Assembly (NCBI GenBank): GCA_038045265.1
Contig: JBBSYL010000010.1
Span: 582-64,581 of the forward strand
Source: Nanobdellota archaeon
GTDB lineage: Archaea; Nanobdellota; Nanobdellia; Pacearchaeales; GW2011-AR1
DNA length: 64,000 nucleotides
Reading direction: 5' to 3'
The position numbers and the translations under genes were made by a program. The first letter of the stretch is position 1, and every line of letters begins with the position of its first letter. The notes under the pieces were generated by a model. It was not told the origin of the DNA and searched no databases. It saw nothing but the letters and a program-made list of their open reading frames with translations. This document shows, piece by piece, positions 1 through 64,000 of the stretch.

Positions 1-103
1 TTTCCCGACGATGGACATTAAGGCACTCATTAAAGTTAACATCGTAAGCAAGAAAATGATATTCGGGTGATTTATAAAGCTTGTGGTGAAATGCGAAGAA
101 AAA

Positions 104-688
104 TTATCTCAATTTTTGTTCGAGCTTTTTATATCCTAAATATATCAACAAGATTAAAACAATTCCTACTGCAATCAATTTAAAATATTTATTAAGTGTT
201 GTCCAATAATCTGTTGTATAGGCTAGAGACCATAGAACTATTAAGACTCCTCCGCCCATAATTCCAGAACCGATGCCTTCCATATTCCAAAAAAATGACC
301 CTGCGATTATAGAAAGAATTGCAATAACTATTAAAATATAAAAACTATTTCTAGAATGTTTATAATTATCTGATGTAATTTCTTTGGATTCTACACATTT
401 CTGCTGATCTTCCTGACATTTCTGATATTCTGAAGAGGCGTAAACTTGATTATAACAACTTTGATTATAGGATGGTTCCCGTGGTTTTTCCGGCGCTCCA
501 AGATCAGAAGTGGAAACATTTGTGTAGCATTTATTCACCATATTTTCACATCCATATTGCGCGTAGCATTCTGAAGAGTCCACATAACCATAGGATGGCT
601 TTTCATAGACAACGTATAAACCATATGAAAAGAAAACTGTAAGCAAGACAGCTATCCCAATTGCTAAGAATGTTTTTGCTAAACTCAT
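104..688 (-). CDS. hypothetical Cys-rich membrane protein (N-terminal TM, Cys-rich extracytoplasmic segment, three C-terminal TMs)
   Basis: ORF track. Hydrophobic N-terminus, C-rich middle (CYAQYGCENMVNKCY...), hydrophobic C-terminal third. No recognisable family. Confidence 0.4.
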   Translation of the reverse strand: MSLAKTFLAIGIAVLLTVFFSYGLYVVYEKPSYGYVDSSECYAQYGCENMVNKCYTNVSTSDLGAPEKPREPSYNQSCYNQVYASSEYQKCQEDQQKCVESKEITSDNYKHSRNSFYILIVIAILSIIAGSFFWNMEGIGSGIMGGGVLIVLWSLAYTTDYWTTLNKYFKLIAVGIVLILLIYLGYKKLEQKLR

Positions 689-775
689 ACCTGCTATAAG
701 AAGACGAGTTATTTAAATGTTATTTAATAATCAGTATAATAATTCTTAAATAATCTCATCAAACTTAAAAATTAG

Positions 776-1420
776 ATGAATGAAGAGAAAAAATCTTGGA
801 GCGATTATGAACAGAACGATAAAGATAGAGAAGCACAGAAACAATTAGAATTTCATTTAAAATATGCAATGATAGTTATGCCTAATCTTTTAGCCCTTCC
901 AAGAATTAATCTTCCAAAATTGGATATATTTGTTCGTCCAATATTTTTTCCTTTCTTGATTTTAAATGAAATAGATAGAGAAGGTACAATATTAATTGAG
1001 TACTCTCAGGGCGAAGATGAGTTATGCCGATTTGAGTTAGCTCATGAAATAGGACATTTTTTCCATATGAATATTGCAAATGCACATCCTCCGGAAAGAA
1101 AAGGCAGGATAACTGAGAGAAAATACAGAATTCACAACTTCTATGAGTTTGGTGCTGAAATGTTTGCTCTTAGATATATAGAACATTTAGGAAATCTTGA
1201 GAGGTATTTACAAATAGATGAAGAATCGCATACAAAAAATTCCAGGCCTGGAAGTTCTCCTGATGTATATAGGAAAACAAGTCTATTCTATTTGTCTTTG
1301 TCTCTAGCCGAGAGAAATGGTATAACAAGATGGGCAATAACTGAGGACTACGAAGGATACAAAAAAGATATGGGAAAACATCCTCTTGCAAAACAAATTA
1401 GAGATATCGTTAATGATTAA
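776..1420 (+). CDS. putative HExxH zinc metallopeptidase-like protein (ImmA/IrrE-like?)
   Basis: Motif FELAHEIGHFFHM (HExxH) seen in translation. Family assignment is inference. Confidence 0.35.
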   Translation: MNEEKKSWSDYEQNDKDREAQKQLEFHLKYAMIVMPNLLALPRINLPKLDIFVRPIFFPFLILNEIDREGTILIEYSQGEDELCRFELAHEIGHFFHMNIANAHPPERKGRITERKYRIHNFYEFGAEMFALRYIEHLGNLERYLQIDEESHTKNSRPGSSPDVYRKTSLFYLSLSLAERNGITRWAITEDYEGYKKDMGKHPLAKQIRDIVND

Positions 1421-1421
1421 T

Positions 1422-1628
1422 TTATAGTCTAAAATTATACTTAGCTACATGAAGCTGTGAGTTAATTATTACATTCTGCTGTTTGCTCCATTCTTTATCA
1501 GATGTTGATTTCATATATTTAACCCAGAATTTTATAAAATTCCTTCTATCCTCTTCATTTGTTTCTCCAGGCTTCATAAAAATTCTTTTATTTTTTTCCA
1601 TATCCATGTTTTCTCTTCCTTTCTTCAA
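1422..1628 (-). CDS. small hypothetical protein (possibly spurious or a frameshifted tail)
   Basis: 68-aa ORF overlapping the 3' end of the upstream nucleotidyltransferase by 40 nt. No homology recognised. Confidence 0.15.
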   Translation of the reverse strand: MKKGRENMDMEKNKRIFMKPGETNEEDRRNFIKFWVKYMKSTSDKEWSKQQNVIINSQLHVAKYNFRL

Positions 1629-2199
1629 TGAGCAATTTGTATTTATTAATCTTGCTAAAGTCTATCTTATCTTTGAAGTATTCTTCTATATGCAAAGCAT
1701 CTTCCTCATCTTTCTTTGAACCTAGATAGTAGTTTTTGAAAGCTATGTGTCTCTCTAGAGAAGATATTTTTATGTCTCCTATAGAAAGCTCTACTGTAAT
1801 AAAATCGCTAAATGCTTCTTCATCCAATTTGTCCTTTGGAAACTTGACTTCAAAATTTGGGGCATAAGTGTTAATTTTTGCAAATCTTATAGCCAGTTTA
1901 TCGGTTAAATAGCTATATATTTCATTATCTTTTTCCGCATTCAAACACCAAAAATTGCTTTCTTTCAATTCTTTGTGAAGACTTGATAGCTCCTCCTTAG
2001 AAAGAGGTTTAATAAAAACATCAATATCTTCTGTGGATCTTGTTCTTCCAAGCAAAATTGATACATATCCAGAGATTACAACATATTCTGTATATTTTTC
2101 AAGTATTCTTAAAAATTCAACTGCAAATATGTCAAGTTCGCTTGGTATCCTATCAAGAATAATCTTATTGTTTTTTAATTCCATATAGTTTAAAGTCAT
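1588..2199 (-). CDS. Pol-beta superfamily nucleotidyltransferase domain protein
   Basis: Motif ISGYVSILLGRTRSTEDIDVFI (G[SY]...DxD). Start trimmed to an internal Met (2199 or 2184) because the six-frame ORF overlaps the rps2 C-terminus. Confidence 0.45.
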   Translation of the reverse strand: MTLNYMELKNNKIILDRIPSELDIFAVEFLRILEKYTEYVVISGYVSILLGRTRSTEDIDVFIKPLSKEELSSLHKELKESNFWCLNAEKDNEIYSYLTDKLAIRFAKINTYAPNFEVKFPKDKLDEEAFSDFITVELSIGDIKISSLERHIAFKNYYLGSKKDEEDALHIEEYFKDKIDFSKINKYKLLIEERKRKHGYGKK

Positions 2200-2245
2200 T
2201 GGCAATATAAATAATCTTCTGACTATTGTTCGATAGAAACAAATG

Positions 2246-3184
2246 TCATTTAGGCGGAACAAGATTATCCCAGCCATCAATGAAATCTTGAATAGGTGGA
2301 ACATCTACATGCAATTTTCTTTTTTCTACATATAATTTTGTAAGAAGATAGAAAATAATTCCAAGAGATTTTGCAGATTTATTATTTCCAGGAATTATTT
2401 GTGATATTCCTGCAGTGAAATTGTTTGTGTCACATACAGATAAAACATCTACTCCAATTCTATTTGCGTCCTGTAATGCGTTCTTATCAAGCCAAGAATC
2501 GCAGATAAATATTAAATTTGCTTCTGTAAAGTTTTCAAGATTTGTATTTGTAAGTATTCCTGAAGGATATTTCTTTGTGAAAACTCTTACTCCTGTAACT
2601 TCAGCGAATTTGTTTACTGCCTTCCAGCCAGCTTCTCTTTTACATATAAGAATAATTTCTTCTGGAGAAAACTTTGCAAGGTATTCTGCTCCTTCCTTTA
2701 ATTTATCATCTAATAAAGCAGTATTGAAAACTGCAAGACCATCAGCTCTTCTTCTATAAACGTATTTTCTCATGTCTGGAGTAATAACTCTTGTTCCCAA
2801 ATGGATTGATGATTTTAGATAATCTTCTATTGGAACTAATGTGTCTTTCTTCTCATCCTCTTCTGACCTGACCTTTTTCTTTAAATCTATATCTTTTGTT
2901 CCTTCTACTTTTCCCTCTAGTTTCTTTGCCTTTTCAAGAAGTTTTGCAAGTTTTGCTTTTCTATCGTCTCCAGCAGACTTATCTTTATCTGTTTTCTTCA
3001 CCTTCTTTTCTTTGCCCTCAATGAATTCTTCTACTTCCTTCTCTAATTTTTTCGCACCCTTCTCTACCTTTTCAACCATTTCTTCAGCATCTTTCTCTAT
3101 TTCTTTAACAGCATGTTCTACTACATGCTCTGCTTTCTCAAGGAAAGATTCTTTCTTCTTTGTTGTTTTTTTGTTCTCTGCCAT
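2246..3184 (-). CDS. rps2: 30S ribosomal protein S2 (uS2) with ~100-aa K/E-rich N-terminal extension
   Basis: C-terminal 200 aa align to uS2 (IHLGT..., DMRKYVY, VDVLSVCDTN). The N-terminus is a low-complexity K/E repeat. Confidence 0.9.
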   Translation of the reverse strand: MAENKKTTKKKESFLEKAEHVVEHAVKEIEKDAEEMVEKVEKGAKKLEKEVEEFIEGKEKKVKKTDKDKSAGDDRKAKLAKLLEKAKKLEGKVEGTKDIDLKKKVRSEEDEKKDTLVPIEDYLKSSIHLGTRVITPDMRKYVYRRRADGLAVFNTALLDDKLKEGAEYLAKFSPEEIILICKREAGWKAVNKFAEVTGVRVFTKKYPSGILTNTNLENFTEANLIFICDSWLDKNALQDANRIGVDVLSVCDTNNFTAGISQIIPGNNKSAKSLGIIFYLLTKLYVEKRKLHVDVPPIQDFIDGWDNLVPPK

Positions 3185-3318
3185 TTTTTCTTGTCCTATG
3201 TAATTTTTATATAAACAGCGCAGGGGTTTTGTCCAAGTTGTTTCAGTTGGTACCTGCTAATATCTAAAGTGATGAAGAAAGGGGTTTTTAAAGATTTGGA
3301 TTACTGCTAAATTAAATT

Positions 3319-3546
3319 TTATCCATATCTGTCTTCGTAGAAACTTGTTGCACCATAACATGATAATCTTCCTAAAGCATCGTCTCTATCCACGCCATTC
3401 TCTCCTTCAAGGGATTTTCCTCCAAATCTTATATCGCTTGCTAATTTGTCTAATTTCTTTTTATCACCCTCTGCTAATAATCTCCTTACTTCTTCTGTAT
3501 CTACCATTATTTTCCTGCAGAACTTTAGTTTAAAAATCTTCCTCAC
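3319..3546 (-). CDS. small hypothetical protein
   Basis: 75-aa ORF between the discoidin-like genes and rps2, same strand. No family recognised. Confidence 0.3.
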   Translation of the reverse strand: MRKIFKLKFCRKIMVDTEEVRRLLAEGDKKKLDKLASDIRFGGKSLEGENGVDRDDALGRLSCYGATSFYEDRYG

Positions 3547-4505
3547 CCATAACTAAACCCTGCAATCTTAAATTCAACTTCCGCGAGGTTGCCGTAATCA
3601 CGCACTCCAGATGTTTGTACAAATCTGACATATCTGGCTACTGCGATTTCTGGAAGCTTTTGTGTGATTATTCTTGGATATGTTACTTGAAAGTCTTTCA
3701 TTAGTGTGTCCCAGTCTTTTCTATTGTTGGATATTTCGATGTCCATGATTAATGGGACATCGAACTTACTGAAATACATGTCAAGAGATTTTATGCATTT
3801 CTGATTTCCTAGATCGAATTCAATCCATCTCGGATATGATTCATCTGCGTCTCCAAACCAATTACTTGAAAGGTTTTTATCAATTGCGTTTCTTGCAGGG
3901 AAATCTAAATCCTGGGAACTTGCTGTTGCAGAAATTGGAGATTCGAGAGAATAATCTCCGCATGAAACTGCAAGATTAGACATACCCGCTATTCCTCCTG
4001 ACTTTTCATTTTCTGAGACTCCTGCAAAGAAAGGAGTTCCAGGAGGAGTCGTTGTGCCTCCACCGCCTCCCGAAGGAGAAGTACATACTCCTTCAGAACA
4101 TGAGTATTCACAGGAGAATTCATCTTTTATGCTTACATTATTATTACAGTAATATTCATATAAGATTTTGTCTGTAAAGCAGGAGTCTGTGAAGTTAAGT
4201 TTTGTTCCTGTAGCAAATGTCTGGACTACTTTTCCTTTTGCGAAGTAATTTTTGCCTGAGTCTGAATCTACACATGAAGCAGTATAAGTTTTCTTGGTTT
4301 CATTTTTACTAGTTTCGTTTTTACTTGTGCTATTTACTGGGGGCTCTATTGGAGGTTCATCTCCACCATCCCCATATCCGTAACCGAGATTTTGAAAATT
4401 GAGGGAGACATGTCCGGTTGGTTTTGAAAGTGTTACTTGCAGTATTATAGCTACTATAAGAATAGCAACTAGCAGAAGAATTGTATAAATTTCTCTTTTA
4501 TTCAT
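3543..4505 (-). CDS. secreted/anchored discoidin (F5/8 type C)-like domain protein, paralog B
   Basis: N-terminal TM/signal. Cys-rich module CVDSDSGKNYF...CEYSCSEGVC. C-terminal domain with SNWFGDADESYPRWIEFDLG resembling discoidin/F5-8C. Paralog of the upstream ORF. Confidence 0.55.
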   Translation of the reverse strand: MNKREIYTILLLVAILIVAIILQVTLSKPTGHVSLNFQNLGYGYGDGGDEPPIEPPVNSTSKNETSKNETKKTYTASCVDSDSGKNYFAKGKVVQTFATGTKLNFTDSCFTDKILYEYYCNNNVSIKDEFSCEYSCSEGVCTSPSGGGGGTTTPPGTPFFAGVSENEKSGGIAGMSNLAVSCGDYSLESPISATASSQDLDFPARNAIDKNLSSNWFGDADESYPRWIEFDLGNQKCIKSLDMYFSKFDVPLIMDIEISNNRKDWDTLMKDFQVTYPRIITQKLPEIAVARYVRFVQTSGVRDYGNLAEVEFKIAGFSYG

Positions 4506-5352
4506 TTATTATTCCCTCCGGAAAGTCCGCAATATTTAACCTAATTTCTGCAAGAGTTCCAAATTCTCTCTTACCCGAAGTTTCGTAAAGTCTTATATAT
4601 CTTGCTAGAACAGTATCGGGCAATTCTACTCCTATTGTAGTAATATTCTCAAGCACTAGATCTTTCTGAAGGGTCTTCCATCTCACATTATCATTTGAAA
4701 CCTGCAAATCCAGACTTAATGGAAGATCTCTTTTGAATACATATAGATCTGCTTCCCTTATACATTTTCTCTCTCCTAAATCGAAGGCAATCCATTTAGG
4801 ATAGGATTCTGATAACTCTCCAAACCAGTGAGTGTTTGCATCAAAGTCTAAAGTATCTAATGCTGAAAAGTTTCCATAATCGCTAGAAGCAAAAGCATTT
4901 TTTGGAGTGGAAAATTTGTATTCTCCGCAGAATAGGGCTAAATCCTTTGCAATTAAAACTGAAATTTCCTCTTCTTGTGTTAAACAAATACCTTCAAAAC
5001 ATCCAAATTCACAATTTATCTGATTGGCAATGGAATTTTTGTCTTCACAGGAGTATTCCTGCAATCTTCCTGAGTCAAGACAGCTATCTGAAAAGAATTC
5101 AGTCTTGCCTGAATTATATATTATTTTAACATTCCCTTGGGAAAAATAATCTTTTCCTGAATCTGAATCTGTGCAAGATTTAGGAGAATCTTCTCCTTTT
5201 GATATTATTCTGCTACCGTTAAGGTAAATCCCTAGAACTATCAACAGAATAACTATCGCAGAGAGTGTGTAAATAAATGTTTTTTTAAATCTTTTAAAGT
5301 TTAATGGGCTTTTTCTCTCACTTTTCTTTACTGCATGAACCCTCTTTTTCAT
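4498..5352 (-). CDS. secreted/anchored discoidin (F5/8 type C)-like domain protein, paralog A
   Basis: Same architecture as 3543-4505 (CTDSDSGKDYF...; HWFGELSESYPKWIAFDLG). 8-bp overlap with the paralog. Confidence 0.55.
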   Translation of the reverse strand: MKKRVHAVKKSERKSPLNFKRFKKTFIYTLSAIVILLIVLGIYLNGSRIISKGEDSPKSCTDSDSGKDYFSQGNVKIIYNSGKTEFFSDSCLDSGRLQEYSCEDKNSIANQINCEFGCFEGICLTQEEEISVLIAKDLALFCGEYKFSTPKNAFASSDYGNFSALDTLDFDANTHWFGELSESYPKWIAFDLGERKCIREADLYVFKRDLPLSLDLQVSNDNVRWKTLQKDLVLENITTIGVELPDTVLARYIRLYETSGKREFGTLAEIRLNIADFPEGIINE

Positions 5353-5408
5353 TAGTGAAAAAATGGGAAAGTAATATATAAAGATGCCGAAAAGATGTAT
5401 AAAGAAAA

Positions 5409-5786
5409 TTAATTTTCTTCGCTACTTGCTTGATCAGCTACTTCTGTGTCTGTTTCTTCTTCATTTGCAACAAGACCAAGTTGTTCAGCGTCTTCTGCAA
5501 TTTCTTTTTCTACTTCTTTTTCCTTGGCTTCTAATTCCTCATCTGAAACTTTTTCTTCTTTAACTGCTATTAATTTCTCTTTTCTTTTTCTTGGCATAGG
5601 TCTGCTTATTGTTATTGGTAAGGTGTTTTTATTGAACTCAAGCTCTGCTATTTTGAGAGAGTCATATCTCAACTTCTCCATCTCTTCTTTTGAAATCTTA
5701 AGAAGCAATGGTGCATCCATAGCTATCTGCAAAGCACGAGCTCCAATGATTCTTGCTATTTCGTATTTTGTGAATTGGTGTTCCAT
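5409..5786 (-). CDS. rpoK: DNA-directed RNA polymerase subunit K/Rpo6 (Rpb6 homolog) with acidic C-terminal tail
   Basis: KYEIARIIGARALQIAMDAPL matches the Rpb6/RpoK signature ([21 protein letters not shown]). Downstream of rrp42 on the same strand. Confidence 0.8.
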   Translation of the reverse strand: MEHQFTKYEIARIIGARALQIAMDAPLLLKISKEEMEKLRYDSLKIAELEFNKNTLPITISRPMPRKRKEKLIAVKEEKVSDEELEAKEKEVEKEIAEDAEQLGLVANEEETDTEVADQASSEEN

Positions 5787-5798
5787 AGTGAATAGGAT

Positions 5799-6614
5799 TT
5801 ACAAAAACTTTTTAAGTCTTTCGTTAAGCTCTTTGTACTTTTCAGGGAGTATAGACATCATTTTCTCTATCTCTTCTTGAGTGAATGGTACTGGGCCTGT
5901 TTTTTGGCAGGAGTTTATCATTAGCTTTCCTGACCAGTGTGAAAGACCAAAATTAATTTTTACATCTGTGCTCTCAGCTTCCTCTCTTGTAGGGTCAAGG
6001 AAAATAGCATCTCCAAGCTTGTAGAATGTAATTGAAAGGGGCAAGCAGTCCTTTAGAACAGGGATTTGTTTTTTTGTTCTATTCTTGTAATCCGACACTC
6101 CTGATTCTTTTATACCCGGTATATTTGCATTCCTTATTGCTGCTGTCGCTGCAATGCATGCGGCATCAATTAAATTTCCATCGTCATTAATTGGATAAAG
6201 GTCTACCATAACTGTCCAGACTTTTTCTCCAGGTGTGACAACAAGTTCTTTAAGATTTATCATTCCCGACTCTCTGATTGCTCTATCAACTAATCTTGGA
6301 AGTTCTATCCCATCAAATTTTGGAGGGCCTTGCTCAAATCTTGGAGAAGCTAAAGGCAATAATTCTGCAGAAACCATAAGATTTCCTTTATCTGGTGAAT
6401 CTGGATAAGGTGCATCAAGAACCATTTTTACGCCTGCAATAACTTCAGTTTTTCCAAGCTTGACTCTTGCTGAACCTTCTGCTTTATTCGAGACATCGAA
6501 ACTTACCTCAAATTTTCTAAATTCATCTATCTTCCTTCCGTCAAATCTTTTTCCTTCTGAAAGAAGCTTTCTCATGTGATCTACAGTTATATTTGATGCG
6601 TCCATTGAACTCAT
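5799..6614 (-). CDS. rrp42: exosome complex RNase PH-like subunit Rrp42
   Basis: RNase PH fold, position after rrp41, 271 aa. N-terminus FDGRKIDEFRKFEVS. Confidence 0.85.
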   Translation of the reverse strand: MSSMDASNITVDHMRKLLSEGKRFDGRKIDEFRKFEVSFDVSNKAEGSARVKLGKTEVIAGVKMVLDAPYPDSPDKGNLMVSAELLPLASPRFEQGPPKFDGIELPRLVDRAIRESGMINLKELVVTPGEKVWTVMVDLYPINDDGNLIDAACIAATAAIRNANIPGIKESGVSDYKNRTKKQIPVLKDCLPLSITFYKLGDAIFLDPTREEAESTDVKINFGLSHWSGKLMINSCQKTGPVPFTQEEIEKMMSILPEKYKELNERLKKFL

Positions 6615-7309
6615 TGTCCTGCTACCTCCTTAAGAGCTTTTTTCTGTTCTTCATAAACTTCATTACATGCTTTATTGGCAAGTACAAGAGCTTCCTTTAT
6701 TCTCTGTGGGGGAATCTTTCCATCTAATTGAAGAAGAGTAAACTGGTCTGTGTCTGCAATTTTTGCAACAGGTATATCTGATGGTCCTTCTCCACCTTCA
6801 AAATCCTCTTCTGCTTTTGTTAGGTCAACAACTAATTCCTCATCCTGCTTACCTATAGCAACAGAGCATATTAGACTTCTCATAGGTATTCCAGCGTGTG
6901 CTAGAGCCATTGAAGCAGCATTTATTCCTGCTGTTCTTGTTCCTGCATCGGCTTGAGTTATGTAAACTTGAACGTCTATTACTGTATTTGGAAACTCTTT
7001 CAAATCTAAGACAGGCATCAAAGCGTGCTCAATCATCTTTGAAATTTCTTGAGATCTTCTGCTTGGTCCAGGTCTCTTCCTGTCATCTACTGAGAAAGAC
7101 ATCAAGTCATAATTAACTCTCAAAATAGCAGTTTCTGGATTCTGCATGTGTTGTGGATGCAAAAGTCTAGGACCATAAACTGCTGCAATTGCAATTGTGT
7201 CTCCGAATGCAAACATTGCAGAACCATCAGCATTAGGAATTATTCCTACTTTTGCTTTAATTTCTCTGAGCTCATCCACTTTTCTTCCGTCCTTTCTTTT
7301 GAATGTCAT
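6611..7309 (-). CDS. rrp41: exosome complex exonuclease Rrp41
   Basis: RKDGRKVDELREIKAKVGII..ADGSAMFAFGDTIAIAAVYGP is the Rrp41 N-terminal signature. 4-bp overlap with rrp42. Confidence 0.9.
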   Translation of the reverse strand: MTFKRKDGRKVDELREIKAKVGIIPNADGSAMFAFGDTIAIAAVYGPRLLHPQHMQNPETAILRVNYDLMSFSVDDRKRPGPSRRSQEISKMIEHALMPVLDLKEFPNTVIDVQVYITQADAGTRTAGINAASMALAHAGIPMRSLICSVAIGKQDEELVVDLTKAEEDFEGGEGPSDIPVAKIADTDQFTLLQLDGKIPPQRIKEALVLANKACNEVYEEQKKALKEVAGQ

Positions 7310-8031
7310 CAGGATAACATCTCCTCGACTTTTTCTGTCAAACCATCAACTGAGACATTTTCTGAAATGAATTCAATTATTTTTCTTGCCTTTATCTCTT
7401 CTTCTGAAGTGTTGCCTTTTATCCAAACCCAGCCATTCTGGCCAATTGTAATATTGCATTGCGTCTTTTCTTTAATCATACCAACCATGCTTCCTTCTCT
7501 GCCTATTACTCTTGGAACGGTGTTTGGGCCTATTCTAAATATGAATCCATGCTCTAATTTTCCTAGTCCTCTTGATTTTATTGATAGATCTATTCCCCTC
7601 TTATTAATTGCCCAGATCTTTGCGACTATTGTGTCTCCAATATCTAAAAATTGAGTCATTTCGCTTTTGTTTATGAAGTGGGGGCATTCTTCTATAGGTA
7701 AAAATGCAGATGATGCATAATCAATATCTAAAACCCAGCCATTAAATGTAACATTGGTAACTCTGCCTATTACAACATTATTCCTTCTTGGAATGAATGC
7801 TCCAGTTATAGCAATTACTTTTATTACTCTTCCAGCTTCCTCCGCTAGACCGAATCTTGAAGCAACAATTTCATTTCCTATACGCCTCGCACCTTCGCTT
7901 GGTAAGTAATCTTCTCCAGAAGCAATGATCTCTCCAGGTACAACTATTTTTCTCTTTTTCTGAACTGATTCAGATAATTCAACATTTTGTTCTTGGGCTT
8001 CGTGTGCCTCTGATAATTTTCTTTCCATCAT
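7309..8031 (-). CDS. rrp4: exosome RNA-binding subunit Rrp4 (S1 + KH)
   Basis: S1 domain followed by a KH domain (VIGREGSMVGMI). First gene of the rrp4-rrp41-rrp42 array. Confidence 0.85.
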   Translation of the reverse strand: MMERKLSEAHEAQEQNVELSESVQKKRKIVVPGEIIASGEDYLPSEGARRIGNEIVASRFGLAEEAGRVIKVIAITGAFIPRRNNVVIGRVTNVTFNGWVLDIDYASSAFLPIEECPHFINKSEMTQFLDIGDTIVAKIWAINKRGIDLSIKSRGLGKLEHGFIFRIGPNTVPRVIGREGSMVGMIKEKTQCNITIGQNGWVWIKGNTSEEEIKARKIIEFISENVSVDGLTEKVEEMLS

Positions 8032-8089
8032 TTTAAACAGACAAGAAGTAATGATAATTTTCCCTTGTCTCTAATCTTTAAAACTTAGA

Positions 8090-8243
8090 CAAATATTGGT
8101 TTATAAAGGTTTTGTTTCAAAACCTTTAAGTTTCATTTCTCACGAAACTTCAACTATAAAGCTTTCAGAGAAAGCTTTAACATTCACTTCTTACGAAGTT
8201 TCATGTATAAAGGTTTTGATTTAGGATAATAAACCAATATTTG
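8090..8243. repeat. ~154-bp imperfect palindrome with 15-bp perfect terminal inverted repeats (caaatattggtttat / ataaaccaatatttg) and nested hairpins
   Basis: Read directly. The left half and the reverse complement of the right half share caaatattggtttat, caaaaccttta, gaaacttc and aaagctttc. Internal palindromes are aaggttttgtttcaaaacctt and aaagctttcagagaaagcttt. Confidence 0.5.
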
Positions 8244-8245
8244 AC

Positions 8246-8488
8246 CTATCTTCTCTTTATCTTCTTTAAATTTCTAGCCAGGATGGCCTTTCTTTCCATT
8301 AATCTTGTGACTTTAATTATTCGTTTACCGGATTTACTTGGATTTCTTATTGTCTCTCCCGCTTTTGCTTTGATTATTTTACTTATTAATGTAAGGGGTA
8401 TATTTTCTCCCAACTTTATACTGAGCATTTTATGTAAGCTTCCTTTTCTGTTCTTTCTAATTGCTTTTTGAATCCAGAGTTTTTTCAT
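8246..8488 (-). CDS. small highly basic protein (possible nucleic-acid-binding or ribosomal protein)
   Basis: 80-aa K/R-rich ORF co-oriented between SBDS and the exosome operon. The antisense ORF is Phe-rich hydrophobic, as expected from AT-rich antisense. Confidence 0.35.
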   Translation of the reverse strand: MKKLWIQKAIRKNRKGSLHKMLSIKLGENIPLTLISKIIKAKAGETIRNPSKSGKRIIKVTRLMERKAILARNLKKIKRR

Positions 8489-8527
8489 TGCCTGTCAAAG
8501 AATTAAAGACTTTTATATTTTTTGAGA

Positions 8528-9205
8528 TTAAGATTTCTCTGCGAGATCTTGGCTCTGAACTGCTCCATGAGTTATCTTGTTAAGCTTGTCATAAAAATCT
8601 ATCTGCATTCCTGCAGGAATATTTAGAATACACTCCAATGCGCCATTTGCCAACCAGTCTTCTGACTCTTTATAATCTTTCAAAAGAGAATAAGTCTGAG
8701 CAGTATATTGGGCAGGGATTGTAATTTTTATTCTTTTCAAATCTATTTTTATTGGAATTACTTTTTGTAAACTCTGAACTATTCCAGAAATCTGCTGTTC
8801 AGCAGGTTTATTGTCTATGTTAATGTGGGCTTCTTTTAATGCTCTCTGAATTCTTTCTTCTGTGTAAGGTCTGCCGTGTTGGTCTGAGCAGTTTTTTATT
8901 AATATGGTTATTACTTGTTTTATTTTTGCTTCTCTTTCTGAATCTCTGAATTCTTGGGTTTTCTGAACTTCCCCTTTAGTAATTATGCGTTTTGCTATTT
9001 CATAAAAATCTGTTGTATTAAATGAATTTTCCAATTCTGCGTTTGATGCAACCATGCCTTTATTTACATCTGTAAAAACTTTTGGAACATCTACTGCGGA
9101 CATAATATCTCCCTTCCCTTCTCTAACTTTTAATGCTGCATCTAAATCTACATGGATTTCAAAATGCTTTCCATTTACCTTTATTCTTGCAACAACTTTT
9201 GCCAT
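8528..9205 (-). CDS. sdo1: ribosome maturation protein SDO1/SBDS
   Basis: MAKVVARIKVNGKHFEI... FYSH-domain N-terminus. 225 aa. Classic neighbour of the archaeal exosome superoperon. Confidence 0.85.
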   Translation of the reverse strand: MAKVVARIKVNGKHFEIHVDLDAALKVREGKGDIMSAVDVPKVFTDVNKGMVASNAELENSFNTTDFYEIAKRIITKGEVQKTQEFRDSEREAKIKQVITILIKNCSDQHGRPYTEERIQRALKEAHINIDNKPAEQQISGIVQSLQKVIPIKIDLKRIKITIPAQYTAQTYSLLKDYKESEDWLANGALECILNIPAGMQIDFYDKLNKITHGAVQSQDLAEKS

Positions 9206-9229
9206 ACCATAAAAATAAGATAGACTTAT

Positions 9230-10285
9230 TTAAAGATTTGTATGGCCAATCTTTATCTCTTTCTCTATAGCGGAAAATACTTCTTTATTCGAGAAAGTGA
9301 ATTTTTTCAGATTTTTTTCATATAATGGAATTTTTGAAACGAATTTTCTAATAATCGATTTATCAATTTTACTTGAAGAGAGACCGAAATTAGCTTTTCC
9401 AACATAAAATGCGTTGACTTCCTGTTCTGTCTGCCCAGATAGGGGAATGCATAATACTGGCTTTTTTAAGTAAATTGATTCACTTAACGTGCTCATTCCT
9501 GCGTTAGAAACAACTGCTCTACTAGAAGCTAAATCTGCTGCAAAGTCTTCAGCGCTAAAATTCTTTATTTTTAGATACTTACTTGACTTCCTAGATAATT
9601 TTCCGTAAACTATGCACTTTTGCTTTGATTTTTCTAAAACTTCAAGAATAGAATCTCCGCCTAAACTTAGGTAAACTAGAAAATGATTGCCTGCCTTTTC
9701 CTTCTGTTTCTCAACTAATTTTCTTACTACGGGCGGAACGATAATAGCATTTTTACTTAAAATTTTTGGGTGAAAGAAACTTGTAATTATTTTCTTTCTT
9801 GGAAACGGACACATCAAATGCACTATCAGTTTGTATAGCGAAACTTCGGATAAATTTTTTATTTTTCCGGCAGATGTGTCTGTTACTATGTGCTGATTAT
9901 CAAAACTTATAACAGGAATTCTGAGAATAAGTCCAGAATATGCTGTCAAAGGTTCAAAATCTGTGATAATAACTTTTGGTCTGTTTAATATGCATGAAAT
10001 AATTACTTTTAAGAAAGACAATAAAATAAGTGGTGAAATAAGAAGATTATAAAGAAAGGTTTGAATGTATTTTATTTTCCCATCTCTTGTGATAAAAGAC
10101 AAATAATTTATGCTTTTTACTTCTCCAAATTTTTTAAGATAATCTTTTGCTTTCCCGCCTGTAAAAACAGATACATCGTGGTTCTTTTTTAGTTCTCTAA
10201 TCACCTCTGCACTTCTCATCGCATGGCCTAAACCTTCTCCATTTATGCCGTAAAATATTTTCATCCCCTGATGAAGAAAGAACAT
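9230..10285 (-). CDS. GT-B glycosyltransferase (MurG-like / MJ1255-type UDP-glycosyltransferase)
   Basis: N-terminal GINGEGLGHAMRS motif typical of MurG/GT1-like enzymes. The true start may be the internal Met at 10264. Confidence 0.55.
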   Translation of the reverse strand: MFFLHQGMKIFYGINGEGLGHAMRSAEVIRELKKNHDVSVFTGGKAKDYLKKFGEVKSINYLSFITRDGKIKYIQTFLYNLLISPLILLSFLKVIISCILNRPKVIITDFEPLTAYSGLILRIPVISFDNQHIVTDTSAGKIKNLSEVSLYKLIVHLMCPFPRKKIITSFFHPKILSKNAIIVPPVVRKLVEKQKEKAGNHFLVYLSLGGDSILEVLEKSKQKCIVYGKLSRKSSKYLKIKNFSAEDFAADLASSRAVVSNAGMSTLSESIYLKKPVLCIPLSGQTEQEVNAFYVGKANFGLSSSKIDKSIIRKFVSKIPLYEKNLKKFTFSNKEVFSAIEKEIKIGHTNL

Positions 10286-10317
10286 AATTTAAATATATTG
10301 TAAAACTAGCATGATAA

Positions 10318-12174
10318 ATGAAATTTAATCATCTAAATATTGCAATCTTAATCGGGCTGGCTCTTTCGCTGTGTACTGTTTTTGCTGTTACTTTAAGTGA
10401 TGCTTGGACAATAAGAAACATATATAACGTTTTTTACTTCGCATTTCTAAACCTCACCTTGCTTTCATTCAATGCATTTTTGTTTGGAAAGAAAAGAAGC
10501 TTCATACCAGAATCTGTGAGAAAGCCATTAAGGATTACTTTTATTCTTGCTTATTCTGCTATCTACCTCATAGCAACATTTACTTATGCCACAACAGGAC
10601 AAGTTCCTAGAATACAAACTTTGATTTTCTTATATGGCATAGGCCCAATTGTTGCATCTATTGCTGTACTGGTCTTTCTAGCTCTGTGTTTTGGGTTGCT
10701 TGTATTATTTATACATAAAAAGACCTCTCTAAAAGATATCAGGGGACATACTAGCAGAAAAATTAAACTTTTGCTTATAGCAAACATTATCTTACTCTTT
10801 CTGACCATTGTAGTAAACACGCAGTTTCTACAGATAAATATCCCCTTAGGAATATGGGAAAGAGAACTTGTTGCATATGATGAAGATAGACCTGTTTTGG
10901 AAGATTTATTTAATGCTAGTTTAAAAAATGAAAAATATAACGTCGTATTTATTCTACTTGAATCTGTATCTGCTGAAAGACTTGGAGTTTATGGATATGA
11001 TAGAAATGTTACGCCTTATATGGATTCTTTAGCACAAAAAGGATTGATTTTTGAAGAAGCATACTCTACTTCAACCCATTCAGATTATGCTCAACCTGGC
11101 CTTTTATCTTCTAGATATATATTTTCCAGCAATACAAGAACAGATTACTCTCTTGGCGGATCAGTAACAAATTATAAAGGAGATGCCCCAAGAAAATTTG
11201 TTTGGGATGTCTTCAAAGAAAATGGATATAAAACTGGATACTTCTCTTCTCAGGACGATAGATGGCAGGGGATGGATGATTATCTTAATTATAAAACCCT
11301 CGACTCTGCTTCTTATTCTCTTAGCGATGGAGAAACAGATTATGGAACGGGTTTTGGAAAAAAAGATTATGATCACAAAACTGCAGATAAGGCCATAAGC
11401 TGGATGAATAATGTTTCAAAAGAGAAATTCTTTGTTTATCTTAACTTTCAGGCAACCCATTATCCAAATGTTTATCCTGAAAATATTTCATTCTTCAAAC
11501 CTGACAGCAATCCTCCTTCCGTAGTAGTTAAGGCAGACGAAGAAGGCATAAATAGATTTGACAGCTCGTTGAAATATGTTGATGAGCAAGTTGGAAGAAT
11601 ATTAAAACACCTTGAGGAAAATGGATTACAAAATAAAACTGTGGTCGTTATCACTTCGGATCATGGACACGATCTTCTAAACAGACATAATGTACAAGGG
11701 CATGGAAACAGCATATATAATGAAGAATTATTAGTTCCAGCAATAGCATTTGTTCCAGGATACAAACATACAGTTATTAAAGAAAGAGTTAGCCAGATAG
11801 ACTTTGTTCCAACCCTTATAGATTTATTTGGATATCCTATGCCTTATGAATTCCAGGGAGAGATAATGAAAAAAGGAAGACCAATTTATTTTGTTGCCCA
11901 ATCTCATAAGTATTATATTGGTCTTGTAGATAAAGAGATAAAGATAATTCTTAACATGAACACTAAACAACTTGAAGCGTATAATTTAACAGATGATAGC
12001 AGAGAGATAAAAAATATAAGATCTGTTGCAAATAATGATAAAATATTAAAGCTTCTTTTATGGAGGCATTGTCAAATAGAATATTATAAAAAAGAAAAAT
12101 GGAAGGAAAATAAGCAAGATAGATGCAATATAAACAATAATTTTAAGATCAATCCAGAGTTCAGTAAAGCTTAA
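10318..12174 (+). CDS. membrane-anchored sulfatase/LtaS-like phosphotransferase (alkaline phosphatase superfamily)
   Basis: Five N-terminal TM helices, then a sulfatase-type domain (ESVSAERLGVYGYDRNVTPYMD, ITSDHGHDL). Confidence 0.75.
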   Translation: MKFNHLNIAILIGLALSLCTVFAVTLSDAWTIRNIYNVFYFAFLNLTLLSFNAFLFGKKRSFIPESVRKPLRITFILAYSAIYLIATFTYATTGQVPRIQTLIFLYGIGPIVASIAVLVFLALCFGLLVLFIHKKTSLKDIRGHTSRKIKLLLIANIILLFLTIVVNTQFLQINIPLGIWERELVAYDEDRPVLEDLFNASLKNEKYNVVFILLESVSAERLGVYGYDRNVTPYMDSLAQKGLIFEEAYSTSTHSDYAQPGLLSSRYIFSSNTRTDYSLGGSVTNYKGDAPRKFVWDVFKENGYKTGYFSSQDDRWQGMDDYLNYKTLDSASYSLSDGETDYGTGFGKKDYDHKTADKAISWMNNVSKEKFFVYLNFQATHYPNVYPENISFFKPDSNPPSVVVKADEEGINRFDSSLKYVDEQVGRILKHLEENGLQNKTVVVITSDHGHDLLNRHNVQGHGNSIYNEELLVPAIAFVPGYKHTVIKERVSQIDFVPTLIDLFGYPMPYEFQGEIMKKGRPIYFVAQSHKYYIGLVDKEIKIILNMNTKQLEAYNLTDDSREIKNIRSVANNDKILKLLLWRHCQIEYYKKEKWKENKQDRCNINNNFKINPEFSKA

Positions 12175-12227
12175 ATACGGCAAACACAAGAAAATTCCAA
12201 CAACACGAAGAGGTTTCTAAAAAGAAA

Positions 12228-12953
12228 ATGGATATGCCAACAGAAATGCAACATCAGGCCATGGGCTATGACAGAGCCGCGACAATGTTTTCTCCTGATG
12301 GACATTTATTACAAGTAGAATATGCTGAGAAAGCTGTAAAATCTGGCAGTTCAAGTATCGGCTTGGCGTGCAAAGATGGAGTAGTTATAGTAGCTGATAG
12401 AAGAATAAGAGACAATCTTGTTGCTCCTGAATCAATGAATAAGGTTTATGAAGTTGATGAACATATTGTTGCAAGCAGTGCTGGAATATTAAGTGATGCA
12501 AGAATATTGATAGAGCAGGCACAAATATTGGCGCAACAGAATAGAATAACTTTTGATTCTCCTATAGAACCAATTTCAATAATAAAGATGATTGCCGATA
12601 AGAAACAGATGTTTACGCAATATGGAGGAGTTAGGCCGTATGGTGTTGCAATAATAGTGGCAGGAGTACATAGAGGTAAATCTCATTTGTATGCTTCAGA
12701 TATGGTTGGTAATTATCTTGCTTATAGAGCTAATGCAATTGGAGAAAATGATGAAAAGGTAAAGGAAGCACTAAGAAAAGAGTTTAATGAAAATATGACA
12801 ATTGAGGATAGTATAAAACTATCGTTGAGAATATTCAAACAAGTGCTTGACAAGAACTTTGATATAAGCAGATTTGATGTTGGGTATATTAAGATAGGAG
12901 ATGCTAAGCTTGTTAGAATGCATGGCGATGAATTGAAGAGATTTGTTAAATGA
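12228..12953 (+). CDS. psmA: proteasome subunit alpha
   Basis: YDRAATMFSPDGHLLQVEYA signature. 241 aa. Confidence 0.95.
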   Translation: MDMPTEMQHQAMGYDRAATMFSPDGHLLQVEYAEKAVKSGSSSIGLACKDGVVIVADRRIRDNLVAPESMNKVYEVDEHIVASSAGILSDARILIEQAQILAQQNRITFDSPIEPISIIKMIADKKQMFTQYGGVRPYGVAIIVAGVHRGKSHLYASDMVGNYLAYRANAIGENDEKVKEALRKEFNENMTIEDSIKLSLRIFKQVLDKNFDISRFDVGYIKIGDAKLVRMHGDELKRFVK

Positions 12954-12980
12954 AAATTTATTAGTTAATAATATAAATAG

Positions 12981-13769
12981 TTGCTTCTTTATTCTTTCAT
13001 GTATCATAAACTTACTGCTGAAGATATAAAAAAAGAGTTGGGTTTGCCTAAAAATTATAAAGTAGATGCATTTGCAATATATGGCGGGGGGGATGCTAAG
13101 AGATATAAAAGAAAGTTCTTGAGCGCTTTGGGAGATTTAAATTACAAAATAGAAAAATTACCAAATTCATTTATTAGAGAAATTTTAAGCATAAGGGTTA
13201 AAAATAAAAGAATATGGTTCGCGGTGGAATATGGTGGCGCTAGGCTCTCTGAGTATATTCACTTTGCTTCTATTTTTGGATCAAAGAAAAATATCTTAGT
13301 TGGAAAATGCGGTGGACTTCAGAAAAGCCAAACAGTTTTTGGGGTAATAGTTCCGGATTCCTCTTATTCTACTGAAAGTAGTTGTCATATGTATTTAAGA
13401 CAAAAACAAGATAATCTTTTTGAATCAGATAAAACGCTATCTGAAAGAATATTCCATAGAATGAAAAAAGAAGGGATAAAAGTCTACAGAGGGAAAACTA
13501 TTACCTGTCAAGCAATGATGGCTGAAACTTGGGAAGATGTTTTGTCTTGGAGTAGGCAAGGATTTCTAGGTGTTGAAATGGAGGCTGCCACTTTGTTTGC
13601 AGTATCGAACCATTTTAAAGTACCCGCCACCGCGATTCTCCAAATAGCAGACAATTTAATAGAAAAAGAAATAGTAAGCAGTAAAAGTTATTTGAAGAAA
13701 AAAGCCAAATTAAATCATCTTAGAAAATTTTTCCTGAAAGTTGTTTTAGATGAAATATTTAATATTTAA
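12981..13769 (+). CDS. purine nucleoside / MTA phosphorylase (PNP_UDP_1 family, DeoD-like)
   Basis: GVEMEAATLFAVSNHFKVPATAILQIADN matches the DeoD-type motif. 262 aa. Confidence 0.7.
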   Translation: MLLYSFMYHKLTAEDIKKELGLPKNYKVDAFAIYGGGDAKRYKRKFLSALGDLNYKIEKLPNSFIREILSIRVKNKRIWFAVEYGGARLSEYIHFASIFGSKKNILVGKCGGLQKSQTVFGVIVPDSSYSTESSCHMYLRQKQDNLFESDKTLSERIFHRMKKEGIKVYRGKTITCQAMMAETWEDVLSWSRQGFLGVEMEAATLFAVSNHFKVPATAILQIADNLIEKEIVSSKSYLKKKAKLNHLRKFFLKVVLDEIFNI

Positions 13770-14191
13770 GGCAGTTTAAACAATTTCCTGAAGATTATGC
13801 TTCCAACTATTGAAAATCCAATATACCACCACATCCAGACAGGGAAGAAAAATTTAACTGTCTCTAAAGGTGTATCTGTAAACGCTTTCTTCATAAATCC
13901 GAATAATAAAATTATTGGAAGGAAAGTTATTAGCATGGGTTTTAGAGAATGTTTCATCATCTCGCTAGCTAAGGGGAGCATTTCTTTATTCAATTCTAGA
14001 GCTTTTTCGTGTCTTCCTGCCTGTTGATGTTCTTTTATCTGCAGTTGAATCGCCTTTTGCTTTTCTTTTATGGCTCTCATTTTATCTTTATCAAGAACAA
14101 AATAGTTTATGAGAGAAATGAAAAATGAAATAAGTAAGGCAAATCCTATTATGCTCAAATAGGGATAACTCTGAATTAATTCATATACCAT
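13766..14191 (-). CDS. DUF106/EMC3-Oxa1-like membrane protein
   Basis: Small multi-TM protein in the conserved archaeal position downstream of secY. Family call is inference from position and hydropathy. Confidence 0.45.
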   Translation of the reverse strand: MVYELIQSYPYLSIIGFALLISFFISLINYFVLDKDKMRAIKEKQKAIQLQIKEHQQAGRHEKALELNKEMLPLASEMMKHSLKPMLITFLPIILLFGFMKKAFTDTPLETVKFFFPVWMWWYIGFSIVGSIIFRKLFKLP

Positions 14192-14240
14192 ATTGTGTGA
14201 AAGGAATAGATGTTTTTAAAGGCTATGAATTTAAATAAAA

Positions 14241-14723
14241 TTATTCATGATAGATTCTAATTAATTGAAAAGTCCCCGACTCACTCATATCTTTAAATGT
14301 ATCAACAGGTACTCTCCATTCCCCCTCATATTTTGTGCCTGCATCTGTTGATTTTCCAAAGTAATGGATTGGAGATCTATTAATTATAAAGGAATACATC
14401 TTTTCTGAATATACTTTGCAAAAGTTTATATGCTCGGGTCTTATAACTCCATTTCTTATCTCACCTATACAACCTATCTCGAAAATCAATCCTTCCAGGA
14501 TACCTTCTTTCAATTTTCTAAGAGACTCTGCATCCTGTGCAATCACGAATGGAGTTTGACTTTTTAATTCTGGTTCTGCCTTTCTGCCTTGAAAATATAA
14601 ACCTTCAAATGATACTGTTAACCCTCTGGCTTTTGCATTCCTTCTAGCTAATTCTAAAAAATAATTTTGTGCACTTTCAGAATTAATTTCTGCTACAAGC
14701 CTACGATGGGCCTCATCAATCAT
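14241..14723 (-). CDS. hypothetical protein occupying the adenylate kinase slot after secY
   Basis: 160 aa, no P-loop, no recognisable family. Positioned where adk normally sits. Confidence 0.35.
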   Translation of the reverse strand: MIDEAHRRLVAEINSESAQNYFLELARRNAKARGLTVSFEGLYFQGRKAEPELKSQTPFVIAQDAESLRKLKEGILEGLIFEIGCIGEIRNGVIRPEHINFCKVYSEKMYSFIINRSPIHYFGKSTDAGTKYEGEWRVPVDTFKDMSESGTFQLIRIYHE

Positions 14724-14775
14724 GAAAGTTAGTGTTAATTATTTACTTTTAAGTATTATTGTGATTAAAGAAGAT

Positions 14776-16176
14776 TTATCCCATGAATCTTCTTAATGCG
14801 GGATGCATGTCTACTGCGTGCTGATGAGCTATATTTTGATACATCTGGTAGGCAATCATTACTGCGAGAAGAATAGCTGTTCCAGAGGTTATGGCGCCTA
14901 GAATATCTGTTAATGCCGCTAGAACTCCAATAGCAAGACCGCCCATTATTGTTAGTGGCATAACATATCTAGATAGAACTGATTCAAGAACTCTTTCATC
15001 TTTTCTGAATCCTGGAATTTGAAGACCTGAATTGATTATCTTTTTTGCTTGGCCTGCTGCATCTGTGCCAGAAGTTTTAACCCAAAATACAGCAAATAAA
15101 GCTGAGAAAATCATATAGAAGAGTAATTGAGAAATAACTTGGACTACTTGAATACCTTGTATGCTTCCACGAATTACTGCCTGAAGAAGGTTAACACTTG
15201 TTCCACTACCCCCTATCCAGAATGCAAGACCAGAAGTTGGAACTCCTTGTGAAAATGCGCCCATAAATGTTGGATGACCAAGCCAATTCTGAAGAAGGCT
15301 TCCGAATAAAGAAACATTTGCTGCAAGAGCTGCAACCAATATAACTGGGATAGTTGAAGCATATATAAATTGCAAAGGCCATTTGACATTATATCCTCGT
15401 AATCTATCATAACTTAAAGGAATTTCAACTTTCAAACTTTGTGCCCAAACTACTAAGAGAAATATTCCTATTGTGACAAGAATTGTGAGCAATGCAAATA
15501 TTAACTCTGTTGGGGCTCCATTTATCAGTGATTGAATTATCACAAAAAATCTACCCGTACATGGATTTCCGTCAGCAAGACAGATAGAGACTGAGCCATT
15601 TTGAATATCCATAAATTGGAAGAATCCTGTGAAGACGCTTCTTGCAACTCCTGCAAGGATAAATAGGGAAACTCCTGAACCAAATCCCCATTTCTGAGTT
15701 ATTTCGTCCATATACATTATTGCTATGCCTCCAAGGATGAGCTGGAAAATAACTACTCCTGCATAGCCGGAAACTGCCTGTATTCCACCCATTAATACGA
15801 AAACTACTGATTCAAATAAAATAAAAAATAGAACTCCTATTTTTTGAATTCCTTGAAAAAGCTTTTTTCCTTCTTCAGTATGAGTATTTAGATTGAGGAT
15901 TCCTGAACCAACAAGCAATTGAAGAATGATAGATGAAGTGACGATAGGACCAATACCCAAACTGATGATGCTTCCAAAATCTGTAGCAAGAATGAGCTGG
16001 AGAAATTCGAATCTTTCAAGAAATCCGGCAGTTACTCCATAAAGTCTGACATTGGCAAGGATGAAAAAAGTAGTTAGAACGATTAGTGTCCACTTCAACT
16101 TCTCATTGAAACTGACTTTCTTTTCTACTGGGTGCTTTACCTCTGGAATATTATACAAGATGTCCTGTAATGCCAT
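14776..16176 (-). CDS. secY: preprotein translocase subunit SecY
   Basis: 466 aa, 10-TM pattern. Last gene of the ribosomal spc-like cluster after L15. Confidence 0.95.
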   Translation of the reverse strand: MALQDILYNIPEVKHPVEKKVSFNEKLKWTLIVLTTFFILANVRLYGVTAGFLERFEFLQLILATDFGSIISLGIGPIVTSSIILQLLVGSGILNLNTHTEEGKKLFQGIQKIGVLFFILFESVVFVLMGGIQAVSGYAGVVIFQLILGGIAIMYMDEITQKWGFGSGVSLFILAGVARSVFTGFFQFMDIQNGSVSICLADGNPCTGRFFVIIQSLINGAPTELIFALLTILVTIGIFLLVVWAQSLKVEIPLSYDRLRGYNVKWPLQFIYASTIPVILVAALAANVSLFGSLLQNWLGHPTFMGAFSQGVPTSGLAFWIGGSGTSVNLLQAVIRGSIQGIQVVQVISQLLFYMIFSALFAVFWVKTSGTDAAGQAKKIINSGLQIPGFRKDERVLESVLSRYVMPLTIMGGLAIGVLAALTDILGAITSGTAILLAVMIAYQMYQNIAHQHAVDMHPALRRFMG

Positions 16177-16206
16177 TTTGATGAGTAAGAAAAGAAGTTT
16201 TTAAAG

Positions 16207-16635
16207 TTAAGCTTGTGATTCTGGACTCTCAATTATAATCTCGCTTCCTGAAGATTTTATCTTATCCAGTGCAGAAGAAGAGACTGCAGATGCATTTATT
16301 TTTATCTTTGACTTAAGTTCTCCAGTTCCTAATATTTTATAACCTTTCAAATTTACTTCTTTAAGTCCTTTTGAAGAATAATTGTCCTCTATATCTCTAA
16401 GATTTATTGATTTAAGTTTTTTAGGAACGGTTCCACGCCTTAATGTTCTGCTTTTTCCGAAATATTTCTTATCCATATTCAAGATAAGTGTCTTTCTCTG
16501 ATCCGCTCTCTTTCCTGTGCCTGCCATCCCTTTTCCTCCACGATTACCTGAACCTCTAGTTCTTTCCTTTGCGCCTCTAAAAGCTGTTTGATGTGCGTGT
16601 CTTCTTCCCGACTTTCTTCTCTTTTTTACTTTCAT
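16207..16635 (-). CDS. rpl15: 50S ribosomal protein L15 (uL15)
   Basis: Gly/Arg-rich N-terminus GRGGKGMAGTGKR. Position between L30 and secY. Confidence 0.85.
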   Translation of the reverse strand: MKVKKRRKSGRRHAHQTAFRGAKERTRGSGNRGGKGMAGTGKRADQRKTLILNMDKKYFGKSRTLRRGTVPKKLKSINLRDIEDNYSSKGLKEVNLKGYKILGTGELKSKIKINASAVSSSALDKIKSSGSEIIIESPESQA

Positions 16636-17048
16636 AGCATTCTCTCCAATAATTTAAAGATCTTGTCTTTGTGATCACCTAAAACTCCTCTTTTTGTTCC
16701 GAAGTGAAGTTTAGAATCTATTCCAGACCTCGGAGGATGCAATCTGAAAAATGGCTTTATGGATAATTCATCTACCTTTCCTGTTTTCAACTCCTGAATA
16801 ACTTTTTTCGCATCTACTTTCTTTTTATCTTTAGCAATTCCTCTTGCCGAAATTAGCTTTTCAATCTGCTCTTCCGTTAACTTTCCAAAAGCGACAAAAT
16901 TTCTTAAATGGTTTAAAATGTCTAAATTTTCCTTTGTCTCCTTAAGAAGGACAGCAGAATATTTTCTTCTGAGTCTTATTCTCGACAGAGATTCCTCTAC
17001 CCTGCCCCATATATCCACATTGCCTGCAATTCTTATTACTATTATCAT
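16632..17048 (-). CDS. rpl30: 50S ribosomal protein L30 (uL30)
   Basis: Position after S5. Archaeal uL30-like sequence. Confidence 0.8.
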   Translation of the reverse strand: MIIVIRIAGNVDIWGRVEESLSRIRLRRKYSAVLLKETKENLDILNHLRNFVAFGKLTEEQIEKLISARGIAKDKKKVDAKKVIQELKTGKVDELSIKPFFRLHPPRSGIDSKLHFGTKRGVLGDHKDKIFKLLERML

Positions 17049-17848
17049 ATTTCCATTAAGTTTGTTTTATTTAGTGCGTCCATACATGCTCTTGCCAAGT
17101 TAAATGTTGTCCTGACATTACCTGAAGATTTACTGTAAACATCTTTTACTCCTGCGAGTCTTAAAATCTTTTTACACTGATCTCCTGCAACTAATCCTGT
17201 TCCCCTCGGTGCAGGTATGAACTTTATTTTCACAGAGCCGCACTTCCCTTCGACGACAAATGGAACAGTATGCGGTTCGTGTTTTCCTTCTTCCTGAGAT
17301 TCATAACCTAGAGTTATCTTTTGAAGATCTAATTTGGCTTTTCTTACTGCTTTTGCCCTAGCTGGAAGAGTTTCTTTTGCTTTTCCAAAACCAAGCCCAA
17401 CGCGGCCTTTCTTATCTCCCACTACAGCCATACATGAAAAGGTAACAACATTTCCTTCTTTTGTTTTCTTTTGAGTCTGTCTCCAGGCTCTTCTCTTTCC
17501 TCCGCCGAATTTTCCTTTCGCTTGACCTATTAAGAGAAGATCAAATTCGAGATTTATTAGTGTGTCTATAACTTCCGGCTCGAGGATTTTTCTCTTTGCT
17601 GAAAGCAATTTATCTAAATCTTTCTCTTTTCCATGTTTGACAAGTTTTCCTAGAGCAGTTTTAGGAACCCATTCCTCAAGAGATCTCCTCCTATCTTCTT
17701 TTTCCTTCTGCTCAATCCTTTCCTGTCTGGACAATCTAACTTCTTTCACTTCCTCAGAATCCTGATCTTGAATTTCCAGCTTCGCAACTTCTTCAGGTAC
17801 GGGTTCAATAAGGTCTTTTGGTTGGTTTCTTGTTTCTTTTTCAGCCAT
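17045..17848 (-). CDS. rps5: 30S ribosomal protein S5 (uS5) with acidic/K-E N-terminal extension
   Basis: EEWVPKTALGKLV and VVGDKKGRVGLGFGKAKE match uS5. Confidence 0.9.
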   Translation of the reverse strand: MAEKETRNQPKDLIEPVPEEVAKLEIQDQDSEEVKEVRLSRQERIEQKEKEDRRRSLEEWVPKTALGKLVKHGKEKDLDKLLSAKRKILEPEVIDTLINLEFDLLLIGQAKGKFGGGKRRAWRQTQKKTKEGNVVTFSCMAVVGDKKGRVGLGFGKAKETLPARAKAVRKAKLDLQKITLGYESQEEGKHEPHTVPFVVEGKCGSVKIKFIPAPRGTGLVAGDQCKKILRLAGVKDVYSKSSGNVRTTFNLARACMDALNKTNLMEI

Positions 17849-18326
17849 TTTGTATTTTCTGCTTTACTTTAGTAAAGACTTCTCCTCCTTTGCCCTTTTT
17901 AGATATTTCCTCCAATGATGGAAGTATTTCTTCTGAATGGGGGATAGAGATTCCTGCATCTAAAATTCCCTTAAGAAGTGCGTAGATTCTTGACTTTTCT
18001 ATATTTCTGTACAAACCAATATCTAGCACAGCAAATTTTACTTTTGATTTTGCAACATTACCCAGCATCAAACCTGTAAGGTAAGATGCTTGAATGCTCT
18101 TAAGGCTTCCAGATAAATCTACAGGCCATCCTTTCGAAAGAAGGGCTTTTGAAGTTAAACCATACAAAACTTTGTCCTGTGCTCCTTCACTTTCAATTAT
18201 CTGCGCAAGCATATACTGATTCGACTTTCTTATTACTAATCTGGGTTTTCCAGACTTAAGAAGATTTAATCTAAGACGATAATCTGTCTTTCCTTCTTTT
18301 CTTCTTCTTTTTAAAGTTCTAGACAT
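17841..18326 (-). CDS. rpl18: 50S ribosomal protein L18 (uL18)
   Basis: RRRKEGKTDYRLRLNLLKSGKPRLVIRKSN signature. Confidence 0.85.
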   Translation of the reverse strand: MSRTLKRRRKEGKTDYRLRLNLLKSGKPRLVIRKSNQYMLAQIIESEGAQDKVLYGLTSKALLSKGWPVDLSGSLKSIQASYLTGLMLGNVAKSKVKFAVLDIGLYRNIEKSRIYALLKGILDAGISIPHSEEILPSLEEISKKGKGGEVFTKVKQKIQNG

Positions 18327-18765
18327 TTTGACCTCCAGAGAGAGCTTGAATTCTTTCTTTAAGATGTGCTTTGCTTCTGAACATACTTGCTCTTATCTCT
18401 TTTCTTATCTGCCAGTAGAGTTCTGGCGCCATCTTTTTTCTAAATTTCAATTCCATAATATAACCTCTCAATTTTCTTGTCAACTTGATATAATTTGCTT
18501 TACTATTTTTTACCTTCTTCTTAATACTTCCTAGCCCTCTTCTTGTTTTTCTCCTCACTATTGTCTTTCTACCATTAACTTCTTTGATTAAAATTGCCTT
18601 GTCCGCAAGCAAATCTCTTATATCTTGTTTAGTTATGGCCTCTTTTATGTCTGAAAGCCTTTCTATATTGAATACTATTCTTGAAACTCCCACATGGAGT
18701 GTTTTTGCTGCAAGCATCTTTTTCTTATTAAGTTGCATCTTTTTGCCTCCTGACTCTTGGCTCAA
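18319..18765 (-). CDS. rpl19e: 50S ribosomal protein L19e
   Basis: KKMLAAKTLHVGVSRI signature and conserved position. Confidence 0.85.
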   Translation of the reverse strand: MSQESGGKKMQLNKKKMLAAKTLHVGVSRIVFNIERLSDIKEAITKQDIRDLLADKAILIKEVNGRKTIVRRKTRRGLGSIKKKVKNSKANYIKLTRKLRGYIMELKFRKKMAPELYWQIRKEIRASMFRSKAHLKERIQALSGGQNV

Positions 18766-19087
18766 GTACTTTAAGTTTTAATTCAAGAGCCTTCTTCAAA
18801 ACATCTATTTTTTTCTTCGCCCCGATTTTCGCTATAACTACAATTGAATCTTTCCCAACACTCTGCAAATCATTTACATTATAAACTAAGACTGGATTAA
18901 GGCCAAGAATCTTTCCTCTAACATTTTTCATCTTTCTAAAACCAAGTGAAGGTTGTACTGGATAGCTAAACCTTTTTCTTCTTATTTTATTATGTCTTCC
19001 TCGAGGTTTTCTCCACTTCTGAAGTTTTTTTCTTCCTCTGCCTATTCTTGAATATCTTGTTGTGTCTTGTCTGACGAATTTACGCAT
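18728..19087 (-). CDS. rpl32e: 50S ribosomal protein L32e
   Basis: RIGRGRKKLQKWRKPRGRHNK signature. Confidence 0.85.
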   Translation of the reverse strand: MRKFVRQDTTRYSRIGRGRKKLQKWRKPRGRHNKIRRKRFSYPVQPSLGFRKMKNVRGKILGLNPVLVYNVNDLQSVGKDSIVVIAKIGAKKKIDVLKKALELKLKVLEPRVRRQKDAT

Positions 19088-19628
19088 TTGAGTCTCCTCC
19101 GGCTTTTTCTGTTATGTATATACCATCTTGAAATATTCTTCTATCTCTGTTTTTCACCTTTGTTGCTCTTTCTATATTTGCTGCTGACAATCCTGCTGCT
19201 TCCTTATCTCTTGACCGTAGAATAATTTTTGTTCCTTTGATTTCTGTTTTAACTCCTGCAAAGATTTTTGCTTTTCTTGATGTTTTCTCACCCAAGAAAT
19301 TGTTTATTATGAGACTTTCTCCCTCTAACTTCAGAGTCATAGGAAAATGAACATTGCATGCTTCCAAAGTGTAGACATATTCTCTATCCAATCCTTTGAA
19401 GAGGTTCTTAAGATGTGCAACTAATGAGATTATATTTTTGTAAATATTTTTATTTCCTCTTTCTGCAGAAAGAATTATTTCTGATCCTTTGATCTCTATT
19501 TTAATTCCTGGAATGTTAACACTCTTTGAAAGAGAATTTGAACTCTTTGTACAGACAATAGAATTATCTTTCAACTCGCATACTACTCCAGAAGGAATAT
19601 CTAACTTTTCTTCTAATTTCTTTCTCAT
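19080..19628 (-). CDS. rpl6: 50S ribosomal protein L6 (uL6)
   Basis: Two-domain uL6 pattern. Position between S8 and L32e. Confidence 0.85.
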   Translation of the reverse strand: MRKKLEEKLDIPSGVVCELKDNSIVCTKSSNSLSKSVNIPGIKIEIKGSEIILSAERGNKNIYKNIISLVAHLKNLFKGLDREYVYTLEACNVHFPMTLKLEGESLIINNFLGEKTSRKAKIFAGVKTEIKGTKIILRSRDKEAAGLSAANIERATKVKNRDRRIFQDGIYITEKAGGDSNA

Positions 19629-20002
19629 TAAAAGAAATAAGCCAAAAGGCTTCCTCCCTTTCCTTTTTCTTCAGCAGTACTATTGGTCATAATGCCCTCA
19701 TTTGTTGAAACTACGAGCATTCCAAGGTTTTTTGCTGGAAGATATCTCGAAACATATTTTTCATATTCTTCCGCTTTTACTATAAATCTTGGCTTTACTG
19801 CATTGCACCCATTGAGTTTACCGAACTCTATTGCCAAATTGTTTTTATCTAGAGAATAATTTTTAACATATCCTTTAAGTTTGGCTAGTGCAAGCACTAC
19901 AAGTAAAAGCTTTGAATGTCTCTTTAAAACTAAGCTTGTTTTCCTCGCCTTTTTGGCGTTCATCATCTGGTTTAATGCGTCTGCAAGTATATCTTGGCTC
20001 AT
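19628..20002 (-). CDS. rps8: 30S ribosomal protein S8 (uS8)
   Basis: MSQDILADALNQMMNAKKARK N-terminus. Confidence 0.9.
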   Translation of the reverse strand: MSQDILADALNQMMNAKKARKTSLVLKRHSKLLLVVLALAKLKGYVKNYSLDKNNLAIEFGKLNGCNAVKPRFIVKAEEYEKYVSRYLPAKNLGMLVVSTNEGIMTNSTAEEKGKGGSLLAYFF

Positions 20003-20003
20003 G

Positions 20004-20234
20004 TTAGTTGTATTTTTTGAAACCTATTTCCTCCGCTATTTCTCTGAATGCTTGTCTGCACATATTGATTCCATATTGTTTAATGTGTCCTCCAAACTGT
20101 CCTGTTCTCTGACATCTCCTAAGTGCTTTGCCTGTTGTTCTATCCTTTGGTTTGTTGAATTTCAGAAACTTGGCGGCTTTTGCAGGCTTGTGTTTTATCT
20201 GTTTCAAAATTTTATTCCAATGGCTTGCTGTCAT
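20004..20234 (-). CDS. rps14: 30S ribosomal protein S14 type Z (uS14, zinc-binding)
   Basis: Cys pairs (RRCQRTGQ...CRQAFRE). 76 aa. Confidence 0.85.
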   Translation of the reverse strand: MTASHWNKILKQIKHKPAKAAKFLKFNKPKDRTTGKALRRCQRTGQFGGHIKQYGINMCRQAFREIAEEIGFKKYN

Positions 20235-20235
20235 T

Positions 20236-20757
20236 TTATTCTACTTCAGTCTTAAAGACTTCCCCCATGTAATTTTCGATTTCATTTTTTTGAACTTGTT
20301 GTTTTAAGGCAATATAGCCAGATTTTATTTTTTTTCTTTGAACTCTTAATCCTGGTCTGCAGAAAACAACAGTTACATTTAATCCTCTAATTCCTATATC
20401 TCTCTGATATTCTATGCCTGGTATTTCTATGTATTCTTTTATCCCGAATGAAAAATGATTATCTGCTATTTGTTTTCCTTTAAGTTTATTATCTATTGCT
20501 CCGAGCAATCTTCTTAATAATTCATTTGCTTCTTTGCCTCTAAGAGTTATTCTTGTTCCAACTTCTAAACCAGGCCTAACTCCAAAATCTGGGATCCTTT
20601 TATTTGAAGTAATTATTTGGGCTTTTCTTTTTGTTAACAATTCAAGAAGTTTTTTTGCTTTCTGGAGGTCATCCCCTACTGCGCCTGCGCTTACAACTAC
20701 TTTTTCCATTTTTATTTTTCTCATTGGATTTTCTTTCATTTGCATTTGTGCTTTCAT
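20236..20757 (-). CDS. rpl5: 50S ribosomal protein L5 (uL5)
   Basis: Conserved uL5 sequence and position. Confidence 0.9.
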   Translation of the reverse strand: MKAQMQMKENPMRKIKMEKVVVSAGAVGDDLQKAKKLLELLTKRKAQIITSNKRIPDFGVRPGLEVGTRITLRGKEANELLRRLLGAIDNKLKGKQIADNHFSFGIKEYIEIPGIEYQRDIGIRGLNVTVVFCRPGLRVQRKKIKSGYIALKQQVQKNEIENYMGEVFKTEVE

Positions 20758-21371
20758 TGTACTATAATACTCCTCATTGGAAGAGATTTTATCTCCTTGT
20801 CTATCTTTAAAACTATTAAATTTTCTTTTTTAGATTCTATTGTGCCATGCTTGCCCGCGTACTTACCTGAAAATACGAAAGCCTTTGCTCCTTTTTCGCA
20901 TGCAACGTGGGATTTTATATTTCCGTTCTTATCAAGATATACTGAATCTCCTACCCCTATTTTTTTGTCTGAAATTACGTTCGAACCGTCGTGTAAGTTG
21001 AGTTGAATTCTTCCTTTAGAAATAAGTTTTTTATTAATAACCTTGCAAATTCTTTCTTCTGCATTTGTTTCTTTTAATGAGAATTTTTTTGTTGGCTCAA
21101 CTGAGAGAACATATTTTTTATCAGCTTCAAAAATATTAAAAAGTTTTATACTTTCTTTGAAGTCTTTAACTTCCCCATGGTTTATCTTGAGTAGTTTTCT
21201 ATGAATCATGCTTTTTACTTCTCTTGCTGTGCCTGCAAGTTTGAGCATATCCCTTACTGCGAGAACAACTGGGACTGCATTATTGACATCTGATGATGCT
21301 CTTGCTATATATTTCGTTCCCTTTCTCTTGATTGGTATAAATGTTGAAACTTCTTGTCTTGTCTGATGCAT
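20754..21371 (-). CDS. rps4e: 30S ribosomal protein S4e
   Basis: Position between L24 and L5. S4e-like sequence. Confidence 0.9.
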   Translation of the reverse strand: MHQTRQEVSTFIPIKRKGTKYIARASSDVNNAVPVVLAVRDMLKLAGTAREVKSMIHRKLLKINHGEVKDFKESIKLFNIFEADKKYVLSVEPTKKFSLKETNAEERICKVINKKLISKGRIQLNLHDGSNVISDKKIGVGDSVYLDKNGNIKSHVACEKGAKAFVFSGKYAGKHGTIESKKENLIVLKIDKEIKSLPMRSIIVQ

Positions 21372-21372
21372 T

Positions 21373-21786
21373 TTATTTCTCCTTCTTGTTTGACTTTGCT
21401 TCCACAGATTTTCTGTTCAATGCTACAAGGCGTTGTCTGTCTGACTCGTTCAAAGAAATTATTTGAAGAGCTCTTGGATTGAAAGGAACACTAACTTTAG
21501 TACCGTCTCTCTTTGAAACTTGCAGTCCTTCAATGTTAACAAATGAGCGCTTGAGATTAACAGAAATTACTTTGGCTTGCTTCTTTTTGAAGCGACCGCG
21601 CATAACAAGCACTTCATCCCCTTCTCTGAGGGGAAGATTCCTCTTGCCATACTTTTGTCTTAATAATTTTGACAAATGAGAGCTTAAAAACTTATGCCTT
21701 GTATGCAATGGTGCATTATGTCTAAACTTATGCTGTTTTCTCGGCTGAATGCTTGACTTCCAAGATGTTGAGAATTTGGATTTCAT
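21373..21786 (-). CDS. rpl24: 50S ribosomal protein L24 (uL24)
   Basis: KOW motif region GDEVLVMRGRFKKKQAKV. Confidence 0.85.
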   Translation of the reverse strand: MKSKFSTSWKSSIQPRKQHKFRHNAPLHTRHKFLSSHLSKLLRQKYGKRNLPLREGDEVLVMRGRFKKKQAKVISVNLKRSFVNIEGLQVSKRDGTKVSVPFNPRALQIISLNESDRQRLVALNRKSVEAKSNKKEK

Positions 21787-22142
21787 TTTCTTACCCTCAT
21801 TGCATCTGCCAATCTTGTCATTGCAGTTTCATAGGTTCTTCCAACATGTGATTGTAATGGATCATTTATTTTTTTTGCAATTGTGCCTGCCCAAATCCAA
21901 TTATAAAGAGGAGAAATATATCTGAGTAATAATCCTCTAATTTCTTCAGCACACTCCACTGCCCTAATTGGATCTTCTCTATTCACTGCTTTTACTCCTT
22001 CTTCTGAACAATATCTCATTAATACTAAACCATCCAATAACAGACAAAATCTTTCGCTAGTTACCCCACTATTCATTACTCTAACTACTCTCTGTCTTTG
22101 TTCTTCTAGCTCCGCAGGTAATTGAATTCCACTCATCATAGT
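21783..22142 (-). CDS. hypothetical helical protein inserted between rpl14 and rpl24
   Basis: Non-low-complexity ORF exactly filling the 350-bp gap between two genes that are normally adjacent. Likely start MMSGIQ immediately after the rpl14 stop. Appears more GC-rich than neighbours by eye. Confidence 0.4.
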   Translation of the reverse strand, partial: TMMSGIQLPAELEEQRQRVVRVMNSGVTSERFCLLLDGLVLMRYCSEEGVKAVNREDPIRAVECAEEIRGLLLRYISPLYNWIWAGTIAKKINDPLQSHVGRTYETAMTRLADAMRVRK

Positions 22143-22537
22143 ACGTATTGTGCGATTTTCGCAACCTCTTTCCATCTTTCCATAACTTCCCTTGCTACTG
22201 GGCCTTTAATGAATGTTCCTTTTGGATTTCCTTTTTCATCTTTTAATAATGCACAAGCATTGTCCTCAAAGCAAACTCTTTCTCCAGTATTTCTTTTGTA
22301 AGGTTTTCTTTGTCTTATTACAATAGCTTCAAACACCTTCCCTTTCATATCTGGTTTTCCTGCTCTTACTGAAACTTTTACAAGGTCTCCAACTTTTGCA
22401 AATTGCTGTCTTCCTTTTGTGACCTTTCCATGCTTTACGCCTGCAATTCTAACAATTCTAGCTCCGGAATTGTCTGAAGCGAGCAAAGAACTTCCCACAT
22501 TTAAACCTCTAGTTACTCTAGCTGATACTGCTTTCAT
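22136..22537 (-). CDS. rpl14: 50S ribosomal protein L14 (uL14)
   Basis: Highly conserved uL14 sequence. Confidence 0.95.
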   Translation of the reverse strand: MKAVSARVTRGLNVGSSLLASDNSGARIVRIAGVKHGKVTKGRQQFAKVGDLVKVSVRAGKPDMKGKVFEAIVIRQRKPYKRNTGERVCFEDNACALLKDEKGNPKGTFIKGPVAREVMERWKEVAKIAQYVL

Positions 22538-22902
22538 TTCTTTTCCTCCAAATTCGTAGAACGAATCTTTTCAATTACAATTGCGTGAATTATCTTACTT
22601 AAAGGTCTGCATTCCTGAACTCTAACATAGTCTCCTACTTCGATATTTATTCCTGAAGGAAGGCGAGCATGAATTTTTGTTTTCTTTTTGTAAAATCTTT
22701 CATATTTTCTAATTTTAACTGTTCTTTCAAATTCTATAACTACTCTTCCTGTAAATTTTTTGACAACTATGCCCTCAAATATTCTTCCTCTTGATGGAAC
22801 TCTTTCTAAGGCTCCAACTATCGATTTAGCTTCTTCTTTCTTTACTTTTATTTTATTTTTTGTTTCCATGTTAATCTGAAATTGAGTTGTCGGCGAATCC
22901 AA
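22534..22902 (-). CDS. rps17: 30S ribosomal protein S17 (uS17)
   Basis: uS17 OB-fold sequence and position. Confidence 0.85.
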   Translation of the reverse strand: MDSPTTQFQINMETKNKIKVKKEEAKSIVGALERVPSRGRIFEGIVVKKFTGRVVIEFERTVKIRKYERFYKKKTKIHARLPSGINIEVGDYVRVQECRPLSKIIHAIVIEKIRSTNLEEKK

Positions 22903-23179
22903 GTTTTACAAGCCAGAGCCTTACTCTTCTCTTGTGGTCCCCCTGAAGTTCGATTATCCCGTCTTTGACTGTGCCTCCGCAAGCAAGCCCTTCCTTAAGT
23001 TTTTTTGCTGTTTCCTTAAGGTCTACTGTTTTATCGAAACCTGAAACAAGGGTGATTATTTTGCCGTAACGCCTTGACACCTTTGAAACAGTGATTTTTT
23101 GGTCGCTTTTAGCAATCTCTTCGAACACATCGCCTTGCGTCGGGAGGTTGGGTATCTTAAATTCTGAATCGTCTGTCAT
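22871..23179 (-). CDS. sui1: translation initiation factor SUI1 (aIF1/eIF1 family)
   Basis: GKIITLVSGF...LKEGLACGGTV...IELQGDHKRRV matches the SUI1 fold consensus. Between L29 and S17. Confidence 0.8.
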   Translation of the reverse strand: MTDDSEFKIPNLPTQGDVFEEIAKSDQKITVSKVSRRYGKIITLVSGFDKTVDLKETAKKLKEGLACGGTVKDGIIELQGDHKRRVRLWLVKLGFADNSISD

Positions 23180-23385
23180 TATCTTTTAGCCGCCACCTCC
23201 GATCGTTTTGGTTTGTTCATGAACGTTAGTATGCGCGCAACTGCCCTTTTAATCTCTTTGGTTTTTGCTTTGGCTTTATTAGCAGTTACTCCAGATTTTG
23301 TAAGCTCAAACTTCAAGTCTTTCATTTTCTGTTGCAAATCCGCATCAGGCATTTTTTCTATATCTTTAAATTTCAAGAGAGTCAT
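23179..23385 (-). CDS. rpl29: 50S ribosomal protein L29 (uL29)
   Basis: 68-aa helical protein in the conserved position after S3. Confidence 0.8.
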   Translation of the reverse strand: MTLLKFKDIEKMPDADLQQKMKDLKFELTKSGVTANKAKAKTKEIKRAVARILTFMNKPKRSEVAAKR

Positions 23386-24089
23386 TATGCTGTATCCTCC
23401 TTTGATTTCTTCCCTTTCTTAATTTTTTTCTTAACAGGTTCTTCTTTTGAAATATTTTCTTGTGCGGCAAATCTTGCTTTAAGTCCTTCTACAAGCTTTG
23501 AATCTACAACTATTCTGTCATGTATATGTGCATTAGGTGGTAATATTCTTACTTTTATTCCAACAACTCCTAGAATAGTAACTGCTTGAGATATCGCACT
23601 ATCGACAACTTTTGCTGGATCTCCTGTTTTCTTGAGATATCCTTGCGCGAATCTCCAACTCTTTGCCCTGTCACTTGGAAGTTTTCCTGAAAGAACTATT
23701 TCTGCACCGAGAGCTCCTGAGTTCATTATTTCCTGAAGCATCTTATAGGCAATCACTTTAAATTTCAGAGATCCTTGTCTTTCTAGATTTATTGCTATTT
23801 CATCGGCAACAAGTTGTGCGTCAAGCCTTGGTTGCGTTATTTCAAAGATATCTATATGTGGATTATCAAGGTTGAATCTCTTTTTTAGGACTCTTGTAAG
23901 CTCTTCTATTTTCTCTCCCTTCCTTCCTATAACTAAACCTGGTTTTGAAGTAGAAATAACAATTTTTTCTCCTATTGGGGTGTATTCTACTGAAACTCCA
24001 GAAATTCTGCCTTTACCAAGTTCATGCTTTATGTACTCTTTCACTCCCAATTCTCCTTTCTTAAACTGAACAAATTTTTTCTCATCCAT
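23385..24089 (-). CDS. rps3: 30S ribosomal protein S3 (uS3) with K-rich C-terminal tail
   Basis: KH domain and uS3 C-terminal domain. Confidence 0.9.
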   Translation of the reverse strand: MDEKKFVQFKKGELGVKEYIKHELGKGRISGVSVEYTPIGEKIVISTSKPGLVIGRKGEKIEELTRVLKKRFNLDNPHIDIFEITQPRLDAQLVADEIAINLERQGSLKFKVIAYKMLQEIMNSGALGAEIVLSGKLPSDRAKSWRFAQGYLKKTGDPAKVVDSAISQAVTILGVVGIKVRILPPNAHIHDRIVVDSKLVEGLKARFAAQENISKEEPVKKKIKKGKKSKEDTA

Positions 24090-24682
24090 TATTTTTTAAC
24101 TCCTGTAAATTCTTTAGCTTTAAGAATGACGTGCGTTCTTTTAAATCGTCCGCCCGCACCTCTTCTTGGTCTTGATGCCCAGCTTGCAGATGCAAAATAA
24201 ATTCTTGTCTTATCCAAATCTAGGCCATTGGCGATTACATTTCCTTTAAGGCCCTTAAGAACATTTATCATCATTGCTGAAACTTTTACAGGGTATCTTC
24301 CAGACATTATCTTTCCTTTTCTATGTGGTATTTCTCCCTTGAAAGGAATAGGCCTCTTAAACATTAAAACTTCCTCGAGGTTTTCTATAGCTGTATCTAT
24401 ACTCTTTCCTTTTATGAAAGAACAGATATACATGCAGTGCTTCTTTGAAGCTCTTAAACTCATCCCGCGAGCAACCGCTTCTTCCTTTTTCTTCTTTACT
24501 TCTTTCTTTTCTTCTTTTTTTGTTTCTTTCTTATCTTCTACATGCTTATTTTCGTGTTTATTTTTATCATTGGAATCTTTTGTTAATCCATCTTTGAGAT
24601 TATTATTCTTCATTGAATTTTTTATTCCATCAACTAATTCTTTCTTATCTTCTAGCTTTTGTTTTTTGCTTTCTTCAGCCAT
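24089..24682 (-). CDS. rpl22: 50S ribosomal protein L22 (uL22) with ~70-aa K/E-rich N-terminal extension
   Basis: C-terminal 125 aa are uL22-like. The N-terminus is low-complexity. Confidence 0.85.
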   Translation of the reverse strand: MAEESKKQKLEDKKELVDGIKNSMKNNNLKDGLTKDSNDKNKHENKHVEDKKETKKEEKKEVKKKKEEAVARGMSLRASKKHCMYICSFIKGKSIDTAIENLEEVLMFKRPIPFKGEIPHRKGKIMSGRYPVKVSAMMINVLKGLKGNVIANGLDLDKTRIYFASASWASRPRRGAGGRFKRTHVILKAKEFTGVKK

Positions 24683-25086
24683 TATTTTTTAACTCCTTTT
24701 GTTCCTTTAGTAGCTCCAATGCCTGCTGTACCGTGATTAACCTTTGAGCAAGTGTGCGAAAATTCTCCAAGTCTATGACCGACCATTGCAGCTTTTATTT
24801 CTATTTCCTCGAATACTTTTCCGTTGTGAATTCCTATTCTCATACCAACAAGTCTTGGAACTATTACTATATCTCTCAAATGTGTTCTTATTTTTTTATT
24901 GTTTGAAACTGCTGCTTCACATCTTCTTACAAAATTTTCTATCTTCTGAAAGTTTCTAAGGACAAATCTTCTTGGTCTTGATTTCAGATATTTTGCAAAC
25001 TCTCTTACGTCAAGATTCTTCAAATCTTCAAGATTAACTCCTCTGTAAAATACTTCCTTTGACCTAATTATTACTTGCTCAACCAT
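24682..25086 (-). CDS. rps19: 30S ribosomal protein S19 (uS19)
   Basis: Conserved uS19 sequence. Confidence 0.9.
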   Translation of the reverse strand: MVEQVIIRSKEVFYRGVNLEDLKNLDVREFAKYLKSRPRRFVLRNFQKIENFVRRCEAAVSNNKKIRTHLRDIVIVPRLVGMRIGIHNGKVFEEIEIKAAMVGHRLGEFSHTCSKVNHGTAGIGATKGTKGVKK

Positions 25087-25787
25087 TATTTTTTCTCCCG
25101 ACCAGTTCTTCTTGGCCTTATATGTCCTACTCTTGCTCCAGGAGGCGCATTTCTCTTGGCAATCTTAGGTTTAATTCTCTTACCTCTGCCTGAACCGAAT
25201 GGATGATCTATCGCATTCATCTTGACTGCAGATGTTCTCGGCCATAATTTATTTCTTGCCTTCATCTTGTACCACATCTTTCCAGCTTTAATAAATGGTT
25301 TCAGTAATCTCCCTTCTCCTGCAATAATTCCTACTGTGGCTCTGCAATCTCCAGAAATCTTAATTTCTTTTTTGCTTGGCATTAGAATTCCCACCTTGTT
25401 ATGGTCATATTTTTTATTGACTGTTGCATTTGAGCCGGCAGTTCTCATCATCTTTCCGCCGTCTCCAGGATTTATTTCTATATTATATACTTCTGTTCCA
25501 ACTGGAATATCTTTCAACATCATTATATTACCTATCTTCATGTCTCTAGAATTCACAAATATTTCTTGTCCAACTACTGCTCCAGAAAATGCAGGATTAT
25601 AAAAAATTTCATTCCCAATCATTATCTTAAGAAGTGGCGCTGTGTGGCCTGCTGAGTGAATTAATTCTATGATGCGTGCTTTTCCTTCATTTGTAGGATA
25701 TTTTATCTTATGCTGGAATGCTTTTTTTCTGACTCTATAAGTAAGCGAACCATGCCCTCTTGCCTGTGATATAATTCTCTTACCCAT
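25086..25787 (-). CDS. rpl2: 50S ribosomal protein L2 (uL2)
   Basis: Highly conserved uL2. Confidence 0.95.
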   Translation of the reverse strand: MGKRIISQARGHGSLTYRVRKKAFQHKIKYPTNEGKARIIELIHSAGHTAPLLKIMIGNEIFYNPAFSGAVVGQEIFVNSRDMKIGNIMMLKDIPVGTEVYNIEINPGDGGKMMRTAGSNATVNKKYDHNKVGILMPSKKEIKISGDCRATVGIIAGEGRLLKPFIKAGKMWYKMKARNKLWPRTSAVKMNAIDHPFGSGRGKRIKPKIAKRNAPPGARVGHIRPRRTGREKK

Positions 25788-25788
25788 T

Positions 25789-26043
25789 TTACATCATTCC
25801 TAATTTAGTTGCGACATCAATCGCAGGATATTTTTTAGTTAATTTGACGTATGTAAATTTTTTATTTTTCTTTATTAAAGTCCTTATCTTTTCAACTTTT
25901 ACTGAAAAGGTTTCTTCTACTTCTTTTTGTATTTCTGGCTTGGAAGAATTTCTTGAAGTTTCAAACAGCAAAGTATTCTCGATATCAATAAGTTTAACTG
26001 CCTTTTCTGATGTTATTGGCTTAAGCATTTTTCTCCTCCGCAA
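25789..26043 (-). CDS. rpl23: 50S ribosomal protein L23 (uL23)
   Basis: Position and sequence. Confidence 0.85.
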   Translation of the reverse strand: MRRRKMLKPITSEKAVKLIDIENTLLFETSRNSSKPEIQKEVEETFSVKVEKIRTLIKKNKKFTYVKLTKKYPAIDVATKLGMM

Positions 26044-26797
26044 TTTCTTCCATTGCTTTTTTAGTATAAAGAGTTAGTCTACCTAAAGGATAAAGATCTG
26101 AAATGAGGAGATCTGAATATGTTTTAACTTCGAATCCTTTCGCATTGACTTTTTCATCCTCTCCGGTTACTATTAAAAGTCCTGCATTGCTCTTATATTT
26201 CCTGCCCCTATTTTTGCCTTTTCCAGGTCTGACCTGTTTACTCTTTATCAAAAGTGAAAATGCCTCTCCAAACATTAATTTTACGGCTTCAATTACATTT
26301 TTAGTCTTTGCAGGGATTGATTCGATAACTTGAGAATGTGCTGGAACGTTTAGTGTAGAATATCTTTTTGCTATGTATTCTTTATTGAAAGTCGAAGCCA
26401 ATGCAGAATTCACGGCAATTACTATTTCTTTCTTGTTTATTTTTCTAATTGCATAAAGTCTCTTTGGAGGATGGGCCATTCTTCCGCCTCTTGCCTGTGA
26501 AACTTCTGCTCCAATCCAATGAAACTGAGTTCCGCGTCTCCACATTGTTTTTCTTGGAAGTCTTGCCATTCCTTTTCCATAATGTCCTTTCCACTCTTTT
26601 CTCTTATGACTTATCGTTCCAGAAGCCGAATGTCTTTTTCCTCCTTCTGGGGAAGGACCATAGACTTGTCTTTCCGAGAATTTTGCTACTTCAAAGAATT
26701 TTGCGACCATATCTTCTCTTATCTTACTGTCGAATAATGCGGGAAGAGAGAATTCAGATTTTTTCTTTCCTGATGAATCATATAATATTGCTTTCAT
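26021..26797 (-). CDS. rpl4: 50S ribosomal protein L4 (uL4)
   Basis: Position and sequence. Confidence 0.85.
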   Translation of the reverse strand: MKAILYDSSGKKKSEFSLPALFDSKIREDMVAKFFEVAKFSERQVYGPSPEGGKRHSASGTISHKRKEWKGHYGKGMARLPRKTMWRRGTQFHWIGAEVSQARGGRMAHPPKRLYAIRKINKKEIVIAVNSALASTFNKEYIAKRYSTLNVPAHSQVIESIPAKTKNVIEAVKLMFGEAFSLLIKSKQVRPGKGKNRGRKYKSNAGLLIVTGEDEKVNAKGFEVKTYSDLLISDLYPLGRLTLYTKKAMEEIAEEKNA

Positions 26798-27735
26798 GCT
26801 AATATCCCCTGAAATTCGTATTTCTTTCTTATTTGCTTTTTAGTTGGTCTGAAAGAGGGAGTAATAAGAATTTGTCTTTTCACAGGGCCCTGAACGCTAC
26901 CACCAAGAAGAATATAAGATGTTTTTATTTTTCCATAATTCTTGAAACCTTGTTCTCTGTTAATATCTTTTTCTGCTATCGTCCCCGAATGGATAAGTTT
27001 TAGATTATTTGTTATTCTTGTGAAAAACCCATACTGACCAGCCATAGGTGTTCTGAAAGTTACACGTGCAGGATGCCAAGGAGCAAGAGAGCCTGGTCGT
27101 CTTCTACCCTTCTCAGATTTATGTTGTTTAAGAGTTATTCCAAATCTTCTTACTGCTCCTGTAAATCCATAACCTGTTGTTAAACCTCTAGTATCAACAA
27201 GAGGAGAATTTGCAAAATCTTTTATAGTTATTTCCTTTCCTATAAGAGACTTAAGAAATTCAAATTTATTGTCCGCAGAAATTGCAACTTCTGAAATGTC
27301 TGGTGTCTTTTTAATAGCTGTTGAATTTGCTAGAGAGTATACTACTGCTCTAACATCTTCGTAAGAAATAGGCGCTTCTATTTTTTGAGGGCTTTTAGGC
27401 AACTTTAGTTTTTTCTTTAATTCTTTGTCTGATGAAACAATTATATCTTTGACAACCACTCCATGATTATAAAACCTTATAGAAAGAAGTTTCATTGAAG
27501 GCACCTCGAGAATGGTTACAGGAATATGAATTAACTTATTTTGAGTCATTGATTTATCTGTTAGGTCCTTGACAAGGGCAGTTGCCATAGCTGCTTTGTA
27601 GGTAATAAAACCAAGAAGATTATTTTTATCCTTGACAGATATTGTTTTCCAATTAACTCGAGGTAAGAACTTTCTAGCTCTTGATCTCGGCCAGTATTGC
27701 AGGCTTCCCTTTCTTGGTCTTGATAGTCTTGCCAT
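26794..27735 (-). CDS. rpl3: 50S ribosomal protein L3 (uL3)
   Basis: First gene of the cluster. uL3-like sequence. Confidence 0.9.
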   Translation of the reverse strand: MARLSRPRKGSLQYWPRSRARKFLPRVNWKTISVKDKNNLLGFITYKAAMATALVKDLTDKSMTQNKLIHIPVTILEVPSMKLLSIRFYNHGVVVKDIIVSSDKELKKKLKLPKSPQKIEAPISYEDVRAVVYSLANSTAIKKTPDISEVAISADNKFEFLKSLIGKEITIKDFANSPLVDTRGLTTGYGFTGAVRRFGITLKQHKSEKGRRRPGSLAPWHPARVTFRTPMAGQYGFFTRITNNLKLIHSGTIAEKDINREQGFKNYGKIKTSYILLGGSVQGPVKRQILITPSFRPTKKQIRKKYEFQGILA

Positions 27736-27896
27736 TAATTGATTTTTCTGTCAGTATTTTATATTTCATCTCAAAAGTAGTGCAACTCCCTACACTGTGT
27801 AGTTGAACAATTGTGTTATCAGCACCTTGTTCGGTATTAATTAGATTCTGATAATTCAATGATTTGGGGGGTATTTAAAGCTTTTGTGGGAAAATT

Positions 27897-27906
27897 TATA
27901 TAGGAA
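27897..27906 (+). promoter_or_regulatory. TATA-like box (aatttatata) ~20 bp upstream of the 27924 ATG, suggesting a leaderless transcript
   Basis: Seen in the divergent intergenic region between rpl3 and the 27924 ORF. Confidence 0.25.
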
Positions 27907-27923
27907 AATGATGTAAACAATTC

Positions 27924-28172
27924 ATGAGTGAACAGGATTTAGTCAGTGAAATGAAAAGATTCGAGGAAGACAGCAAATGGCTACGTGATAATGAAAATAT
28001 TCTCAGAATTAAAGGTTTATCTGGAAAGTTTGTAGCTGTTAAAAATAAGCAAATAATCGCATCCAATAAAGATGTGAATATATTGGTAAAATATGTTGAA
28101 GAAAAAGGGGAGAATCCTGCCTGTCTGGTAATAGAATTTGTTTATCCTGAAGGTACAGTAATTTTATTGTGA
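27924..28172 (+). CDS. small DUF5678-like protein (putative partner/regulator of the downstream protease)
   Basis: 82 aa with GKFVAVKNKQIIASNKD motif. Its stop overlaps the downstream start (ATGA). Confidence 0.4.
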   Translation: MSEQDLVSEMKRFEEDSKWLRDNENILRIKGLSGKFVAVKNKQIIASNKDVNILVKYVEEKGENPACLVIEFVYPEGTVILL

Positions 28173-28597
28173 TGAGAATTCCAGTTAGTGTTGAATTTTT
28201 TGGAGGAGGTATCAGACCTATGATGGATATGTCAATTAGGTGTGAAGATCCAAAGTTATTCGGATTAATAAGAGCAGTTATAGATACTGGTAGCCCTACA
28301 ACAATATTGGGAAATGCTGATGTCCAGAAGATGAGAATATCTCAGGTACAGATGGGTAAACTAATGGGTGAAGAAAAAGAAGTTAATCTTGGAGGAGCAC
28401 AGATAAGAACAAGAATACTTCCGAATGTAGAAATAAGTGTTGGAGGGTCCAAAGTTATAATTCCTGTCCAAGTTCCTGTCAAAGTAAACAAGGGTGTTCC
28501 GCCACCCACAATTTTAGGAATAGACTTTTTGGTTGCAGGTAAATTTGAATTTGTTTTTAATGCTTACAAGAGGGAAAGTTATTTGGAGAAGGAGTGA
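28169..28597 (+). CDS. retropepsin-like (clan AA) aspartic protease
   Basis: VIDTGSPTTILG (D-T/S-G catalytic motif) plus C-terminal ILGIDFL dimerisation-like motif. 142 aa. Confidence 0.6.
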   Translation: MMRIPVSVEFFGGGIRPMMDMSIRCEDPKLFGLIRAVIDTGSPTTILGNADVQKMRISQVQMGKLMGEEKEVNLGGAQIRTRILPNVEISVGGSKVIIPVQVPVKVNKGVPPPTILGIDFLVAGKFEFVFNAYKRESYLEKE

Positions 28598-28810
28598 ATT
28601 AATTATTAAATTTTATTATCTCCTTGAATTCTTCTAAACTAATTGCTCTACCACCATTTGCATTAACTCTTGATTTTCCTTAAATTTATTGTATCTTTCT
28701 ACTAATTTATTTATGCCTTCCTTGATTTGTTCTTTATCCAGCATAATAAACTTGAGAATGCGACGTATAAAAAGTTATCTCACTGCATTAGAAAATCAAA
28801 ATAGATTATA

Positions 28811-29008
28811 TTATTCAAATTCTCTTATAACCTCATTGAATTCTTCTTCTGATAATTTTCTTCCAAGCTTTTCTTCTTTTTCAATAATTGTCTGACAGAC
28901 TATACAGGGCTGTATTGCCGTAAAATTTACGTTGCAAATATTACATTTAGACAAATCTCCTTTGATGTTTTTTTCCAATATAATTATTCTATTTAATTCA
29001 CAATCCAT
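28811..29008 (-). CDS. small zinc-ribbon protein
   Basis: 65 aa with CNICN...CIVC Cys pairs. Directly downstream of the 734-aa secreted protein. Confidence 0.3.
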   Translation of the reverse strand: MDCELNRIIILEKNIKGDLSKCNICNVNFTAIQPCIVCQTIIEKEEKLGRKLSEEEFNEVIREFE

Positions 29009-29014
29009 GCAATT

Positions 29015-31219
29015 TTACCTACCGAAGAAATACTTAAGGAATGAATTAGGAGAGGGGTCTGAATCATATATTACATTTCCGAGTATGAATGAGCCCGTTA
29101 CTGGTGCTGACTCTCCTCCGCTAGTTCCACTTGTTGTTCCTGAGGATGAACCTGAACTTGTTGAACTTGAATCTCCAGAAGTTGTTCCTGAAGTTGATTG
29201 CTGAGAAGAATCTGCTGGAGGAGATTGCTGAGGAGGTTGTTGCTGTTGCTGTTCTTGAGGTGGTTGTTGATTTTGTTGAGTGTTGAAAGGAACACATCCT
29301 GAACCGCTCCATTGTTGTCCTTCAGGACAGCTTGAACCATCAGGGTTAAAACCTCCCTCTCCTTTCTGGCATCCTCCCCAAGGATCGCAATAATTTGGAG
29401 AAGGACCACAGTTTAATTTAGAACAGTCATATTTTGCAGTTCTATCTACATAATCTTTATCTCCAGGTCCTGGAGGACGATTGTATTCTTCTTTAGATTC
29501 TCCAAAGCATTTATTTCTGGCTTCATCATAGGACAATCCTTTAGTTCTTGCTTCATCTAAGCATCCATTGCCTGTTGACTTGGAAGTGTCTCTAAATCCT
29601 TCTGGACCTCTTGGTTGCCTGAAATCGTCCCTATATTCTCTTCTTTCACCTTCTCTGCATGTACATTGGCCTCCAGTAAAGTCCCACGCTACATTTTTCT
29701 CTTGACATGAGTTTGCACACTCTCTTTCTTTTTCTTTTGTTTCTCTAAACCTTTTTTCATCAAATCCTCTGCCTTCTCCATCTGGGCCTTCTCTGAAACT
29801 TGAGACGGCACCATCAAAACACTTTAATCTTTCATCTGAATCTTGTATCTGCCTGCAATCAAAGTTAAATCCTCCTCTTTGGCCTCTGCCTTCTCCATCT
29901 GGGCCTTCTCTGTCTCTGCCTAACTCATCCATTATCTTTTGGCACTTTCTTCCATCAGATGGAGATTCTCCTGTAAGCCCTGCGTCTATGCATTCTTGAG
30001 GTGCACTACTTTCAAACTCATGTCTTCCACAATCTTTAAAGTTTGTAATTCCTGCGTCTATGCATTCTTGAGGAGCTTTTATTTTGTACATTTCTCCTTC
30101 GCATTTTTCTCTTAATTCTCTCTCGCTTGTTATTCCCTTGTCTATTGCGTCTAGTAATACCTTTCTGCATTCTGGAGGAGGTCCGTCATCATCTTCGCTT
30201 CCTTCAGATATCACTAACTTCATGCATTCTATCCTTGATGTAACCTTTCTTTCTCTGCAAATTTTAGGTGCATGATTATCATATTGAGCTCCTTCAAAAT
30301 CATCTTCTATATCAGCCAAAGCTTCTTGAAGATAATCTGGAAGAACATCTTCAATGCCTTCGCTTAACTTATCGGCCTCTTCACACTTTGCTTCATCCCC
30401 TTTCTGGCATTGAGCATATAATGGGGCGACTTCAGTGCATTTGTCAGCAAATGCTTCAACACTTATATCTTGGCATTTACAATTGGTTGCATCTTTCATG
30501 CATTGAGTCATTATTCCTATAAATGCCTTAACTTCTTTTTTCTGCTCTTCTGTCAATTTTCTGTCGAGCTTTTTCTGCCAATCAGGAGAATCGTCGTCTG
30601 ATTTGCATGTTCTTGAATATTGGTCAGGGTCAAGCTTTGAAAGAGTTTCACACAATTCTTTTATTTTCCCTGCAATTTCTGCCGCAGTTCCTATCTTCTT
30701 TTCTGCTACTCTTATCTTGTTGAAATCATCTCTATATTCTGGAGGAATATCATTTATTATATCACCATATGCTTTTCTTATAACTTTTGAACGCCTTTCT
30801 GCTTCATCTTTATCCTCTGGTTTTACTTCTTTTTCAAATTTCTCAGCAGATTGTTCATATTCTGCAAGAAGCGCTTTTGCCTCTTCGTATTTTCCTTCAC
30901 TTAATAAAGTCCTTATTTCCGCCGCTCTTTCTCGGCTATATCCTTCATCATCTTTGAATATCCCGTCTACAAATCTGTCAAATTCATTTACGCTTCCTCC
31001 AGTACCTAATTCATCCCTGACTTCTTCTTCAGTTATATCTGATAAATCAGAATCCTCTTCCTCCGAAACAGCATCTTGGCTTGAAGCGTCCTGAATTTCA
31101 TCGGAAATTTCTTCAGAAGAAACAGACGTATCTGTTGAATCTTCAGCATAAACAAATGAGATGGACAATGCTAATAACATAAAAGTCAAAAACATAAAAC
31201 GCAAGCCTCTTCTTTGCAT
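29015..31219 (-). CDS. secreted acidic Cys-rich repeat protein with Q/P-rich and S/T/G-rich C-terminal linker
   Basis: Signal peptide (MQRRGLRFMFLTFMLLALSISFVYA). Internal duplicated modules (REGPDGEGRG x2, APQECIDAG[IL]T x2) are also visible as nucleotide repeats. Poly-Q/P and STG tail. Confidence 0.6.
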   Translation of the reverse strand: MQRRGLRFMFLTFMLLALSISFVYAEDSTDTSVSSEEISDEIQDASSQDAVSEEEDSDLSDITEEEVRDELGTGGSVNEFDRFVDGIFKDDEGYSRERAAEIRTLLSEGKYEEAKALLAEYEQSAEKFEKEVKPEDKDEAERRSKVIRKAYGDIINDIPPEYRDDFNKIRVAEKKIGTAAEIAGKIKELCETLSKLDPDQYSRTCKSDDDSPDWQKKLDRKLTEEQKKEVKAFIGIMTQCMKDATNCKCQDISVEAFADKCTEVAPLYAQCQKGDEAKCEEADKLSEGIEDVLPDYLQEALADIEDDFEGAQYDNHAPKICRERKVTSRIECMKLVISEGSEDDDGPPPECRKVLLDAIDKGITSERELREKCEGEMYKIKAPQECIDAGITNFKDCGRHEFESSAPQECIDAGLTGESPSDGRKCQKIMDELGRDREGPDGEGRGQRGGFNFDCRQIQDSDERLKCFDGAVSSFREGPDGEGRGFDEKRFRETKEKERECANSCQEKNVAWDFTGGQCTCREGERREYRDDFRQPRGPEGFRDTSKSTGNGCLDEARTKGLSYDEARNKCFGESKEEYNRPPGPGDKDYVDRTAKYDCSKLNCGPSPNYCDPWGGCQKGEGGFNPDGSSCPEGQQWSGSGCVPFNTQQNQQPPQEQQQQQPPQQSPPADSSQQSTSGTTSGDSSSTSSGSSSGTTSGTSGGESAPVTGSFILGNVIYDSDPSPNSFLKYFFGR

Positions 31220-31270
31220 CAGTTTTAGTATTTTAGCAAGTATATAATAGTTTTGATTTTACCATTTTAG

Positions 31271-31693
31271 TTAAGAGAAGTATTGCCTAATATCTTTATT
31301 CTCTTTCCCTTGGATAAATGAGAAAGCAAATGATAAAAACGCACCCATAGTTGTGCCCATAAAATAAATAAAACCTGTTTTGGATTTTACAAGGTTTCTT
31401 TTTCTTAATTGTGCAAGTTCAGTGAGAGCATTTGGATGAGCTTTAACATATGCAACATAATTTGAAGTTAAAGCTGACAAATCTGCTGAAGGAGGGTTTT
31501 CGTCTAACTTTGAAGATATCTCTCTTCTCATATCTCTCGCAATTATGGCTGGTTGGTTTAAATCTTCTCTTGCATCATATGTAAAATCTTTATATACTTG
31601 ATTTATTGATAATCCTGTAAGAAGAGTTCCTAAATAAAATAACTTTCTTGCTGGTGATAGTTTGATATATTGTTCTTTTAGTTGTTTTATCAT
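31271..31693 (-). CDS. hypothetical membrane protein (2 TM)
   Basis: ORF with hydrophobic N- and C-terminal segments. No family recognised. Confidence 0.3.
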   Translation of the reverse strand: MIKQLKEQYIKLSPARKLFYLGTLLTGLSINQVYKDFTYDAREDLNQPAIIARDMRREISSKLDENPPSADLSALTSNYVAYVKAHPNALTELAQLRKRNLVKSKTGFIYFMGTTMGAFLSFAFSFIQGKENKDIRQYFS

Positions 31694-31804
31694 TACATTG
31701 CCCTCACCGTTGGTGGTAATTGTGCTTGGTATTGTGTATTTCGTGATTTAAAGTAGAATCCTGATAAACTAAAAACTAATAAAACTCCACAACTTGCAAG
31801 CCCC

Positions 31805-32098
31805 TTATATTCTGGCAATAGTTAATGACTTTATGGATTGCTGATACTCTCGTTCTAATTGAGGATTTCCTTCCAAAAATTGGAAATATTCTTTAGTAGC
31901 TAATCTTGCTTCAACTGAATGCTTTTTTGCTTTTTTTATTTTACCGTATAAACGATTGGCTTCTTGAATTAGGGGAGTTCTTGATTGACTTTTTGCTTTC
32001 TCAAAATCAACTAAATTACTTCCAAGCCAAACTATGCCTGCCAAAGTGACAGCTGTACAAAAGTTTACAGGTCTCAAATATTGAGATATGTTTTTCAT
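31805..32098 (-). CDS. hypothetical small membrane protein
   Basis: 97-aa ORF with N-terminal TM, immediately downstream of pcna. Confidence 0.3.
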   Translation of the reverse strand: MKNISQYLRPVNFCTAVTLAGIVWLGSNLVDFEKAKSQSRTPLIQEANRLYGKIKKAKKHSVEARLATKEYFQFLEGNPQLEREYQQSIKSLTIARI

Positions 32099-32100
32099 TT

Positions 32101-32829
32101 TTAATCTTCCTGCTCTATTCTTGGGGCGAGGACGAATGAAAGCATAACATTTCCTGTTGGGAAGTCAAGACGCATAGGGTGGTTGTCTGAGAAGGAAATA
32201 GACACCCTAGAAGAAATTTTTGAGCCCTTTCTGAACTTATTAAGATATTCTAAGGAGAATCTAGCTTTGCTTGTGGCAGAGAATATCTCTGCTTCATCGC
32301 TTGAAAACTCTGCCTTCGCGGAGTTTAGACCAGAAGCTTCCACTATAAATTTAGTTGGTTCTGCTATAAATGTACAGGCATCTGAAACTACAAGGCAATC
32401 ATCTATAACTTCAGAGAAGGTTTCTGCATCCATCCTTATGACTGATTTGAATTCCCATTCTGGTAGATCTTTTTCTTCTGAATCTAGATCTAGAAGAGCA
32501 AGAGTAAAGTCTCTCTTTATTCTATCTTGGATTTCAAGTCTTAAGATATTATCATTTTTAATAAGTAAAAGTGCGCTTCCGGGCTTACATCTTCTTAAAA
32601 CTGCCTTTAAATTCTCAAGATTTATTCCTAAAATCTCATTTTTTTCAAGTTCAAAAATTGAAAATAGGTCTGATGGTATGCGAAAATAGACCATGGCCAC
32701 ATTTGCTGGATCTATAGCAGTAAGCATTAAACCGTCTTTATTGACCTTAAGCTTAACTTCAGTAACCAATTCAGATATTATGCCTACTATATCCGAAAAT
32801 AACTTAGGATTATCGAGTTTCAACCTCAT
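32101..32829 (-). CDS. pcn: DNA polymerase sliding clamp PCNA
   Basis: 242 aa. PCNA two-domain pattern (MRLKLDNPKLFSDIVGIISELV...). Confidence 0.9.
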   Translation of the reverse strand: MRLKLDNPKLFSDIVGIISELVTEVKLKVNKDGLMLTAIDPANVAMVYFRIPSDLFSIFELEKNEILGINLENLKAVLRRCKPGSALLLIKNDNILRLEIQDRIKRDFTLALLDLDSEEKDLPEWEFKSVIRMDAETFSEVIDDCLVVSDACTFIAEPTKFIVEASGLNSAKAEFSSDEAEIFSATSKARFSLEYLNKFRKGSKISSRVSISFSDNHPMRLDFPTGNVMLSFVLAPRIEQED

Positions 32830-32972
32830 GTTTGTTGAGATAATTAAGAGCTTTTAAGTTTTGTTGTGATTCATGATATAAAGAACCGAATACAAGAATC
32901 TGTTATTTCATTTATTTGTATCATTAATAAGGAATAAGCAAATCCTATAAAGCATAGGTTGCTGAGAAATCT

Positions 32973-34511
32973 ATGGTGAAGGAAGAAAGAATTAGGGCAA
33001 TTACTAAACTATATTATTCAAACCCTAAAGTGCAGGAGGCATTGCTTAAGTTCTCAAAAGATAGAGAAGTTGTTCCAAGATATTTTGAAGGGTTTGGGAA
33101 AAGACCAGATTCATTGCAATATAATTCAGATATAATGGGATTGGTCAATAAAGGGGCTACAAGTTTTCATGCATCGGAAGAATTGTGGGAAGATGTACTT
33201 GCAATAAATTCCGACATGACTCAAGCGGAATTTAATTTGCTTAGAAAATCATGGGACCTACTTATAGATATAGACTCTTCATTTCTTGATTGTTCCAAGA
33301 TAGCAACAGACTTAATAATAAAAGCGCTAGAGCATTTTGGGATAAAAAATTATGGAATAAAATTCTCTGGGAGCAAAGGATTCCATATAATCGTCGCTGG
33401 AAAAGCTTTTCCTGAAGAGTATAATGGGATGAAGATGAGTGAAATGTTCCCTGAATGGCCTCGAGCTATTTCAGAATATCTTATGTATTATATTAGGAGA
33501 GATTATAATATAGAAGTAGGAAAAATATTAAGCAATACTGATATTGTGGCCAGAACCGGCAATAAAGAAAAAGAAGAAAATATAATATGTAAGAAATGTG
33601 GAAGAAAAGCTCTGCGAGGAGTGGTAGCAAATTTACACTGTCCAATATGCGGATTCCAGATAAACAGAAGAGACGCAAAAACAAGCAAAAGAAAGTTGAA
33701 GTGCATTAATGCTAGATGCGCAGGAATACTTGAAAGTGGGGATGAAAAAGATTACTGGTATTGTGAATATTGCAAGCAGGATGAAGAAAGCAAAGCAAAT
33801 CTAAATTCAGAAAAAAATCCTGAATATTTCGAAAAACTTAGGGGAGAAAATGCAGAGGCAATAGCTAAACTTGATCTTATACTTGTTGCGCCTAGGCATT
33901 TGTTTAGGATGCCTTATTCTCTTCATGAAAAGACATCTCTCGCAAGCGTCGTATTAAAGAAAGAAGAAATAAAAGATTTTGAACCAAAAGACGCAGATCC
34001 TTTAAAAATCAAAATAAGAGATTATCTTCCTGAAAACGAAAAAGACGAAGCAAAAAAATTACTCTCTGCGGCGTTAGAATGGAAGAAGGGCAGGGAGCAG
34101 CAGGAAGAAGAACAAGTTAAAAAGAAGTATTTCAGCGAGACCAATTTTGAGGTGGGAAATATAGATGAAAAAGATTTCCCTAAACCGATAAAAAAACTAC
34201 TTAATGGCATAGGTGACGGCAAAAAAAGAGGATTGTTTATACTCCTTACTTTTCTTAAAAGTATAAATTATTCTCCTGAAAAGATAAATCAGCTAGTCAG
34301 AGAATGGAATAAGAAAAATGAACAACCATTAAAAGAAGGATATTTGAAAAGCCAGATAGAGTGGCATTTGAGACAGAAAAAGAAAATACTCCCTCCCAAT
34401 TATGATAATCCCTCGTTCTATAAAGATCTGGGATTGCTTGATGAAAAACCAAACGTGAAGAATCCGTTAGTTGATGCTATTAGAAAGGCGAGGAGGAAAC
34501 ATATTTCTTGA
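32973..34511 (+). CDS. priS: DNA primase catalytic subunit PriS with Zn-finger insert and C-terminal helical extension (possible PriS-PriL-CTD-like fusion)
   Basis: AEP motifs LIDIDS and FSGSKGFHII (SGxRGxH). Cys clusters CKKCGRK...CPICG, CINARC, CEYCK. 512 aa is much longer than typical PriS. Confidence 0.8.
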   Translation: MVKEERIRAITKLYYSNPKVQEALLKFSKDREVVPRYFEGFGKRPDSLQYNSDIMGLVNKGATSFHASEELWEDVLAINSDMTQAEFNLLRKSWDLLIDIDSSFLDCSKIATDLIIKALEHFGIKNYGIKFSGSKGFHIIVAGKAFPEEYNGMKMSEMFPEWPRAISEYLMYYIRRDYNIEVGKILSNTDIVARTGNKEKEENIICKKCGRKALRGVVANLHCPICGFQINRRDAKTSKRKLKCINARCAGILESGDEKDYWYCEYCKQDEESKANLNSEKNPEYFEKLRGENAEAIAKLDLILVAPRHLFRMPYSLHEKTSLASVVLKKEEIKDFEPKDADPLKIKIRDYLPENEKDEAKKLLSAALEWKKGREQQEEEQVKKKYFSETNFEVGNIDEKDFPKPIKKLLNGIGDGKKRGLFILLTFLKSINYSPEKINQLVREWNKKNEQPLKEGYLKSQIEWHLRQKKKILPPNYDNPSFYKDLGLLDEKPNVKNPLVDAIRKARRKHIS

Positions 34512-34530
34512 GAACATTTTTAAATAACTT

Positions 34531-36390
34531 ATGCGTGGCATTGGAATGAGAAAAGGGTTGATGTTGTTGGCTTTTGCTTTTGGTCTAATAGTTTTTAGCG
34601 GAATAGTTTTTGCTGCGGAAAACGACACTTCTGGAGAGAATATTGATAAGGCATATCAATGCCTTAAAGGAGAGATAGATAAAAGAACAAGTTTGAGTTT
34701 TCAGGAAGCTGTGTTTAGTACTCTTGCTCTTGGAAGTTATAAAGAAAATCTGAAAGTTATAGACAATGAAAAATACGGAAGCCAAAGTTGCTGGCCAAAA
34801 TCGGGGTGTAAGATTAAAGAAACAGGACAAGCATTACTAGCATTAGACCGTGCGGGAAGAAACACCGATCCAATTGAAAAATGGCTTCTTGGAAAGAATG
34901 GAACTGCGGATGATTTATCTTGGTTCCTTGAAATAGATATTAGAAATCAGCAAGTAGCTACATGTAGTATAAAATATAAGGGATTGACAGGAAATGTACA
35001 GATTGGTGCAGATTCCAAAATTTCTGGAAGCGCAGGCTCATGCCTTAGTATTTCTGATTCAGATTATCTTCTTAAGATAAGGGAGAGTTGCCTTGGAGAA
35101 GAGTTTGCAATTTCGTGTAATCAGGACTTTGTAACTACGCTGATTTATCAGAAGACAAGAGGAGATAATAAAGATTGCCTTGGAGAAAACAACATAACTT
35201 GTTTCGTTTCTGGAGAGACTCATGCAGCCTCTTCTTTAGGAACAACTGTTGAAAAGATAAAGGCTTCTTGCTTTAAGTCTGGAGGGAGATGCGATTATGA
35301 GGGAAGTTTATGGGCTGCCATTGCACTAGCAAAAACAGGGAATAATATTGACATATTTGCACCATATTTGCTTGCACTTGCCGAGGATTCGGGAAGATAT
35401 TTCCCAGAAGCATTCTTACTTTCCTTAATTGGGGATGATGATTCATTTGATTCTGTAATACAACAGAGAAAGCAAGGCCAATTTTGGGAAATTCAGGGAA
35501 GCCCATACAATAGATTTTACGATACCGCTTTAGGATTGCTTGGTCTCAACTCTAGGTCTGGAAGTACAGAAGTTGAGGCAACACAAAGTTATCTTCTTGG
35601 AATACAAACCAGGGAGGGATGTTGGAATAATAATAATATTAGAGATACTGCATTTTTACTTTATACTGGATGGCAGAAATCTTCTGGGGGTGGTGGAAGT
35701 GGAGGAAGTAGCGCATTATGTGAAGAAGCAGGATTTTCATGCGAAAGATTAAGCGAGTGCCAGGCGATTGGAGGAAGTACTAAAGAAAATTTTGAGTGCA
35801 CTGGAGTAGGAATATGCTGTTCACTAGAGGTTCCTAAGACAAGTTGTGAAGCAGAAGGAGGAGCGGTTTGTTCGGGAAATACAGAGTGCGATGGAAGAAC
35901 ATTCGAAGCAAGTAGTGGACAGGCTTGTTGTTTGGGGGCATGCATACCAACAGTAGTTGAGAATATATGTGAGGATAGTATTGGAGGAACGTGCAGATTT
36001 TCGTGTGAAGGGAAAGAGAGTGCGACGAGCGACAGTTGTGGATTAGATGCAGGAAGCATATGTTGTGTTAAGGAGAAAAGTAGTGGAGGTTCTGGAATGG
36101 TGTGGATAATCATTTTGATAATACTGATAATTATAATAGCACTCGCAATTTTGTACAGACATAAAATACAATTGTGGTGGCACTCAAGAAAGGGAGATTT
36201 CAAGAGCAGACCTGTTGTGAAGCCTGGAATACCTCCTGCAGGAACTTATAGGCCAATGCAAATGAGGCCAATGTTTGGAGCTAGACCTATGCAAGGTCAA
36301 CAACCTGCAAGAAGACCCGCGCCTGCAAGATCAGAAAGAGAAAGTGAATTAGATGATACCCTAAAGAAATTAAGAGATATGAGTAAGTAA
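34531..36390 (+). CDS. type I membrane surface protein with terpene-cyclase/prenyltransferase-like alpha/alpha-toroid repeats, Cys-rich stalk, TM anchor and proline-rich cytoplasmic tail
   Basis: Signal peptide. QW-like motifs (RKQGQFWEI, QTREGCWNN). Gly linker. CC-containing modules (CCSLE..., ACCLGACIP, SICCVKE). TM (VWIIILIILIIIIALAILY). Tail RPMQMRPMFGARPMQGQQPARRPAPAR. Confidence 0.55.
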   Translation: MRGIGMRKGLMLLAFAFGLIVFSGIVFAAENDTSGENIDKAYQCLKGEIDKRTSLSFQEAVFSTLALGSYKENLKVIDNEKYGSQSCWPKSGCKIKETGQALLALDRAGRNTDPIEKWLLGKNGTADDLSWFLEIDIRNQQVATCSIKYKGLTGNVQIGADSKISGSAGSCLSISDSDYLLKIRESCLGEEFAISCNQDFVTTLIYQKTRGDNKDCLGENNITCFVSGETHAASSLGTTVEKIKASCFKSGGRCDYEGSLWAAIALAKTGNNIDIFAPYLLALAEDSGRYFPEAFLLSLIGDDDSFDSVIQQRKQGQFWEIQGSPYNRFYDTALGLLGLNSRSGSTEVEATQSYLLGIQTREGCWNNNNIRDTAFLLYTGWQKSSGGGGSGGSSALCEEAGFSCERLSECQAIGGSTKENFECTGVGICCSLEVPKTSCEAEGGAVCSGNTECDGRTFEASSGQACCLGACIPTVVENICEDSIGGTCRFSCEGKESATSDSCGLDAGSICCVKEKSSGGSGMVWIIILIILIIIIALAILYRHKIQLWWHSRKGDFKSRPVVKPGIPPAGTYRPMQMRPMFGARPMQGQQPARRPAPARSERESELDDTLKKLRDMSK

Positions 36391-36431
36391 AACAGAATTA
36401 TATTTATATAATACAAATTGTTGTAAAAGGT

Positions 36432-37622
36432 ATGAAAAAGATGAATCTAATTAAGATATTTGTTGCGTTTTTAGTCTTTATATCTCTATTTTCTATGAGC
36501 ATTAGTGCGCTTTCTTTAGATATGAAAGAAAGTTATCAACCTAGAGAAACTATGATTGTTGAAATAACTGGAAATATTTTGTCTCCAATAAATCTTGAAG
36601 ATATTGAGTTCAAGAGAAAAAATGTCATTGTTCCATTAAACTATGATGTTAAGGTTCTTGGAGAGAGGCATTTTATATGGGCTGTTGCGCCTTTGAATGA
36701 AAGCAATTACACTCTTGTGCTTAAAAAAGTGGATACAACTGTAAATGGAGTAAGAGAAGAGACAAGTTATGAAAAGAACTTTAGCATATACGGAAATATA
36801 ACTTCCTATAGTGTAACTCCTGGCTTTATCTTAACTAATAAAGAGAATTTTACTGTAGAAGTTTTCCTGTATGAAGATGAAAAAAAGGTTGTTAGTATAG
36901 ACTTTCCGGAAGTTCATGAAGTGACTTTAAGACCTGGAAAGAATGAACTTAAATTTAAAGTCGACTCTGTTTTCGGAAGCGTTTTCAGAGAGATACATCT
37001 TGGGTATTATACACTTCCTGCGTACATATCGGGAACAGCAAGGAATAAATATGAAGCGCAAGACAAACATCTTGCATTTGAGCCTGCAACTTTTTACAAA
37101 GAAATTGAGATTGACAGAACAGTTGAATATACCATTATCATAAGGAATAGATATAATGAAACAATAGAAGATATTTCCTTGAATTATAATGAAGATTTAT
37201 TTACAATTACTGAAGATTCAAGATTTGCTTTGGATCCTGGAGAAAGCAGAGAATTTATTGTTAAAACGAATGATCCTGTGAAAGAAGACTTAAGAGAATT
37301 CATATATGCAAGATCTGACGATATAGAAATTACAATGCCTATTGAGATATTGATAAAAAGAATAGATGAACAGACTGGAGAGAACTTGCTTTACTGCGAG
37401 GAAATCCCTGGAATGATTTGTACAGAAAGTGAAGAATGTGTGGGGGAGAGCGAAAATTCCATACAGGGTGCTTGTTGTTTGGGAATATGTGAGAAAAAAG
37501 AAACAGAAAGCGGAAGCAAGGGATTAATTGGGTGGTTTCTCGCAGGTATAATTATTATAGGTCTGGTTGTCATGTTTTTCAAGTATAGGAAATCAAATGC
37601 ACCAATAGAAGAAAAGAAGTAA
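36432..37622 (+). CDS. type I membrane surface protein with juxtamembrane Cys motif
   Basis: Signal peptide. Motif GACCLGICE shared with the upstream protein (QACCLGACIP). C-terminal TM. Confidence 0.5.
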   Translation: MKKMNLIKIFVAFLVFISLFSMSISALSLDMKESYQPRETMIVEITGNILSPINLEDIEFKRKNVIVPLNYDVKVLGERHFIWAVAPLNESNYTLVLKKVDTTVNGVREETSYEKNFSIYGNITSYSVTPGFILTNKENFTVEVFLYEDEKKVVSIDFPEVHEVTLRPGKNELKFKVDSVFGSVFREIHLGYYTLPAYISGTARNKYEAQDKHLAFEPATFYKEIEIDRTVEYTIIIRNRYNETIEDISLNYNEDLFTITEDSRFALDPGESREFIVKTNDPVKEDLREFIYARSDDIEITMPIEILIKRIDEQTGENLLYCEEIPGMICTESEECVGESENSIQGACCLGICEKKETESGSKGLIGWFLAGIIIIGLVVMFFKYRKSNAPIEEKK

Positions 37623-37629
37623 ATTATGG

Positions 37630-38136
37630 TTAATGTTTAGATTTCTTCTTTTTTTGTTTCTTTGATGATTTTTCTAAAACTTTATTTTCTGGCTGTGATG
37701 CATTCTGCTGTTGCCTAAATAACTGAGGTTCATAAGTTACCAAGCGTTTTGCTAGGAAATCTCTTTCTGCAACGACATTTTTTGCAAGGGCATCATAACT
37801 GTGAAGTCTCTGAACTAATTGGTTAATTGCCTGCGTAAGTTCTTCATTCTTAACTTTCAAATTTTCGGGGTAAGTAATTTCAAAATTGGAGGGCATATAC
37901 TTAAATGCTATAAAAAATAAAAGATCTATTGATGCTACTTCCAAGTCTATTTCTGAAAAAGTAGTATAAAGATCTTTGGAATCCTTGACTGGAATGGGAT
38001 CATTAATTTTCTTCGAAACTATTACAACTCCTTTTTCCTTAGAAAGTTGTTCAATTAGATTATTCATGGCGGCAGTTACATTCTCAGGAGGTCTTCCAAG
38101 TATTTCTAGAATAATTGAGAGCTTAATATTTTCCAT
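37630..38136 (-). CDS. hypothetical cytoplasmic protein with poly-K tail
   Basis: 168-aa ORF. No family recognised. Confidence 0.35.
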   Translation of the reverse strand: MENIKLSIILEILGRPPENVTAAMNNLIEQLSKEKGVVIVSKKINDPIPVKDSKDLYTTFSEIDLEVASIDLLFFIAFKYMPSNFEITYPENLKVKNEELTQAINQLVQRLHSYDALAKNVVAERDFLAKRLVTYEPQLFRQQQNASQPENKVLEKSSKKQKKKKSKH

Positions 38137-38170
38137 GAAAGAGATTATAACAATATCTTTTTAAAACTAT

Positions 38171-38911
38171 TTAAAGTCGCTTTCTAGAAAGAAAAATTAT
38201 AACAATTATACAGAAAGCAGCAAAGGCATAGGAAATCCACAAACGCATTCTTGCCTCTTTAGAAGTAAAAGTCAGGGTTTTGGCTTCTTTTTTCTCAGAA
38301 TTTTTTGAGTTTAGTAAGATTACTCCATTGTCTTCCTCTTGCTCGGGAGTTTTTTGTGTACTAACTTCTCTTGTTGAATTGGGGCTTGGTAAAACAACAT
38401 TGTCTTCCGGATTTCCTGCAGATCCCTCATTAGAACCTTGATCTTCTTCTGTTTCCTGAGAGGTCTCCTCCTCAGAAACATTGGAGGGAGGGTTAAAAAC
38501 TGAATTTTCTCCACAAGAATTTTCTGAATTCTTAGTTTCTTGCTCAAAAACCCAGGCTTCATTGCAGAAGTTCCAGGTCAAATTATCATTCTTTGCGTCG
38601 TCTAGGCTTGAAGTTTGGTGAACTATGCCGGAAGCATTTTTTATATAAATGACCGCATCTGAATTGTCTATCCATTGCTTTTCAAGTTGAACGATAAGAT
38701 ATCTCTCTATGTTTCCTGAGAGATTTATTATATCTCCGTCTTCATTTTCTAAGAAATAAGCGTTTAGATTTACTGTAAATTCGGAATAAAGTTCTATCCA
38801 TTCTTCTCCAGAATCTGCGCCTGGGGGATTAGATTCTACTTCTGAAATTATTAATGCATTTGCAAATGAAATAAAAAAGATAAAAATAAAGCTAATAGCC
38901 GTAGCTTTCAT
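38171..38911 (-). CDS. secreted lamin-tail-domain (LTD) protein with C-terminal TM anchor
   Basis: Signal peptide MKATAISFIFIFFISFANA. LTD motif ISEVESNPPGADSGEEWIELYS. C-terminal hydrophobic anchor. Start trimmed from 39013 to the internal Met at 38911. Confidence 0.6.
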   Translation of the reverse strand: MKATAISFIFIFFISFANALIISEVESNPPGADSGEEWIELYSEFTVNLNAYFLENEDGDIINLSGNIERYLIVQLEKQWIDNSDAVIYIKNASGIVHQTSSLDDAKNDNLTWNFCNEAWVFEQETKNSENSCGENSVFNPPSNVSEEETSQETEEDQGSNEGSAGNPEDNVVLPSPNSTREVSTQKTPEQEEDNGVILLNSKNSEKKEAKTLTFTSKEARMRLWISYAFAAFCIIVIIFLSRKRL

Positions 38912-39635
38912 GAAATACAATATTATTTTCAGAGTCGAATAGATAAATGGTGTCTCGGTCATTATTCCATATGCTTGTTTTGGAGTTCCAAAATATATCT
39001 GTTCTATTGTCATTTCCGCTTCCTGAGTGCAGATTCACCTCGGAATCTAGAAGAATATTAAACTTATATTGTTTTCTGCTTTCGTCTTTTAATATCCATC
39101 CTGAAAGATTAAATGGATTGCATATATTTTTAATTCTGACCATTTCTTCTTCTTCAGATACTTCAACATTTAAACATCCTGAATAATTTGAACTTTTCCA
39201 TATGCCTTTATTCCATTTAACTGCTTCCTTTTCTGCTTTGTCAAAGGCTTCAAGTTCTGACTCTTCCACAAGGAATTTTGAAGCTAAACCTAAAGAGACA
39301 AGTTCTAAATTAAGATATTTTTCATCTTGGGAATAAAGTCTAGCTAGAGTCCGACCATATTTTTCTATGCCTTGTTTCTCAATATAAATATTTTCCTTTT
39401 CATAAATTTTTAGGTAATTAAGGGATTTTATATAAAGGGGGGAAGATTTTTCCGGGGAATTTATATTTACTAACCTTACAATTCTTCCGTCTTCTAACTC
39501 TAATGTGTCTCCATCTATAACTCTTGCTAAAATAACTGATTCTAACTCTCTTTCAGACTCTGAGAAAATGAAAAAGATATTGGAAATTAATACAGTTAAT
39601 GCTAGAGCTATTAAAAAGGATATTTTCTTATTCAA
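38892..39635 (-). CDS. secreted thermonuclease (SNase-like) fused to a lamin-tail domain
   Basis: RVIDGDTLELEDGRIVRLVNINSPEK...YGRTLARLY (SNase catalytic region). C-terminal NPFNLSGWILKDES LTD-like. N-terminal TM/signal. Confidence 0.75.
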   Translation of the reverse strand: MNKKISFLIALALTVLISNIFFIFSESERELESVILARVIDGDTLELEDGRIVRLVNINSPEKSSPLYIKSLNYLKIYEKENIYIEKQGIEKYGRTLARLYSQDEKYLNLELVSLGLASKFLVEESELEAFDKAEKEAVKWNKGIWKSSNYSGCLNVEVSEEEEMVRIKNICNPFNLSGWILKDESRKQYKFNILLDSEVNLHSGSGNDNRTDIFWNSKTSIWNNDRDTIYLFDSENNIVFHESYGY

Positions 39636-40104
39636 TTTTTAATATGTGTGGGTTTACTTTTAATGAAGAGATAAATTTTCTTAAATCGACCTTATGTATT
39701 TCAAGAGTAGATGTATTTATGTTTGGATGAAAACCTGCAATATCTGCGTTCCAAACAACTTCATCAATAATTAAATTTACATCTTTTGCGTAAATCATGG
39801 CAAATATTGAGACTGAACCGGGAGATACGTTTAGATGAAACTTCAGTTCTTCTGGAGAAGCAAAGTGCAGTTTTCCCACATTAAATTCTTTTCTCAAAGA
39901 CTTTATATCTGCTCTTTTATATGCCTCCATAGCAATGAGGTAAAATTTATTTTTGTCATCCTTTAAAAAAAGGCACTTACAATGCAGACCAGGGATGTTG
40001 TTTTTTACTTTAAGAGATTCTTCAACAGTAAAAACTGCTGGATGCTTATGCTCTATAAATTTTATTTTATTTTTCTCTAAAAAGTCAAATAGTGTTTTGT
40101 CCAT
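39628..40104 (-). CDS. ybaK: YbaK/ProX-type aminoacyl-tRNA deacylase
   Basis: 158 aa. CKCLFLKDDKNKFYLIAM and SPGSVSIF match the YbaK editing domain. Confidence 0.8.
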   Translation of the reverse strand: MDKTLFDFLEKNKIKFIEHKHPAVFTVEESLKVKNNIPGLHCKCLFLKDDKNKFYLIAMEAYKRADIKSLRKEFNVGKLHFASPEELKFHLNVSPGSVSIFAMIYAKDVNLIIDEVVWNADIAGFHPNINTSTLEIHKVDLRKFISSLKVNPHILKIE

Positions 40105-40176
40105 GAGATATATATCTATAAATCAGTTATATAATCTCTGTGCTCCCTACAGACATATATAATCTTTTTGCCAAGA

Positions 40177-40187
40177 TTTATATAAAG
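40177..40187 (+). promoter_or_regulatory. TATA-like box (tttatataaag) ~20-30 bp upstream of trxB ATG
   Basis: AT-rich divergent intergenic region with several TATA-like elements. Confidence 0.25.
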
Positions 40188-40205
40188 ATATAATCAATAA
40201 AAAAG

Positions 40206-41165
40206 ATGGATGAAAATGAATTTGATTTTATAATAATTGGTGCTGGAGTTGCAGGATTGTCTGCTTCAATGTATGGCGCCAGACTTGGTATGAAAACACT
40301 TTGCCTGGGAGCAACTTTCAGCTCAGAACTTGCAGTAGGGGGAGTCATAACAACAACAAATATTGTAGAAAATTATCCAGGTTTTATCAAACTAAGCGGA
40401 AGTGAACTTGCGGAAGCAATTGAAAAACATGCCAGAAGCTATGATATGGTAACAATAAGGAATGAAAAAGTGGAAAGAGTCGGTGGAAAATTCGGTAAGT
40501 TTTCTATAGAAACTAAAAAAAATAGATACTCTGGAAAAACAATTTTGTTTTCTACAGGAACAAAATGGAAAAAACTAGAAGTTTCAGGAAGCAAGGAATT
40601 TGAGAATAAAGGCGTTGCGTATTGTGCATTGTGTGATGCTCCTCTTTTCAAAAATAAAATAGTTGGTCTTGTCGGAGGTAGTGATAGCGCTGCTAAAGAT
40701 GCACTAGTATTGACAGAACACGCAAAAAAAGTTTATATAATATACCGTGGAGAAAAAATCCATCCGGAAATAATCAATATGAAAAGGGTAGAGGAAAAGA
40801 TAAAACAAAGAAAAATAGAAATCATAAATAATACTAATGTCGTTGAAATAAAGGGAGGGGAATTTTTGGAAAAGGTTGTTTTGGATAGACCTTTTAATGG
40901 AAAAAAAGAGCTAGAGCTGCAGGGATTGTTCATAGCTATAGGACATATAGCATTAACAGAGTTAGCAGAAAAAATTGGAGTGAAACTTGATGAAAAAAAA
41001 GAAATTGTAATTAACCATAAGACAAGTGAAACAAACATAATGGGTGTGTTTGCTGCAGGAGACTGCACGGACAAGCCATTTAAACAGGCAATAACTGGTG
41101 TTGCTGATGGATGTACTGCAGCCTATAGCGCTTTCGAATTAATAACAAAAGACCAAATAGGCTAA
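40206..41165 (+). CDS. trxB: thioredoxin-disulfide reductase
   Basis: FAD motif IIGAGVAGLSA. Redox CALCD. NADPH motif GGSDSAAKDA. GVFAAGDC. Confidence 0.85.
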   Translation: MDENEFDFIIIGAGVAGLSASMYGARLGMKTLCLGATFSSELAVGGVITTTNIVENYPGFIKLSGSELAEAIEKHARSYDMVTIRNEKVERVGGKFGKFSIETKKNRYSGKTILFSTGTKWKKLEVSGSKEFENKGVAYCALCDAPLFKNKIVGLVGGSDSAAKDALVLTEHAKKVYIIYRGEKIHPEIINMKRVEEKIKQRKIEIINNTNVVEIKGGEFLEKVVLDRPFNGKKELELQGLFIAIGHIALTELAEKIGVKLDEKKEIVINHKTSETNIMGVFAAGDCTDKPFKQAITGVADGCTAAYSAFELITKDQIG

Positions 41166-41170
41166 TCAAA

Positions 41171-41345
41171 AAAACGATGTGCCACTCCACCTTAAAAGGT
41201 GGAGTTTGAAGAGGCACTCGTTTCATCAAGGACGTAAGTCCTTGAATGCCATCAAGAATTGAAAATTCTTGAGGTTAGGATGTTCAAGATGCAACCTCAT
41301 CTTAAAAGATGAGGTTTTCTGTCAAGCATCTTGACATAAAACTTA
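41171..41345. ncRNA. candidate structured ncRNA or multi-hairpin element in the trxB-pilin spacer
   Basis: At least five perfect or near-perfect stem-loops in ~175 nt (ctccacctt/aaggtggag; caaggac/gtccttg; caagaatt/aattcttg; aacctcatctt/aagatgaggtt; tgtcaag/cttgaca). An outer stem aaacgatgtgcc/ggcactcgttt encloses the first. No ORF. Confidence 0.25.
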
Positions 41346-41380
41346 ATTAAGTTTTTAAAGTCGGATAGGTTTTAAGCTGA

Positions 41381-41863
41381 ATGAAGAGAAAAGGTTTATC
41401 TCCCGTTATTGCTACTGTCCTCCTTATTGCAATAGTGTTGCTTTTAGCGGCAATCATTTTCTTATGGGCGCGGGGCCTTCTTACTGAAAGAAATCAAAAA
41501 TTTGATGAACCTGTAGAAAATGCATGCGGAGATGTAAACTTCGAAGCTGAAGCATATTTTGATTCTGATAAATACACTTTAGGGGTAGTCAACAAAGGAA
41601 CCGTCCCAATATATAGTATAGAACTTAAAATAAGAAGAGATGGTGCGATAAGAGATCTTAAGGTATTATCTTTGGAAGATGGAAAATATGGTACAATAAG
41701 ATCTGGGGAATCTAAGCTTATAGATTTAGGAAATGAGGGGGATATTGAAGTAGGGGATGAGCTTGAAGTTATACCAATAATACTTGGGCAGAAAGGAGGA
41801 GTCAAAACACCTTTCCCATGTGAATCTGATCAGGGTCAGAGAATTAATATAAAATCAGAGTGA
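41381..41863 (+). CDS. archaeal type IV pilin (class III signal peptide, Pilin_N/DUF361-like)
   Basis: MKRKGLSPVIATVLLIAIVLLL matches the archaeal pilin N-terminal consensus. Confidence 0.7.
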   Translation: MKRKGLSPVIATVLLIAIVLLLAAIIFLWARGLLTERNQKFDEPVENACGDVNFEAEAYFDSDKYTLGVVNKGTVPIYSIELKIRRDGAIRDLKVLSLEDGKYGTIRSGESKLIDLGNEGDIEVGDELEVIPIILGQKGGVKTPFPCESDQGQRINIKSE

Positions 41864-41864
41864 A

Positions 41865-42365
41865 ATGGAAAGAAAAGGATTATCTGCTATTGTTGCAACT
41901 GTTATGATTATAGCTTTGACAGTCGCCGCTGCAGGGATAATAGCTAAATTTGCGATACCTTTTGTCAAAGGAGGCTTAGAAAGTAGTACAGAATGTGTGG
42001 ATTATCAAGAATATTTTAAATTTGATGAATCTCTTGGATTTAACTGTTTTGAACCAGATGAAAACTTAATTCTCTCTGTAAGGGCCAGCAATAATGTGGG
42101 GGGCGATGATAAGATTAAGGGTTTTAATCTTGTTCTATTTGGAGACGGTTTTTCTAAAGTTATTTCTTTAGAGAATAATTTGCAGATAAATGATTTAACA
42201 ATGTACTCTGGAAACGTAATAGAAATTCCTTCTCCTGGAGAAACATTTAGTTATAATTATACCGAAAGAGGAATTTATAATTTTGCAGAATTGTTTCCTG
42301 TATTGAAAACGGGAAAGGTATGCGAAAGAAGGTCTGATAGAATTTCCCTCAGGAGATGCGGATGA
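41865..42365 (+). CDS. archaeal type IV pilin
   Basis: MERKGLSAIVATVMIIALTVAAAG class III signal peptide. Confidence 0.7.
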   Translation: MERKGLSAIVATVMIIALTVAAAGIIAKFAIPFVKGGLESSTECVDYQEYFKFDESLGFNCFEPDENLILSVRASNNVGGDDKIKGFNLVLFGDGFSKVISLENNLQINDLTMYSGNVIEIPSPGETFSYNYTERGIYNFAELFPVLKTGKVCERRSDRISLRRCG

Positions 42366-42907
42366 CGAGAAGAGGGCAGGTTTGGATAGAGACTGTGCTT
42401 TATACTTTGATAGGGCTTGCACTGATTGGAATGGTGTTGGCATTTGCTCTTCCAAAAATAAATCAAACAAGAGATGAAATAATAGTAGATCAGACCATAG
42501 AATCCTTGAAAGAGCTGGATAACTTGATAAATGGTGTTGCTGATCAGGGCCCTGGAAACAGGAGAACGTATGAAATAGGCATCAAAAGAGGTAGCTTAAC
42601 CTTTAATTCTGAAGAAGATATAATTGAATTCAGAATAAAAGACTTGGCGGACCTTTACTCTGAAGAAGGTATAGAAATAGAAAATGGGAGAGTAAAAATA
42701 CTGTCCTCTTCCGGACAAAAGGACAAAGAAATTCTTCTTTCTCTAGACTATGAAAATAAAATAAACATTAGCTATGCTGGAAGAGATGAAATTAAGGAAT
42801 TTAGTGCGGCTCCAATACCATATAAACTTTCTGTAACCAATGAAAGACAAGTTGTCGGAGAGCTCGTTAATATAAATATAGAGGCCATATCTGGAAGCTC
42901 CAATTAA
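42356..42907 (+). CDS. type IV pilin-like protein (bacterial-like RG/QxxxE N-terminus)
   Basis: MRMTRRGQVWIETVLYTLIGLALIG, with Glu at +5 after the putative cleavage site. Confidence 0.6.
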   Translation: MRMTRRGQVWIETVLYTLIGLALIGMVLAFALPKINQTRDEIIVDQTIESLKELDNLINGVADQGPGNRRTYEIGIKRGSLTFNSEEDIIEFRIKDLADLYSEEGIEIENGRVKILSSSGQKDKEILLSLDYENKINISYAGRDEIKEFSAAPIPYKLSVTNERQVVGELVNINIEAISGSSN

Positions 42908-42944
42908 CGGCATAATTTAAATAGATAATTGCATAAACAATGTT

Positions 42945-44471
42945 ATGGACCTTGTCATAAATCTCAAACCTCCCATACCTGCTCTTCCAAGAGTAACAGA
43001 CAAAAGTAAGGTAGATATTAGATATGTTTTGATTGCCCCCTACGCTGTAGCCCATATATATTGGGATGAAAAAACTTCTGAATTAGTTTATGAACTTGAA
43101 GAGCCCTTGCTTAACGAGCCAGAAAAGGCTATACTTGACAAGATTGAAGAAGGAATGCTCGAACTCATAAATGTTAATGTGGCTGTTGAGAAGACTTTAG
43201 AAGCAACAACAAATTATATAGACAAAACTGCAAGGCTTTTGATTGACGAATTTAATATAAAAATGTCTGAAGAGGGCTATCAAAAAATATTTTATTATCT
43301 TTACAGAGATTTTATTGGCTTAAATGAGATAGAACCCATCCTTAATGATTATTATATAGAAGATATAGAATGTAATGGTGTTGGAACAAGTGTGTATGTT
43401 ATACACAGAATATATAGGAATCTAAGAACAAATATACTTTATTCTGATGTAGATAAACTCGCAAATTTTGTTGAGAAGCTTGCGCAAAGGACTGGAAGAT
43501 ATATTTCCTATGCCCAGCCCCTACTAGATGGCAGTCTACCAGATGGAAGTAGAGTCAATGCAAGTTACACAAAAGATGTTACCTCTAAAGGTCCAACTTT
43601 TACAATACGTAAATTTACAAAAGTTCCTTGGACACCAATACAACTTATTGGACTTGGAACTGTGAGTCCCGAGATGCTTGCTTATTTCTGGATACTTCTC
43701 GAATACAAGTCTAGTTTTATGATAACTGGAGGTACTGGAACTGGTAAGACAACATTGCTTAATGCACTTGCCTTCTTCATTCCTCCCGAAGCGAGAGTTG
43801 TTAGTATTGAAGACACAAGAGAAATAAATTTGCCAAGAGAAAACTGGCTTCCAGCAGTTGCAAGACCAAGCATCGGAATAGGAAATGTTGGTGAAGTAGA
43901 TCTTTTCTCCCTATTGAAAAGCTCATTCAGACAGAATCCGGACTATTTAATAGTGGGAGAAGTAAGAGGAAAAGAAGCTTATGTCTTATTCCAAGGAATG
44001 GCTTCTGGTCATGCCTCTTTGAGTACAATGCACGCCGATTCTGTAGAGACATTGATAAGAAGGTTACAAACACCTCCGATAGAACTTCCGCCGAGCCTTG
44101 TTAACACATTAGACTGTGTTGCAGTAATAAGTCATGGATTGGTTAATAATAGGGATATAAGAAAAGTCAGAGAGATTGTTGAAATTATAAATGTAAATAA
44201 TGACGGTACAGCGATGGTTAATACTCCAATGGTTTGGGATCCAGCAAAAAATGTATTTTACTTCAAAAAGCAAAGCAAAGTCTTTGAGAAAATTGCATTA
44301 AAGCATGGAGTAGCACTTGAAAAAATAAGGAGGGAACTTCTTGCAAGAAGTAAACTCCTTTATGAATTATATAGGAATAAAATATTTGATTTTTATGAAG
44401 TAGGAAAAATAATCAATGAGTATTATAAAAATCCTGCAGAGGTCCTTACAAAATACGATATAAAAGAGTAA
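42945..44471 (+). CDS. type IV pilus/secretion ATPase (FlaI/ArlI/TadA/PilB family)
   Basis: Walker A GGTGTGKTTLLNAL. Walker B DYLIVGEVRGKEA. His box GHASLSTMHAD. Confidence 0.85.
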   Translation: MDLVINLKPPIPALPRVTDKSKVDIRYVLIAPYAVAHIYWDEKTSELVYELEEPLLNEPEKAILDKIEEGMLELINVNVAVEKTLEATTNYIDKTARLLIDEFNIKMSEEGYQKIFYYLYRDFIGLNEIEPILNDYYIEDIECNGVGTSVYVIHRIYRNLRTNILYSDVDKLANFVEKLAQRTGRYISYAQPLLDGSLPDGSRVNASYTKDVTSKGPTFTIRKFTKVPWTPIQLIGLGTVSPEMLAYFWILLEYKSSFMITGGTGTGKTTLLNALAFFIPPEARVVSIEDTREINLPRENWLPAVARPSIGIGNVGEVDLFSLLKSSFRQNPDYLIVGEVRGKEAYVLFQGMASGHASLSTMHADSVETLIRRLQTPPIELPPSLVNTLDCVAVISHGLVNNRDIRKVREIVEIINVNNDGTAMVNTPMVWDPAKNVFYFKKQSKVFEKIALKHGVALEKIRRELLARSKLLYELYRNKIFDFYEVGKIINEYYKNPAEVLTKYDIKE

Positions 44472-44513
44472 GGTCTATGAAAACTATATAAATATGGTGT
44501 CTAATTTATATTA

Positions 44514-44675
44514 ATGGAAAAAGAGGATGTAATATCGCTTGCTCACCTCCTGTCTGCTATGAAAGATTCTGCTATAAAGCTTGAAGAAGCGGTGAAAAAG
44601 AAAGATGCTGAAAAAATTACTGAAATAAAAAGAGAAATACTCAGATTTCAAAAAGACGTAGAGAGGGTTATATGA
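44514..44675 (+). CDS. small 53-aa helical protein translationally coupled (ATGA) to the platform gene
   Basis: Hand-translated as MEKEDVISLAHLLSAMKDSAIKLEEAVKKKDAEKITEIKREILRFQKDVERVI. Below the ORF-track size cutoff. Confidence 0.3.
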   Translation: MEKEDVISLAHLLSAMKDSAIKLEEAVKKKDAEKITEIKREILRFQKDVERVI

Positions 44676-45967
44676 TAGAGGAACTTTTGAAAAATATAGA
44701 TAATGAAATAGACATACTTAAGGAAATAGCCTTGTATAATAATAAATTATCTGAAGCGAATCAGCGAGAGAGAAAAATACTTCTTGCGGCAATAAGCTCC
44801 TTGAGAGAAGGAATAAGAATATTAAATGCTTCCGTTCCGAAAATAATGCAGGGTATATCTTTGGCTAAGAAATTGCCTGGAAAACACGAAAGCGGTTTGG
44901 AAAGAATATCTTTTAAGAGAAATGAAAAGGGAATGGATGCTGTCTTAAGAAGCGAAGATAAAGAAAGATTCTTATCTGAACTAAGAATAAATAACGAGGC
45001 GCTGGAAAAGTTGGGGGGAGAAAAACAAGAACAAGAAGTATCTTATGCCAAATTCAAAGGTTCAAACTTTTATCTTAAAGCATCAAATAGAATGTTTGTC
45101 GGACTTGCCAGAAACATGATAAAGCGGGGAAAATTCAAAACACTTGCTACGACCCTTAAAAAATCAAATTTAGACATTTTATTTGAAAGCTATGTTTCTG
45201 CAATTTTCTTTACAACTTTTCTTGCTGTATGCTTTTCGGCCGTACTCTATGTCCTTCTTATATTCTTAGACTTCAGTGTGAGCGCGCCATTTATTCAAAT
45301 ATATTCTGATACACATTTGAAAAGAGTAGGAAGCTTAATATGGGTGCCTTTGATCATTCCAATTCTTTTCTTTCTAGGTTCTTATTTCTACCCTTCAACT
45401 GAGAGGGGGAGTATAGAAAGAAGAATAGATCAAGAGCTCCCATTTGCTGTCGTCCATATGAGCGCAATATCCGGCTCCGGGATAGAACCAACCAGCATCT
45501 TTAAGATAATTGTTCTTGGAAAAGAATATCCTTATCTTAAGAAAGAAGTAAGAAAAATCCTTAATCAAATAAATCTTTATGGTTATGACCTGGTTACCGC
45601 ACTTAACAATGTTGCCAAAAATTCACCAAGCAAGAAACTGTCTGAGTTGCTTTCTGGGATGGCTTCTACAATAACTTCTGGGGGGAGCCTATCTAATTTC
45701 TTTGAAAAAAGAGCTGAAACATTATTGCTTAATTATAGACTCGAAAGAGAAAAATTCACCAAATCTGCTGAAACTTTCATGGACCTCTATATAACTGTGG
45801 TAATCGTAGCGCCCATGATCCTCCTACTTATTTTCATACTTCTCTCGATAAGCGAGTTTGGGCCAAGTATCTCTCCAGGATATATTGCATTTATGATAAT
45901 TGCTATAATCACTTTAATCAATATTATATTCCTTGGAATAATTCATATTAAACAACCTGCATACTAA
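44672..45967 (+). CDS. pilus assembly platform protein (TadC/FlaJ/T2SS-F-like), part 1
   Basis: Cytoplasmic N-domain followed by multiple TM helices. Adjacent to the ATPase. Confidence 0.65.
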   Translation: MIEELLKNIDNEIDILKEIALYNNKLSEANQRERKILLAAISSLREGIRILNASVPKIMQGISLAKKLPGKHESGLERISFKRNEKGMDAVLRSEDKERFLSELRINNEALEKLGGEKQEQEVSYAKFKGSNFYLKASNRMFVGLARNMIKRGKFKTLATTLKKSNLDILFESYVSAIFFTTFLAVCFSAVLYVLLIFLDFSVSAPFIQIYSDTHLKRVGSLIWVPLIIPILFFLGSYFYPSTERGSIERRIDQELPFAVVHMSAISGSGIEPTSIFKIIVLGKEYPYLKKEVRKILNQINLYGYDLVTALNNVAKNSPSKKLSELLSGMASTITSGGSLSNFFEKRAETLLLNYRLEREKFTKSAETFMDLYITVVIVAPMILLLIFILLSISEFGPSISPGYIAFMIIAIITLINIIFLGIIHIKQPAY

Positions 45968-45968
45968 A

Positions 45969-46823
45969 ATGAAAATAAAAAAAGTTCACTGGATAGGAAT
46001 TGGATTCGGCTTAATACTCATAGTCGCAGGTTTAATCTTTTTTCTTAGTAATGAAGAAAAAAACTTGCTATTCTTTATAATCGGATTGGGAATAACTGTA
46101 GGAATACTTCCATTTATTGTGGATGTAATTGTTCAAAACAAGAAAGCGCAGGAGATAAATGAAATGTTTCTTGAATTTTCTAGAAATCTCGCTGAAAGTG
46201 TTGCAACAGGGACACCTATAAGTAAGAGCATAATTAATTTGAGTAGAAGGAATTATGGCCCTCTAACAGAACACATAGAAAAGTTGGGCAATCAAATTTC
46301 ACTTGGAATTCCTCTAAGTAAAGCTTTATTTATTTTTGCAAGAGATGTAGATAATAATGTTATAAGTAGAGCAGTCTCCCTTATGAGTGAAGCAGAAAAG
46401 GCAGGCGGAGAGATTGCCGCGATATTAAATTCTGTTTCTCTATCTATAGCCGAGATAGAAAAGTTGAAGAGTGAAAGAAAAGCAGCCATATCTGGCCTAA
46501 TAGTTCAAGGATATATAATATTCTTTATATTTATTGGCATAATGCTTATAATGGAATTTAAAATTTTGCCTTTAGCTTTGCAGATAGATACGTTGAGCGG
46601 ATTAAGCCATGGATCTGTAAGTGCTACCGCATCGCCAGGTCAAGGCAATGCAGGGGAATCACTGCCCAATCTGTTTCTCTATCTATTGCTTGTTCAGGGA
46701 TTCTTTACAGGATTTGCAATAGGGAAACTGGCCGAGGGTTCTTTAAAGGCGGGAATAAAGCATTCTTTCATAATGATCGTATCTGCTCTGCTTATTTCTA
46801 CGGGAGTCAGGGCATTTATTTAG
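45969..46823 (+). CDS. pilus assembly platform protein (TadB/FlaJ/T2SS-F-like), part 2
   Basis: N-terminal TM, soluble helical domain, C-terminal TMs. The platform appears split into two genes. Confidence 0.55.
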   Translation: MKIKKVHWIGIGFGLILIVAGLIFFLSNEEKNLLFFIIGLGITVGILPFIVDVIVQNKKAQEINEMFLEFSRNLAESVATGTPISKSIINLSRRNYGPLTEHIEKLGNQISLGIPLSKALFIFARDVDNNVISRAVSLMSEAEKAGGEIAAILNSVSLSIAEIEKLKSERKAAISGLIVQGYIIFFIFIGIMLIMEFKILPLALQIDTLSGLSHGSVSATASPGQGNAGESLPNLFLYLLLVQGFFTGFAIGKLAEGSLKAGIKHSFIMIVSALLISTGVRAFI

Positions 46824-47571
46824 TTACAAGGTAAAATAACTCATTATCCGATCTAAAAATTTTAAACTTGTATTCGAGTCTTGAAAGCATTTTTTCAAAC
46901 CAAGTCCTGTTTGGAAACTCCATCTTTTTACCCGAGATCTTTCTTGTTGGGAAACTAACTAGGATAAATTTGCACTTTACAATTTTTATTATTTTTTCAG
47001 CAAGTTTATGGCCTTTCTTTTCTATTATATCTAAAACCTTAAAGATTAAAACCAAATCTACTGTGGGCAAGGAATTATCTATTTTTCTTAAGTCGTATAT
47101 AAATGTTTTTCCTCTTATTTTATTTTCTTCGAAAAAGGAAGATACTAAAGAAAGATCTGAACTATTTATATCGGAGGCATAATATTGTATTTCTGGTTTT
47201 GCTAGTGCGATAGGATTGAGTCCACATCCCAGATCAAGTATAGAAGAAATCTGCAGGGAGTCAATTATCTTTTTAAGTTCTGGATAGAAATTGGCCCTTT
47301 CTGATGTAGAAAGGTGGTTCTTAAGAATATTGTCCTTGTTTCCAGATATGTCTGAAGATTTCCTGAATCTTCCAATATAACTCCTAAGATTATGTCTTAT
47401 CTCTTTTATGAGGACCTTTTTGTCTTTCTGGTTTAAATCTTCAAAATTTATTTTTTTGTTCTGCATAGATTCTGTAAGTAAGACCCTTACAAAATCTGAA
47501 TCTGCTCCAGATAACTCTTTCTTTTTCTTTATTTCAAAAATAAATTCATCAATTTTATCCATGCTTTTCAT
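46816..47571 (-). CDS. FmrO/ArmA-family 16S rRNA (guanine-N7) methyltransferase homolog
   Basis: HLSTSERANFY...SSILDLGCGLNPIAL...VDLVLIFKVL...LVSFPTRKISGKKMEF aligns with the ArmA/RmtB pattern (H.ST.ER ... SSILDFGCGFNPLAL ... FPIKSLSGKEKG), compared with ArmA as recalled from memory. Confidence 0.55.
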   Translation of the reverse strand: MKSMDKIDEFIFEIKKKKELSGADSDFVRVLLTESMQNKKINFEDLNQKDKKVLIKEIRHNLRSYIGRFRKSSDISGNKDNILKNHLSTSERANFYPELKKIIDSLQISSILDLGCGLNPIALAKPEIQYYASDINSSDLSLVSSFFEENKIRGKTFIYDLRKIDNSLPTVDLVLIFKVLDIIEKKGHKLAEKIIKIVKCKFILVSFPTRKISGKKMEFPNRTWFEKMLSRLEYKFKIFRSDNELFYLVTK

Positions 47572-47621
47572 TTAATAAATAGCATGAGAAGTTATATAAA
47601 TTTACTATTCCAGAGTCTTCC

Positions 47622-48317
47622 ATGAAAAGGAGAGGTTTAGCTCATTTAGAAATAGTACTTGCATTTGTTCTATTTATTGGAGTTATAGGATTTGGATTTT
47701 ATTTTCTTGGACACAGCAATAAAGTAAATTTAGTTGAGAAAAATTTAGATTATATCGAGAGAGAGATAAAAAAAGACCTTACGTCTGAAGCTTCAGCACA
47801 AAGTTTAAAGATCAATACAAGAACGGGAAATTCATTTGCTGTTGAGCTAACCAAGGAAAGTGGAGAGAATTTTGCAGTAGAAAATTCCTCAGGAGATGTG
47901 ATAAATTCGAAATTTGACAATGGGATTTTATATTTTGATGCACAAAGCGGAGATATTTATACAATAAGAAAAAGCTTAGATATAAATGAGATAAATGATT
48001 TTTCAGGGAGTCTACCTGCACATGATGAAAATAATTACAAGCTCGGGCCAGAAATAGAATCAAGTGTATATTCTGAAGAAAAAGCTCTTGGACTTAATGA
48101 AAGCTATTATAATAATTATGGAACTCTTCTTGAGAGATATGGTATAGGAAACAGGGTCAATTTTGGATTTCAAATAATTTTTGAGGGAGATGGAAGAATA
48201 ACTGCTGAAAGCGAAGTGCCTGAAAGTTATGAAATATTTTTAAGAAGTGAGAGGGCCGAATTTTTAAGAAGCGGGGGAGAATTGGAATTTGCGGAGGTAA
48301 TAGTTAAGGTATGGTAA
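47622..48317 (+). CDS. type IV pilin-like protein
   Basis: MKRRGLAHLEIVLAFVLFIGVIG (RG, then Glu at +5). Confidence 0.55.
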   Translation: MKRRGLAHLEIVLAFVLFIGVIGFGFYFLGHSNKVNLVEKNLDYIEREIKKDLTSEASAQSLKINTRTGNSFAVELTKESGENFAVENSSGDVINSKFDNGILYFDAQSGDIYTIRKSLDINEINDFSGSLPAHDENNYKLGPEIESSVYSEEKALGLNESYYNNYGTLLERYGIGNRVNFGFQIIFEGDGRITAESEVPESYEIFLRSERAEFLRSGGELEFAEVIVKVW

Positions 48318-48721
48318 ATAAAAGAGGACTGCTTAGAATAATTGAAGTCATGATAGCCTCCCTTATAATTATCTCTTCTGTGCTTATCGTAGTTACAAAT
48401 AGAGACATAGGAAAAAGAGAAAATTTATGCTCTGAAATTCCAAATCTCTTAGAAGAGCTAGGTAAAAACAGAGATATAAGAGAGCAGATATTAACTGACG
48501 ACGCAAGCGGAGCTAATAGCTTCCTAAGAGAGAGGATAAATAATCCTGCCTACTTATTTGAATTTAAGATATGCGAAGTTGATGATATTTGTACTAGCAA
48601 TCAAGTAACTGCACAAGATTCAAATGTATGCGCTGGAGAGAGGATTATAAGTGCAAATGCCCAACAACAAAGTGGGTTTAATCCCAAGAAAGTAAAATTA
48701 TTTCTCTTTAAATACGGATAA
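48311..48721 (+). CDS. type IV pilin-like protein
   Basis: MVNKRGLLRIIEVMIASLIIISSVLIVV. Confidence 0.55.
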   Translation: MVNKRGLLRIIEVMIASLIIISSVLIVVTNRDIGKRENLCSEIPNLLEELGKNRDIREQILTDDASGANSFLRERINNPAYLFEFKICEVDDICTSNQVTAQDSNVCAGERIISANAQQQSGFNPKKVKLFLFKYG

Positions 48722-48753
48722 ATACTAACAATCTTTATAAAGTTCTTTAGTGT

Positions 48754-51700
48754 TTGAGAGATATGAAAAAGGCGAAGAGATTAATTAGATATTTTATTGT
48801 TATTATTGCTATTTTTTCTTTCTTATTTTCTATTAATTTTGTTGGTGCAGTTACTGCTGGAGATATATTAATTGTTGGGTATTCTGGAGGTTCAGGGCAA
48901 ATTGAGGGACTTACAAAAGTTGTGGATGGACAATATACTTATACTGTTCCTGCTGGAGTTACTCAAATTAAGGTTCAGCTCTGGGGGGCGGGCGGTGGAG
49001 GAGGGGCGGGAGGAACTGGGAGCTTAGGAAGTAGTGGAAATCTTGAGGGCGGAGGTGGAGGCGCATATGGCGAAGTTATTTTAGATGTTTCTAGTTCACA
49101 AACATATAATGTAGCTGTTGGAGCTGGAGGGAATGGTGTAGGATATAACTTACAAACTCCCCCTACTTCAGGAGGCAATTCTGTTTTTGGAACATATTAT
49201 GCAAATGGTGGGAGTGCTGGCGCTGTTATACCTAATGGTTGGAATTCGCATCCCGGAGGAACCGGAAGCGGAGGAACATTCAATACTCCTATTGGAACGA
49301 ATGGGGGGAGTGGTGGCTCGATAGGGGCGGTAAATGGTTGTGGTAGTGGAGGAGCAGGAGGCGTAGCTCCTGGAGGGAATGGAGCTCAAGCTGGCCCAAG
49401 TGCGGGGGCTGGTGGAGGAGCTTCTGGAGGAGGTGCGGAATATGCAGGGAATGGGGGAGCGGGAGGCAATTGCGTACTCGCACAAAGTGGTCAGAACATC
49501 CCAGGAGGGAATGGATTTTTGTATGGAGGTGGAGGAGGAAGTAGTGGAGTGACTACTCTTGCTGTAGGAAATGGAGGGAAGGGTGCAGAAGGACAGGTGA
49601 AAATAACTTATCTTTCTGTTGGGAGCCAAGGAAGTCAAACAGTTCAACCTACTTCCGGTTTGTGCGTACCTAATCAAACAATTATTTCATTATATCAAGA
49701 AAGCAATTCTCATGGAGCGATTTATAACCAAACATTCAATGATGTAAATGCTGGAATTGGTGTATGTTATGATAAAATTTTTGGATTCAATTATACTGGA
49801 GATACAAATCCTCAAAGATGTGGAGCCGAGAATGCAAATTCTGTTGTTAAAGTGATTAGCAAGAATAATGCACATGTAGAAGATAAATCTTTGAATAATT
49901 ATCCATATAGTTTATGCTATGGTGATTTGAATTGTAAACTTGAAGATAAAACATACACCCCATCTGCAAATGAGAGAGCAGTACTTTACTTATCATCCAA
50001 TACAAACGCACATGTATCTAGCACGGCAGGATATGATTTTATTGTTTATTGCACAAGCAACAATGGGCCTGTGCCTGGAACTGGAGAAATTATTTCTGCA
50101 GAATGGAAAGATGAATTTGAAAATAATTTGGCAGTGGATGAAAATGGAAATAATAAAAGCAATGTAAATTCTACCGTAAAATTAGTTGCTAAAACTACTT
50201 TTATAAATACTGAAATTACATTTGATATAAAAGAAGAAGATACTGGCTTACCTGATGCAAATATAAGAACTGGAGCAATAGCATTGAAAGCGACTACAAA
50301 TGGTGAGGGAATTGCTTCTATAAGCTGGCTCATAAATGACACTGACATGACTAAAGCAGGAGTAGGGCCTGCAGAATTTTATTTCACTGCAAGCGTGTTT
50401 GAAGAGAGTAAACAGAGCGGTATTTTGCTGACAAGCAAAACTCCTACGCCTCCTGAAAAAGAAATTGAAATTGAGATAGCTGGAATAAAAGATAAGGGGT
50501 TGTACTTTACAGGAGTGCCTGTTGAGATAAGTTATGTGCTTAGAAAGCCTAGTCAGGGAAGAGGATTAGAGTTAACCTGGAAAATAATTGAAGACAATTA
50601 TGAAAGTGATGATTTGACTTTCGATTATACTTTCCAAAATCCTGGGCAGAAGACAATTCATCTTACTGCAACAAATTCTTTTGGAGGAAGAGCAGAAAGG
50701 CAGGTAAGTGTCCTTGCAATAGGAGATAATGGTATATTTGCATTTATAGATAATCCGAGATTTAATGAAGTTTTGCCTGTAAGCAGTGACAATGTAAGAG
50801 TATTATATAATGCAAGCGGGAGCTACGTCGTAAATAGTACATATGATAAAACTCAATGTTTAGACATTTTGGCAAGAGGAAGATTAGTCTGTCTTGCCGG
50901 AAGATGCCCTAACGCTGTTGGAAACCCTCCAGCTGGATGCAGTGCACTAGTTGAAGAGAATAATAAAGGATATGAAAATCTTAATTTCACTTGGACAAGA
51001 TATGGAAAAAGTTCAATAAATACCTTTTCAAGATTTGGTTTGAAGCAGGATTACACCATATTTGGAAACAGCGAGTATTCTAATAAATTAAATGACAGAG
51101 CGTTTAAACTTGTCCTTAATTATACCAACGAGAGTGAAGATTTAAGTCTTCAACAGGAATTTATGAGAAATTATACTATTGGGCAATGCATCAATGATGG
51201 AAGGGGATTTGTTAAAATAGATAGTAAAGGAAATGTACTGAAAGTATTGGAAACAACTAACAAGAATAGTGGGGATTTTGACCCTAATGCGTGCAGGGCA
51301 GTTAGTGGAATAGTCTGCTGTCCAACAGGACATTTATGTGGAGCAAATGGATGTTATATTCCTGCTTCTACACCAGATATAGTAGAAGACTTGCCTGGAT
51401 GCTCAAGATATAGAACAGAACTGGCGTGTCTTGACGCTGTAGAAACAACTAATGCCTGCAGTGATGGAGGTTTGACTGCCGCTACCTCATGTCAATGGGT
51501 TGAGCAAACAGGAGGAAGTGGAGAATGCAAGGAGTATACTAGTATAATTGAGACGAGCAATGGGGCGGTGGCAGGAACATGCGTACAAGGCGTGAGAAAT
51601 CTTACCTCATGTGTTAATGGATTCAATAAGATAAAAATAGACACCACGTATACTGGAGGAAGTAATCCTGCAAATAGTTGTTTAAGTGAGGATGACTGCA

Positions 51701-51855
51701 AGAATAAAGCTGGAGAATTTACAGTACCATGTGGAAGGCCTGCGTTTGAATTGCCTTTCTTTGGAATAGAGCAACTATTAAGTGCACTTCTGATAATAGC
51801 TATAATCTATTCAATTTTAATTAAGACTAGATATATACCTAAAAAGAGAAAATAA
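48754..51855 (+). CDS. giant (1033 aa) cell-surface protein with ~300-aa glycine-rich domain, Cys-rich modules and C-terminal TM anchor
   Basis: N-terminal hydrophobic segment. VQLWGAGGGGGAGG...GGGGGAYGE poly-Gly blocks. Many paired Cys. C-terminal LLSALLIIAIIYSILIKTRYIPKKRK. Confidence 0.6.
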   Translation: MRDMKKAKRLIRYFIVIIAIFSFLFSINFVGAVTAGDILIVGYSGGSGQIEGLTKVVDGQYTYTVPAGVTQIKVQLWGAGGGGGAGGTGSLGSSGNLEGGGGGAYGEVILDVSSSQTYNVAVGAGGNGVGYNLQTPPTSGGNSVFGTYYANGGSAGAVIPNGWNSHPGGTGSGGTFNTPIGTNGGSGGSIGAVNGCGSGGAGGVAPGGNGAQAGPSAGAGGGASGGGAEYAGNGGAGGNCVLAQSGQNIPGGNGFLYGGGGGSSGVTTLAVGNGGKGAEGQVKITYLSVGSQGSQTVQPTSGLCVPNQTIISLYQESNSHGAIYNQTFNDVNAGIGVCYDKIFGFNYTGDTNPQRCGAENANSVVKVISKNNAHVEDKSLNNYPYSLCYGDLNCKLEDKTYTPSANERAVLYLSSNTNAHVSSTAGYDFIVYCTSNNGPVPGTGEIISAEWKDEFENNLAVDENGNNKSNVNSTVKLVAKTTFINTEITFDIKEEDTGLPDANIRTGAIALKATTNGEGIASISWLINDTDMTKAGVGPAEFYFTASVFEESKQSGILLTSKTPTPPEKEIEIEIAGIKDKGLYFTGVPVEISYVLRKPSQGRGLELTWKIIEDNYESDDLTFDYTFQNPGQKTIHLTATNSFGGRAERQVSVLAIGDNGIFAFIDNPRFNEVLPVSSDNVRVLYNASGSYVVNSTYDKTQCLDILARGRLVCLAGRCPNAVGNPPAGCSALVEENNKGYENLNFTWTRYGKSSINTFSRFGLKQDYTIFGNSEYSNKLNDRAFKLVLNYTNESEDLSLQQEFMRNYTIGQCINDGRGFVKIDSKGNVLKVLETTNKNSGDFDPNACRAVSGIVCCPTGHLCGANGCYIPASTPDIVEDLPGCSRYRTELACLDAVETTNACSDGGLTAATSCQWVEQTGGSGECKEYTSIIETSNGAVAGTCVQGVRNLTSCVNGFNKIKIDTTYTGGSNPANSCLSEDDCKNKAGEFTVPCGRPAFELPFFGIEQLLSALLIIAIIYSILIKTRYIPKKRK

Positions 51856-51898
51856 AATCGGGCGGTATATTTTTAAAATACCTTTCACTTGGGAATGT

Positions 51899-54571
51899 AT
51901 GAGAAGAGGTTTGATTTTGTTGTCCCTTGTAATTGTGGCGATATTATTGATAAGCCCCGCATTAGCTAATGTAAAGATTCAGTCTGAAAATCTTAAAAGA
52001 TTATACTCTGGAGGAGATACCATCACAGGTATAATCAAAGTGAACATTACAAATGAGCCTGCAAACAATCAGGTTGTAACTAATTTTAAGGGGAATATAA
52101 CTTTAATAGAGCTCATAAGAGCAAATAATCTTGCTGAAGGAATCAATTATAATTGTAGTATCTATGGATGCAATGCAGGTTATGAAGACGAGGGGAGTGT
52201 CAATACACTCTCTGTTGATTCTTCTTCTGCTGAATTTGTAGGCTTCAAACTTAATAGAGCAGATAGAATTGATAGTTTAGATGTGGTAATTTCAAGCGAC
52301 TCTGGCCCTTCGTGTTCCCCCCAGTTAAGTATTGATGTACTTGGAAAAGAAGAGTATAGATTACATAATACTAATTACACGAGTGAGAGGTGCGGTTCTA
52401 AGAATTACGGATGCTTTGATCTTTCAAGAGCAGACAAAAAAGTTGAAATAGGCTCTGAGGGAGTATGTGAGCAAATGGAATTGTGGCCAGCTCCAGCTTA
52501 TGAGATCAGTGCAAAAATTACAAACAGCACAGGCACTACTGGAATAATAAAAGCTGAACTACTTGATGAGCAAGGAGGAGTTTATGGGGCTGTTGGAGAG
52601 TGTGAAATGCCTCTACAAAAAGAAAGCGTTGAAGAACTAAAATGTACAATAGGCAATCCAATCATGGAGCGAAAAAATTATACAGTATGTATTTCAGCAA
52701 GCGGAGGAAACTATAAGATAAATGCTGAAGACTCTGGAAGAATATGCGGTTCTGCTAGGACAAATCTAGGATTTGGATTCAGCTTTGATTATGAAGTATC
52801 TGCACAGGCATTAGAATATGATGAAGTAAATTTTTCCTTAAACGATGCGTTCGGAAGAGCTTATGGCGGGCTGGAGATTGGGCAAATTGCAGACGATTAT
52901 TTGAATGAAATCTATGGAGGAAATTGTTCTGATGGATGTTATATTCCTCTTTTAATAACAAGCAACTTGGACCAAAATATAGACTTTTCAAGACCTAAAG
53001 CTGAGTACTTTTTCCAAGGCAACAAATTAAGTGAAGAGACATTTTATTCTCTTGAAAAGAAAGATGCTGTAATAAATGCAAAAAATATGGAGCTCGATTT
53101 GGAAAAGGCCGAATTTACAATACCTCTTAACTCAAGTGAAAATAAATTAAGAATATTTGTTGGGGGAAGCAAGATCTATAATGATATAGCAATAAACATA
53201 ACTAAGGGTTTTGATTTTGACATAATCCCTAAGTTTGCTTTGATAGGCATACAAACTGAATATTCTATTCTTACAAATGACAATATAAGTAAAACAGAAT
53301 GGAAGTTTGGAAATTCTGCTGTAAAACAAAGCAATGGAAAAAGCATTACAAATAGAATAGATGAAGGGGGTGAATATACTCTTGAAGTAAAGGCGACAAA
53401 TACTCGCGGAGCTGTAAGTATTAAAAACATTAAAGTAATTGTTGGGGATCCTGAGGAATCTTTAAAACAATTGATAAATCAATCAGAAACAGGAATAAAA
53501 AAGATAGAAGAATATCTAAATACGCTTCCTCAATGGGCAAAGAGCAAGATATCTGAAAAAATTGAACTTGAAAAACTAAAAAGCGAAGTGATTACCGTGA
53601 AAAATGTTGACAATGCAGGAGATGAAAACAAGACTATTGCATTAATAGATAGAATTAGCGCTTTAAATATTCCAATTTCCATAAAAGAATCTGATAAGGG
53701 TAGTTTGCCATTAGCTTTAGGATTCTCAAATATAAATACAAAATATATAGAAAAAATCTCTGCCTCTGAAATATCTGATGCACAGAGAGAAGAATTTACT
53801 AATAATCTCCTTTTCTGGATAGATGAAAATTATGCTCCCTTAGTAGAGTTTAAAGTTATAGAAAAAAATACTGCCTCCGGGCCGGAACCATTAGTTACAC
53901 AAATTTCAGTTACTCTGAATAAGAAGAAAGAAGAGCTAAGTGAGTCTTATTTGATTATAGATTATCCAATTGAAAATATTTATTTTGCTGAAGATTATGG
54001 TGCTATCGAAATAGTATCTGACGAAACAAGCACAGGCACTTACATTCTTGCAAATGAGGAAAATAAAATAGAGTTTATGGTAAGTGGAAAAGTTGAATTC
54101 TCTGAGCTCGGAATGTATATCTCTCCAGTTGTTAGCGATATTGGGAGTTATGCAAATATTGATTTTGAAAAAAAGCAATTCCCTGCTGGTCTTTTAACCT
54201 TCTGGGTTGCTATATTAATTATATGTGCGCTTGTTGTTTATATAATACTTCAAGAATGGTATAAGAGGCATTATGAAAATTACCTCTTTAGAAATAAAGA
54301 TGATCTATATAATTTGATGAATTTTATATATAATACTAGAAAAGGAAGCATAACTGAACAGGAGATGAAGAAAAAGCTTCTAAGCAATGGGTGGAGTGGA
54401 GAACAGATCTCATATACTGCCAAGAAACTTGATGGGAAAAGAACAGGGATGTTTGAAATACCTATTTTCAGGTTCTTTGAACAGAAAAAAATAAAAGAAG
54501 AAATGGAAAAGAGACAGAATATAGGAAATAGAAGCGGAAGATTTATTAAAAGACCGAATTTAGGTGTATAA
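51899..54571 (+). CDS. large (890 aa) surface protein with RRG-type N-terminus, Ig/PKD-like repeats, C-terminal TM and ~110-aa cytoplasmic tail
   Basis: MRRGLILLSLVIVAILLISPALA. C-terminal TM WVAILIICALVVYIIL followed by a charged tail. Stop overlaps the GTPase start. Confidence 0.6.
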   Translation: MRRGLILLSLVIVAILLISPALANVKIQSENLKRLYSGGDTITGIIKVNITNEPANNQVVTNFKGNITLIELIRANNLAEGINYNCSIYGCNAGYEDEGSVNTLSVDSSSAEFVGFKLNRADRIDSLDVVISSDSGPSCSPQLSIDVLGKEEYRLHNTNYTSERCGSKNYGCFDLSRADKKVEIGSEGVCEQMELWPAPAYEISAKITNSTGTTGIIKAELLDEQGGVYGAVGECEMPLQKESVEELKCTIGNPIMERKNYTVCISASGGNYKINAEDSGRICGSARTNLGFGFSFDYEVSAQALEYDEVNFSLNDAFGRAYGGLEIGQIADDYLNEIYGGNCSDGCYIPLLITSNLDQNIDFSRPKAEYFFQGNKLSEETFYSLEKKDAVINAKNMELDLEKAEFTIPLNSSENKLRIFVGGSKIYNDIAINITKGFDFDIIPKFALIGIQTEYSILTNDNISKTEWKFGNSAVKQSNGKSITNRIDEGGEYTLEVKATNTRGAVSIKNIKVIVGDPEESLKQLINQSETGIKKIEEYLNTLPQWAKSKISEKIELEKLKSEVITVKNVDNAGDENKTIALIDRISALNIPISIKESDKGSLPLALGFSNINTKYIEKISASEISDAQREEFTNNLLFWIDENYAPLVEFKVIEKNTASGPEPLVTQISVTLNKKKEELSESYLIIDYPIENIYFAEDYGAIEIVSDETSTGTYILANEENKIEFMVSGKVEFSELGMYISPVVSDIGSYANIDFEKKQFPAGLLTFWVAILIICALVVYIILQEWYKRHYENYLFRNKDDLYNLMNFIYNTRKGSITEQEMKKKLLSNGWSGEQISYTAKKLDGKRTGMFEIPIFRFFEQKKIKEEMEKRQNIGNRSGRFIKRPNLGV

Positions 54572-55209
54572 TGTTAAGGATTATAAAAAAGTTTTCTAAA
54601 AGAATACTTGCAACTCTTTTTGGAAGAAAAGATAACATAAAAATAGGTTTTTATGGTCCTCCTAATGCTGGGAAGACTAGTTTAGCAAATAAAATATGTA
54701 AAGACTGGACTGGGGAAGAGATAGGAGTAGTAAGTAAAATACCTCACGAGACAAGGCATGTGCAGTTTAAGGAAAAAGTAGAGATAAAACATAAGGGGAA
54801 AGTGCTTATGTTCAAAATGGTCGATACTCCTGGAATAGCCACTAAGATAGACTATGAGGAATTTATAAAATTCGGAGTTAAGAAGAAAGATGCTAAGAAA
54901 AGAGCTAAGGAAGCAACTCAGGGAATTATAGAGTCAATACAGTGGCTTGATGATATGGATGCAGTTATAGTAGTTATTGATGCTTCTGAAAATCCTTACT
55001 CGCAAGTGAATATTACAATAATAGGAAATCTTGTTGCAAGAAAAATTCCTCTCCTGATAGTTGCAAATAAAATAGATTTGAAGAAAGCGAATATGAAGAA
55101 AGTTGAAAATGCATTTCCAGAATATGAGGTTGTGGGAATAAGTGCAAAAGAAGGAATTAACATGGATGATTTTTACGAAGCCTTATTCAGGCTGGCAAAA
55201 AAAGCATAA
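54571..55209 (+). CDS. small Ras-like GTPase
   Basis: G1 GPPNAGKTS, G3 DTPG, G4 ANKID. Confidence 0.75.
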   Translation: MLRIIKKFSKRILATLFGRKDNIKIGFYGPPNAGKTSLANKICKDWTGEEIGVVSKIPHETRHVQFKEKVEIKHKGKVLMFKMVDTPGIATKIDYEEFIKFGVKKKDAKKRAKEATQGIIESIQWLDDMDAVIVVIDASENPYSQVNITIIGNLVARKIPLLIVANKIDLKKANMKKVENAFPEYEVVGISAKEGINMDDFYEALFRLAKKA

Positions 55210-55210
55210 A

Positions 55211-55603
55211 ATGATAAAAAAGAGCAAGTTTAAAGGATTAAGCCTGCATGTAATACCCTATTCTGAAATTCGAGACTTGAGTATAGGGGAGAGAGTGAAG
55301 AAAGTTTTGAAACTTATTTTGGGGAGCAGAATAGTTATAATTCAAGGAAGATTAAGGCCAGAAGAAGAAGCAAGATTGATAGAGGATACTATGGCTATGG
55401 TCGAACATATTAAAAATTTTAAAGGAATAGAATTGGCAGTCATAGAACCTAATATGAAAGAGGAAAATTTACTTATAAGAATGAAGCATGGACTTGCTAA
55501 GAGGCTTGTTGGAGAAAGTAGCGCCCTTACAATAATAGGCCCTAGCTCTCTAGTCAAAGAAATAAAGAAAGATCCAAAAAAAATGGAAGTATTACTTGGT
55601 TAA
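55211..55603 (+). CDS. DUF2073-like protein (GTPase partner)
   Basis: Start adjusted to the ATG just after the GTPase stop. Family assignment is from recollection of the conserved archaeal GTPase/DUF2073/Zn-ribbon trio. Confidence 0.35.
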   Translation: MIKKSKFKGLSLHVIPYSEIRDLSIGERVKKVLKLILGSRIVIIQGRLRPEEEARLIEDTMAMVEHIKNFKGIELAVIEPNMKEENLLIRMKHGLAKRLVGESSALTIIGPSSLVKEIKKDPKKMEVLLG

Positions 55604-56167
55604 TTAACTTCCATTTTTGTGTAAAGGAAAATCTTTTGTTTCTATCTGAAAGTTATCATTTTTATGAATTTTAAATATTACTTTAAAATCTTCAGATTTG
55701 CTTATCTTTGTAAAAAGATAAAGTATTTTAGTGATACATGCCATGGAAAATTTTGAATAAGGCTTTGAATCTAGCTCATCCTTAATCTTTTTTATCTCTT
55801 CTGAAAAACCCTCCTCCCAATTTATTATAGCTTTATTCATTACTCCGATAAGATAATTCTCATCTAGATCTAATTTATGAGCTAACTCGTCTCGGACATC
55901 GTTTAAAGCCTTTAGTGTTTTAAATTCTGTATCACTAATTAAACTTTGTTCTTCTAGATATTTTAATCTGTTCATATGCTCTTTAAATTTTTTATTTTTT
56001 GAATATCCGTAATTAATATTAAATAATTTTAAGGAAATATACTCAGCATAAATTGCTAATAAAAGAATTACTTCTCTCCCAAAGTAAGATAAATTTAGTG
56101 TATTTATATCAGCGATTAGGCTATGAATCTTGTGTAGATCTGTCTCTTCTTCCATATAAAAAGACAA
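55604..56167 (-). CDS. hypothetical helical protein with R-x4-H motif (possible HEPN-like)
   Basis: 187 aa. RDELAH seen mid-protein. Opposite strand, inserted between the DUF2073-like and Zn-ribbon genes. Confidence 0.35.
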   Translation of the reverse strand: MSFYMEEETDLHKIHSLIADINTLNLSYFGREVILLLAIYAEYISLKLFNINYGYSKNKKFKEHMNRLKYLEEQSLISDTEFKTLKALNDVRDELAHKLDLDENYLIGVMNKAIINWEEGFSEEIKKIKDELDSKPYSKFSMACITKILYLFTKISKSEDFKVIFKIHKNDNFQIETKDFPLHKNGS

Positions 56168-56206
56168 TAATTAGCTTATATAAATCTTTATTAACCTTTT
56201 AACTTA

Positions 56207-56587
56207 TTGAAGTTTATGCCCTATAGATGTGTTCATTGCAATAAAATTTTTGAAGATGGCTCTGATGAGGTGCTTAATGGATGTTCTAGTTGTCACAGCA
56301 AGTTTTTCTTTTATATAAAAAAGGAAAAGCTACCCGAAATACTTAAGAGTGGTATTGCGGAGATGGAACTTAGCTCGAATGAAAAGGATCAAATAGAAAA
56401 GGATGTAAGAGAAATCACAGGCATAGAAAATGAAGAAACCCCAGTATTTCTTGACTTTGAAAGTGTTAAAATAGTTAAGCCTGGAAAGTACTTGATAGAC
56501 ATATCTAAGCTTTTCTCTTTTGATAAACCTCGAGTGTATAAGCTAGAAGATGGAAAGTATATTGTAGATTTAAATGTGGGAAATTAA
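56207..56587 (+). CDS. Zn-ribbon protein (DUF2072-like)
   Basis: N-terminal CVHCNK...CSSCHSKF Cys4 ribbon. 126 aa. Confidence 0.5.
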   Translation: MKFMPYRCVHCNKIFEDGSDEVLNGCSSCHSKFFFYIKKEKLPEILKSGIAEMELSSNEKDQIEKDVREITGIENEETPVFLDFESVKIVKPGKYLIDISKLFSFDKPRVYKLEDGKYIVDLNVGN

Positions 56588-56626
56588 TAAGGAATAGTTT
56601 AAAAGTAATTTATTCTTATAAGAAGC

Positions 56627-57847
56627 ATGGGCGAGAAAGAGTTTAAGGTCTTGAATGCTAAAGTAAAAACTATGGTAGCCTTATTAAAGGATGCTATAAG
56701 GAAAGAAAAAATTAAGGCAGACCTATTTATTGGGGGGAGCTTTGCTAAAGGCACATTGCTGGAAAAGGAGAAATATGATGTGGATCTATATGTAAGATTT
56801 GAGAAGAAAAGTAAAAATATATCTTCTTCTTTAAGCAAAATAGTAAAAAGAGCATTTGGAAAGAGGGCAATTAAGATACACGGAAGCAGGGATTATTTTC
56901 AGATAAATGTTGGTGAAAATCTTGTAATTGAAATAATACCAGTTCTGAAAATAAGAAATCCAAAAGAAGCAGAAAACGTCACAGATTTAAGTTATTTTCA
57001 TGTTAATTATGTGAAAAACAAAATAAATGAAAAATTAAGGCGGGAAATTCTATTAGCGAAAAAATTCTGCCATGCGCAAAATGTGTATGGGGCAGAATCA
57101 TACGTAAGAGGATTTTCTGGATACGCATTAGAATGTTTAATAATTTATTATAAATCCTTTGAAAAAATGTTGAAAGAACTTTTAAAAGTAGAAGAAAAAG
57201 TTATTATTGATCCCGCGAAGCATTATAAGAAAAAAGAGGAGATATTAAGAGAATTAAACGGAGGGAAATTGAAAAGCCCTGTTGTCTTTATAGACCCCAC
57301 ATTTAAGGAAAGGAACGTTTTAGGCGCATTATCTGTAGAGACATTTGAGAAATTTAAAGAAGCGGGGAGAAAATATCTAAAAAACAAAAATGAAAAATTC
57401 TTTAAAAAAGAAGAAATAAATTATGAAAAATTAAAGGAAAAATTAAAAGAAAGAGAAGAGTTTGTGAAAATAAGATTGACAACAAACAAGCAGGAAGGAG
57501 ATATTGCAGGAAGCAAACTGCTTAAGGGATTTAATTATGTGAAAAATTCTTTAGGAAAGTATTTTGATGTTCTTAATTCTGGGTTTGAATATAAATCGGG
57601 AAACAATGGAGAAGGATGGATAATCGTTAAACCGAAAAACGAGATAATAATTAGAGGTCCTCCGATATCAATGAAGAAACATGCTGAAAAGTTTAAGAAA
57701 ATGCATAAAAACTTCTATGAAGAAGAAGGAACCTTATATTCTGAATTTGAAATGCTTCAGACAGCAAGACAATTCCTAAAAGAATTTTCAAAGAAAAATA
57801 AGAAACAATTAACAGAGATGGATATAATTAATGTTGAAGTAAATTAA
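56627..57847 (+). CDS. cca: CCA-adding tRNA nucleotidyltransferase (archaeal class I)
   Basis: GGSFAKGTLLEKEKYDVDLYV (G[SG]xAKGTxL...DxD). 406 aa. Confidence 0.8.
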   Translation: MGEKEFKVLNAKVKTMVALLKDAIRKEKIKADLFIGGSFAKGTLLEKEKYDVDLYVRFEKKSKNISSSLSKIVKRAFGKRAIKIHGSRDYFQINVGENLVIEIIPVLKIRNPKEAENVTDLSYFHVNYVKNKINEKLRREILLAKKFCHAQNVYGAESYVRGFSGYALECLIIYYKSFEKMLKELLKVEEKVIIDPAKHYKKKEEILRELNGGKLKSPVVFIDPTFKERNVLGALSVETFEKFKEAGRKYLKNKNEKFFKKEEINYEKLKEKLKEREEFVKIRLTTNKQEGDIAGSKLLKGFNYVKNSLGKYFDVLNSGFEYKSGNNGEGWIIVKPKNEIIIRGPPISMKKHAEKFKKMHKNFYEEEGTLYSEFEMLQTARQFLKEFSKKNKKQLTEMDIINVEVN

Positions 57848-58160
57848 AATTATGCCTAAGTTTATCTCTTTCTCTTTCATTAGCAATTTTATTCAAGGAG
57901 TTCAAAAGACCTAATAAACCTACTAGGCCTGTAATTCCAAACTCTGCTGATGTATGATAAATATCTTCATTCGCCCTATAATGTGCTTCACAATTATTAA
58001 TACTGCCTGATCTTCTGCATTCCATACTATGCGCCATTCTATTGGCAAATATCTGTTTATCACCATACCACCTAGATAATCCGCTCACATGCGATAAAAT
58101 AGGTAAAGCTAATGTGGCTATTGCAATTCCAGCATATTTTTTTATATTTTTCATCTTCAA
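57828..58160 (-). CDS. small hypothetical membrane protein
   Basis: 110 aa, two hydrophobic segments. Convergent 20-bp overlap with cca. Confidence 0.3.
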   Translation of the reverse strand: MKMKNIKKYAGIAIATLALPILSHVSGLSRWYGDKQIFANRMAHSMECRRSGSINNCEAHYRANEDIYHTSAEFGITGLVGLLGLLNSLNKIANERERDKLRHNFNLLQH

Positions 58161-58933
58161 TTCTTCAAACTCTTTTCAACAATACTATGAAGTGATTGCG
58201 TGAAGAAATCTGAGTTAAGCCAGATGGCCATTTCTTCTTCTGAACTTTCAGGAGTAATCATTAATAGGGCTTGAGTCTTATCTGACATGAAAAATCTTGC
58301 AGGAGAATCCAAGGCTCTTGCCTTTATTCCATGTTTAAGTGAAAGTTTCTTAACTTTTTCAGGTTCTCCAGATAAAGCAATTTTTACTTTAATATTATTT
58401 TTAGCAAGTTTTTCCAAAGCTGGAATTAAAACTCTTGACTTATCTTCAAAGTCAAGTGCTGATGTACATATCATTACTTCTTTTTTAGAACTTTCAACTA
58501 ATTCTCTAAGCTTTGAAAGTATATTTGATCTTCCTTTTACTGATCCTGTTATCTCATGTGATTTAATAGGATTTATTCCAGTTGTATGCAACTGCTCTAG
58601 TTCTGTGTATTCTGAAGTTGTTTTTAGATTAGACAATGAGTTTACCTTTTCATTGGCTGTCTGAAGGGTTTCTGACTTCATCTTTTCAATAACTTCTGTT
58701 GGCTTTACTGCGATGTACTTCACAGGTTTTCCAATTTTAACTATCGCAAATCCACGTTTTTCCAAGGATTCTAATACATCATAAGTTCTTGACCTTGGTA
58801 CATTTGAAATCTCTGCGATTTCTCCAGCTGATGCAATACCTTTTGAAAGCAAGGCAAGCCAGACTTTAGTCTCATAAATATTAAGATTAAAGTATTCCTT
58901 TACTCTCTTTACCAATTCTGGTTTAATTATCAT
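58157..58933 (-). CDS. TrmB-family transcriptional regulator
   Basis: N-terminal wHTH YETKVWLALLSKGIASAGEIAEISNVPRSRTYDVLESLEKRGF. Confidence 0.75.
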   Translation of the reverse strand: MIIKPELVKRVKEYFNLNIYETKVWLALLSKGIASAGEIAEISNVPRSRTYDVLESLEKRGFAIVKIGKPVKYIAVKPTEVIEKMKSETLQTANEKVNSLSNLKTTSEYTELEQLHTTGINPIKSHEITGSVKGRSNILSKLRELVESSKKEVMICTSALDFEDKSRVLIPALEKLAKNNIKVKIALSGEPEKVKKLSLKHGIKARALDSPARFFMSDKTQALLMITPESSEEEMAIWLNSDFFTQSLHSIVEKSLKN

Positions 58934-58997
58934 GTATCAGTGATAAAAAAAGGGTATATAAATCTTTCTACTTTGTTGTAACTTCTAGGTGACACGA

Positions 58998-59915
58998 TTA
59001 TATGAGATATGCTATGGCCAAGGCTACAAAGCACCCAACGCTTATGAAAGGTAAGGCTGGATAGAACTTTCCTTTTTCTGATTTGTATAATAAAAAGGCC
59101 AAGGCTATGGTTGCTCCTATTGAAACTAACAAAGAAGCGAACAGGCCTAAAGAATTAAGAACTGTGCCTGCGAGAATAATTGGAAATACTATATCTCCCC
59201 CGCCTAAAATTGCGACACTTACTTTTACTTCTTTCTTTTTTCCAGATTTCTCTGCTTCTTTAAGCAATAATTTGTCTTTCTTTGATAAGTAGGGAACAAA
59301 GAATCCTGAGAAGACTTTAACCTTATTTATCTGGTAATGTGCCATTTTTTGCATAAACTTTGCATGCCATACTGCATACATATCATATGCGGAGAATATT
59401 ATGAAGAGCAGGACAGCTGTGCCCACATTAAGTAATGGAACAAATATTGCCGCTATTCCAGGATAAATTAATAGTTCAGTCAAGTTATGAACTATAATGT
59501 TTCTTCTGAAAACTTTGAAGTAAGCGAGGATTAAAGCGACACCTAAAACAATTAGAGAGGCATAGGGGAAAGTTTTGAAAGGGGCAAATAAAGAGACAGC
59601 TATTGCAATTATGACTACAATAAAGAACCATATTCGAAGAAGCAACTCTGCTTTAAAGCGCATCAAAAAAATTATGGCAATTATTGCTATAATAAAGGCA
59701 AAAACAATCGACCAGAGATTTTTAGTTTTGGAAGTTTCTTGCGGAGGTTCTAATCCATAAGGCAGACCATGACTTGTGATATTTATTATTGTCTCGTTGT
59801 CTAGTTGTATTGGAATTATCTCTGGCTTGTATAAATTAAGAACAAATATCCCCACTAGTTGAGCAATAAGAAATAGAACTAATAGAATCGCTGTAACTTT
59901 AATGGAATGTTTCAT
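58998..59915 (-). CDS. presenilin/signal-peptide-peptidase homolog (A22 intramembrane aspartyl protease)
   Basis: Polytopic. YD (FSAYDMY), GxGD (ILGGGDIV) and PAL (FYPALPF) motifs in the expected order and spacing. Confidence 0.75.
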   Translation of the reverse strand: MKHSIKVTAILLVLFLIAQLVGIFVLNLYKPEIIPIQLDNETIINITSHGLPYGLEPPQETSKTKNLWSIVFAFIIAIIAIIFLMRFKAELLLRIWFFIVVIIAIAVSLFAPFKTFPYASLIVLGVALILAYFKVFRRNIIVHNLTELLIYPGIAAIFVPLLNVGTAVLLFIIFSAYDMYAVWHAKFMQKMAHYQINKVKVFSGFFVPYLSKKDKLLLKEAEKSGKKKEVKVSVAILGGGDIVFPIILAGTVLNSLGLFASLLVSIGATIALAFLLYKSEKGKFYPALPFISVGCFVALAIAYLI

Positions 59916-59947
59916 AGAGAAATTTATGAAAGGAAGTTTTTAAGGGT

Positions 59948-61828
59948 TTACTTTAATCTAACAGTCTCAAGATTTCTAGGAACAATTGTTTCTGCTCTGT
60001 TAAGTTTATACAAAGTAGAAGCAAGGTCTAGAGATTTAGAAACTTCTCCGTGGTTTATTAAAATCTTCTTTGGTTTTGGAATCATCCTATTTACATATTG
60101 CAATAATTCTCCTCTTCCTGAATGTCCTGAAAGCCCGTATATTAAAGCTGTTTCCATTTTTATAACAACATTATGGCCGTCAATAGATACTTCTCCAGCT
60201 CCTTCCTGAATCTTTCTACCAGCAGAGCCCGGACCCTGATAAGATGAAAGTATTAGAAGATTATTAGGATTATCTGCAAGATTTTTGAAATATTCAACGG
60301 ATGCTCCACCAGTAAGCATTCCAGATGTTGCGATAATAATACAGGAACCTCCCTCTATGACTTCTTTTCTCTCTGTTGGGGAGCCTACGCGTTTGAAAAT
60401 ATCTGAAAGAAATGGGTTGTTATCTTGGAATATTTGGTTTCTGACTGAGGCCGCTAAATAATCTGGATAAGCTGTATGAATTGCATTAATATCCCATATC
60501 ATCCCATCAATATATACTGGAATTTTTGGTAGAAATCCTGTTCTAATTGCTTCTTCTACACGAAGCATCGTCTCTTGTGCGTGACCGGTTCCTAGTTCTG
60601 GAAGCAAGACTTTTCCACCCCTCTCTATCGCTTTCTTGACTAGGACTAAGAATTTTTCATCAATTTCTTTTCTTGGGGGTAAAATATCATCTTTTCCCCC
60701 ATATGTGGATTCTATCATTAAAGTTTCAACTCTTGGAAAATGGTTCACTGCTGGATCAAGGATACTTGTTTTTCTATAATTTGTATCTGCGCCATAAACC
60801 AGATTGTGAAGCCCATTTCCAATGTTTATATGGGTTTGTGCTGAACCAAAAGTATGGCCTGCGTTGTAGAATGTTATTCTTATATCTGGGGTTATATCGG
60901 TGACTTCTCCATAACCTAACGTGATAGAATGTCTTACCATCTCTTTAACATCTTCTGCCTTATATAGTGGATGCGTCGCCTGTTTATATGCTACCCCTAT
61001 TAAATCTAGACACATTAAGGCACCTATATCTCTGGTTGGCTCAGTCATATAAACTGGCCCCTTATATCCCATTTTGTAAAGATAAGGAACAAGACCTATG
61101 TGATCTAAGTGCGCATGTGAAACTATCACTGCATCTATTGAATTTATGTCTCCTATTTCTGCTATGTTGAGATAAGGAAATCTCTCTGGTCCTTCCTGAA
61201 CTGCTACGTTTATCCCGCAATCCATTAAAATTTTCGAGTTCGGGGTATGTAAAAGAATACAGGAACGTCCAACTTGCCTTCCTCCGCCAAGATATGTAAC
61301 CCTTATCCACAAATCCATTTTTTCTGAGCTCCAATCTGTATAAATTTTCTTTCCTATTTCATTAAGGAATTTTCTTCTATATGTATTATTCGCGTAGAGT
61401 ACAGAACGAATTTTTTCTGTTATTTTAGAAGGAATGGAGGGAGATCTTTGCACAGATGGAGACCAGAATGTTGATCTTCTTATATCTGAGAGTAAAGAAC
61501 CTTGTTTGCCTATAACTAAGCCAGGTTTTTTAGCTTCTATTATTACACTTGATCTTTGTACATCAAAAATAACATTTGTTATCTCCGCTTCTTCTGAAAT
61601 TAGTGCTCGTATTGTCTTTTCCGTTTCTGCTTCAGGAGCAAGAATGCTCTTATCTGCTCTTAGCTCTATTCTTTTCTTTATTCTATTTACTGCTTTTTTT
61701 ATCTCTTCTTCTCCTTCTCTGAAAAATTCTTTATCTTCTGTGTATAGGACTATATTTGCGCCTTCAAAAGTAGCATCGCTTATTTTGCGAGATAGTTCGT
61801 CCTTTATGTTTTTTAAGATGTCTGCCAT
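59948..61828 (-). CDS. fttA: aCPSF1/FttA (KH + metallo-beta-lactamase + beta-CASP ribonuclease)
   Basis: 626 aa. N-terminal KH modules. VSHAHLDHIG (HxHxDH). Confidence 0.9.
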   Translation of the reverse strand: MADILKNIKDELSRKISDATFEGANIVLYTEDKEFFREGEEEIKKAVNRIKKRIELRADKSILAPEAETEKTIRALISEEAEITNVIFDVQRSSVIIEAKKPGLVIGKQGSLLSDIRRSTFWSPSVQRSPSIPSKITEKIRSVLYANNTYRRKFLNEIGKKIYTDWSSEKMDLWIRVTYLGGGRQVGRSCILLHTPNSKILMDCGINVAVQEGPERFPYLNIAEIGDINSIDAVIVSHAHLDHIGLVPYLYKMGYKGPVYMTEPTRDIGALMCLDLIGVAYKQATHPLYKAEDVKEMVRHSITLGYGEVTDITPDIRITFYNAGHTFGSAQTHINIGNGLHNLVYGADTNYRKTSILDPAVNHFPRVETLMIESTYGGKDDILPPRKEIDEKFLVLVKKAIERGGKVLLPELGTGHAQETMLRVEEAIRTGFLPKIPVYIDGMIWDINAIHTAYPDYLAASVRNQIFQDNNPFLSDIFKRVGSPTERKEVIEGGSCIIIATSGMLTGGASVEYFKNLADNPNNLLILSSYQGPGSAGRKIQEGAGEVSIDGHNVVIKMETALIYGLSGHSGRGELLQYVNRMIPKPKKILINHGEVSKSLDLASTLYKLNRAETIVPRNLETVRLK

Positions 61829-61855
61829 GTTTAGATTAAATAAATGAATGTGAAA

Positions 61856-62509
61856 TTATTTGTATTGTGGTAGAATTTCCTCAGAAACTGCGTGAGTTAT
61901 TCCAGATTTTGTTATTGTAAAAACATCAATACCGTTGCCGGATGCTGTATCTCTTTGTGTAGATGATTTTATACATTCTTTTGCCAACTCTATTCCTTCT
62001 TTTATTGATAACCCTTCTTTATACTGTCTTTCCAATAAACCGATTACAAAAAGCATTCCGCTTCCTGTTGCATCATAATCTTTTATCAACCTTATATCTC
62101 CTGCTGGAGAAATAGCATATATTTCAAATGTTCCATCTTCATTAAATCCTCCACAAATGCTTCCTACAATATTTGGAATCATTGCGGGGGTCCTTATGTT
62201 TCTATAAACAGACATTGCAATGAGATTTGCAGCCTCTCTAACACTTGGCCTTGACTTGGACCTCAATTCTTTTAATCTTAGTTCTGCCGCAATTACTTTT
62301 GAAAGAAGTATAGCATCCGAAGCATTGCCGGCAAGAGACATAAGCATGTAATCATTAAGCTGTCTTATTTTTCTTATCGCTTTATCTACAACTAATCCTC
62401 CACCAGATGAAGCACGCCTATCTGAAGCTATTATCACACCATCCTTGCAGGTAATTCCCACTAAAGTGGTGCCCATTTTTATTACGTTGCCTTTAATCTC
62501 TTGATCCAT
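61856..62509 (-). CDS. psmB: proteasome subunit beta
   Basis: Propeptide then GTTLVGITCKDGVIIASDRRAS (Thr1 nucleophile). Confidence 0.9.
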   Translation of the reverse strand: MDQEIKGNVIKMGTTLVGITCKDGVIIASDRRASSGGGLVVDKAIRKIRQLNDYMLMSLAGNASDAILLSKVIAAELRLKELRSKSRPSVREAANLIAMSVYRNIRTPAMIPNIVGSICGGFNEDGTFEIYAISPAGDIRLIKDYDATGSGMLFVIGLLERQYKEGLSIKEGIELAKECIKSSTQRDTASGNGIDVFTITKSGITHAVSEEILPQYK

Positions 62510-62539
62510 AGAATAAACCTCTATTTCTAGATAGGCAAA

Positions 62540-64000
62540 TTATATTATATCAGTATTTAAGTTTTTTGGTATGCTTATATCTCTTTTCCCTGCCCTTGAA
62601 ACTCCTTCTAATTTTCTGACTTCAATAAGCTCGTCGACAAAACTTTCTATCTTTGTTTCATGGCTGACTATTATAAGTTGTCTAACATCTAATTGCTCTA
62701 AAACGTCCCTTATTTTATCAACTTGTGCTTCTGAAAAGCCCTCTGTAGGCTCATCAAGAATAATAATGTCTTTTGTTCTAATAGTGCTATGCACTGAATT
62801 TATTGTTTGATTTAAAGCTAACCTATATGCTAGGGCAATAGCAGTTCTTTCGCCTCCCGATATGAATGAATAATCCATTTCAACCCCATCTAATATTATT
62901 AGGGGCGTAAAATTTTCATCCAGCTGAACCTCAAAGGAATCTCCAGCAAGCATATGGAACCAGCTGTTGAAAAATCTTGAAAATTCTTCTCTAAGCTTTA
63001 TCATAACTTGCCTTTCTATTAGATCTATGATTGCAGAGAACTGAGTTGAAAGCCAGCCAGACAATTCATGCAAAGAATTTAGTTTTATCCTTGAGAATTC
63101 TTTTTTCTCTATTGAATTTTCCAGCTCCTTAACTCTTATATTTGACAATTCAAGCTCTTTATTTGACTCCGCAAGAGTTATTTCTGCTCTTTTCTCTTCA
63201 ATTAGTGCTAATTTTAGCTCTGTGGTTTTTTTAAGGTGGATATTTTGAAAGGGTGCAAGTTTAAGCGATTGTTCTTTAAGACCAGAAATATGCTGGTTAA
63301 GCAAAGCTATATCTTTCTGCAGAGATTTTTTTAAATCCTGTATTTTTTGTGTTCTTGCCATGGCTTTTTCAATAAAAGAGAACTTGGAACGGGCTATTTC
63401 CAATTCAGATTTCTTTAACTCTAGAATTGATAGTCTTTCTTTTATTGTGGTTATCGCTTCATTGATTCTTTTGCTTTCTTCTTCTTTCTCCTGCTTCTGC
63501 TTTTTTGCTGAAACAATGTTCTTATCCATTTCTAAAGAGATATTATGCTTATGCGCATGAGGAACATCTTGGAGACACATGGGGCACATTTCTATAGAGA
63601 AAACCCTCTCCTTATTTTGAGCAAGTTCTTTTACTTTACTTTCAATAGAATTTAGAGAAGCAAGCGAGCTTAGAAACTGGGAGTTTAGCTTTTCAAGATT
63701 TTCTTTTTCATTGTTCATTTCACCAATTATCTCTAAATATTCTTTCTCGTCAAATTTCTTCCCAGGATTAGACAAGGTTTCTAATGCTTCCTCTTCTTCT
63801 TTTGATAACAACATTATGTTTTCCGTTTTAGAACCTATCATCATTTTTGTCTTCTCAATTTCTATTTCTATCTGTTCTTTTTCCTGTATCTTCTCTGCTA
63901 TCTTATCCAACTCCATTTCTATAACTTTTCTTAGTTCAACTTTCTTCCTTATCTCTTCTCTATTCTCTTTTATTCTTGCGTTTAAAATTTCTATTTTTGA
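62540..64000 (-). CDS. rad50: DNA double-strand break repair ATPase Rad50 (C-terminal part; N-terminus beyond window end)
   Basis: Zinc hook CPMC within coiled coil. ABC signature FISGGERTA. Walker B/D-loop IIILDEPTEGF. The frame stays open through position 64000. Confidence 0.8.
   Translation of the reverse strand, partial: SKIEILNARIKENREEIRKKVELRKVIEMELDKIAEKIQEKEQIEIEIEKTKMMIGSKTENIMLLSKEEEEALETLSNPGKKFDEKEYLEIIGEMNNEKENLEKLNSQFLSSLASLNSIESKVKELAQNKERVFSIEMCPMCLQDVPHAHKHNISLEMDKNIVSAKKQKQEKEEESKRINEAITTIKERLSILELKKSELEIARSKFSFIEKAMARTQKIQDLKKSLQKDIALLNQHISGLKEQSLKLAPFQNIHLKKTTELKLALIEEKRAEITLAESNKELELSNIRVKELENSIEKKEFSRIKLNSLHELSGWLSTQFSAIIDLIERQVMIKLREEFSRFFNSWFHMLAGDSFEVQLDENFTPLIILDGVEMDYSFISGGERTAIALAYRLALNQTINSVHSTIRTKDIIILDEPTEGFSEAQVDKIRDVLEQLDVRQLIIVSHETKIESFVDELIEVRKLEGVSRAGKRDISIPKNLNTDII

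Follow-up and report, generated by a model that had tools for sequence, protein, structure and literature searches.

A conserved neighbourhood in a Pacearchaeota-type archaeon in which a split-platform type IV filament locus, a surface-protein pair and the ArvABC module are probably separate systems

The gene neighbourhood described here probably consists of three separate systems lying side by side, namely a split-platform archaeal type IV filament machine, a pair of anchored surface proteins and the ArvABC (OapABC) module, with the ORF of the conserved 890-aa surface protein running across the promoter of arvA. It lies in a 64,000-nucleotide stretch of DNA, referred to as the window, from a Hainich groundwater contig that is labelled Nanoarchaeota and has Pacearchaeota and Woesearchaeota MAGs as its relatives. 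This bears out the DPANN-like origin suggested by an earlier inspection of the DNA alone (the sequence-only reading), and the source organism is a tiny groundwater archaeon of Pacearchaeota type. Every ORF named in that reading was recovered in place (Table 1), and comparison across relatives showed that the gene order is retained in 57 species-level genomes, a recurrence that puts the arrangement far beyond chance. The pilus genes lie upstream in 29 of the 34 loci of the synteny comparison. Each of the three blocks begins with a separate TATA box, placed about 29 nt before an ATG, and the locus is not one co-directional run, as the FmrO-type methyltransferase gene and a 187-aa ORF are on the minus strand.

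Table 1. Features of the neighbourhood in window positions (slash, assumed pilin cleavage site)
Feature	Position	Strand	Remarks
Pilin candidate 1, 160 aa, KRKG/LSPVIATVLL	41381..41863	+	TATA-like box at -29
Pilin candidate 2, 166 aa, ERKG/LSAIVATV	41865..42365	+	no Glu at +5
Pilin candidate 3, 181 aa from ATG 42362	42362..42907	+	start as on source contig
Pilus assembly ATPase, 508 aa, FlaI/GspE/TadA family	42945..44471	+	own TATA-like box at -29
Small conserved charged/helical protein, 53 aa, between ATPase and platform	44514..44675	+	called on source contig
Platform first half, 431 aa, ~210-aa N-terminal cytoplasmic region and one T2SSF domain	44672..45967	+	
Platform second half, 284 aa, one T2SSF domain	45969..46823	+	
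FmrO-type (rRNA) methyltransferase	46816..47571	-	FmrO 2.9e-15
Pilin-like protein 4, 231 aa, KRRG/LAHLE	47622..48317	+	head of unit; TATA-like box at -30
Pilin-like protein 5, 136 aa, NKRG/LLRIIE	48311..48721	+	overlaps end of pilin 4
Variable surface protein, 1030 aa from ATG 48763	48763..51855	+	start as called on source contig
Predicted promoter of 890-aa gene, TATATTTTTAAA	51866..51877	+	first T of TTTTTAAA at -29
Conserved type I membrane surface protein, 890 aa	51899..54571	+	AF2 model, genomic relatives
Cytoplasmic tail domain of 890-aa protein, residues 786-876	54254..54526	+	best conserved part of protein
Predicted arvA promoter, AGATTTATTAAA	54539..54550	+	TATA TTTATTAA starts at -29
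ArvA/OapA small GTPase, 212 aa, G1 GPPNAGKTS	54571..55209	+	MMR_HSR1, Arf, gene context
ArvB/OapB, 130 aa from ATG 55211	55211..55603	+	PF09846 OapB 1.8e-14, 54 bits (cut-off 27)
Inserted ORF between arvB and arvC, 187 aa	55604..56167	-	DUF4145 match, sub-threshold only
Predicted arvC promoter TATA, TTTATTAA	56187..56194	+	-29 from ATG 56216; same box as arvA
ArvC/OapC zinc-ribbon protein, 123 aa from ATG 56216	56216..56587	+	PF09845 OapC

The first block is a filament machine made up of an assembly ATPase, the 53-aa protein, two half-platforms and pilins, three of the latter encoded upstream and two Glu-bearing pilin-like proteins downstream. Five class III N-termini had been proposed, and the underlying motif is real: in all five, a [KR]-G precedes a hydrophobic helix of ~20 residues, a pattern that 9-35 orthologues per protein retain. 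Pilin 1, which is predicted to head a transcription unit, is the one candidate that passes curated cut-offs (Pilin_N 29.1 bits against 25.2; arch_flag_Nterm 41 bits; partial UpsA match; N-terminus conserved in 10 orthologues). Pilin 2 stays under the Pilin_N cut-off at 17.6 bits, its motif being conserved in 9 orthologues. Candidates 3, 4 and 5 are without a curated family match; the searches returned no Class_IIIsignal or DUF361 match at E<=0.1 for pilin 3 and no family at all for pilin 4. For candidates 2-5 it is thus the conserved [KR]-G and hydrophobic helix that suggest pilin status. A Glu at +5 had been attributed to three of the proteins; counting from cleavage directly after the conserved Gly, as assumed here, this holds for pilins 3 and 4, while the Glu of pilin 5 falls at +6. 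All three positions are invariant in 10-35 orthologues each: in pilin 3 (RRG/QVWIET; 10 orthologues) together with Gln +1, a pattern as in Epd/DUF361-type archaeal pilins, in pilin 4 in ~35 orthologues, and in pilin 5 across its orthologues.

The ATPase, previously called FlaI/TadA-type, matches T2SSE well above the cut-off (8.8e-32; 110.6 bits against 24.9) and, among PDB sequences, afGspE (2OAP, 5e-111), FlaI (4e-84) and CpaF (1e-44), in agreement with that call; it is 64-76% identical to the copies of relatives. The suspected division of the platform protein was likewise substantiated. Its halves each match T2SSF (cut-off 25.2 bits), the 431-aa protein at residues 262-387 (4.8e-16, 59 bits) and the 284-aa protein with 4.6e-17 (63 bits), and they align to successive stretches of the FlaJ/ArlJ profile (positions 36-248 and 265-536 of 555, together 36-536). 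The platform, which is of FlaJ/TadC type, is therefore genuinely split into two genes. Platforms divided in this way are on record for 'system 1' of the archaeal TFF and for certain DPANN 4A loci (bioRxiv 10.64898/2026.04.22.720090). The gene for the 53-aa protein, absent from the list of the sequence-only reading, has same-position copies in more than 25 relatives (40-51% identical) and no Pfam match. Between platform and pilin 4, the FmrO-type gene recurs in 28 of 29 relatives; it is a conserved passenger and no pilus component. A prepilin peptidase (PibD/FlaK/EppA, Peptidase_A24) was not found among 58 ORFs scanned in the window, comprising every non-overlapped ORF of 150 aa or more and three shorter ones, the nearest thing being a presenilin-type SPP (58998-59915). 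Presumably a prepilin peptidase encoded elsewhere cleaves the subunits, from which the machine would then build an adhesive pilus.

Taken together, the sequence comparisons identify the pilus part as an ordinary archaeal type IV filament system. With TFF system 1 (the Epd pilus of Methanococcus maripaludis) and the DPANN 4A loci it shares a FlaI/GspE-family ATPase, two single-T2SSF platform genes, several proteins with class III signal peptides, one of which shows Gln +1/Glu +5, and large adhesin-like proteins nearby. It differs from them in that neither the locus nor the window holds a dedicated prepilin peptidase, in that an rRNA-methyltransferase-like gene lies inside the locus on the other strand, in two pilins that are Pilin_N/UpsA-like instead of Epd-like, and in that the 50 best PDB matches listed for the model of the 890-aa protein include no PilY1 or beta-propeller adhesin. 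The bacterial Tad pilus (TadA/TadB/TadC) resembles the locus in its CpaF/TadA-related ATPase, its two one-domain platform proteins and the Glu at +5 of some pilins. The Flp-type short pilin, TadZ, the secretin and the remaining Tad components are, however, missing here, the ATPase is far closer to archaeal GspE/FlaI than to CpaF, and the organism is an archaeon.

The second block encodes two surface proteins of beta-sandwich type, both exported by the Sec route and held in the membrane by a C-terminal anchor; one is variable, Cys-rich and here equipped with a Gly-rich tip domain, the other is the conserved 890-aa protein. That two large anchored surface proteins are encoded here had been recognised correctly, as both have a Sec signal and a C-terminal anchor, and they are most likely cell-envelope or adhesion proteins. 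The first of them had been described as a Gly-rich, TM-anchored protein of 1033 aa. Its anchor, a PFFG-TM-basic C-terminus, stands; the ORF, however, most likely starts at ATG 48763 (1030 aa), with a TATA-like box at -29, and the Gly-rich part is limited to a lineage-specific Gly_rich_2 domain (2e-13; residues 58-286 in 1033-aa numbering), the remainder being Cys-rich and matching PKD weakly. Relatives match the protein over residues ~300-1033 only, and its N-terminal domain has just 4 weak database relatives. The slot that it occupies upstream of the 890-aa gene measures from 62 nt to 9.4 kb among relatives and usually contains a single Cys-rich protein with the same anchor; one locus has an integrase-like ORF there.

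The 890-aa protein opens with a Sec signal (1-23) and a chain of beta-sandwich domains, one of them a PKD domain (~24-516). Residues 518-743 form a helical/beta region and ~763-785 a TM helix, after which come a cytoplasmic helical domain (786-876) and a disordered end. Its AF2 model (pLDDT 92, pTM 0.71) displays the beta-sandwich arrays, TM helix and helical tail, and this architecture is common to 57 genomic and ~984 clustered relatives. The predicted promoter TATATTTTTAAA occurs once as an exact sequence in the window, and a similar tatatTTTTTAAA element was seen by eye at the same distance in ~20 of 49 relatives. Instead of pilus-associated adhesins, the two large proteins might be structural S-layer-type envelope proteins, a conserved membrane-anchored base (890 aa) with a variable outer partner in a SlaB/SlaA-like logic, merely situated between the pilus genes and arvABC; we hold this to be possible, though rather unlikely. 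It would fit the single copy of the 890-aa gene per recovered locus, its fixed position and near-consensus promoter, the TM-anchored beta-sandwich arrays, with S-layer proteins among the Ig-like arrays matched by Foldseek, the persistence of the pair where no pilus genes are nearby, and the RtcB gene that in 9 loci lies in the slot and parts the pair from the pilin-like genes. Against it, profile searches matched no S-layer family, the variable partner is absent in three relatives (L014, L029, L041), and the structural matches are to generic Ig/PKD/adhesin-like arrays, with TM-scores <0.25 except for the PKD domain.

The third block is the small-GTPase module ArvA-ArvB/ArvC. The sequence-only reading had presented it as a Ras-like GTPase in an unrecognised attachment to the surface protein, and neither part of this description was supported. 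The Ras profile scores 17.8 bits, under its cut-off of 21.6, while the best match is MMR_HSR1 (3e-16, 60 bits), accompanied by small_GTP (56.7 bits) and Arf (2.6e-6; 27.5 bits, cut-off 22.3). Moreover, OapB and OapC genes follow downstream, and the supposed attached module is the already described ArvABC vesiculation module, with the GTPase assigned as ArvA/OapA from these downstream genes and the published module (PMC10927574); arvA also has a predicted promoter of its own. ArvA is 71-87% identical in relatives, has more than 8000 database homologues and begins with a stretch, MLRIIKKFSKRILATLFGRK, that reads as a basic-hydrophobic helix. The arvB gene starts 2 nt past the arvA stop and lies directly downstream of the GTPase gene in all 56 relatives with downstream sequence; alignments with relatives begin at residue ~24 of the longer ORF. 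ArvC, the second gene downstream, is matched by PF09845 at 4.1e-22 (79 bits, cut-off 23), and its orthologues begin MPYKC. The 187-aa ORF has no match in any of 57 related loci; it is genome-specific and outside the module.

ArvABC is found in more than 1,600 archaeal genomes, Nanoarchaeota included, and has been shown to be required for extracellular vesicle production in Haloferax volcanii only (Mills et al. 2024, PMC10927574); by analogy, it may serve vesiculation in the source organism. The module here resembles that of H. volcanii in its single-domain GTPase with an N-terminal helix, in OapB as the next gene and in an OapC zinc-ribbon protein within two genes, and the Nanoarchaeota lineage was already counted among the carriers (PMC10927574). 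Unlike in Haloferax, arvC forms a unit apart under a predicted promoter, arvB and arvC are parted in this genome by an inserted minus-strand ORF, the module does not visibly adjoin an origin or cdc6, and the gene before it encodes a conserved surface protein and has the predicted arvA promoter in its 3' end.

The stop codon of the 890-aa gene does run into the GTPase gene as reported, with a one-base overlap with the ATG (TAATG at 54569-54573). TATA-like boxes in the 60 nt upstream of 58 window genes concentrate at -28 to -31 (26 of 41 matches) and are rare at other offsets; at least one falls at these positions in 19 of the 58 genes, and none was found upstream of pil2, pil3, platA, platB, pil5 and arvB. 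A TATA box at about -29 thus appears to be the general promoter geometry of the window, as expected for leaderless mRNAs, and the promoters given here are predicted from such position and from conservation. The predicted arvA promoter, AGATTTATTAAA, is the only exact copy in the window and falls within the last codons (R-F-I-K) of the 890-aa ORF. Of 54 relatives, 46 have its TTTATTAA box at -29/-30 from the arvA ATG and 50 have it at -29 to -32. Relative to the 890-aa ORF the box is in frame 0 in 38 loci and in a different frame in 1, while it spans the stop in 5 and lies outside the ORF in 8; it is kept even where 356 nt (L038) or 4.3 kb (L040) separate arvA from the 890-aa gene. The same box stands at -29 of arvC in 46 related loci. 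In the codon-position test the RFIK codons are as conserved at third positions (0.83-0.96) as at first and second ones, against 0.56 at third positions in the rest of the tail. These patterns argue that arvA carries an independent, conserved promoter whatever the frame or presence of the upstream ORF. Since TTTATTAA is kept regardless of frame and ORF, the C-terminal RFIK peptide would be translated promoter, and since arvA has its own conserved promoter, the stop/start overlap is by itself no evidence of coupling. The apparent fusion of the GTPase to the surface protein probably reflects the tight packing of the genome.

The adjacency itself is the most conserved of the neighbourhood: the 890-aa gene adjoins arvA in 55 of 56 loci, mostly with gaps of 5-30 nt, and is its tightest neighbour. 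Co-conservation of the GTPase gene with its neighbours was thereby formally found, but it cannot discriminate, because the clearly unrelated FmrO (28/29) and CCA enzyme (40/47) genes are syntenic as well. An ORF crossing the arvA promoter would produce both the RFIK peptide and the overlap, and such promoter 'glue' would account for the adjacency. The pair could, however, also be close because ArvABC has its membrane receptor or cargo partner in the 890-aa protein, with a tail that recruits the GTPase or is regulated by it. In such an integrated apparatus, adhesion at the surface or contact through the pilus would be linked to the remodelling of vesicles or membranes where the cell meets its host. 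We regard this as improbable. In its favour, besides the adjacency, the pair is intact in four (L004, L010, L020, L021) of the five genomes without pilus genes within ~9-10 kb upstream, L040 being the exception; no run of at least five T lies between the two genes in the window, so that read-through co-transcription is possible; and ArvA-type GTPases act at membranes, with ArvB lacking an anchor of its own (PMC10927574). Against it stand the arvA promoter, conserved even apart from the 890-aa gene, the different type of the 890-aa promoter where arvA and arvC share one, the equal synteny of unrelated neighbours, and the haloarchaeal ArvABC, which functions beside the replication origin with no such partner described (PMC10927574).

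The tail bears on both readings. As the best conserved part of the protein, under selection at the protein level (motifs WYKRxYE, DLYNLINFIYN, GWxGEQ and DGKRTGMxEIP), it favours the integrated apparatus, and conservation of this strength implies a conserved cytoplasmic partner; our preferred reading of three separate systems leaves this ~90-aa helical domain unaccounted for. No recognisable GTPase-binding fold was found in it, however, and its family occurs in one architecture (~984 clusters) within a sub-clade of ArvA-bearing archaea. In a specific and very improbable version, the 890-aa protein would be a clade-specific ArvABC partner whose tail docks ArvA or the anchor-less ArvB under an adhesive ectodomain, focusing budding or remodelling at the host contact; if true, it would be the first cargo- or receptor-like partner of an archaeal Arf-like vesiculation GTPase.

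Within the DPANN archaea, Pacearchaeota count among the most reduced and strongly host-attached lineages. Type IV pili have been stated by one groundwater study to be missing from DPANN. The retention of this pilus gene order in more than 50 species suggests that filaments and two large envelope proteins belong to the core equipment of the clade, and the locus, for which a role in host attachment is plausible, supplies concrete candidates for this process. The analysis also advises caution for compact genomes with leaderless mRNAs, where a gene overlap or a conserved C-terminal peptide can simply mark the promoter of the gene that follows and should not be taken for operon or domain coupling. 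ArvABC in DPANN was flagged as an open question by Mills et al. (PMC10927574); the predicted arvA and arvC promoters, together with the adjoining uncharacterised cytoplasmic tail, would offer a defined entry point to it.

Every open reading frame listed in the sequence-only reading was recovered at its coordinates. The remainder of the window is typical archaeal chromosomal DNA, with a ribosomal protein cluster and genes for SecY, the exosome, the proteasome, PCNA and primase, and with a GC content of 32-38%; tRNA and Rfam scans of the window gave no match. To collect relatives, a pattern built from the aligned 890-aa surface protein and two homologues was scanned against one genome for each GTDB species. 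This yielded 57 loci (L numbers below). Their metagenome-assembled genomes are labelled Pacearchaeota, Woesearchaeota or Nanoarchaeota, except for two that carry a generic archaeon label, and a full-length 890-aa homologue at 28-39% identity is encoded in nearly all 57. A tblastn comparison of all window proteins with the 57 loci revealed a stable gene order that runs from thioredoxin reductase through pilins 1, 2 and 3, the ATPase, a 53-aa protein, platform halves A and B, FmrO (on the opposite strand) and pilin-like 4 and 5 to a variable slot, and continues with the 890-aa protein, the GTPase, OapB, OapC and the CCA-adding enzyme. Function cannot be established from co-conservation inside this clade, because unrelated neighbours are retained nearly as often: 28 of 29 loci have FmrO between the platform and pilin-like 4, and the CCA enzyme is found 3' of arvC in 40 of 47. 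The informative cases for synteny are the rearranged loci.

Coordinates of features in the window
Feature	Position	Strand	Remark
F5/8 type C proteins	3543-5352	-	two adjacent (discoidin, galactose-binding-like)
734-aa protein	29015-31219	-	Sec-type signal peptide
PCNA	32101-32829		divergent; GC skew sign change there
512-aa primase-like protein	32973-34511	+	
619-aa protein	34531-36390	+	Sec-type signal peptide
Nuclease	38892-39635	-	staphylococcal-nuclease and lamin-tail domains
Pilus locus	41381-48721		pilin 1 to pilin-like 5
53-aa protein	44514-44675	+	highly charged, helical; between ATPase and platform
FmrO-type 16S rRNA methyltransferase-like gene	46816-47571	-	inside pilus locus; overlaps end of second platform gene
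890-aa surface protein	51899-54571	+	
arvA (GTPase)	54571-55209	+	
arvB (OapB)	55211-55603	+	
187-aa ORF	55604-56167	-	between arvB and arvC; sub-threshold DUF4145 match
arvC (OapC)	56216-56587	+	
Signal-peptide peptidase	58998-59915	-	presenilin-type, PF06550
TATA-like octamer starts (examples)	41352, 42916, 47592, 48734, 51870, 54542, 56187		28-31 nt before ATG

The ATPase of the pilus locus is a T2SSE protein, whose nearest relatives of known structure are GspE of Archaeoglobus (2OAP, 5e-111), FlaI (4e-84) and CpaF, the Tad ATPase (1e-44). The platform, earlier described as apparently divided between two genes, is indeed split, since the 431-aa and 284-aa proteins contain one T2SSF domain each and align with successive parts of the FlaJ/ArlJ profile (positions 36-248, the first half, and 265-536, the second half, respectively). 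All five proposed class III N-termini are conserved among orthologues, but of the three glutamates assigned to +5 only two are at that position. Pilin 1 (K/R-G↓LSPVIATVLL) and pilin 2 (KKG↓xSxVVA) are Pilin_N/UpsA-like, scoring above and below the curated thresholds, respectively. Orthologue comparison shows invariant Gln +1 and Glu +5 in pilin 3 ([KR]G↓QVWIET), invariant Glu +5 in pilin-like 4 ([KR]G↓xSHIE) and an invariant Glu at +6 in pilin-like 5 ([KR]G↓WLRIVE). The 53-aa protein is kept at the same position in more than 25 relatives (40-51% identity), and a search for a family match returned none. No prepilin peptidase was found among the 58 scanned ORFs of the window; the only intramembrane aspartyl protease found there belongs to PF06550 and is not a Peptidase_A24 prepilin peptidase. 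A split platform combined with varied pilins is the hallmark of the archaeal TFF "system 1" (Epd pilus) and also occurs in some DPANN subsystem-4A loci (bioRxiv 10.64898/2026.04.22.720090). The pilus part described here resembles these loci in both respects and belongs to an already known kind of system.

Of the two surface proteins, the upstream one occupies the variable slot. Its 1033-aa ORF likely starts at ATG 48763, giving a 1030-aa protein, and relatives align to residues ~300-1033 only. The Gly_rich_2 domain (residues 58-286) is a lineage-specific N-terminal addition, and its four weak database relatives, two of them with a T9SS sorting domain, are uninformative on its origin. Across relatives the slot, bounded by pilin-like 5 and the 890-aa gene, measures 62 nt to 9.4 kb and usually encodes one Cys-rich (20-70 Cys) protein of 340-1250 aa with a Sec signal and a (P)FFG-TM-basic anchor at its end; this protein is missing in three loci. 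Such variation could reflect a distal, fast-changing recognition surface. In nine loci (L019, L033, L034, L038, L042, L050, L053, L055, L058) an ORF of ~472 aa (longer in L055) separates the pilin-like pair from the Cys-rich protein; its C-terminus is conserved, and it is a putative RNA ligase RtcB. The slot of L034 also holds an integrase-like ORF.

The 890-aa protein yielded a confident AlphaFold2 model (pLDDT 92, pTM 0.71; 124-sequence alignment). In it, a signal helix is followed by beta-sandwich domains in a chain that includes a PKD domain (~24-516), and then by a helical/beta region (518-743); a TM helix (~763-785) leads to a small helical domain (800-877) on the cytoplasmic side. Foldseek matched the model only to generic Ig-like arrays (macroglobulin domains, SraP adhesin, phage tail tip, S-layer proteins), and good local matches were confined to PKD domains. 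Assignment as a sixth class III protein (MRRG↓LILL…) was rejected, as the Gly is often missing in orthologues and their hydrophobic region ends with an AxA-type Sec cleavage site. The cytoplasmic tail (residues 786-876) is the best conserved region of the protein; searched for exhaustively with a profile, it turned up in ~984 clusters at 50% identity. In each of the 150 best matches it is C-terminal, forming the last residues in most, and nearly all of the proteins that carry it measure ~865-940 aa; shorter ones are probably fragments.

The sequence-only reading knew of no archaeal pilus locus in which a surface protein is coupled to a GTPase. The GTPase module itself is the known and widespread ArvABC module, because the two genes that follow the GTPase encode OapB (PF09846, 54 bits) and OapC (PF09845, 79 bits). 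The name ArvABC was given to OapABC by Mills et al. (2024; PMC10927574), who showed in Haloferax volcanii that deletion of arvA or arvB abolishes extracellular vesicles and that deletion of arvC raises their production. The same study counted 1,666 ArvA homologues, with Nanoarchaeota among the carriers, and found ArvB directly downstream of ArvA in 93% of genomes, its neighbour analysis being limited to downstream genes (PMC10927574). Our search for ArvA homologues gave 8000+ matches, of which the best 120 listed are all at least 80% identical. The 187-aa ORF is missing from all 57 related loci and looks like a recent insertion splitting the arv genes in this genome. In-frame insertions of ~1.4 kb with intein hallmarks occur in arvA of L013 (7713-9743), within the P-loop (GK↓C…HN↓T), and in the pilus ATPase gene of L017 (291-3266; SIED↓S…HN↓T).

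The stop codon of the 890-aa gene overlaps the arvA start (TAATG), which the sequence-only reading had taken as a coupling of surface protein and GTPase. In 55 of 56 related loci the 890-aa gene and arvA are neighbours, no more than 400 nt apart; only L040 differs, with about 4.3-4.4 kb between them. The 70 nt upstream of arvA contain a near-invariant element, gcaAGATTTATTAAAag, and the first T of its TTTATTAA box lies at -29/-30 from the arvA ATG in 46 of 54 loci (-29 to -32 in 50). The position is kept where the box is translated in frame as R-F-I-K (38 loci) or in another frame (one locus), where it contains a stop codon after …GKIY (five loci) and where it lies outside the 890-aa ORF (eight loci, including L038, where arvA is 356 nt away, and L040). 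When the codons of 50 orthologues are aligned, the third positions of the F-I-K codons are conserved like the first and second (0.91-0.96), compared with 0.78/0.82/0.56 for first, second and third positions in the rest of the tail. In 46 loci the TTTATTAA box recurs upstream of arvC, also at -29, and the 890-aa gene has a different, likewise conserved box, tatatTTTTTAAA, at -29; the exact 12-mer of the arvA element occurs once in the 64-kb window.

A box at about -29 is the geometry expected of leaderless archaeal mRNAs. Of 41 TATA-like octamers found 5' of the starts of 58 window genes, 26 begin at -29 (14), -30 (6), -28 (4) or -31 (2), other offsets being rare, and 19 of the 58 genes have at least one such box. 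This clustering suggests that mRNAs in this genome are mostly leaderless, and the -28 to -31 rule offers a simple predictor of its transcription units. Such a box precedes pilin 1, the ATPase, FmrO, pilin-like 4, the 1030-aa protein, the 890-aa protein, arvA and arvC; none was found upstream of pilins 2 and 3, both platform halves, pilin-like 5 or arvB. Our conclusion is that arvA-arvB and arvC form separate predicted transcription units with a common promoter type, that the 890-aa protein owes its conserved C-terminal ARFIKRP to translation of a putative promoter, and that the overlap most plausibly reflects genome compaction. A sorting or partner-binding role for ARFIKRP is rejected by conservation of the DNA in another frame, across a stop and outside the ORF, and by the unrelaxed third codon positions. 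Given the promoter analysis, with the box at arvA kept regardless of frame or ORF and repeated before arvC, translational coupling or an operon was likewise rejected as the cause of the overlap. Transcriptional read-through into arvA is possible, since no T-run separates the genes.

Upstream sequence of 8 kb or more is available for 34 loci. Five of them (L004, L010, L020, L021, L040) have no pilus gene there, and in four of these five the 890-aa gene still abuts arvA. Together with the putative RtcB insertions, this shows that the link of the surface-protein pair to arvA is firmer than its link to the pilus core. An integrated adhesin-GTPase apparatus would account for the conserved cytoplasmic tail and the exceptional stability of the 890-aa/arvA junction; a promoter inside the upstream ORF would alone make this junction hard to break, and we consider such an apparatus improbable. 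We regard it as likely that the locus juxtaposes three modules: a split-platform type IV pilus, an anchored surface-protein pair and independently transcribed ArvAB/ArvC. Within this three-module arrangement the surface proteins could conceivably, if somewhat doubtfully, be S-layer-type envelope proteins, or they may be pilus-associated adhesins. In L010 (1932-7219) and L020 (5655-9957) the pilus ATPase/platform block between thioredoxin reductase and the surface proteins is replaced by two other pilin-like genes and by ORFs whose N-termini resemble those of Mre11 and Rad50.

Elsewhere in the window, the 512-aa protein has an N-terminal small-subunit primase match just above the cut-off (30 bits) and a sub-threshold C-terminal large-subunit match, and may be a fused PriS-PriL primase. 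The F5/8 type C proteins and the lamin-tail nuclease are candidates for further surface or scavenging proteins. The 734-aa and 619-aa proteins gave no informative family match and are further uncharacterised exported proteins of this small genome.

Both the pilus system and the GTPase module belong to known kinds. What is new is the recognition of the module as ArvABC, the conserved predicted promoters of arvA and arvC, a C-terminal peptide apparently encoded by a promoter, and the delineation of a surface-protein family of roughly 1,000 clusters with an uncharacterised cytoplasmic domain.

Follow-up and report, generated by a model that had tools for sequence, protein, structure and literature searches.

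The window, by which we mean the whole 64,000-nucleotide stretch of DNA that was analysed, contains a pilus locus in which an FmrO/Arm-family SAM-dependent methyltransferase gene, predicted to be of the 16S rRNA m7G1405 type, lies antisense to its neighbours. The features of this locus are as follows.

41381-41863, plus strand: pilin-like gene 1, with Pilin_N (PF07790) and the N-terminus MKRKG/LSPVIATV
41865-42365, plus strand: pilin-like gene 2, with a weak PF07790 match and the N-terminus MERKG/LSAIVATV
42356-42907, plus strand: pilin-like gene 3, N-terminus MRMTRRG/QVWIETV
42945-44471, plus strand: pilus assembly ATPase T2SSE (Pfam)
44514-44675, plus strand: conserved 53-aa open reading frame, also called in relatives
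44672-45967 and 45969-46823, plus strand: two T2SSF platform genes (Pfam)
46816-46823: convergent 3'-end overlap of 8 bp between the methyltransferase gene and the second T2SSF gene, from the reading-frame coordinates
46816-47571, minus strand: the methyltransferase gene, 251 codons, ATG to TAA
47572-47621: divergent intergenic region of 50 bp, separating the methyltransferase gene from pilin-like gene 4
47593-47600: single shared TATA box, TATATAAA on the plus strand and TTTATATA on the minus strand, 21 nt from each ATG
47622-48317, plus strand: pilin-like gene 4, N-terminus MKRRG/LAHLEIV, divergent from the methyltransferase gene
48311-48721, plus strand: pilin-like gene 5, N-terminus MVNKRG/LLRIIEV
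48754-51855, plus strand: large Gly-rich/PKD surface protein (Pfam Gly_rich_2, PKD_4)
51899-54571, plus strand: second large surface protein, in the distal part of the locus (47622-54571)

A preliminary description of this DNA had reported the methyltransferase reading frame with three motifs, NHLSTSER, SSILDLGCGLNPIAL and FPTRKISGK, and all of them are found letter for letter in the translation of 46816-47571 on the minus strand. In a public annotation, the identical protein begins 3 codons further downstream and is 248 aa long. Since the ATG at 47571 yields exactly the 50-bp spacing to the divergent gene that is typical of the clade, the start used earlier is probably the correct one. The translation has no signal peptide and no membrane segment. 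Between 40206 and 55603 (15.4 kb) this is the only minus-strand gene, in agreement with the earlier statement that it is the sole opposite-strand gene in a 15-kb co-directional block. Its placement within a pilus locus was accurate as well, because pilin-like genes flank it on both sides, with class III signal-peptide N-termini at 41381, 41865, 42356, 47622 and 48311, and T2SSE and T2SSF are present at 42945-46823. The pilin-like and adhesin proteins may be what these episymbionts use for host attachment. The order of the distal part of the locus is conserved in relatives.

The divergent gap measures 48-52 bp in 44 related loci, with a mode of 50, and TTTAWATA lies within 3 nt of its midpoint in 43 of the 44, against a mean of 0.2 and a maximum of 3 in shuffles. 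The clade consensus of the gap reads A-TTTAWATA-NN-TT. Other promoters in the window keep the same 21 or 22 nt between TATA and ATG; at another divergent pair, 40104/40206 (101 bp), there are two distinct TATA boxes. The shared box is predicted to act as a bidirectional promoter giving two leaderless transcripts. At the other end of the gene, a convergent overlap of 4-50 bp recurs in 48 of 79 related loci. The packing probably holds the methyltransferase in its antisense position, because one TATA box serves both directions and the 3' end overlaps T2SSF, so that relocation would damage the neighbours.

The gene is genuinely related to the 16S rRNA methyltransferases that make bacteria resistant to aminoglycosides, and the FmrO/ArmA assignment of the preliminary description is upheld by the Pfam profile, the fold and the conservation of the family-specific blocks. 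The protein matches FmrO (PF07091) at 56.9 bits, well over the gathering cutoff of 27 (E 2.9e-15; profile positions 79-243 of 255), and this family is also found in 120 of 120 homologs among the matches listed. The proteins with significant PDB sequence matches, namely ArmA (E 1.3e-13), RmtB, Sgm, RmtF and RmtC, are all m7G1405 enzymes. An AF2 model of the methyltransferase (pLDDT 93.7, pTM 0.90) has helices at 3-11, 22-35 and 45-62, then at 76-102, followed by a domain of alternating strands and helices. The predicted structure thus presents the two-domain Arm/FmrO architecture, a helical N-terminal 30S-docking domain joined to a class I Rossmann domain. In Foldseek searches with this model, the top 15 matches are again Sgm, RmtB, RmtF, RmtC and ArmA, over 260-277 columns and at TM 0.78-0.81; Sgm is the best (TM 0.81, E 1e-15), and the matches to Sgm, RmtB and RmtF are full-length, N-terminal domain included. 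Generic methyltransferases come only next (E 8e-9, TM about 0.5), seven orders of magnitude worse in E-value than the Arm enzymes, and membership of a generic class I family was rejected, with Methyltransf_25, Methyltransf_12 and MTS all below their own cutoffs. The NCBIfam equivalog model of the Rmt family 16S rRNA (guanine(1405)-N(7))-methyltransferases, NF000466, scores 103.5 bits, under its cutoff of 250, and Rmt function is therefore not automatically transferable.

Residue conservation was counted in 80 orthologs, with roles taken from Sgm (PMC2896518) and RmtC (PMC10288597). In Sgm, R108, G135, D156 and D182 bind the cofactor, as shown by mutation and ITC (PMC2896518); they align to R92, G117, D134 and D160 here, which are kept in 80, 80, 79 and 77 of the 80 orthologs. 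The HxSTxER block is similarly constant (H in 79, S in 80, E in 79, R in 80). Tyr60, Lys204 and Lys236 of RmtC position the flipped G1405 (PMC10288597), and the corresponding residues in the window protein are Phe, Lys and Arg, with F or Y in 80/80, K in 79/80 and K or R in 68/80 across the clade. Distortion of h44 by RmtC involves Arg241 and Met245, both essential, and Arg211 (PMC10288597). The first of these positions is K or R in 77/80 and the second is M in 80/80; the Arg211 position varies, with K in 32/80, and is variable in ArmA and RmtF too. By alignment, then, the cofactor residues and most of the G1405-handling residues are conserved. Among the docking residues, the R50 position is R in all 80 orthologs, K43 is K or R in 77, K47 is K in 76, and the R39 position is basic in most.

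The docking domain has also diverged. His54 of RmtC, a near-universal and essential N1 residue (PMC10288597), is replaced by Arg in 80/80 orthologs; of the 50 cluster representatives nearest to the window protein, 49 likewise have Arg. In the window protein this Arg is residue 63. In RmtC, His54 contacts G1516. The RmtC T207 position is Asp in 80/80 and the N248 position Pro in 66/80, the loop corresponding to RmtC 237-246 is 2 residues shorter in the DPANN orthologs, the RmtC docking pair K20/Y21 aligns to Glu/Leu with lysines just upstream, and the N2 subdomain (RmtC K67, R68, K71, K72) is too short to align in the window protein. The His54, T207, N248 and K20/Y21 replacements, the short loop, the NF000466 score and an identity of 27-29% to the bacterial enzymes were all counted against an m7G1405 role.

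Because of this divergence (the Arg at position 54, the short N2 subdomain and the shorter loop), an enzyme with the same fold and cofactor chemistry could have another substrate, either a different small-subunit nucleotide or a different RNA. The Asp at the T207 position and the low equivalog score point the same way, as does NEQ545 of Nanoarchaeum equitans, an archaeal Arm-family member whose N-terminal domain is described as strongly diverged, and its orthodox function as unclear, by Husain et al. 2010 (PMC2896518). We consider this reading unlikely, although it deserves more weight than the other alternatives discussed below. It has to be set against the retention of the residues that position G1405 and distort h44 (K204, K236, R241, M245, Y60) and of those that dock (R50, K43, K47), and against a full-length fold, N domain included, that superposes on Sgm and RmtB. 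Moreover, of 138 archaeal relatives at greater distance, 22 have the canonical His, so the His54-to-Arg change took place within one continuous family.

Relatives of the gene are present in 519 GTDB species-representative genomes, and the best 80 of these 519 are all DPANN. The homologs form 496 clusters at 90% identity and 1083 at 50% identity. All relatives carrying names are Nanoarchaeota, Woesearchaeota, Pacearchaeota or Nanoarchaeia, and the most distant representatives, judged by genomic context and a second homolog search, are archaeal in every informative case, one contig carrying too little flanking sequence to classify. No bacterial intermediates, for example from the CPR, were seen among the 120-150 matches listed, and a 2026 preprint on CPR methyltransferases does not mention the archaeal family. 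Some members are annotated by the JGI pipeline as 16S rRNA (guanine(1405)-N(7))-methyltransferase. Thus, the expectation in the preliminary description that an archaeal homolog would be unusual does not hold: besides these genomes, there is NEQ545, described in 2010, and Podar et al. 2013 (PMC3655853) include the gene among the signature genes of Nanoarchaeota, with an ortholog of NEQ545 in Nst1.

The same description had suggested an insertion or horizontal acquisition, which can be phrased as an aminoglycoside-resistance determinant recently transferred into the pilus locus. Such an origin would fit a gene that is alone on its strand over 15.4 kb, that belongs to a family known above all from antibiotic producers and resistance plasmids, and whose overall GC, 0.300, sits towards the bottom of the local values. 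Nevertheless, nearly all of the best 80 genomes carry the gene in this antisense slot, at 38-53% protein identity, and the gene order around it is alike in nearly all of the roughly 80 loci; the antisense position is ancestral for the clade. Comparison with the neighbours places the gene within their ranges for both GC3 (0.29 against 0.21-0.31) and codon-usage distance (0.267 against 0.13-0.41), and no transposase, integrase or repeat signature adjoins it. One of its neighbours uses the same promoter element, the other overlaps it, and its closest bacterial enzymes are only 27-29% identical. We therefore regard a resistance gene acquired in this way as extremely improbable; recent transfer or insertion was rejected because of the conserved synteny, the composition and the lack of mobile-element genes. 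The gene is old and vertically inherited in nanoarchaeal (DPANN) archaea, in hundreds of whose species it is fixed at this place. At the root of the lineage, an ancient inter-domain transfer may have taken place.

Comparison with known enzymes helps to place this vertically inherited branch. The window protein resembles ArmA, RmtB, RmtC and RmtF (reference structures 3FZG, 3FRH, 6PQB/8GHU and 6PI9, with 3LCU for Sgm) in length (251 aa against 251-281), in two-domain architecture, in the HxSTxER, DxGCGxNP and SFPT(K/R)xxSG(K/R)..M blocks, and in the SAM-binding and G1405-handling residues. It differs from them in the Arg for His54, the loop shorter by 2 residues, the short N2 subdomain and a score under the NCBIfam Rmt cutoff. 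In pairwise scoring with these four bacterial references it reaches 52-70 bits, whereas the bacterial enzymes score 91-193 bits among themselves at 24-44% identity. In addition, those genes are acquired, whereas the window gene is chromosomal, vertically inherited and off mobile elements. In being chromosomal, presumably constitutive and non-mobile it resembles the enzymes of actinomycete producers, Sgm, KgmB, GrmA and FmrO; unlike in the producers, no aminoglycoside biosynthesis genes lie near it. Sgm, the best structural match, has identical cofactor-binding residues but belongs to a longer subfamily with a larger N domain, and the structural alignment gives about 22% identity. NEQ545 and Nst1 are presumed orthologs, and like them the window protein is a DPANN Arm/FmrO protein in which the catalytic-domain motifs are conserved and the helical N-terminal domain has diverged. 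It differs in coming from a mesophilic, AT-rich Woesearchaeota/Pacearchaeota group. For NEQ545 and Nst1, the consulted sections of the two papers (PMC2896518, PMC3655853) mention neither a fixed place in a pilus locus nor a shared TATA box nor a His54-to-Arg change.

Taken as a whole, the evidence leads us to favour a housekeeping role as the probable function: an m7G1405-type methyltransferase of the Arm/FmrO family, constitutive and passed on vertically, whose target would be the 30S subunit of the organism itself. By homology, the three-helix N-terminal domain would dock on mature 30S of the same organism, at the h44/h45/h24/h27 surface; the enzyme would then distort helix 44, flip out the equivalent of G1405 and methylate its N7. 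The outcome would be a native modification of the decoding centre, and insensitivity to 4,6-disubstituted deoxystreptamine aminoglycosides would be a by-product and not the purpose. We infer the actual substrate and site of the methyltransferase, as well as its expression. The 64-kb window gave 0 Rfam gathering hits and contains neither rRNA nor tRNA, and the conserved 16S 1394-1407 sequence had no match in any of 94 loci. As far as we know, G1405 is generally regarded as universally conserved, and we know of no report that any archaeal rRNA natively carries m7G1405.

The antisense position would not require a role in pilus biology, yet the very strict linkage could reflect some pilus-related function. 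One could imagine a component of the pilus system itself, such as a pilin methyltransferase, or an enzyme co-regulated with host attachment, which would account for the gene's constant association with the locus throughout the clade. Its retention there in about 80 species and the single TATA box in common with the pilin-like operon are in line with this idea. Bacterial prepilin peptidases N-methylate pilins, and in this locus no gene has been assigned that activity. On the other hand, the protein has the fold and the conserved basic N domain of an enzyme that docks on ribosomes, and it lacks a signal peptide and membrane segment. The collinear block also includes TrxR, a GTPase, OapB/C and the CCA enzyme, unrelated housekeeping genes that make the synteny not pilus-specific. 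Distant relatives occur in unrelated archaeal contexts without pilus genes; one, 41% identical, is co-directional and lies in front of S6e-eIF2gamma-Rpo7-Spt4-S24e-Kae1-Bud32, beside genes for ribosomal proteins and translation factors. A pilus component therefore seems to us very unlikely, and a housekeeping ribosomal methyltransferase remains our preferred reading.

It is tempting to speculate further that m7G1405, so far known solely as a mark of antibiotic resistance, is a constitutive native ribosome mark of Nanoarchaeia, that the enzyme is transcriptionally coupled through the symmetric TATA box to the pilin-like/adhesin operon, and that pathogen-borne Arm/Rmt genes come from housekeeping enzymes of uncultivated lineages instead of antibiotic producers, although we would give this combined proposal little chance of being correct. 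In this scenario, the coupling would mean that ribosome tuning and host attachment are switched together, or are traded off by the orientation that TBP/TFB take on the common box.

Archaeal members of the family were already published, and our contribution is both corrective, in that the gene is neither an insertion nor unusual, and descriptive, the fixed position, the shared promoter and the His54-to-Arg change being new. In the clinic, pan-aminoglycoside resistance has one of its major causes in the Arm/Rmt methyltransferases. A large vertical archaeal branch would show a native, non-resistance role for m7G1405 chemistry, because these archaea have no obvious reason to resist aminoglycosides. 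If the native activity is real, it would represent a new modification of the archaeal decoding centre. Finally, the DPANN matches in metagenomic resistome surveys would be housekeeping genes, which would alter their interpretation as resistance genes.

The minus-strand ORF at 46816-47571 reads from ATG to TAA over 251 codons, and its translation contains the NHLSTSER, SSILDLGCGLNPIAL and FPTRKISGK blocks that the preliminary description had quoted. It is the only gene on this strand between 40206 and 55603, as had also been noticed, and its surroundings are as follows (a slash marks the predicted cleavage site):

Upstream (+): three pilin-like genes, a T2SSE-type ATPase gene and two platform genes, T2SSF1 (44672-45967) and T2SSF2 (45969-46823)
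46816-47571 (-): FmrO/Arm-family methyltransferase gene, 251 aa
Downstream: two genes with class III signal-peptide N-termini, MKRRG/LAHLEIV and MVNKRG/LLRIIEV
Downstream: genes for two large surface proteins (Gly-rich and PKD domains)

Since pilus-type genes flank it on both sides, placing it antisense inside a pilus locus was accurate. Between the ATPase gene and T2SSF1 there is a 53-aa ORF at 44514-44675 (+) (MEKEDVISLAHLLSAMKDS...) for which no Pfam family is recorded; six related loci (L001-L006) have a gene call of 53 aa at the equivalent place, and the ORF is probably a small conserved component of pilus assembly. Two pilin-like genes, 42356-42907 (RRG/QVWIE) and 47622-48317 (RRG/LAHLE), both (+), carry Glu at +5 past the predicted cleavage site, a hallmark of bacterial type IV pilins that is not typical of archaeal ones.

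The protein belongs, with near certainty, to the FmrO/Arm family. It scores 56.9 bits against Pfam FmrO (PF07091; gathering score 27), and its significant PDB sequence matches are all m7G1405 enzymes: ArmA (3FZG), RmtB (3FRH/3B89), Sgm (3LCU), RmtF (6PI9) and RmtC (6PQB/8GHU). An AlphaFold2 model built with 32 homologs (mean pLDDT 93.7, pTM 0.90) retrieved only these five enzymes among its top 15 Foldseek matches in the PDB. Sgm, RmtB and RmtF align with TM 0.78-0.81 over 260-277 columns, a span that therefore includes the helical N-terminal domain. The preliminary description had proposed this assignment and named its opposite, a missing FmrO match or a match to generic class I methyltransferases alone; that is not what was found. 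A generic class I enzyme is ruled out by the FmrO score, by generic methyltransferase Pfam models, none of which reaches its cutoff on this protein, and by the generic folds, which trail in Foldseek (E 8e-9, TM about 0.5). The NCBI Rmt equivalog model, however, gives 103.5 bits, below its cutoff of 250, and identity to the bacterial enzymes is 27-29%, these being 24-44% identical among themselves. These values mark a distinct branch, to which the function of the bacterial enzymes cannot simply be transferred.

To compare residues, we aligned the window protein and 79 DPANN orthologs taken from genome loci (together, the 80 orthologs) with ArmA, RmtB, RmtC and RmtF from resistance plasmids. Functional residues were drawn from the Sgm structure paper (PMC2896518), in which R108, G135, D156 and D182 are cofactor-binding, and from the RmtC-30S cryo-EM study (PMC10288597).

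Functional residues and their conservation in the 80 orthologs
Sgm R108/G135/D156/D182, cofactor binding: R92/G117/D134/D160, conserved in 80/80/79/77 of 80
HxSTxER block, family motif: practically invariant
RmtC Lys204, positions flipped G1405: K in 79/80
RmtC Lys236, positions flipped G1405: K/R in 68/80
RmtC Tyr60, positions flipped G1405: F/Y in 80/80
RmtC Arg241, h44 distortion, essential: K/R in 77/80
RmtC Met245, h44 distortion, essential: M in 80/80
RmtC Arg50/Lys43/Lys47, N1 docking: R in 80/80; K or R in 77/80; K in 76/80

By this comparison of sequences, the protein is a family member in the evolutionary sense that has kept the catalytic and target-handling apparatus. In contrast to RmtC, the position of His54, a near-universal residue that is essential in RmtC (PMC10288597), is Arg in 80/80 orthologs, that of Thr207 is Asp in 80/80 and that of Asn248 is Pro in 66/80. 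The DPANN branch also has a loop 237-246 shorter by two residues, a short N2 subdomain, and Glu/Leu opposite Lys20/Tyr21.

The expectation that an archaeal homolog would be unusual was wrong. A word-indexed protein search returned 496 clusters at 90% identity; the 120 of them listed all contain PF07091 and, two closer ones excepted, are 45-55% identical to the window protein, the few named ones being Nanoarchaeota or Pacearchaeota MAGs. At the 50% identity level, an exhaustive search gave 1083 clusters within E 1e-3, of which 98 are within E 1e-30. When one genome was scanned for each GTDB species, 519 genomes had a relative, and the best 80 of them all bear the label Woesearchaeota, Pacearchaeota, Nanoarchaeota, Nanoarchaeia, Parvarchaeota or plain archaeon. 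The top tblastn identity was at most 52%, so the window's own species is absent from the representatives; the identical protein was found on a 13-kb Logan contig (run ERR3858115). Seeding with a distant family member again brought up only Nanoarchaeota-type names, several with the JGI label 16S rRNA (guanine(1405)-N(7))-methyltransferase. Moreover, an archaeal ortholog had been published in 2010: Husain et al. 2010 (PMC2896518) call NEQ545 of Nanoarchaeum equitans 'the first archaeal ortholog' of the Arm family, noting that its catalytic motifs are perfectly conserved, that its N-terminal domain has diverged strongly and that its function is unclear. In Podar et al. 2013 (PMC3655853), this Arm-family homolog is among the 15 genes of the Nanoarchaeota genomic signature, and two type II/IV secretion components are among the lineage's few gains. 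Our literature search found no paper pairing FmrO with archaea, NEQ545 in no paper besides Husain et al. 2010, and no functional work on any archaeal family member. What appears to go further than these published descriptions is how large the family is in Woesearchaeota/Pacearchaeota-type genomes, the clade-wide replacement of an otherwise essential residue (His54 to Arg), and a fixed antisense slot in which the gene has a common centred TATA box on one side and an overlap at its 3' end.

This slot emerged when all relatives' loci were queried with the proteins encoded around the gene in the window. Among loci of sufficient length, practically all show the order TrxR, three pilins, T2SSE, T2SSF1, T2SSF2, the opposite-strand methyltransferase, u231 (the divergent pilin-like gene at 47622-48317), u136 (the pilin-like gene at 48311-48721), large surface proteins, GTPase, OapB, OapC and CCA enzyme; in a handful, additional genes separate the methyltransferase from T2SSF2. 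Identity between the window protein and the orthologs at these loci is 38-53% (median 47%). The gene's GC3 (0.29; neighbours 0.21-0.31) and codon-usage distance from other genes (0.267; neighbours 0.13-0.41) are both within the spread of the neighbouring genes. Thus, the opposite-strand orientation, which had been taken to suggest insertion or horizontal acquisition, is an ancestral feature of the clade and no scar of an insertion. Window GC is about 0.30-0.39 except in one Gly-rich stretch at 48875-49624 (up to 0.51 against a genome value of about 0.33); this coincides with the Gly-rich domain (GGGGGAGG...) of the surface protein at 48754-51855 (1033 aa), and the rise therefore reflects amino-acid composition, not foreign DNA.

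The start codons of the methyltransferase gene and u231 are 48-52 bp apart in 44 loci, most often exactly 50, and in 43 of these 44 a TTTAWATA box lies at most 3 nt from the midpoint (mononucleotide shuffles: mean 0.2, maximum 3); the consensus is A-TTTAWATA-NN-TT. The window gap (47572-47621) is exactly 50 bp, given translation from the first ATG (47571), and its TATA box (47593-47600) is 21 nt from each ATG. From this spacing, the pair would use one common TATA box, whereas the 101-bp divergent pair 40104/40206 has two separate boxes. Because TATA boxes stand 21-22 nt ahead of start codons throughout the window, also at 689-775, 10286-10317, 40105-40205 and 56168-56206, its transcripts would be mostly leaderless. 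At its other end the gene overlaps the stop-codon region of T2SSF2 by 8 bp (4-50 bp in 48/79 loci). The common promoter element and this overlap would explain why it has not moved.

Elsewhere the window has unmistakably archaeal gene content: PCNA, primase, proteasome, FttA/aCPSF1, TrmB, OapB/OapC and an archaeal CCA-adding enzyme. The single 512-aa ORF at 32973-34511 (+) matches both primase families, PF01896 (small subunit, weakly) and PF04104 (large subunit), which suggests a fused PriS-PriL primase, as is known in Nanoarchaeum equitans. The predicted protein at 38892-39635 (-), with staphylococcal-nuclease and lamin-tail domains, may be a nuclease that is secreted or displayed at the surface, which would plausibly suit an episymbiont that scavenges nucleotides. 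At 55142-56587, OapB and OapC, whose presence hints at a nearby replication origin, flank a 187-aa ORF on the opposite strand (55604-56167) that matches no Pfam family; the site is variable, since relatives have there either nothing or, in one locus (L003), a PemK/MazE toxin-antitoxin pair beside OapB. From its GTG start, the OapB ORF overlaps the GTPase gene by 68 bp; the true start probably lies further downstream, as relatives' proteins have 124-136 aa. Rfam found no family at its gathering score in 1-64000, and ARAGORN no tRNA in the 64 kb, though the chromosome is otherwise gene-dense; the tRNA genes may be located outside the window, or may have escaped detection because they are split or contain introns.

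Despite its position, the methyltransferase gene is probably not a pilus gene. One distant family member adjoins diphthamide-synthase and CarS-like genes, and another form III RuBisCO and NFACT genes. In a further DPANN genome (GCA_964457955.1, locus L095, 6001-10006), a 41%-identical member that keeps the canonical His54 heads a co-directional run directly upstream of S6e, eIF2-gamma, a PIN protein, Rpo7, Spt4, S24e, Kae1 and Bud32; there the association is with translation genes, not pili. Because of these distant members, the unrelated housekeeping genes that share the collinear block with the window gene, and the ribosome-docking fold, we read the pilus link as positional, and give a real coupling to the locus a small probability. 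Most likely, the protein would serve as a housekeeping enzyme whose m7G1405-type activity is directed at the small ribosomal subunit of the organism itself; in view of the His54-to-Arg change, we hold the m7G1405-type target specifically to be no more than fairly probable.
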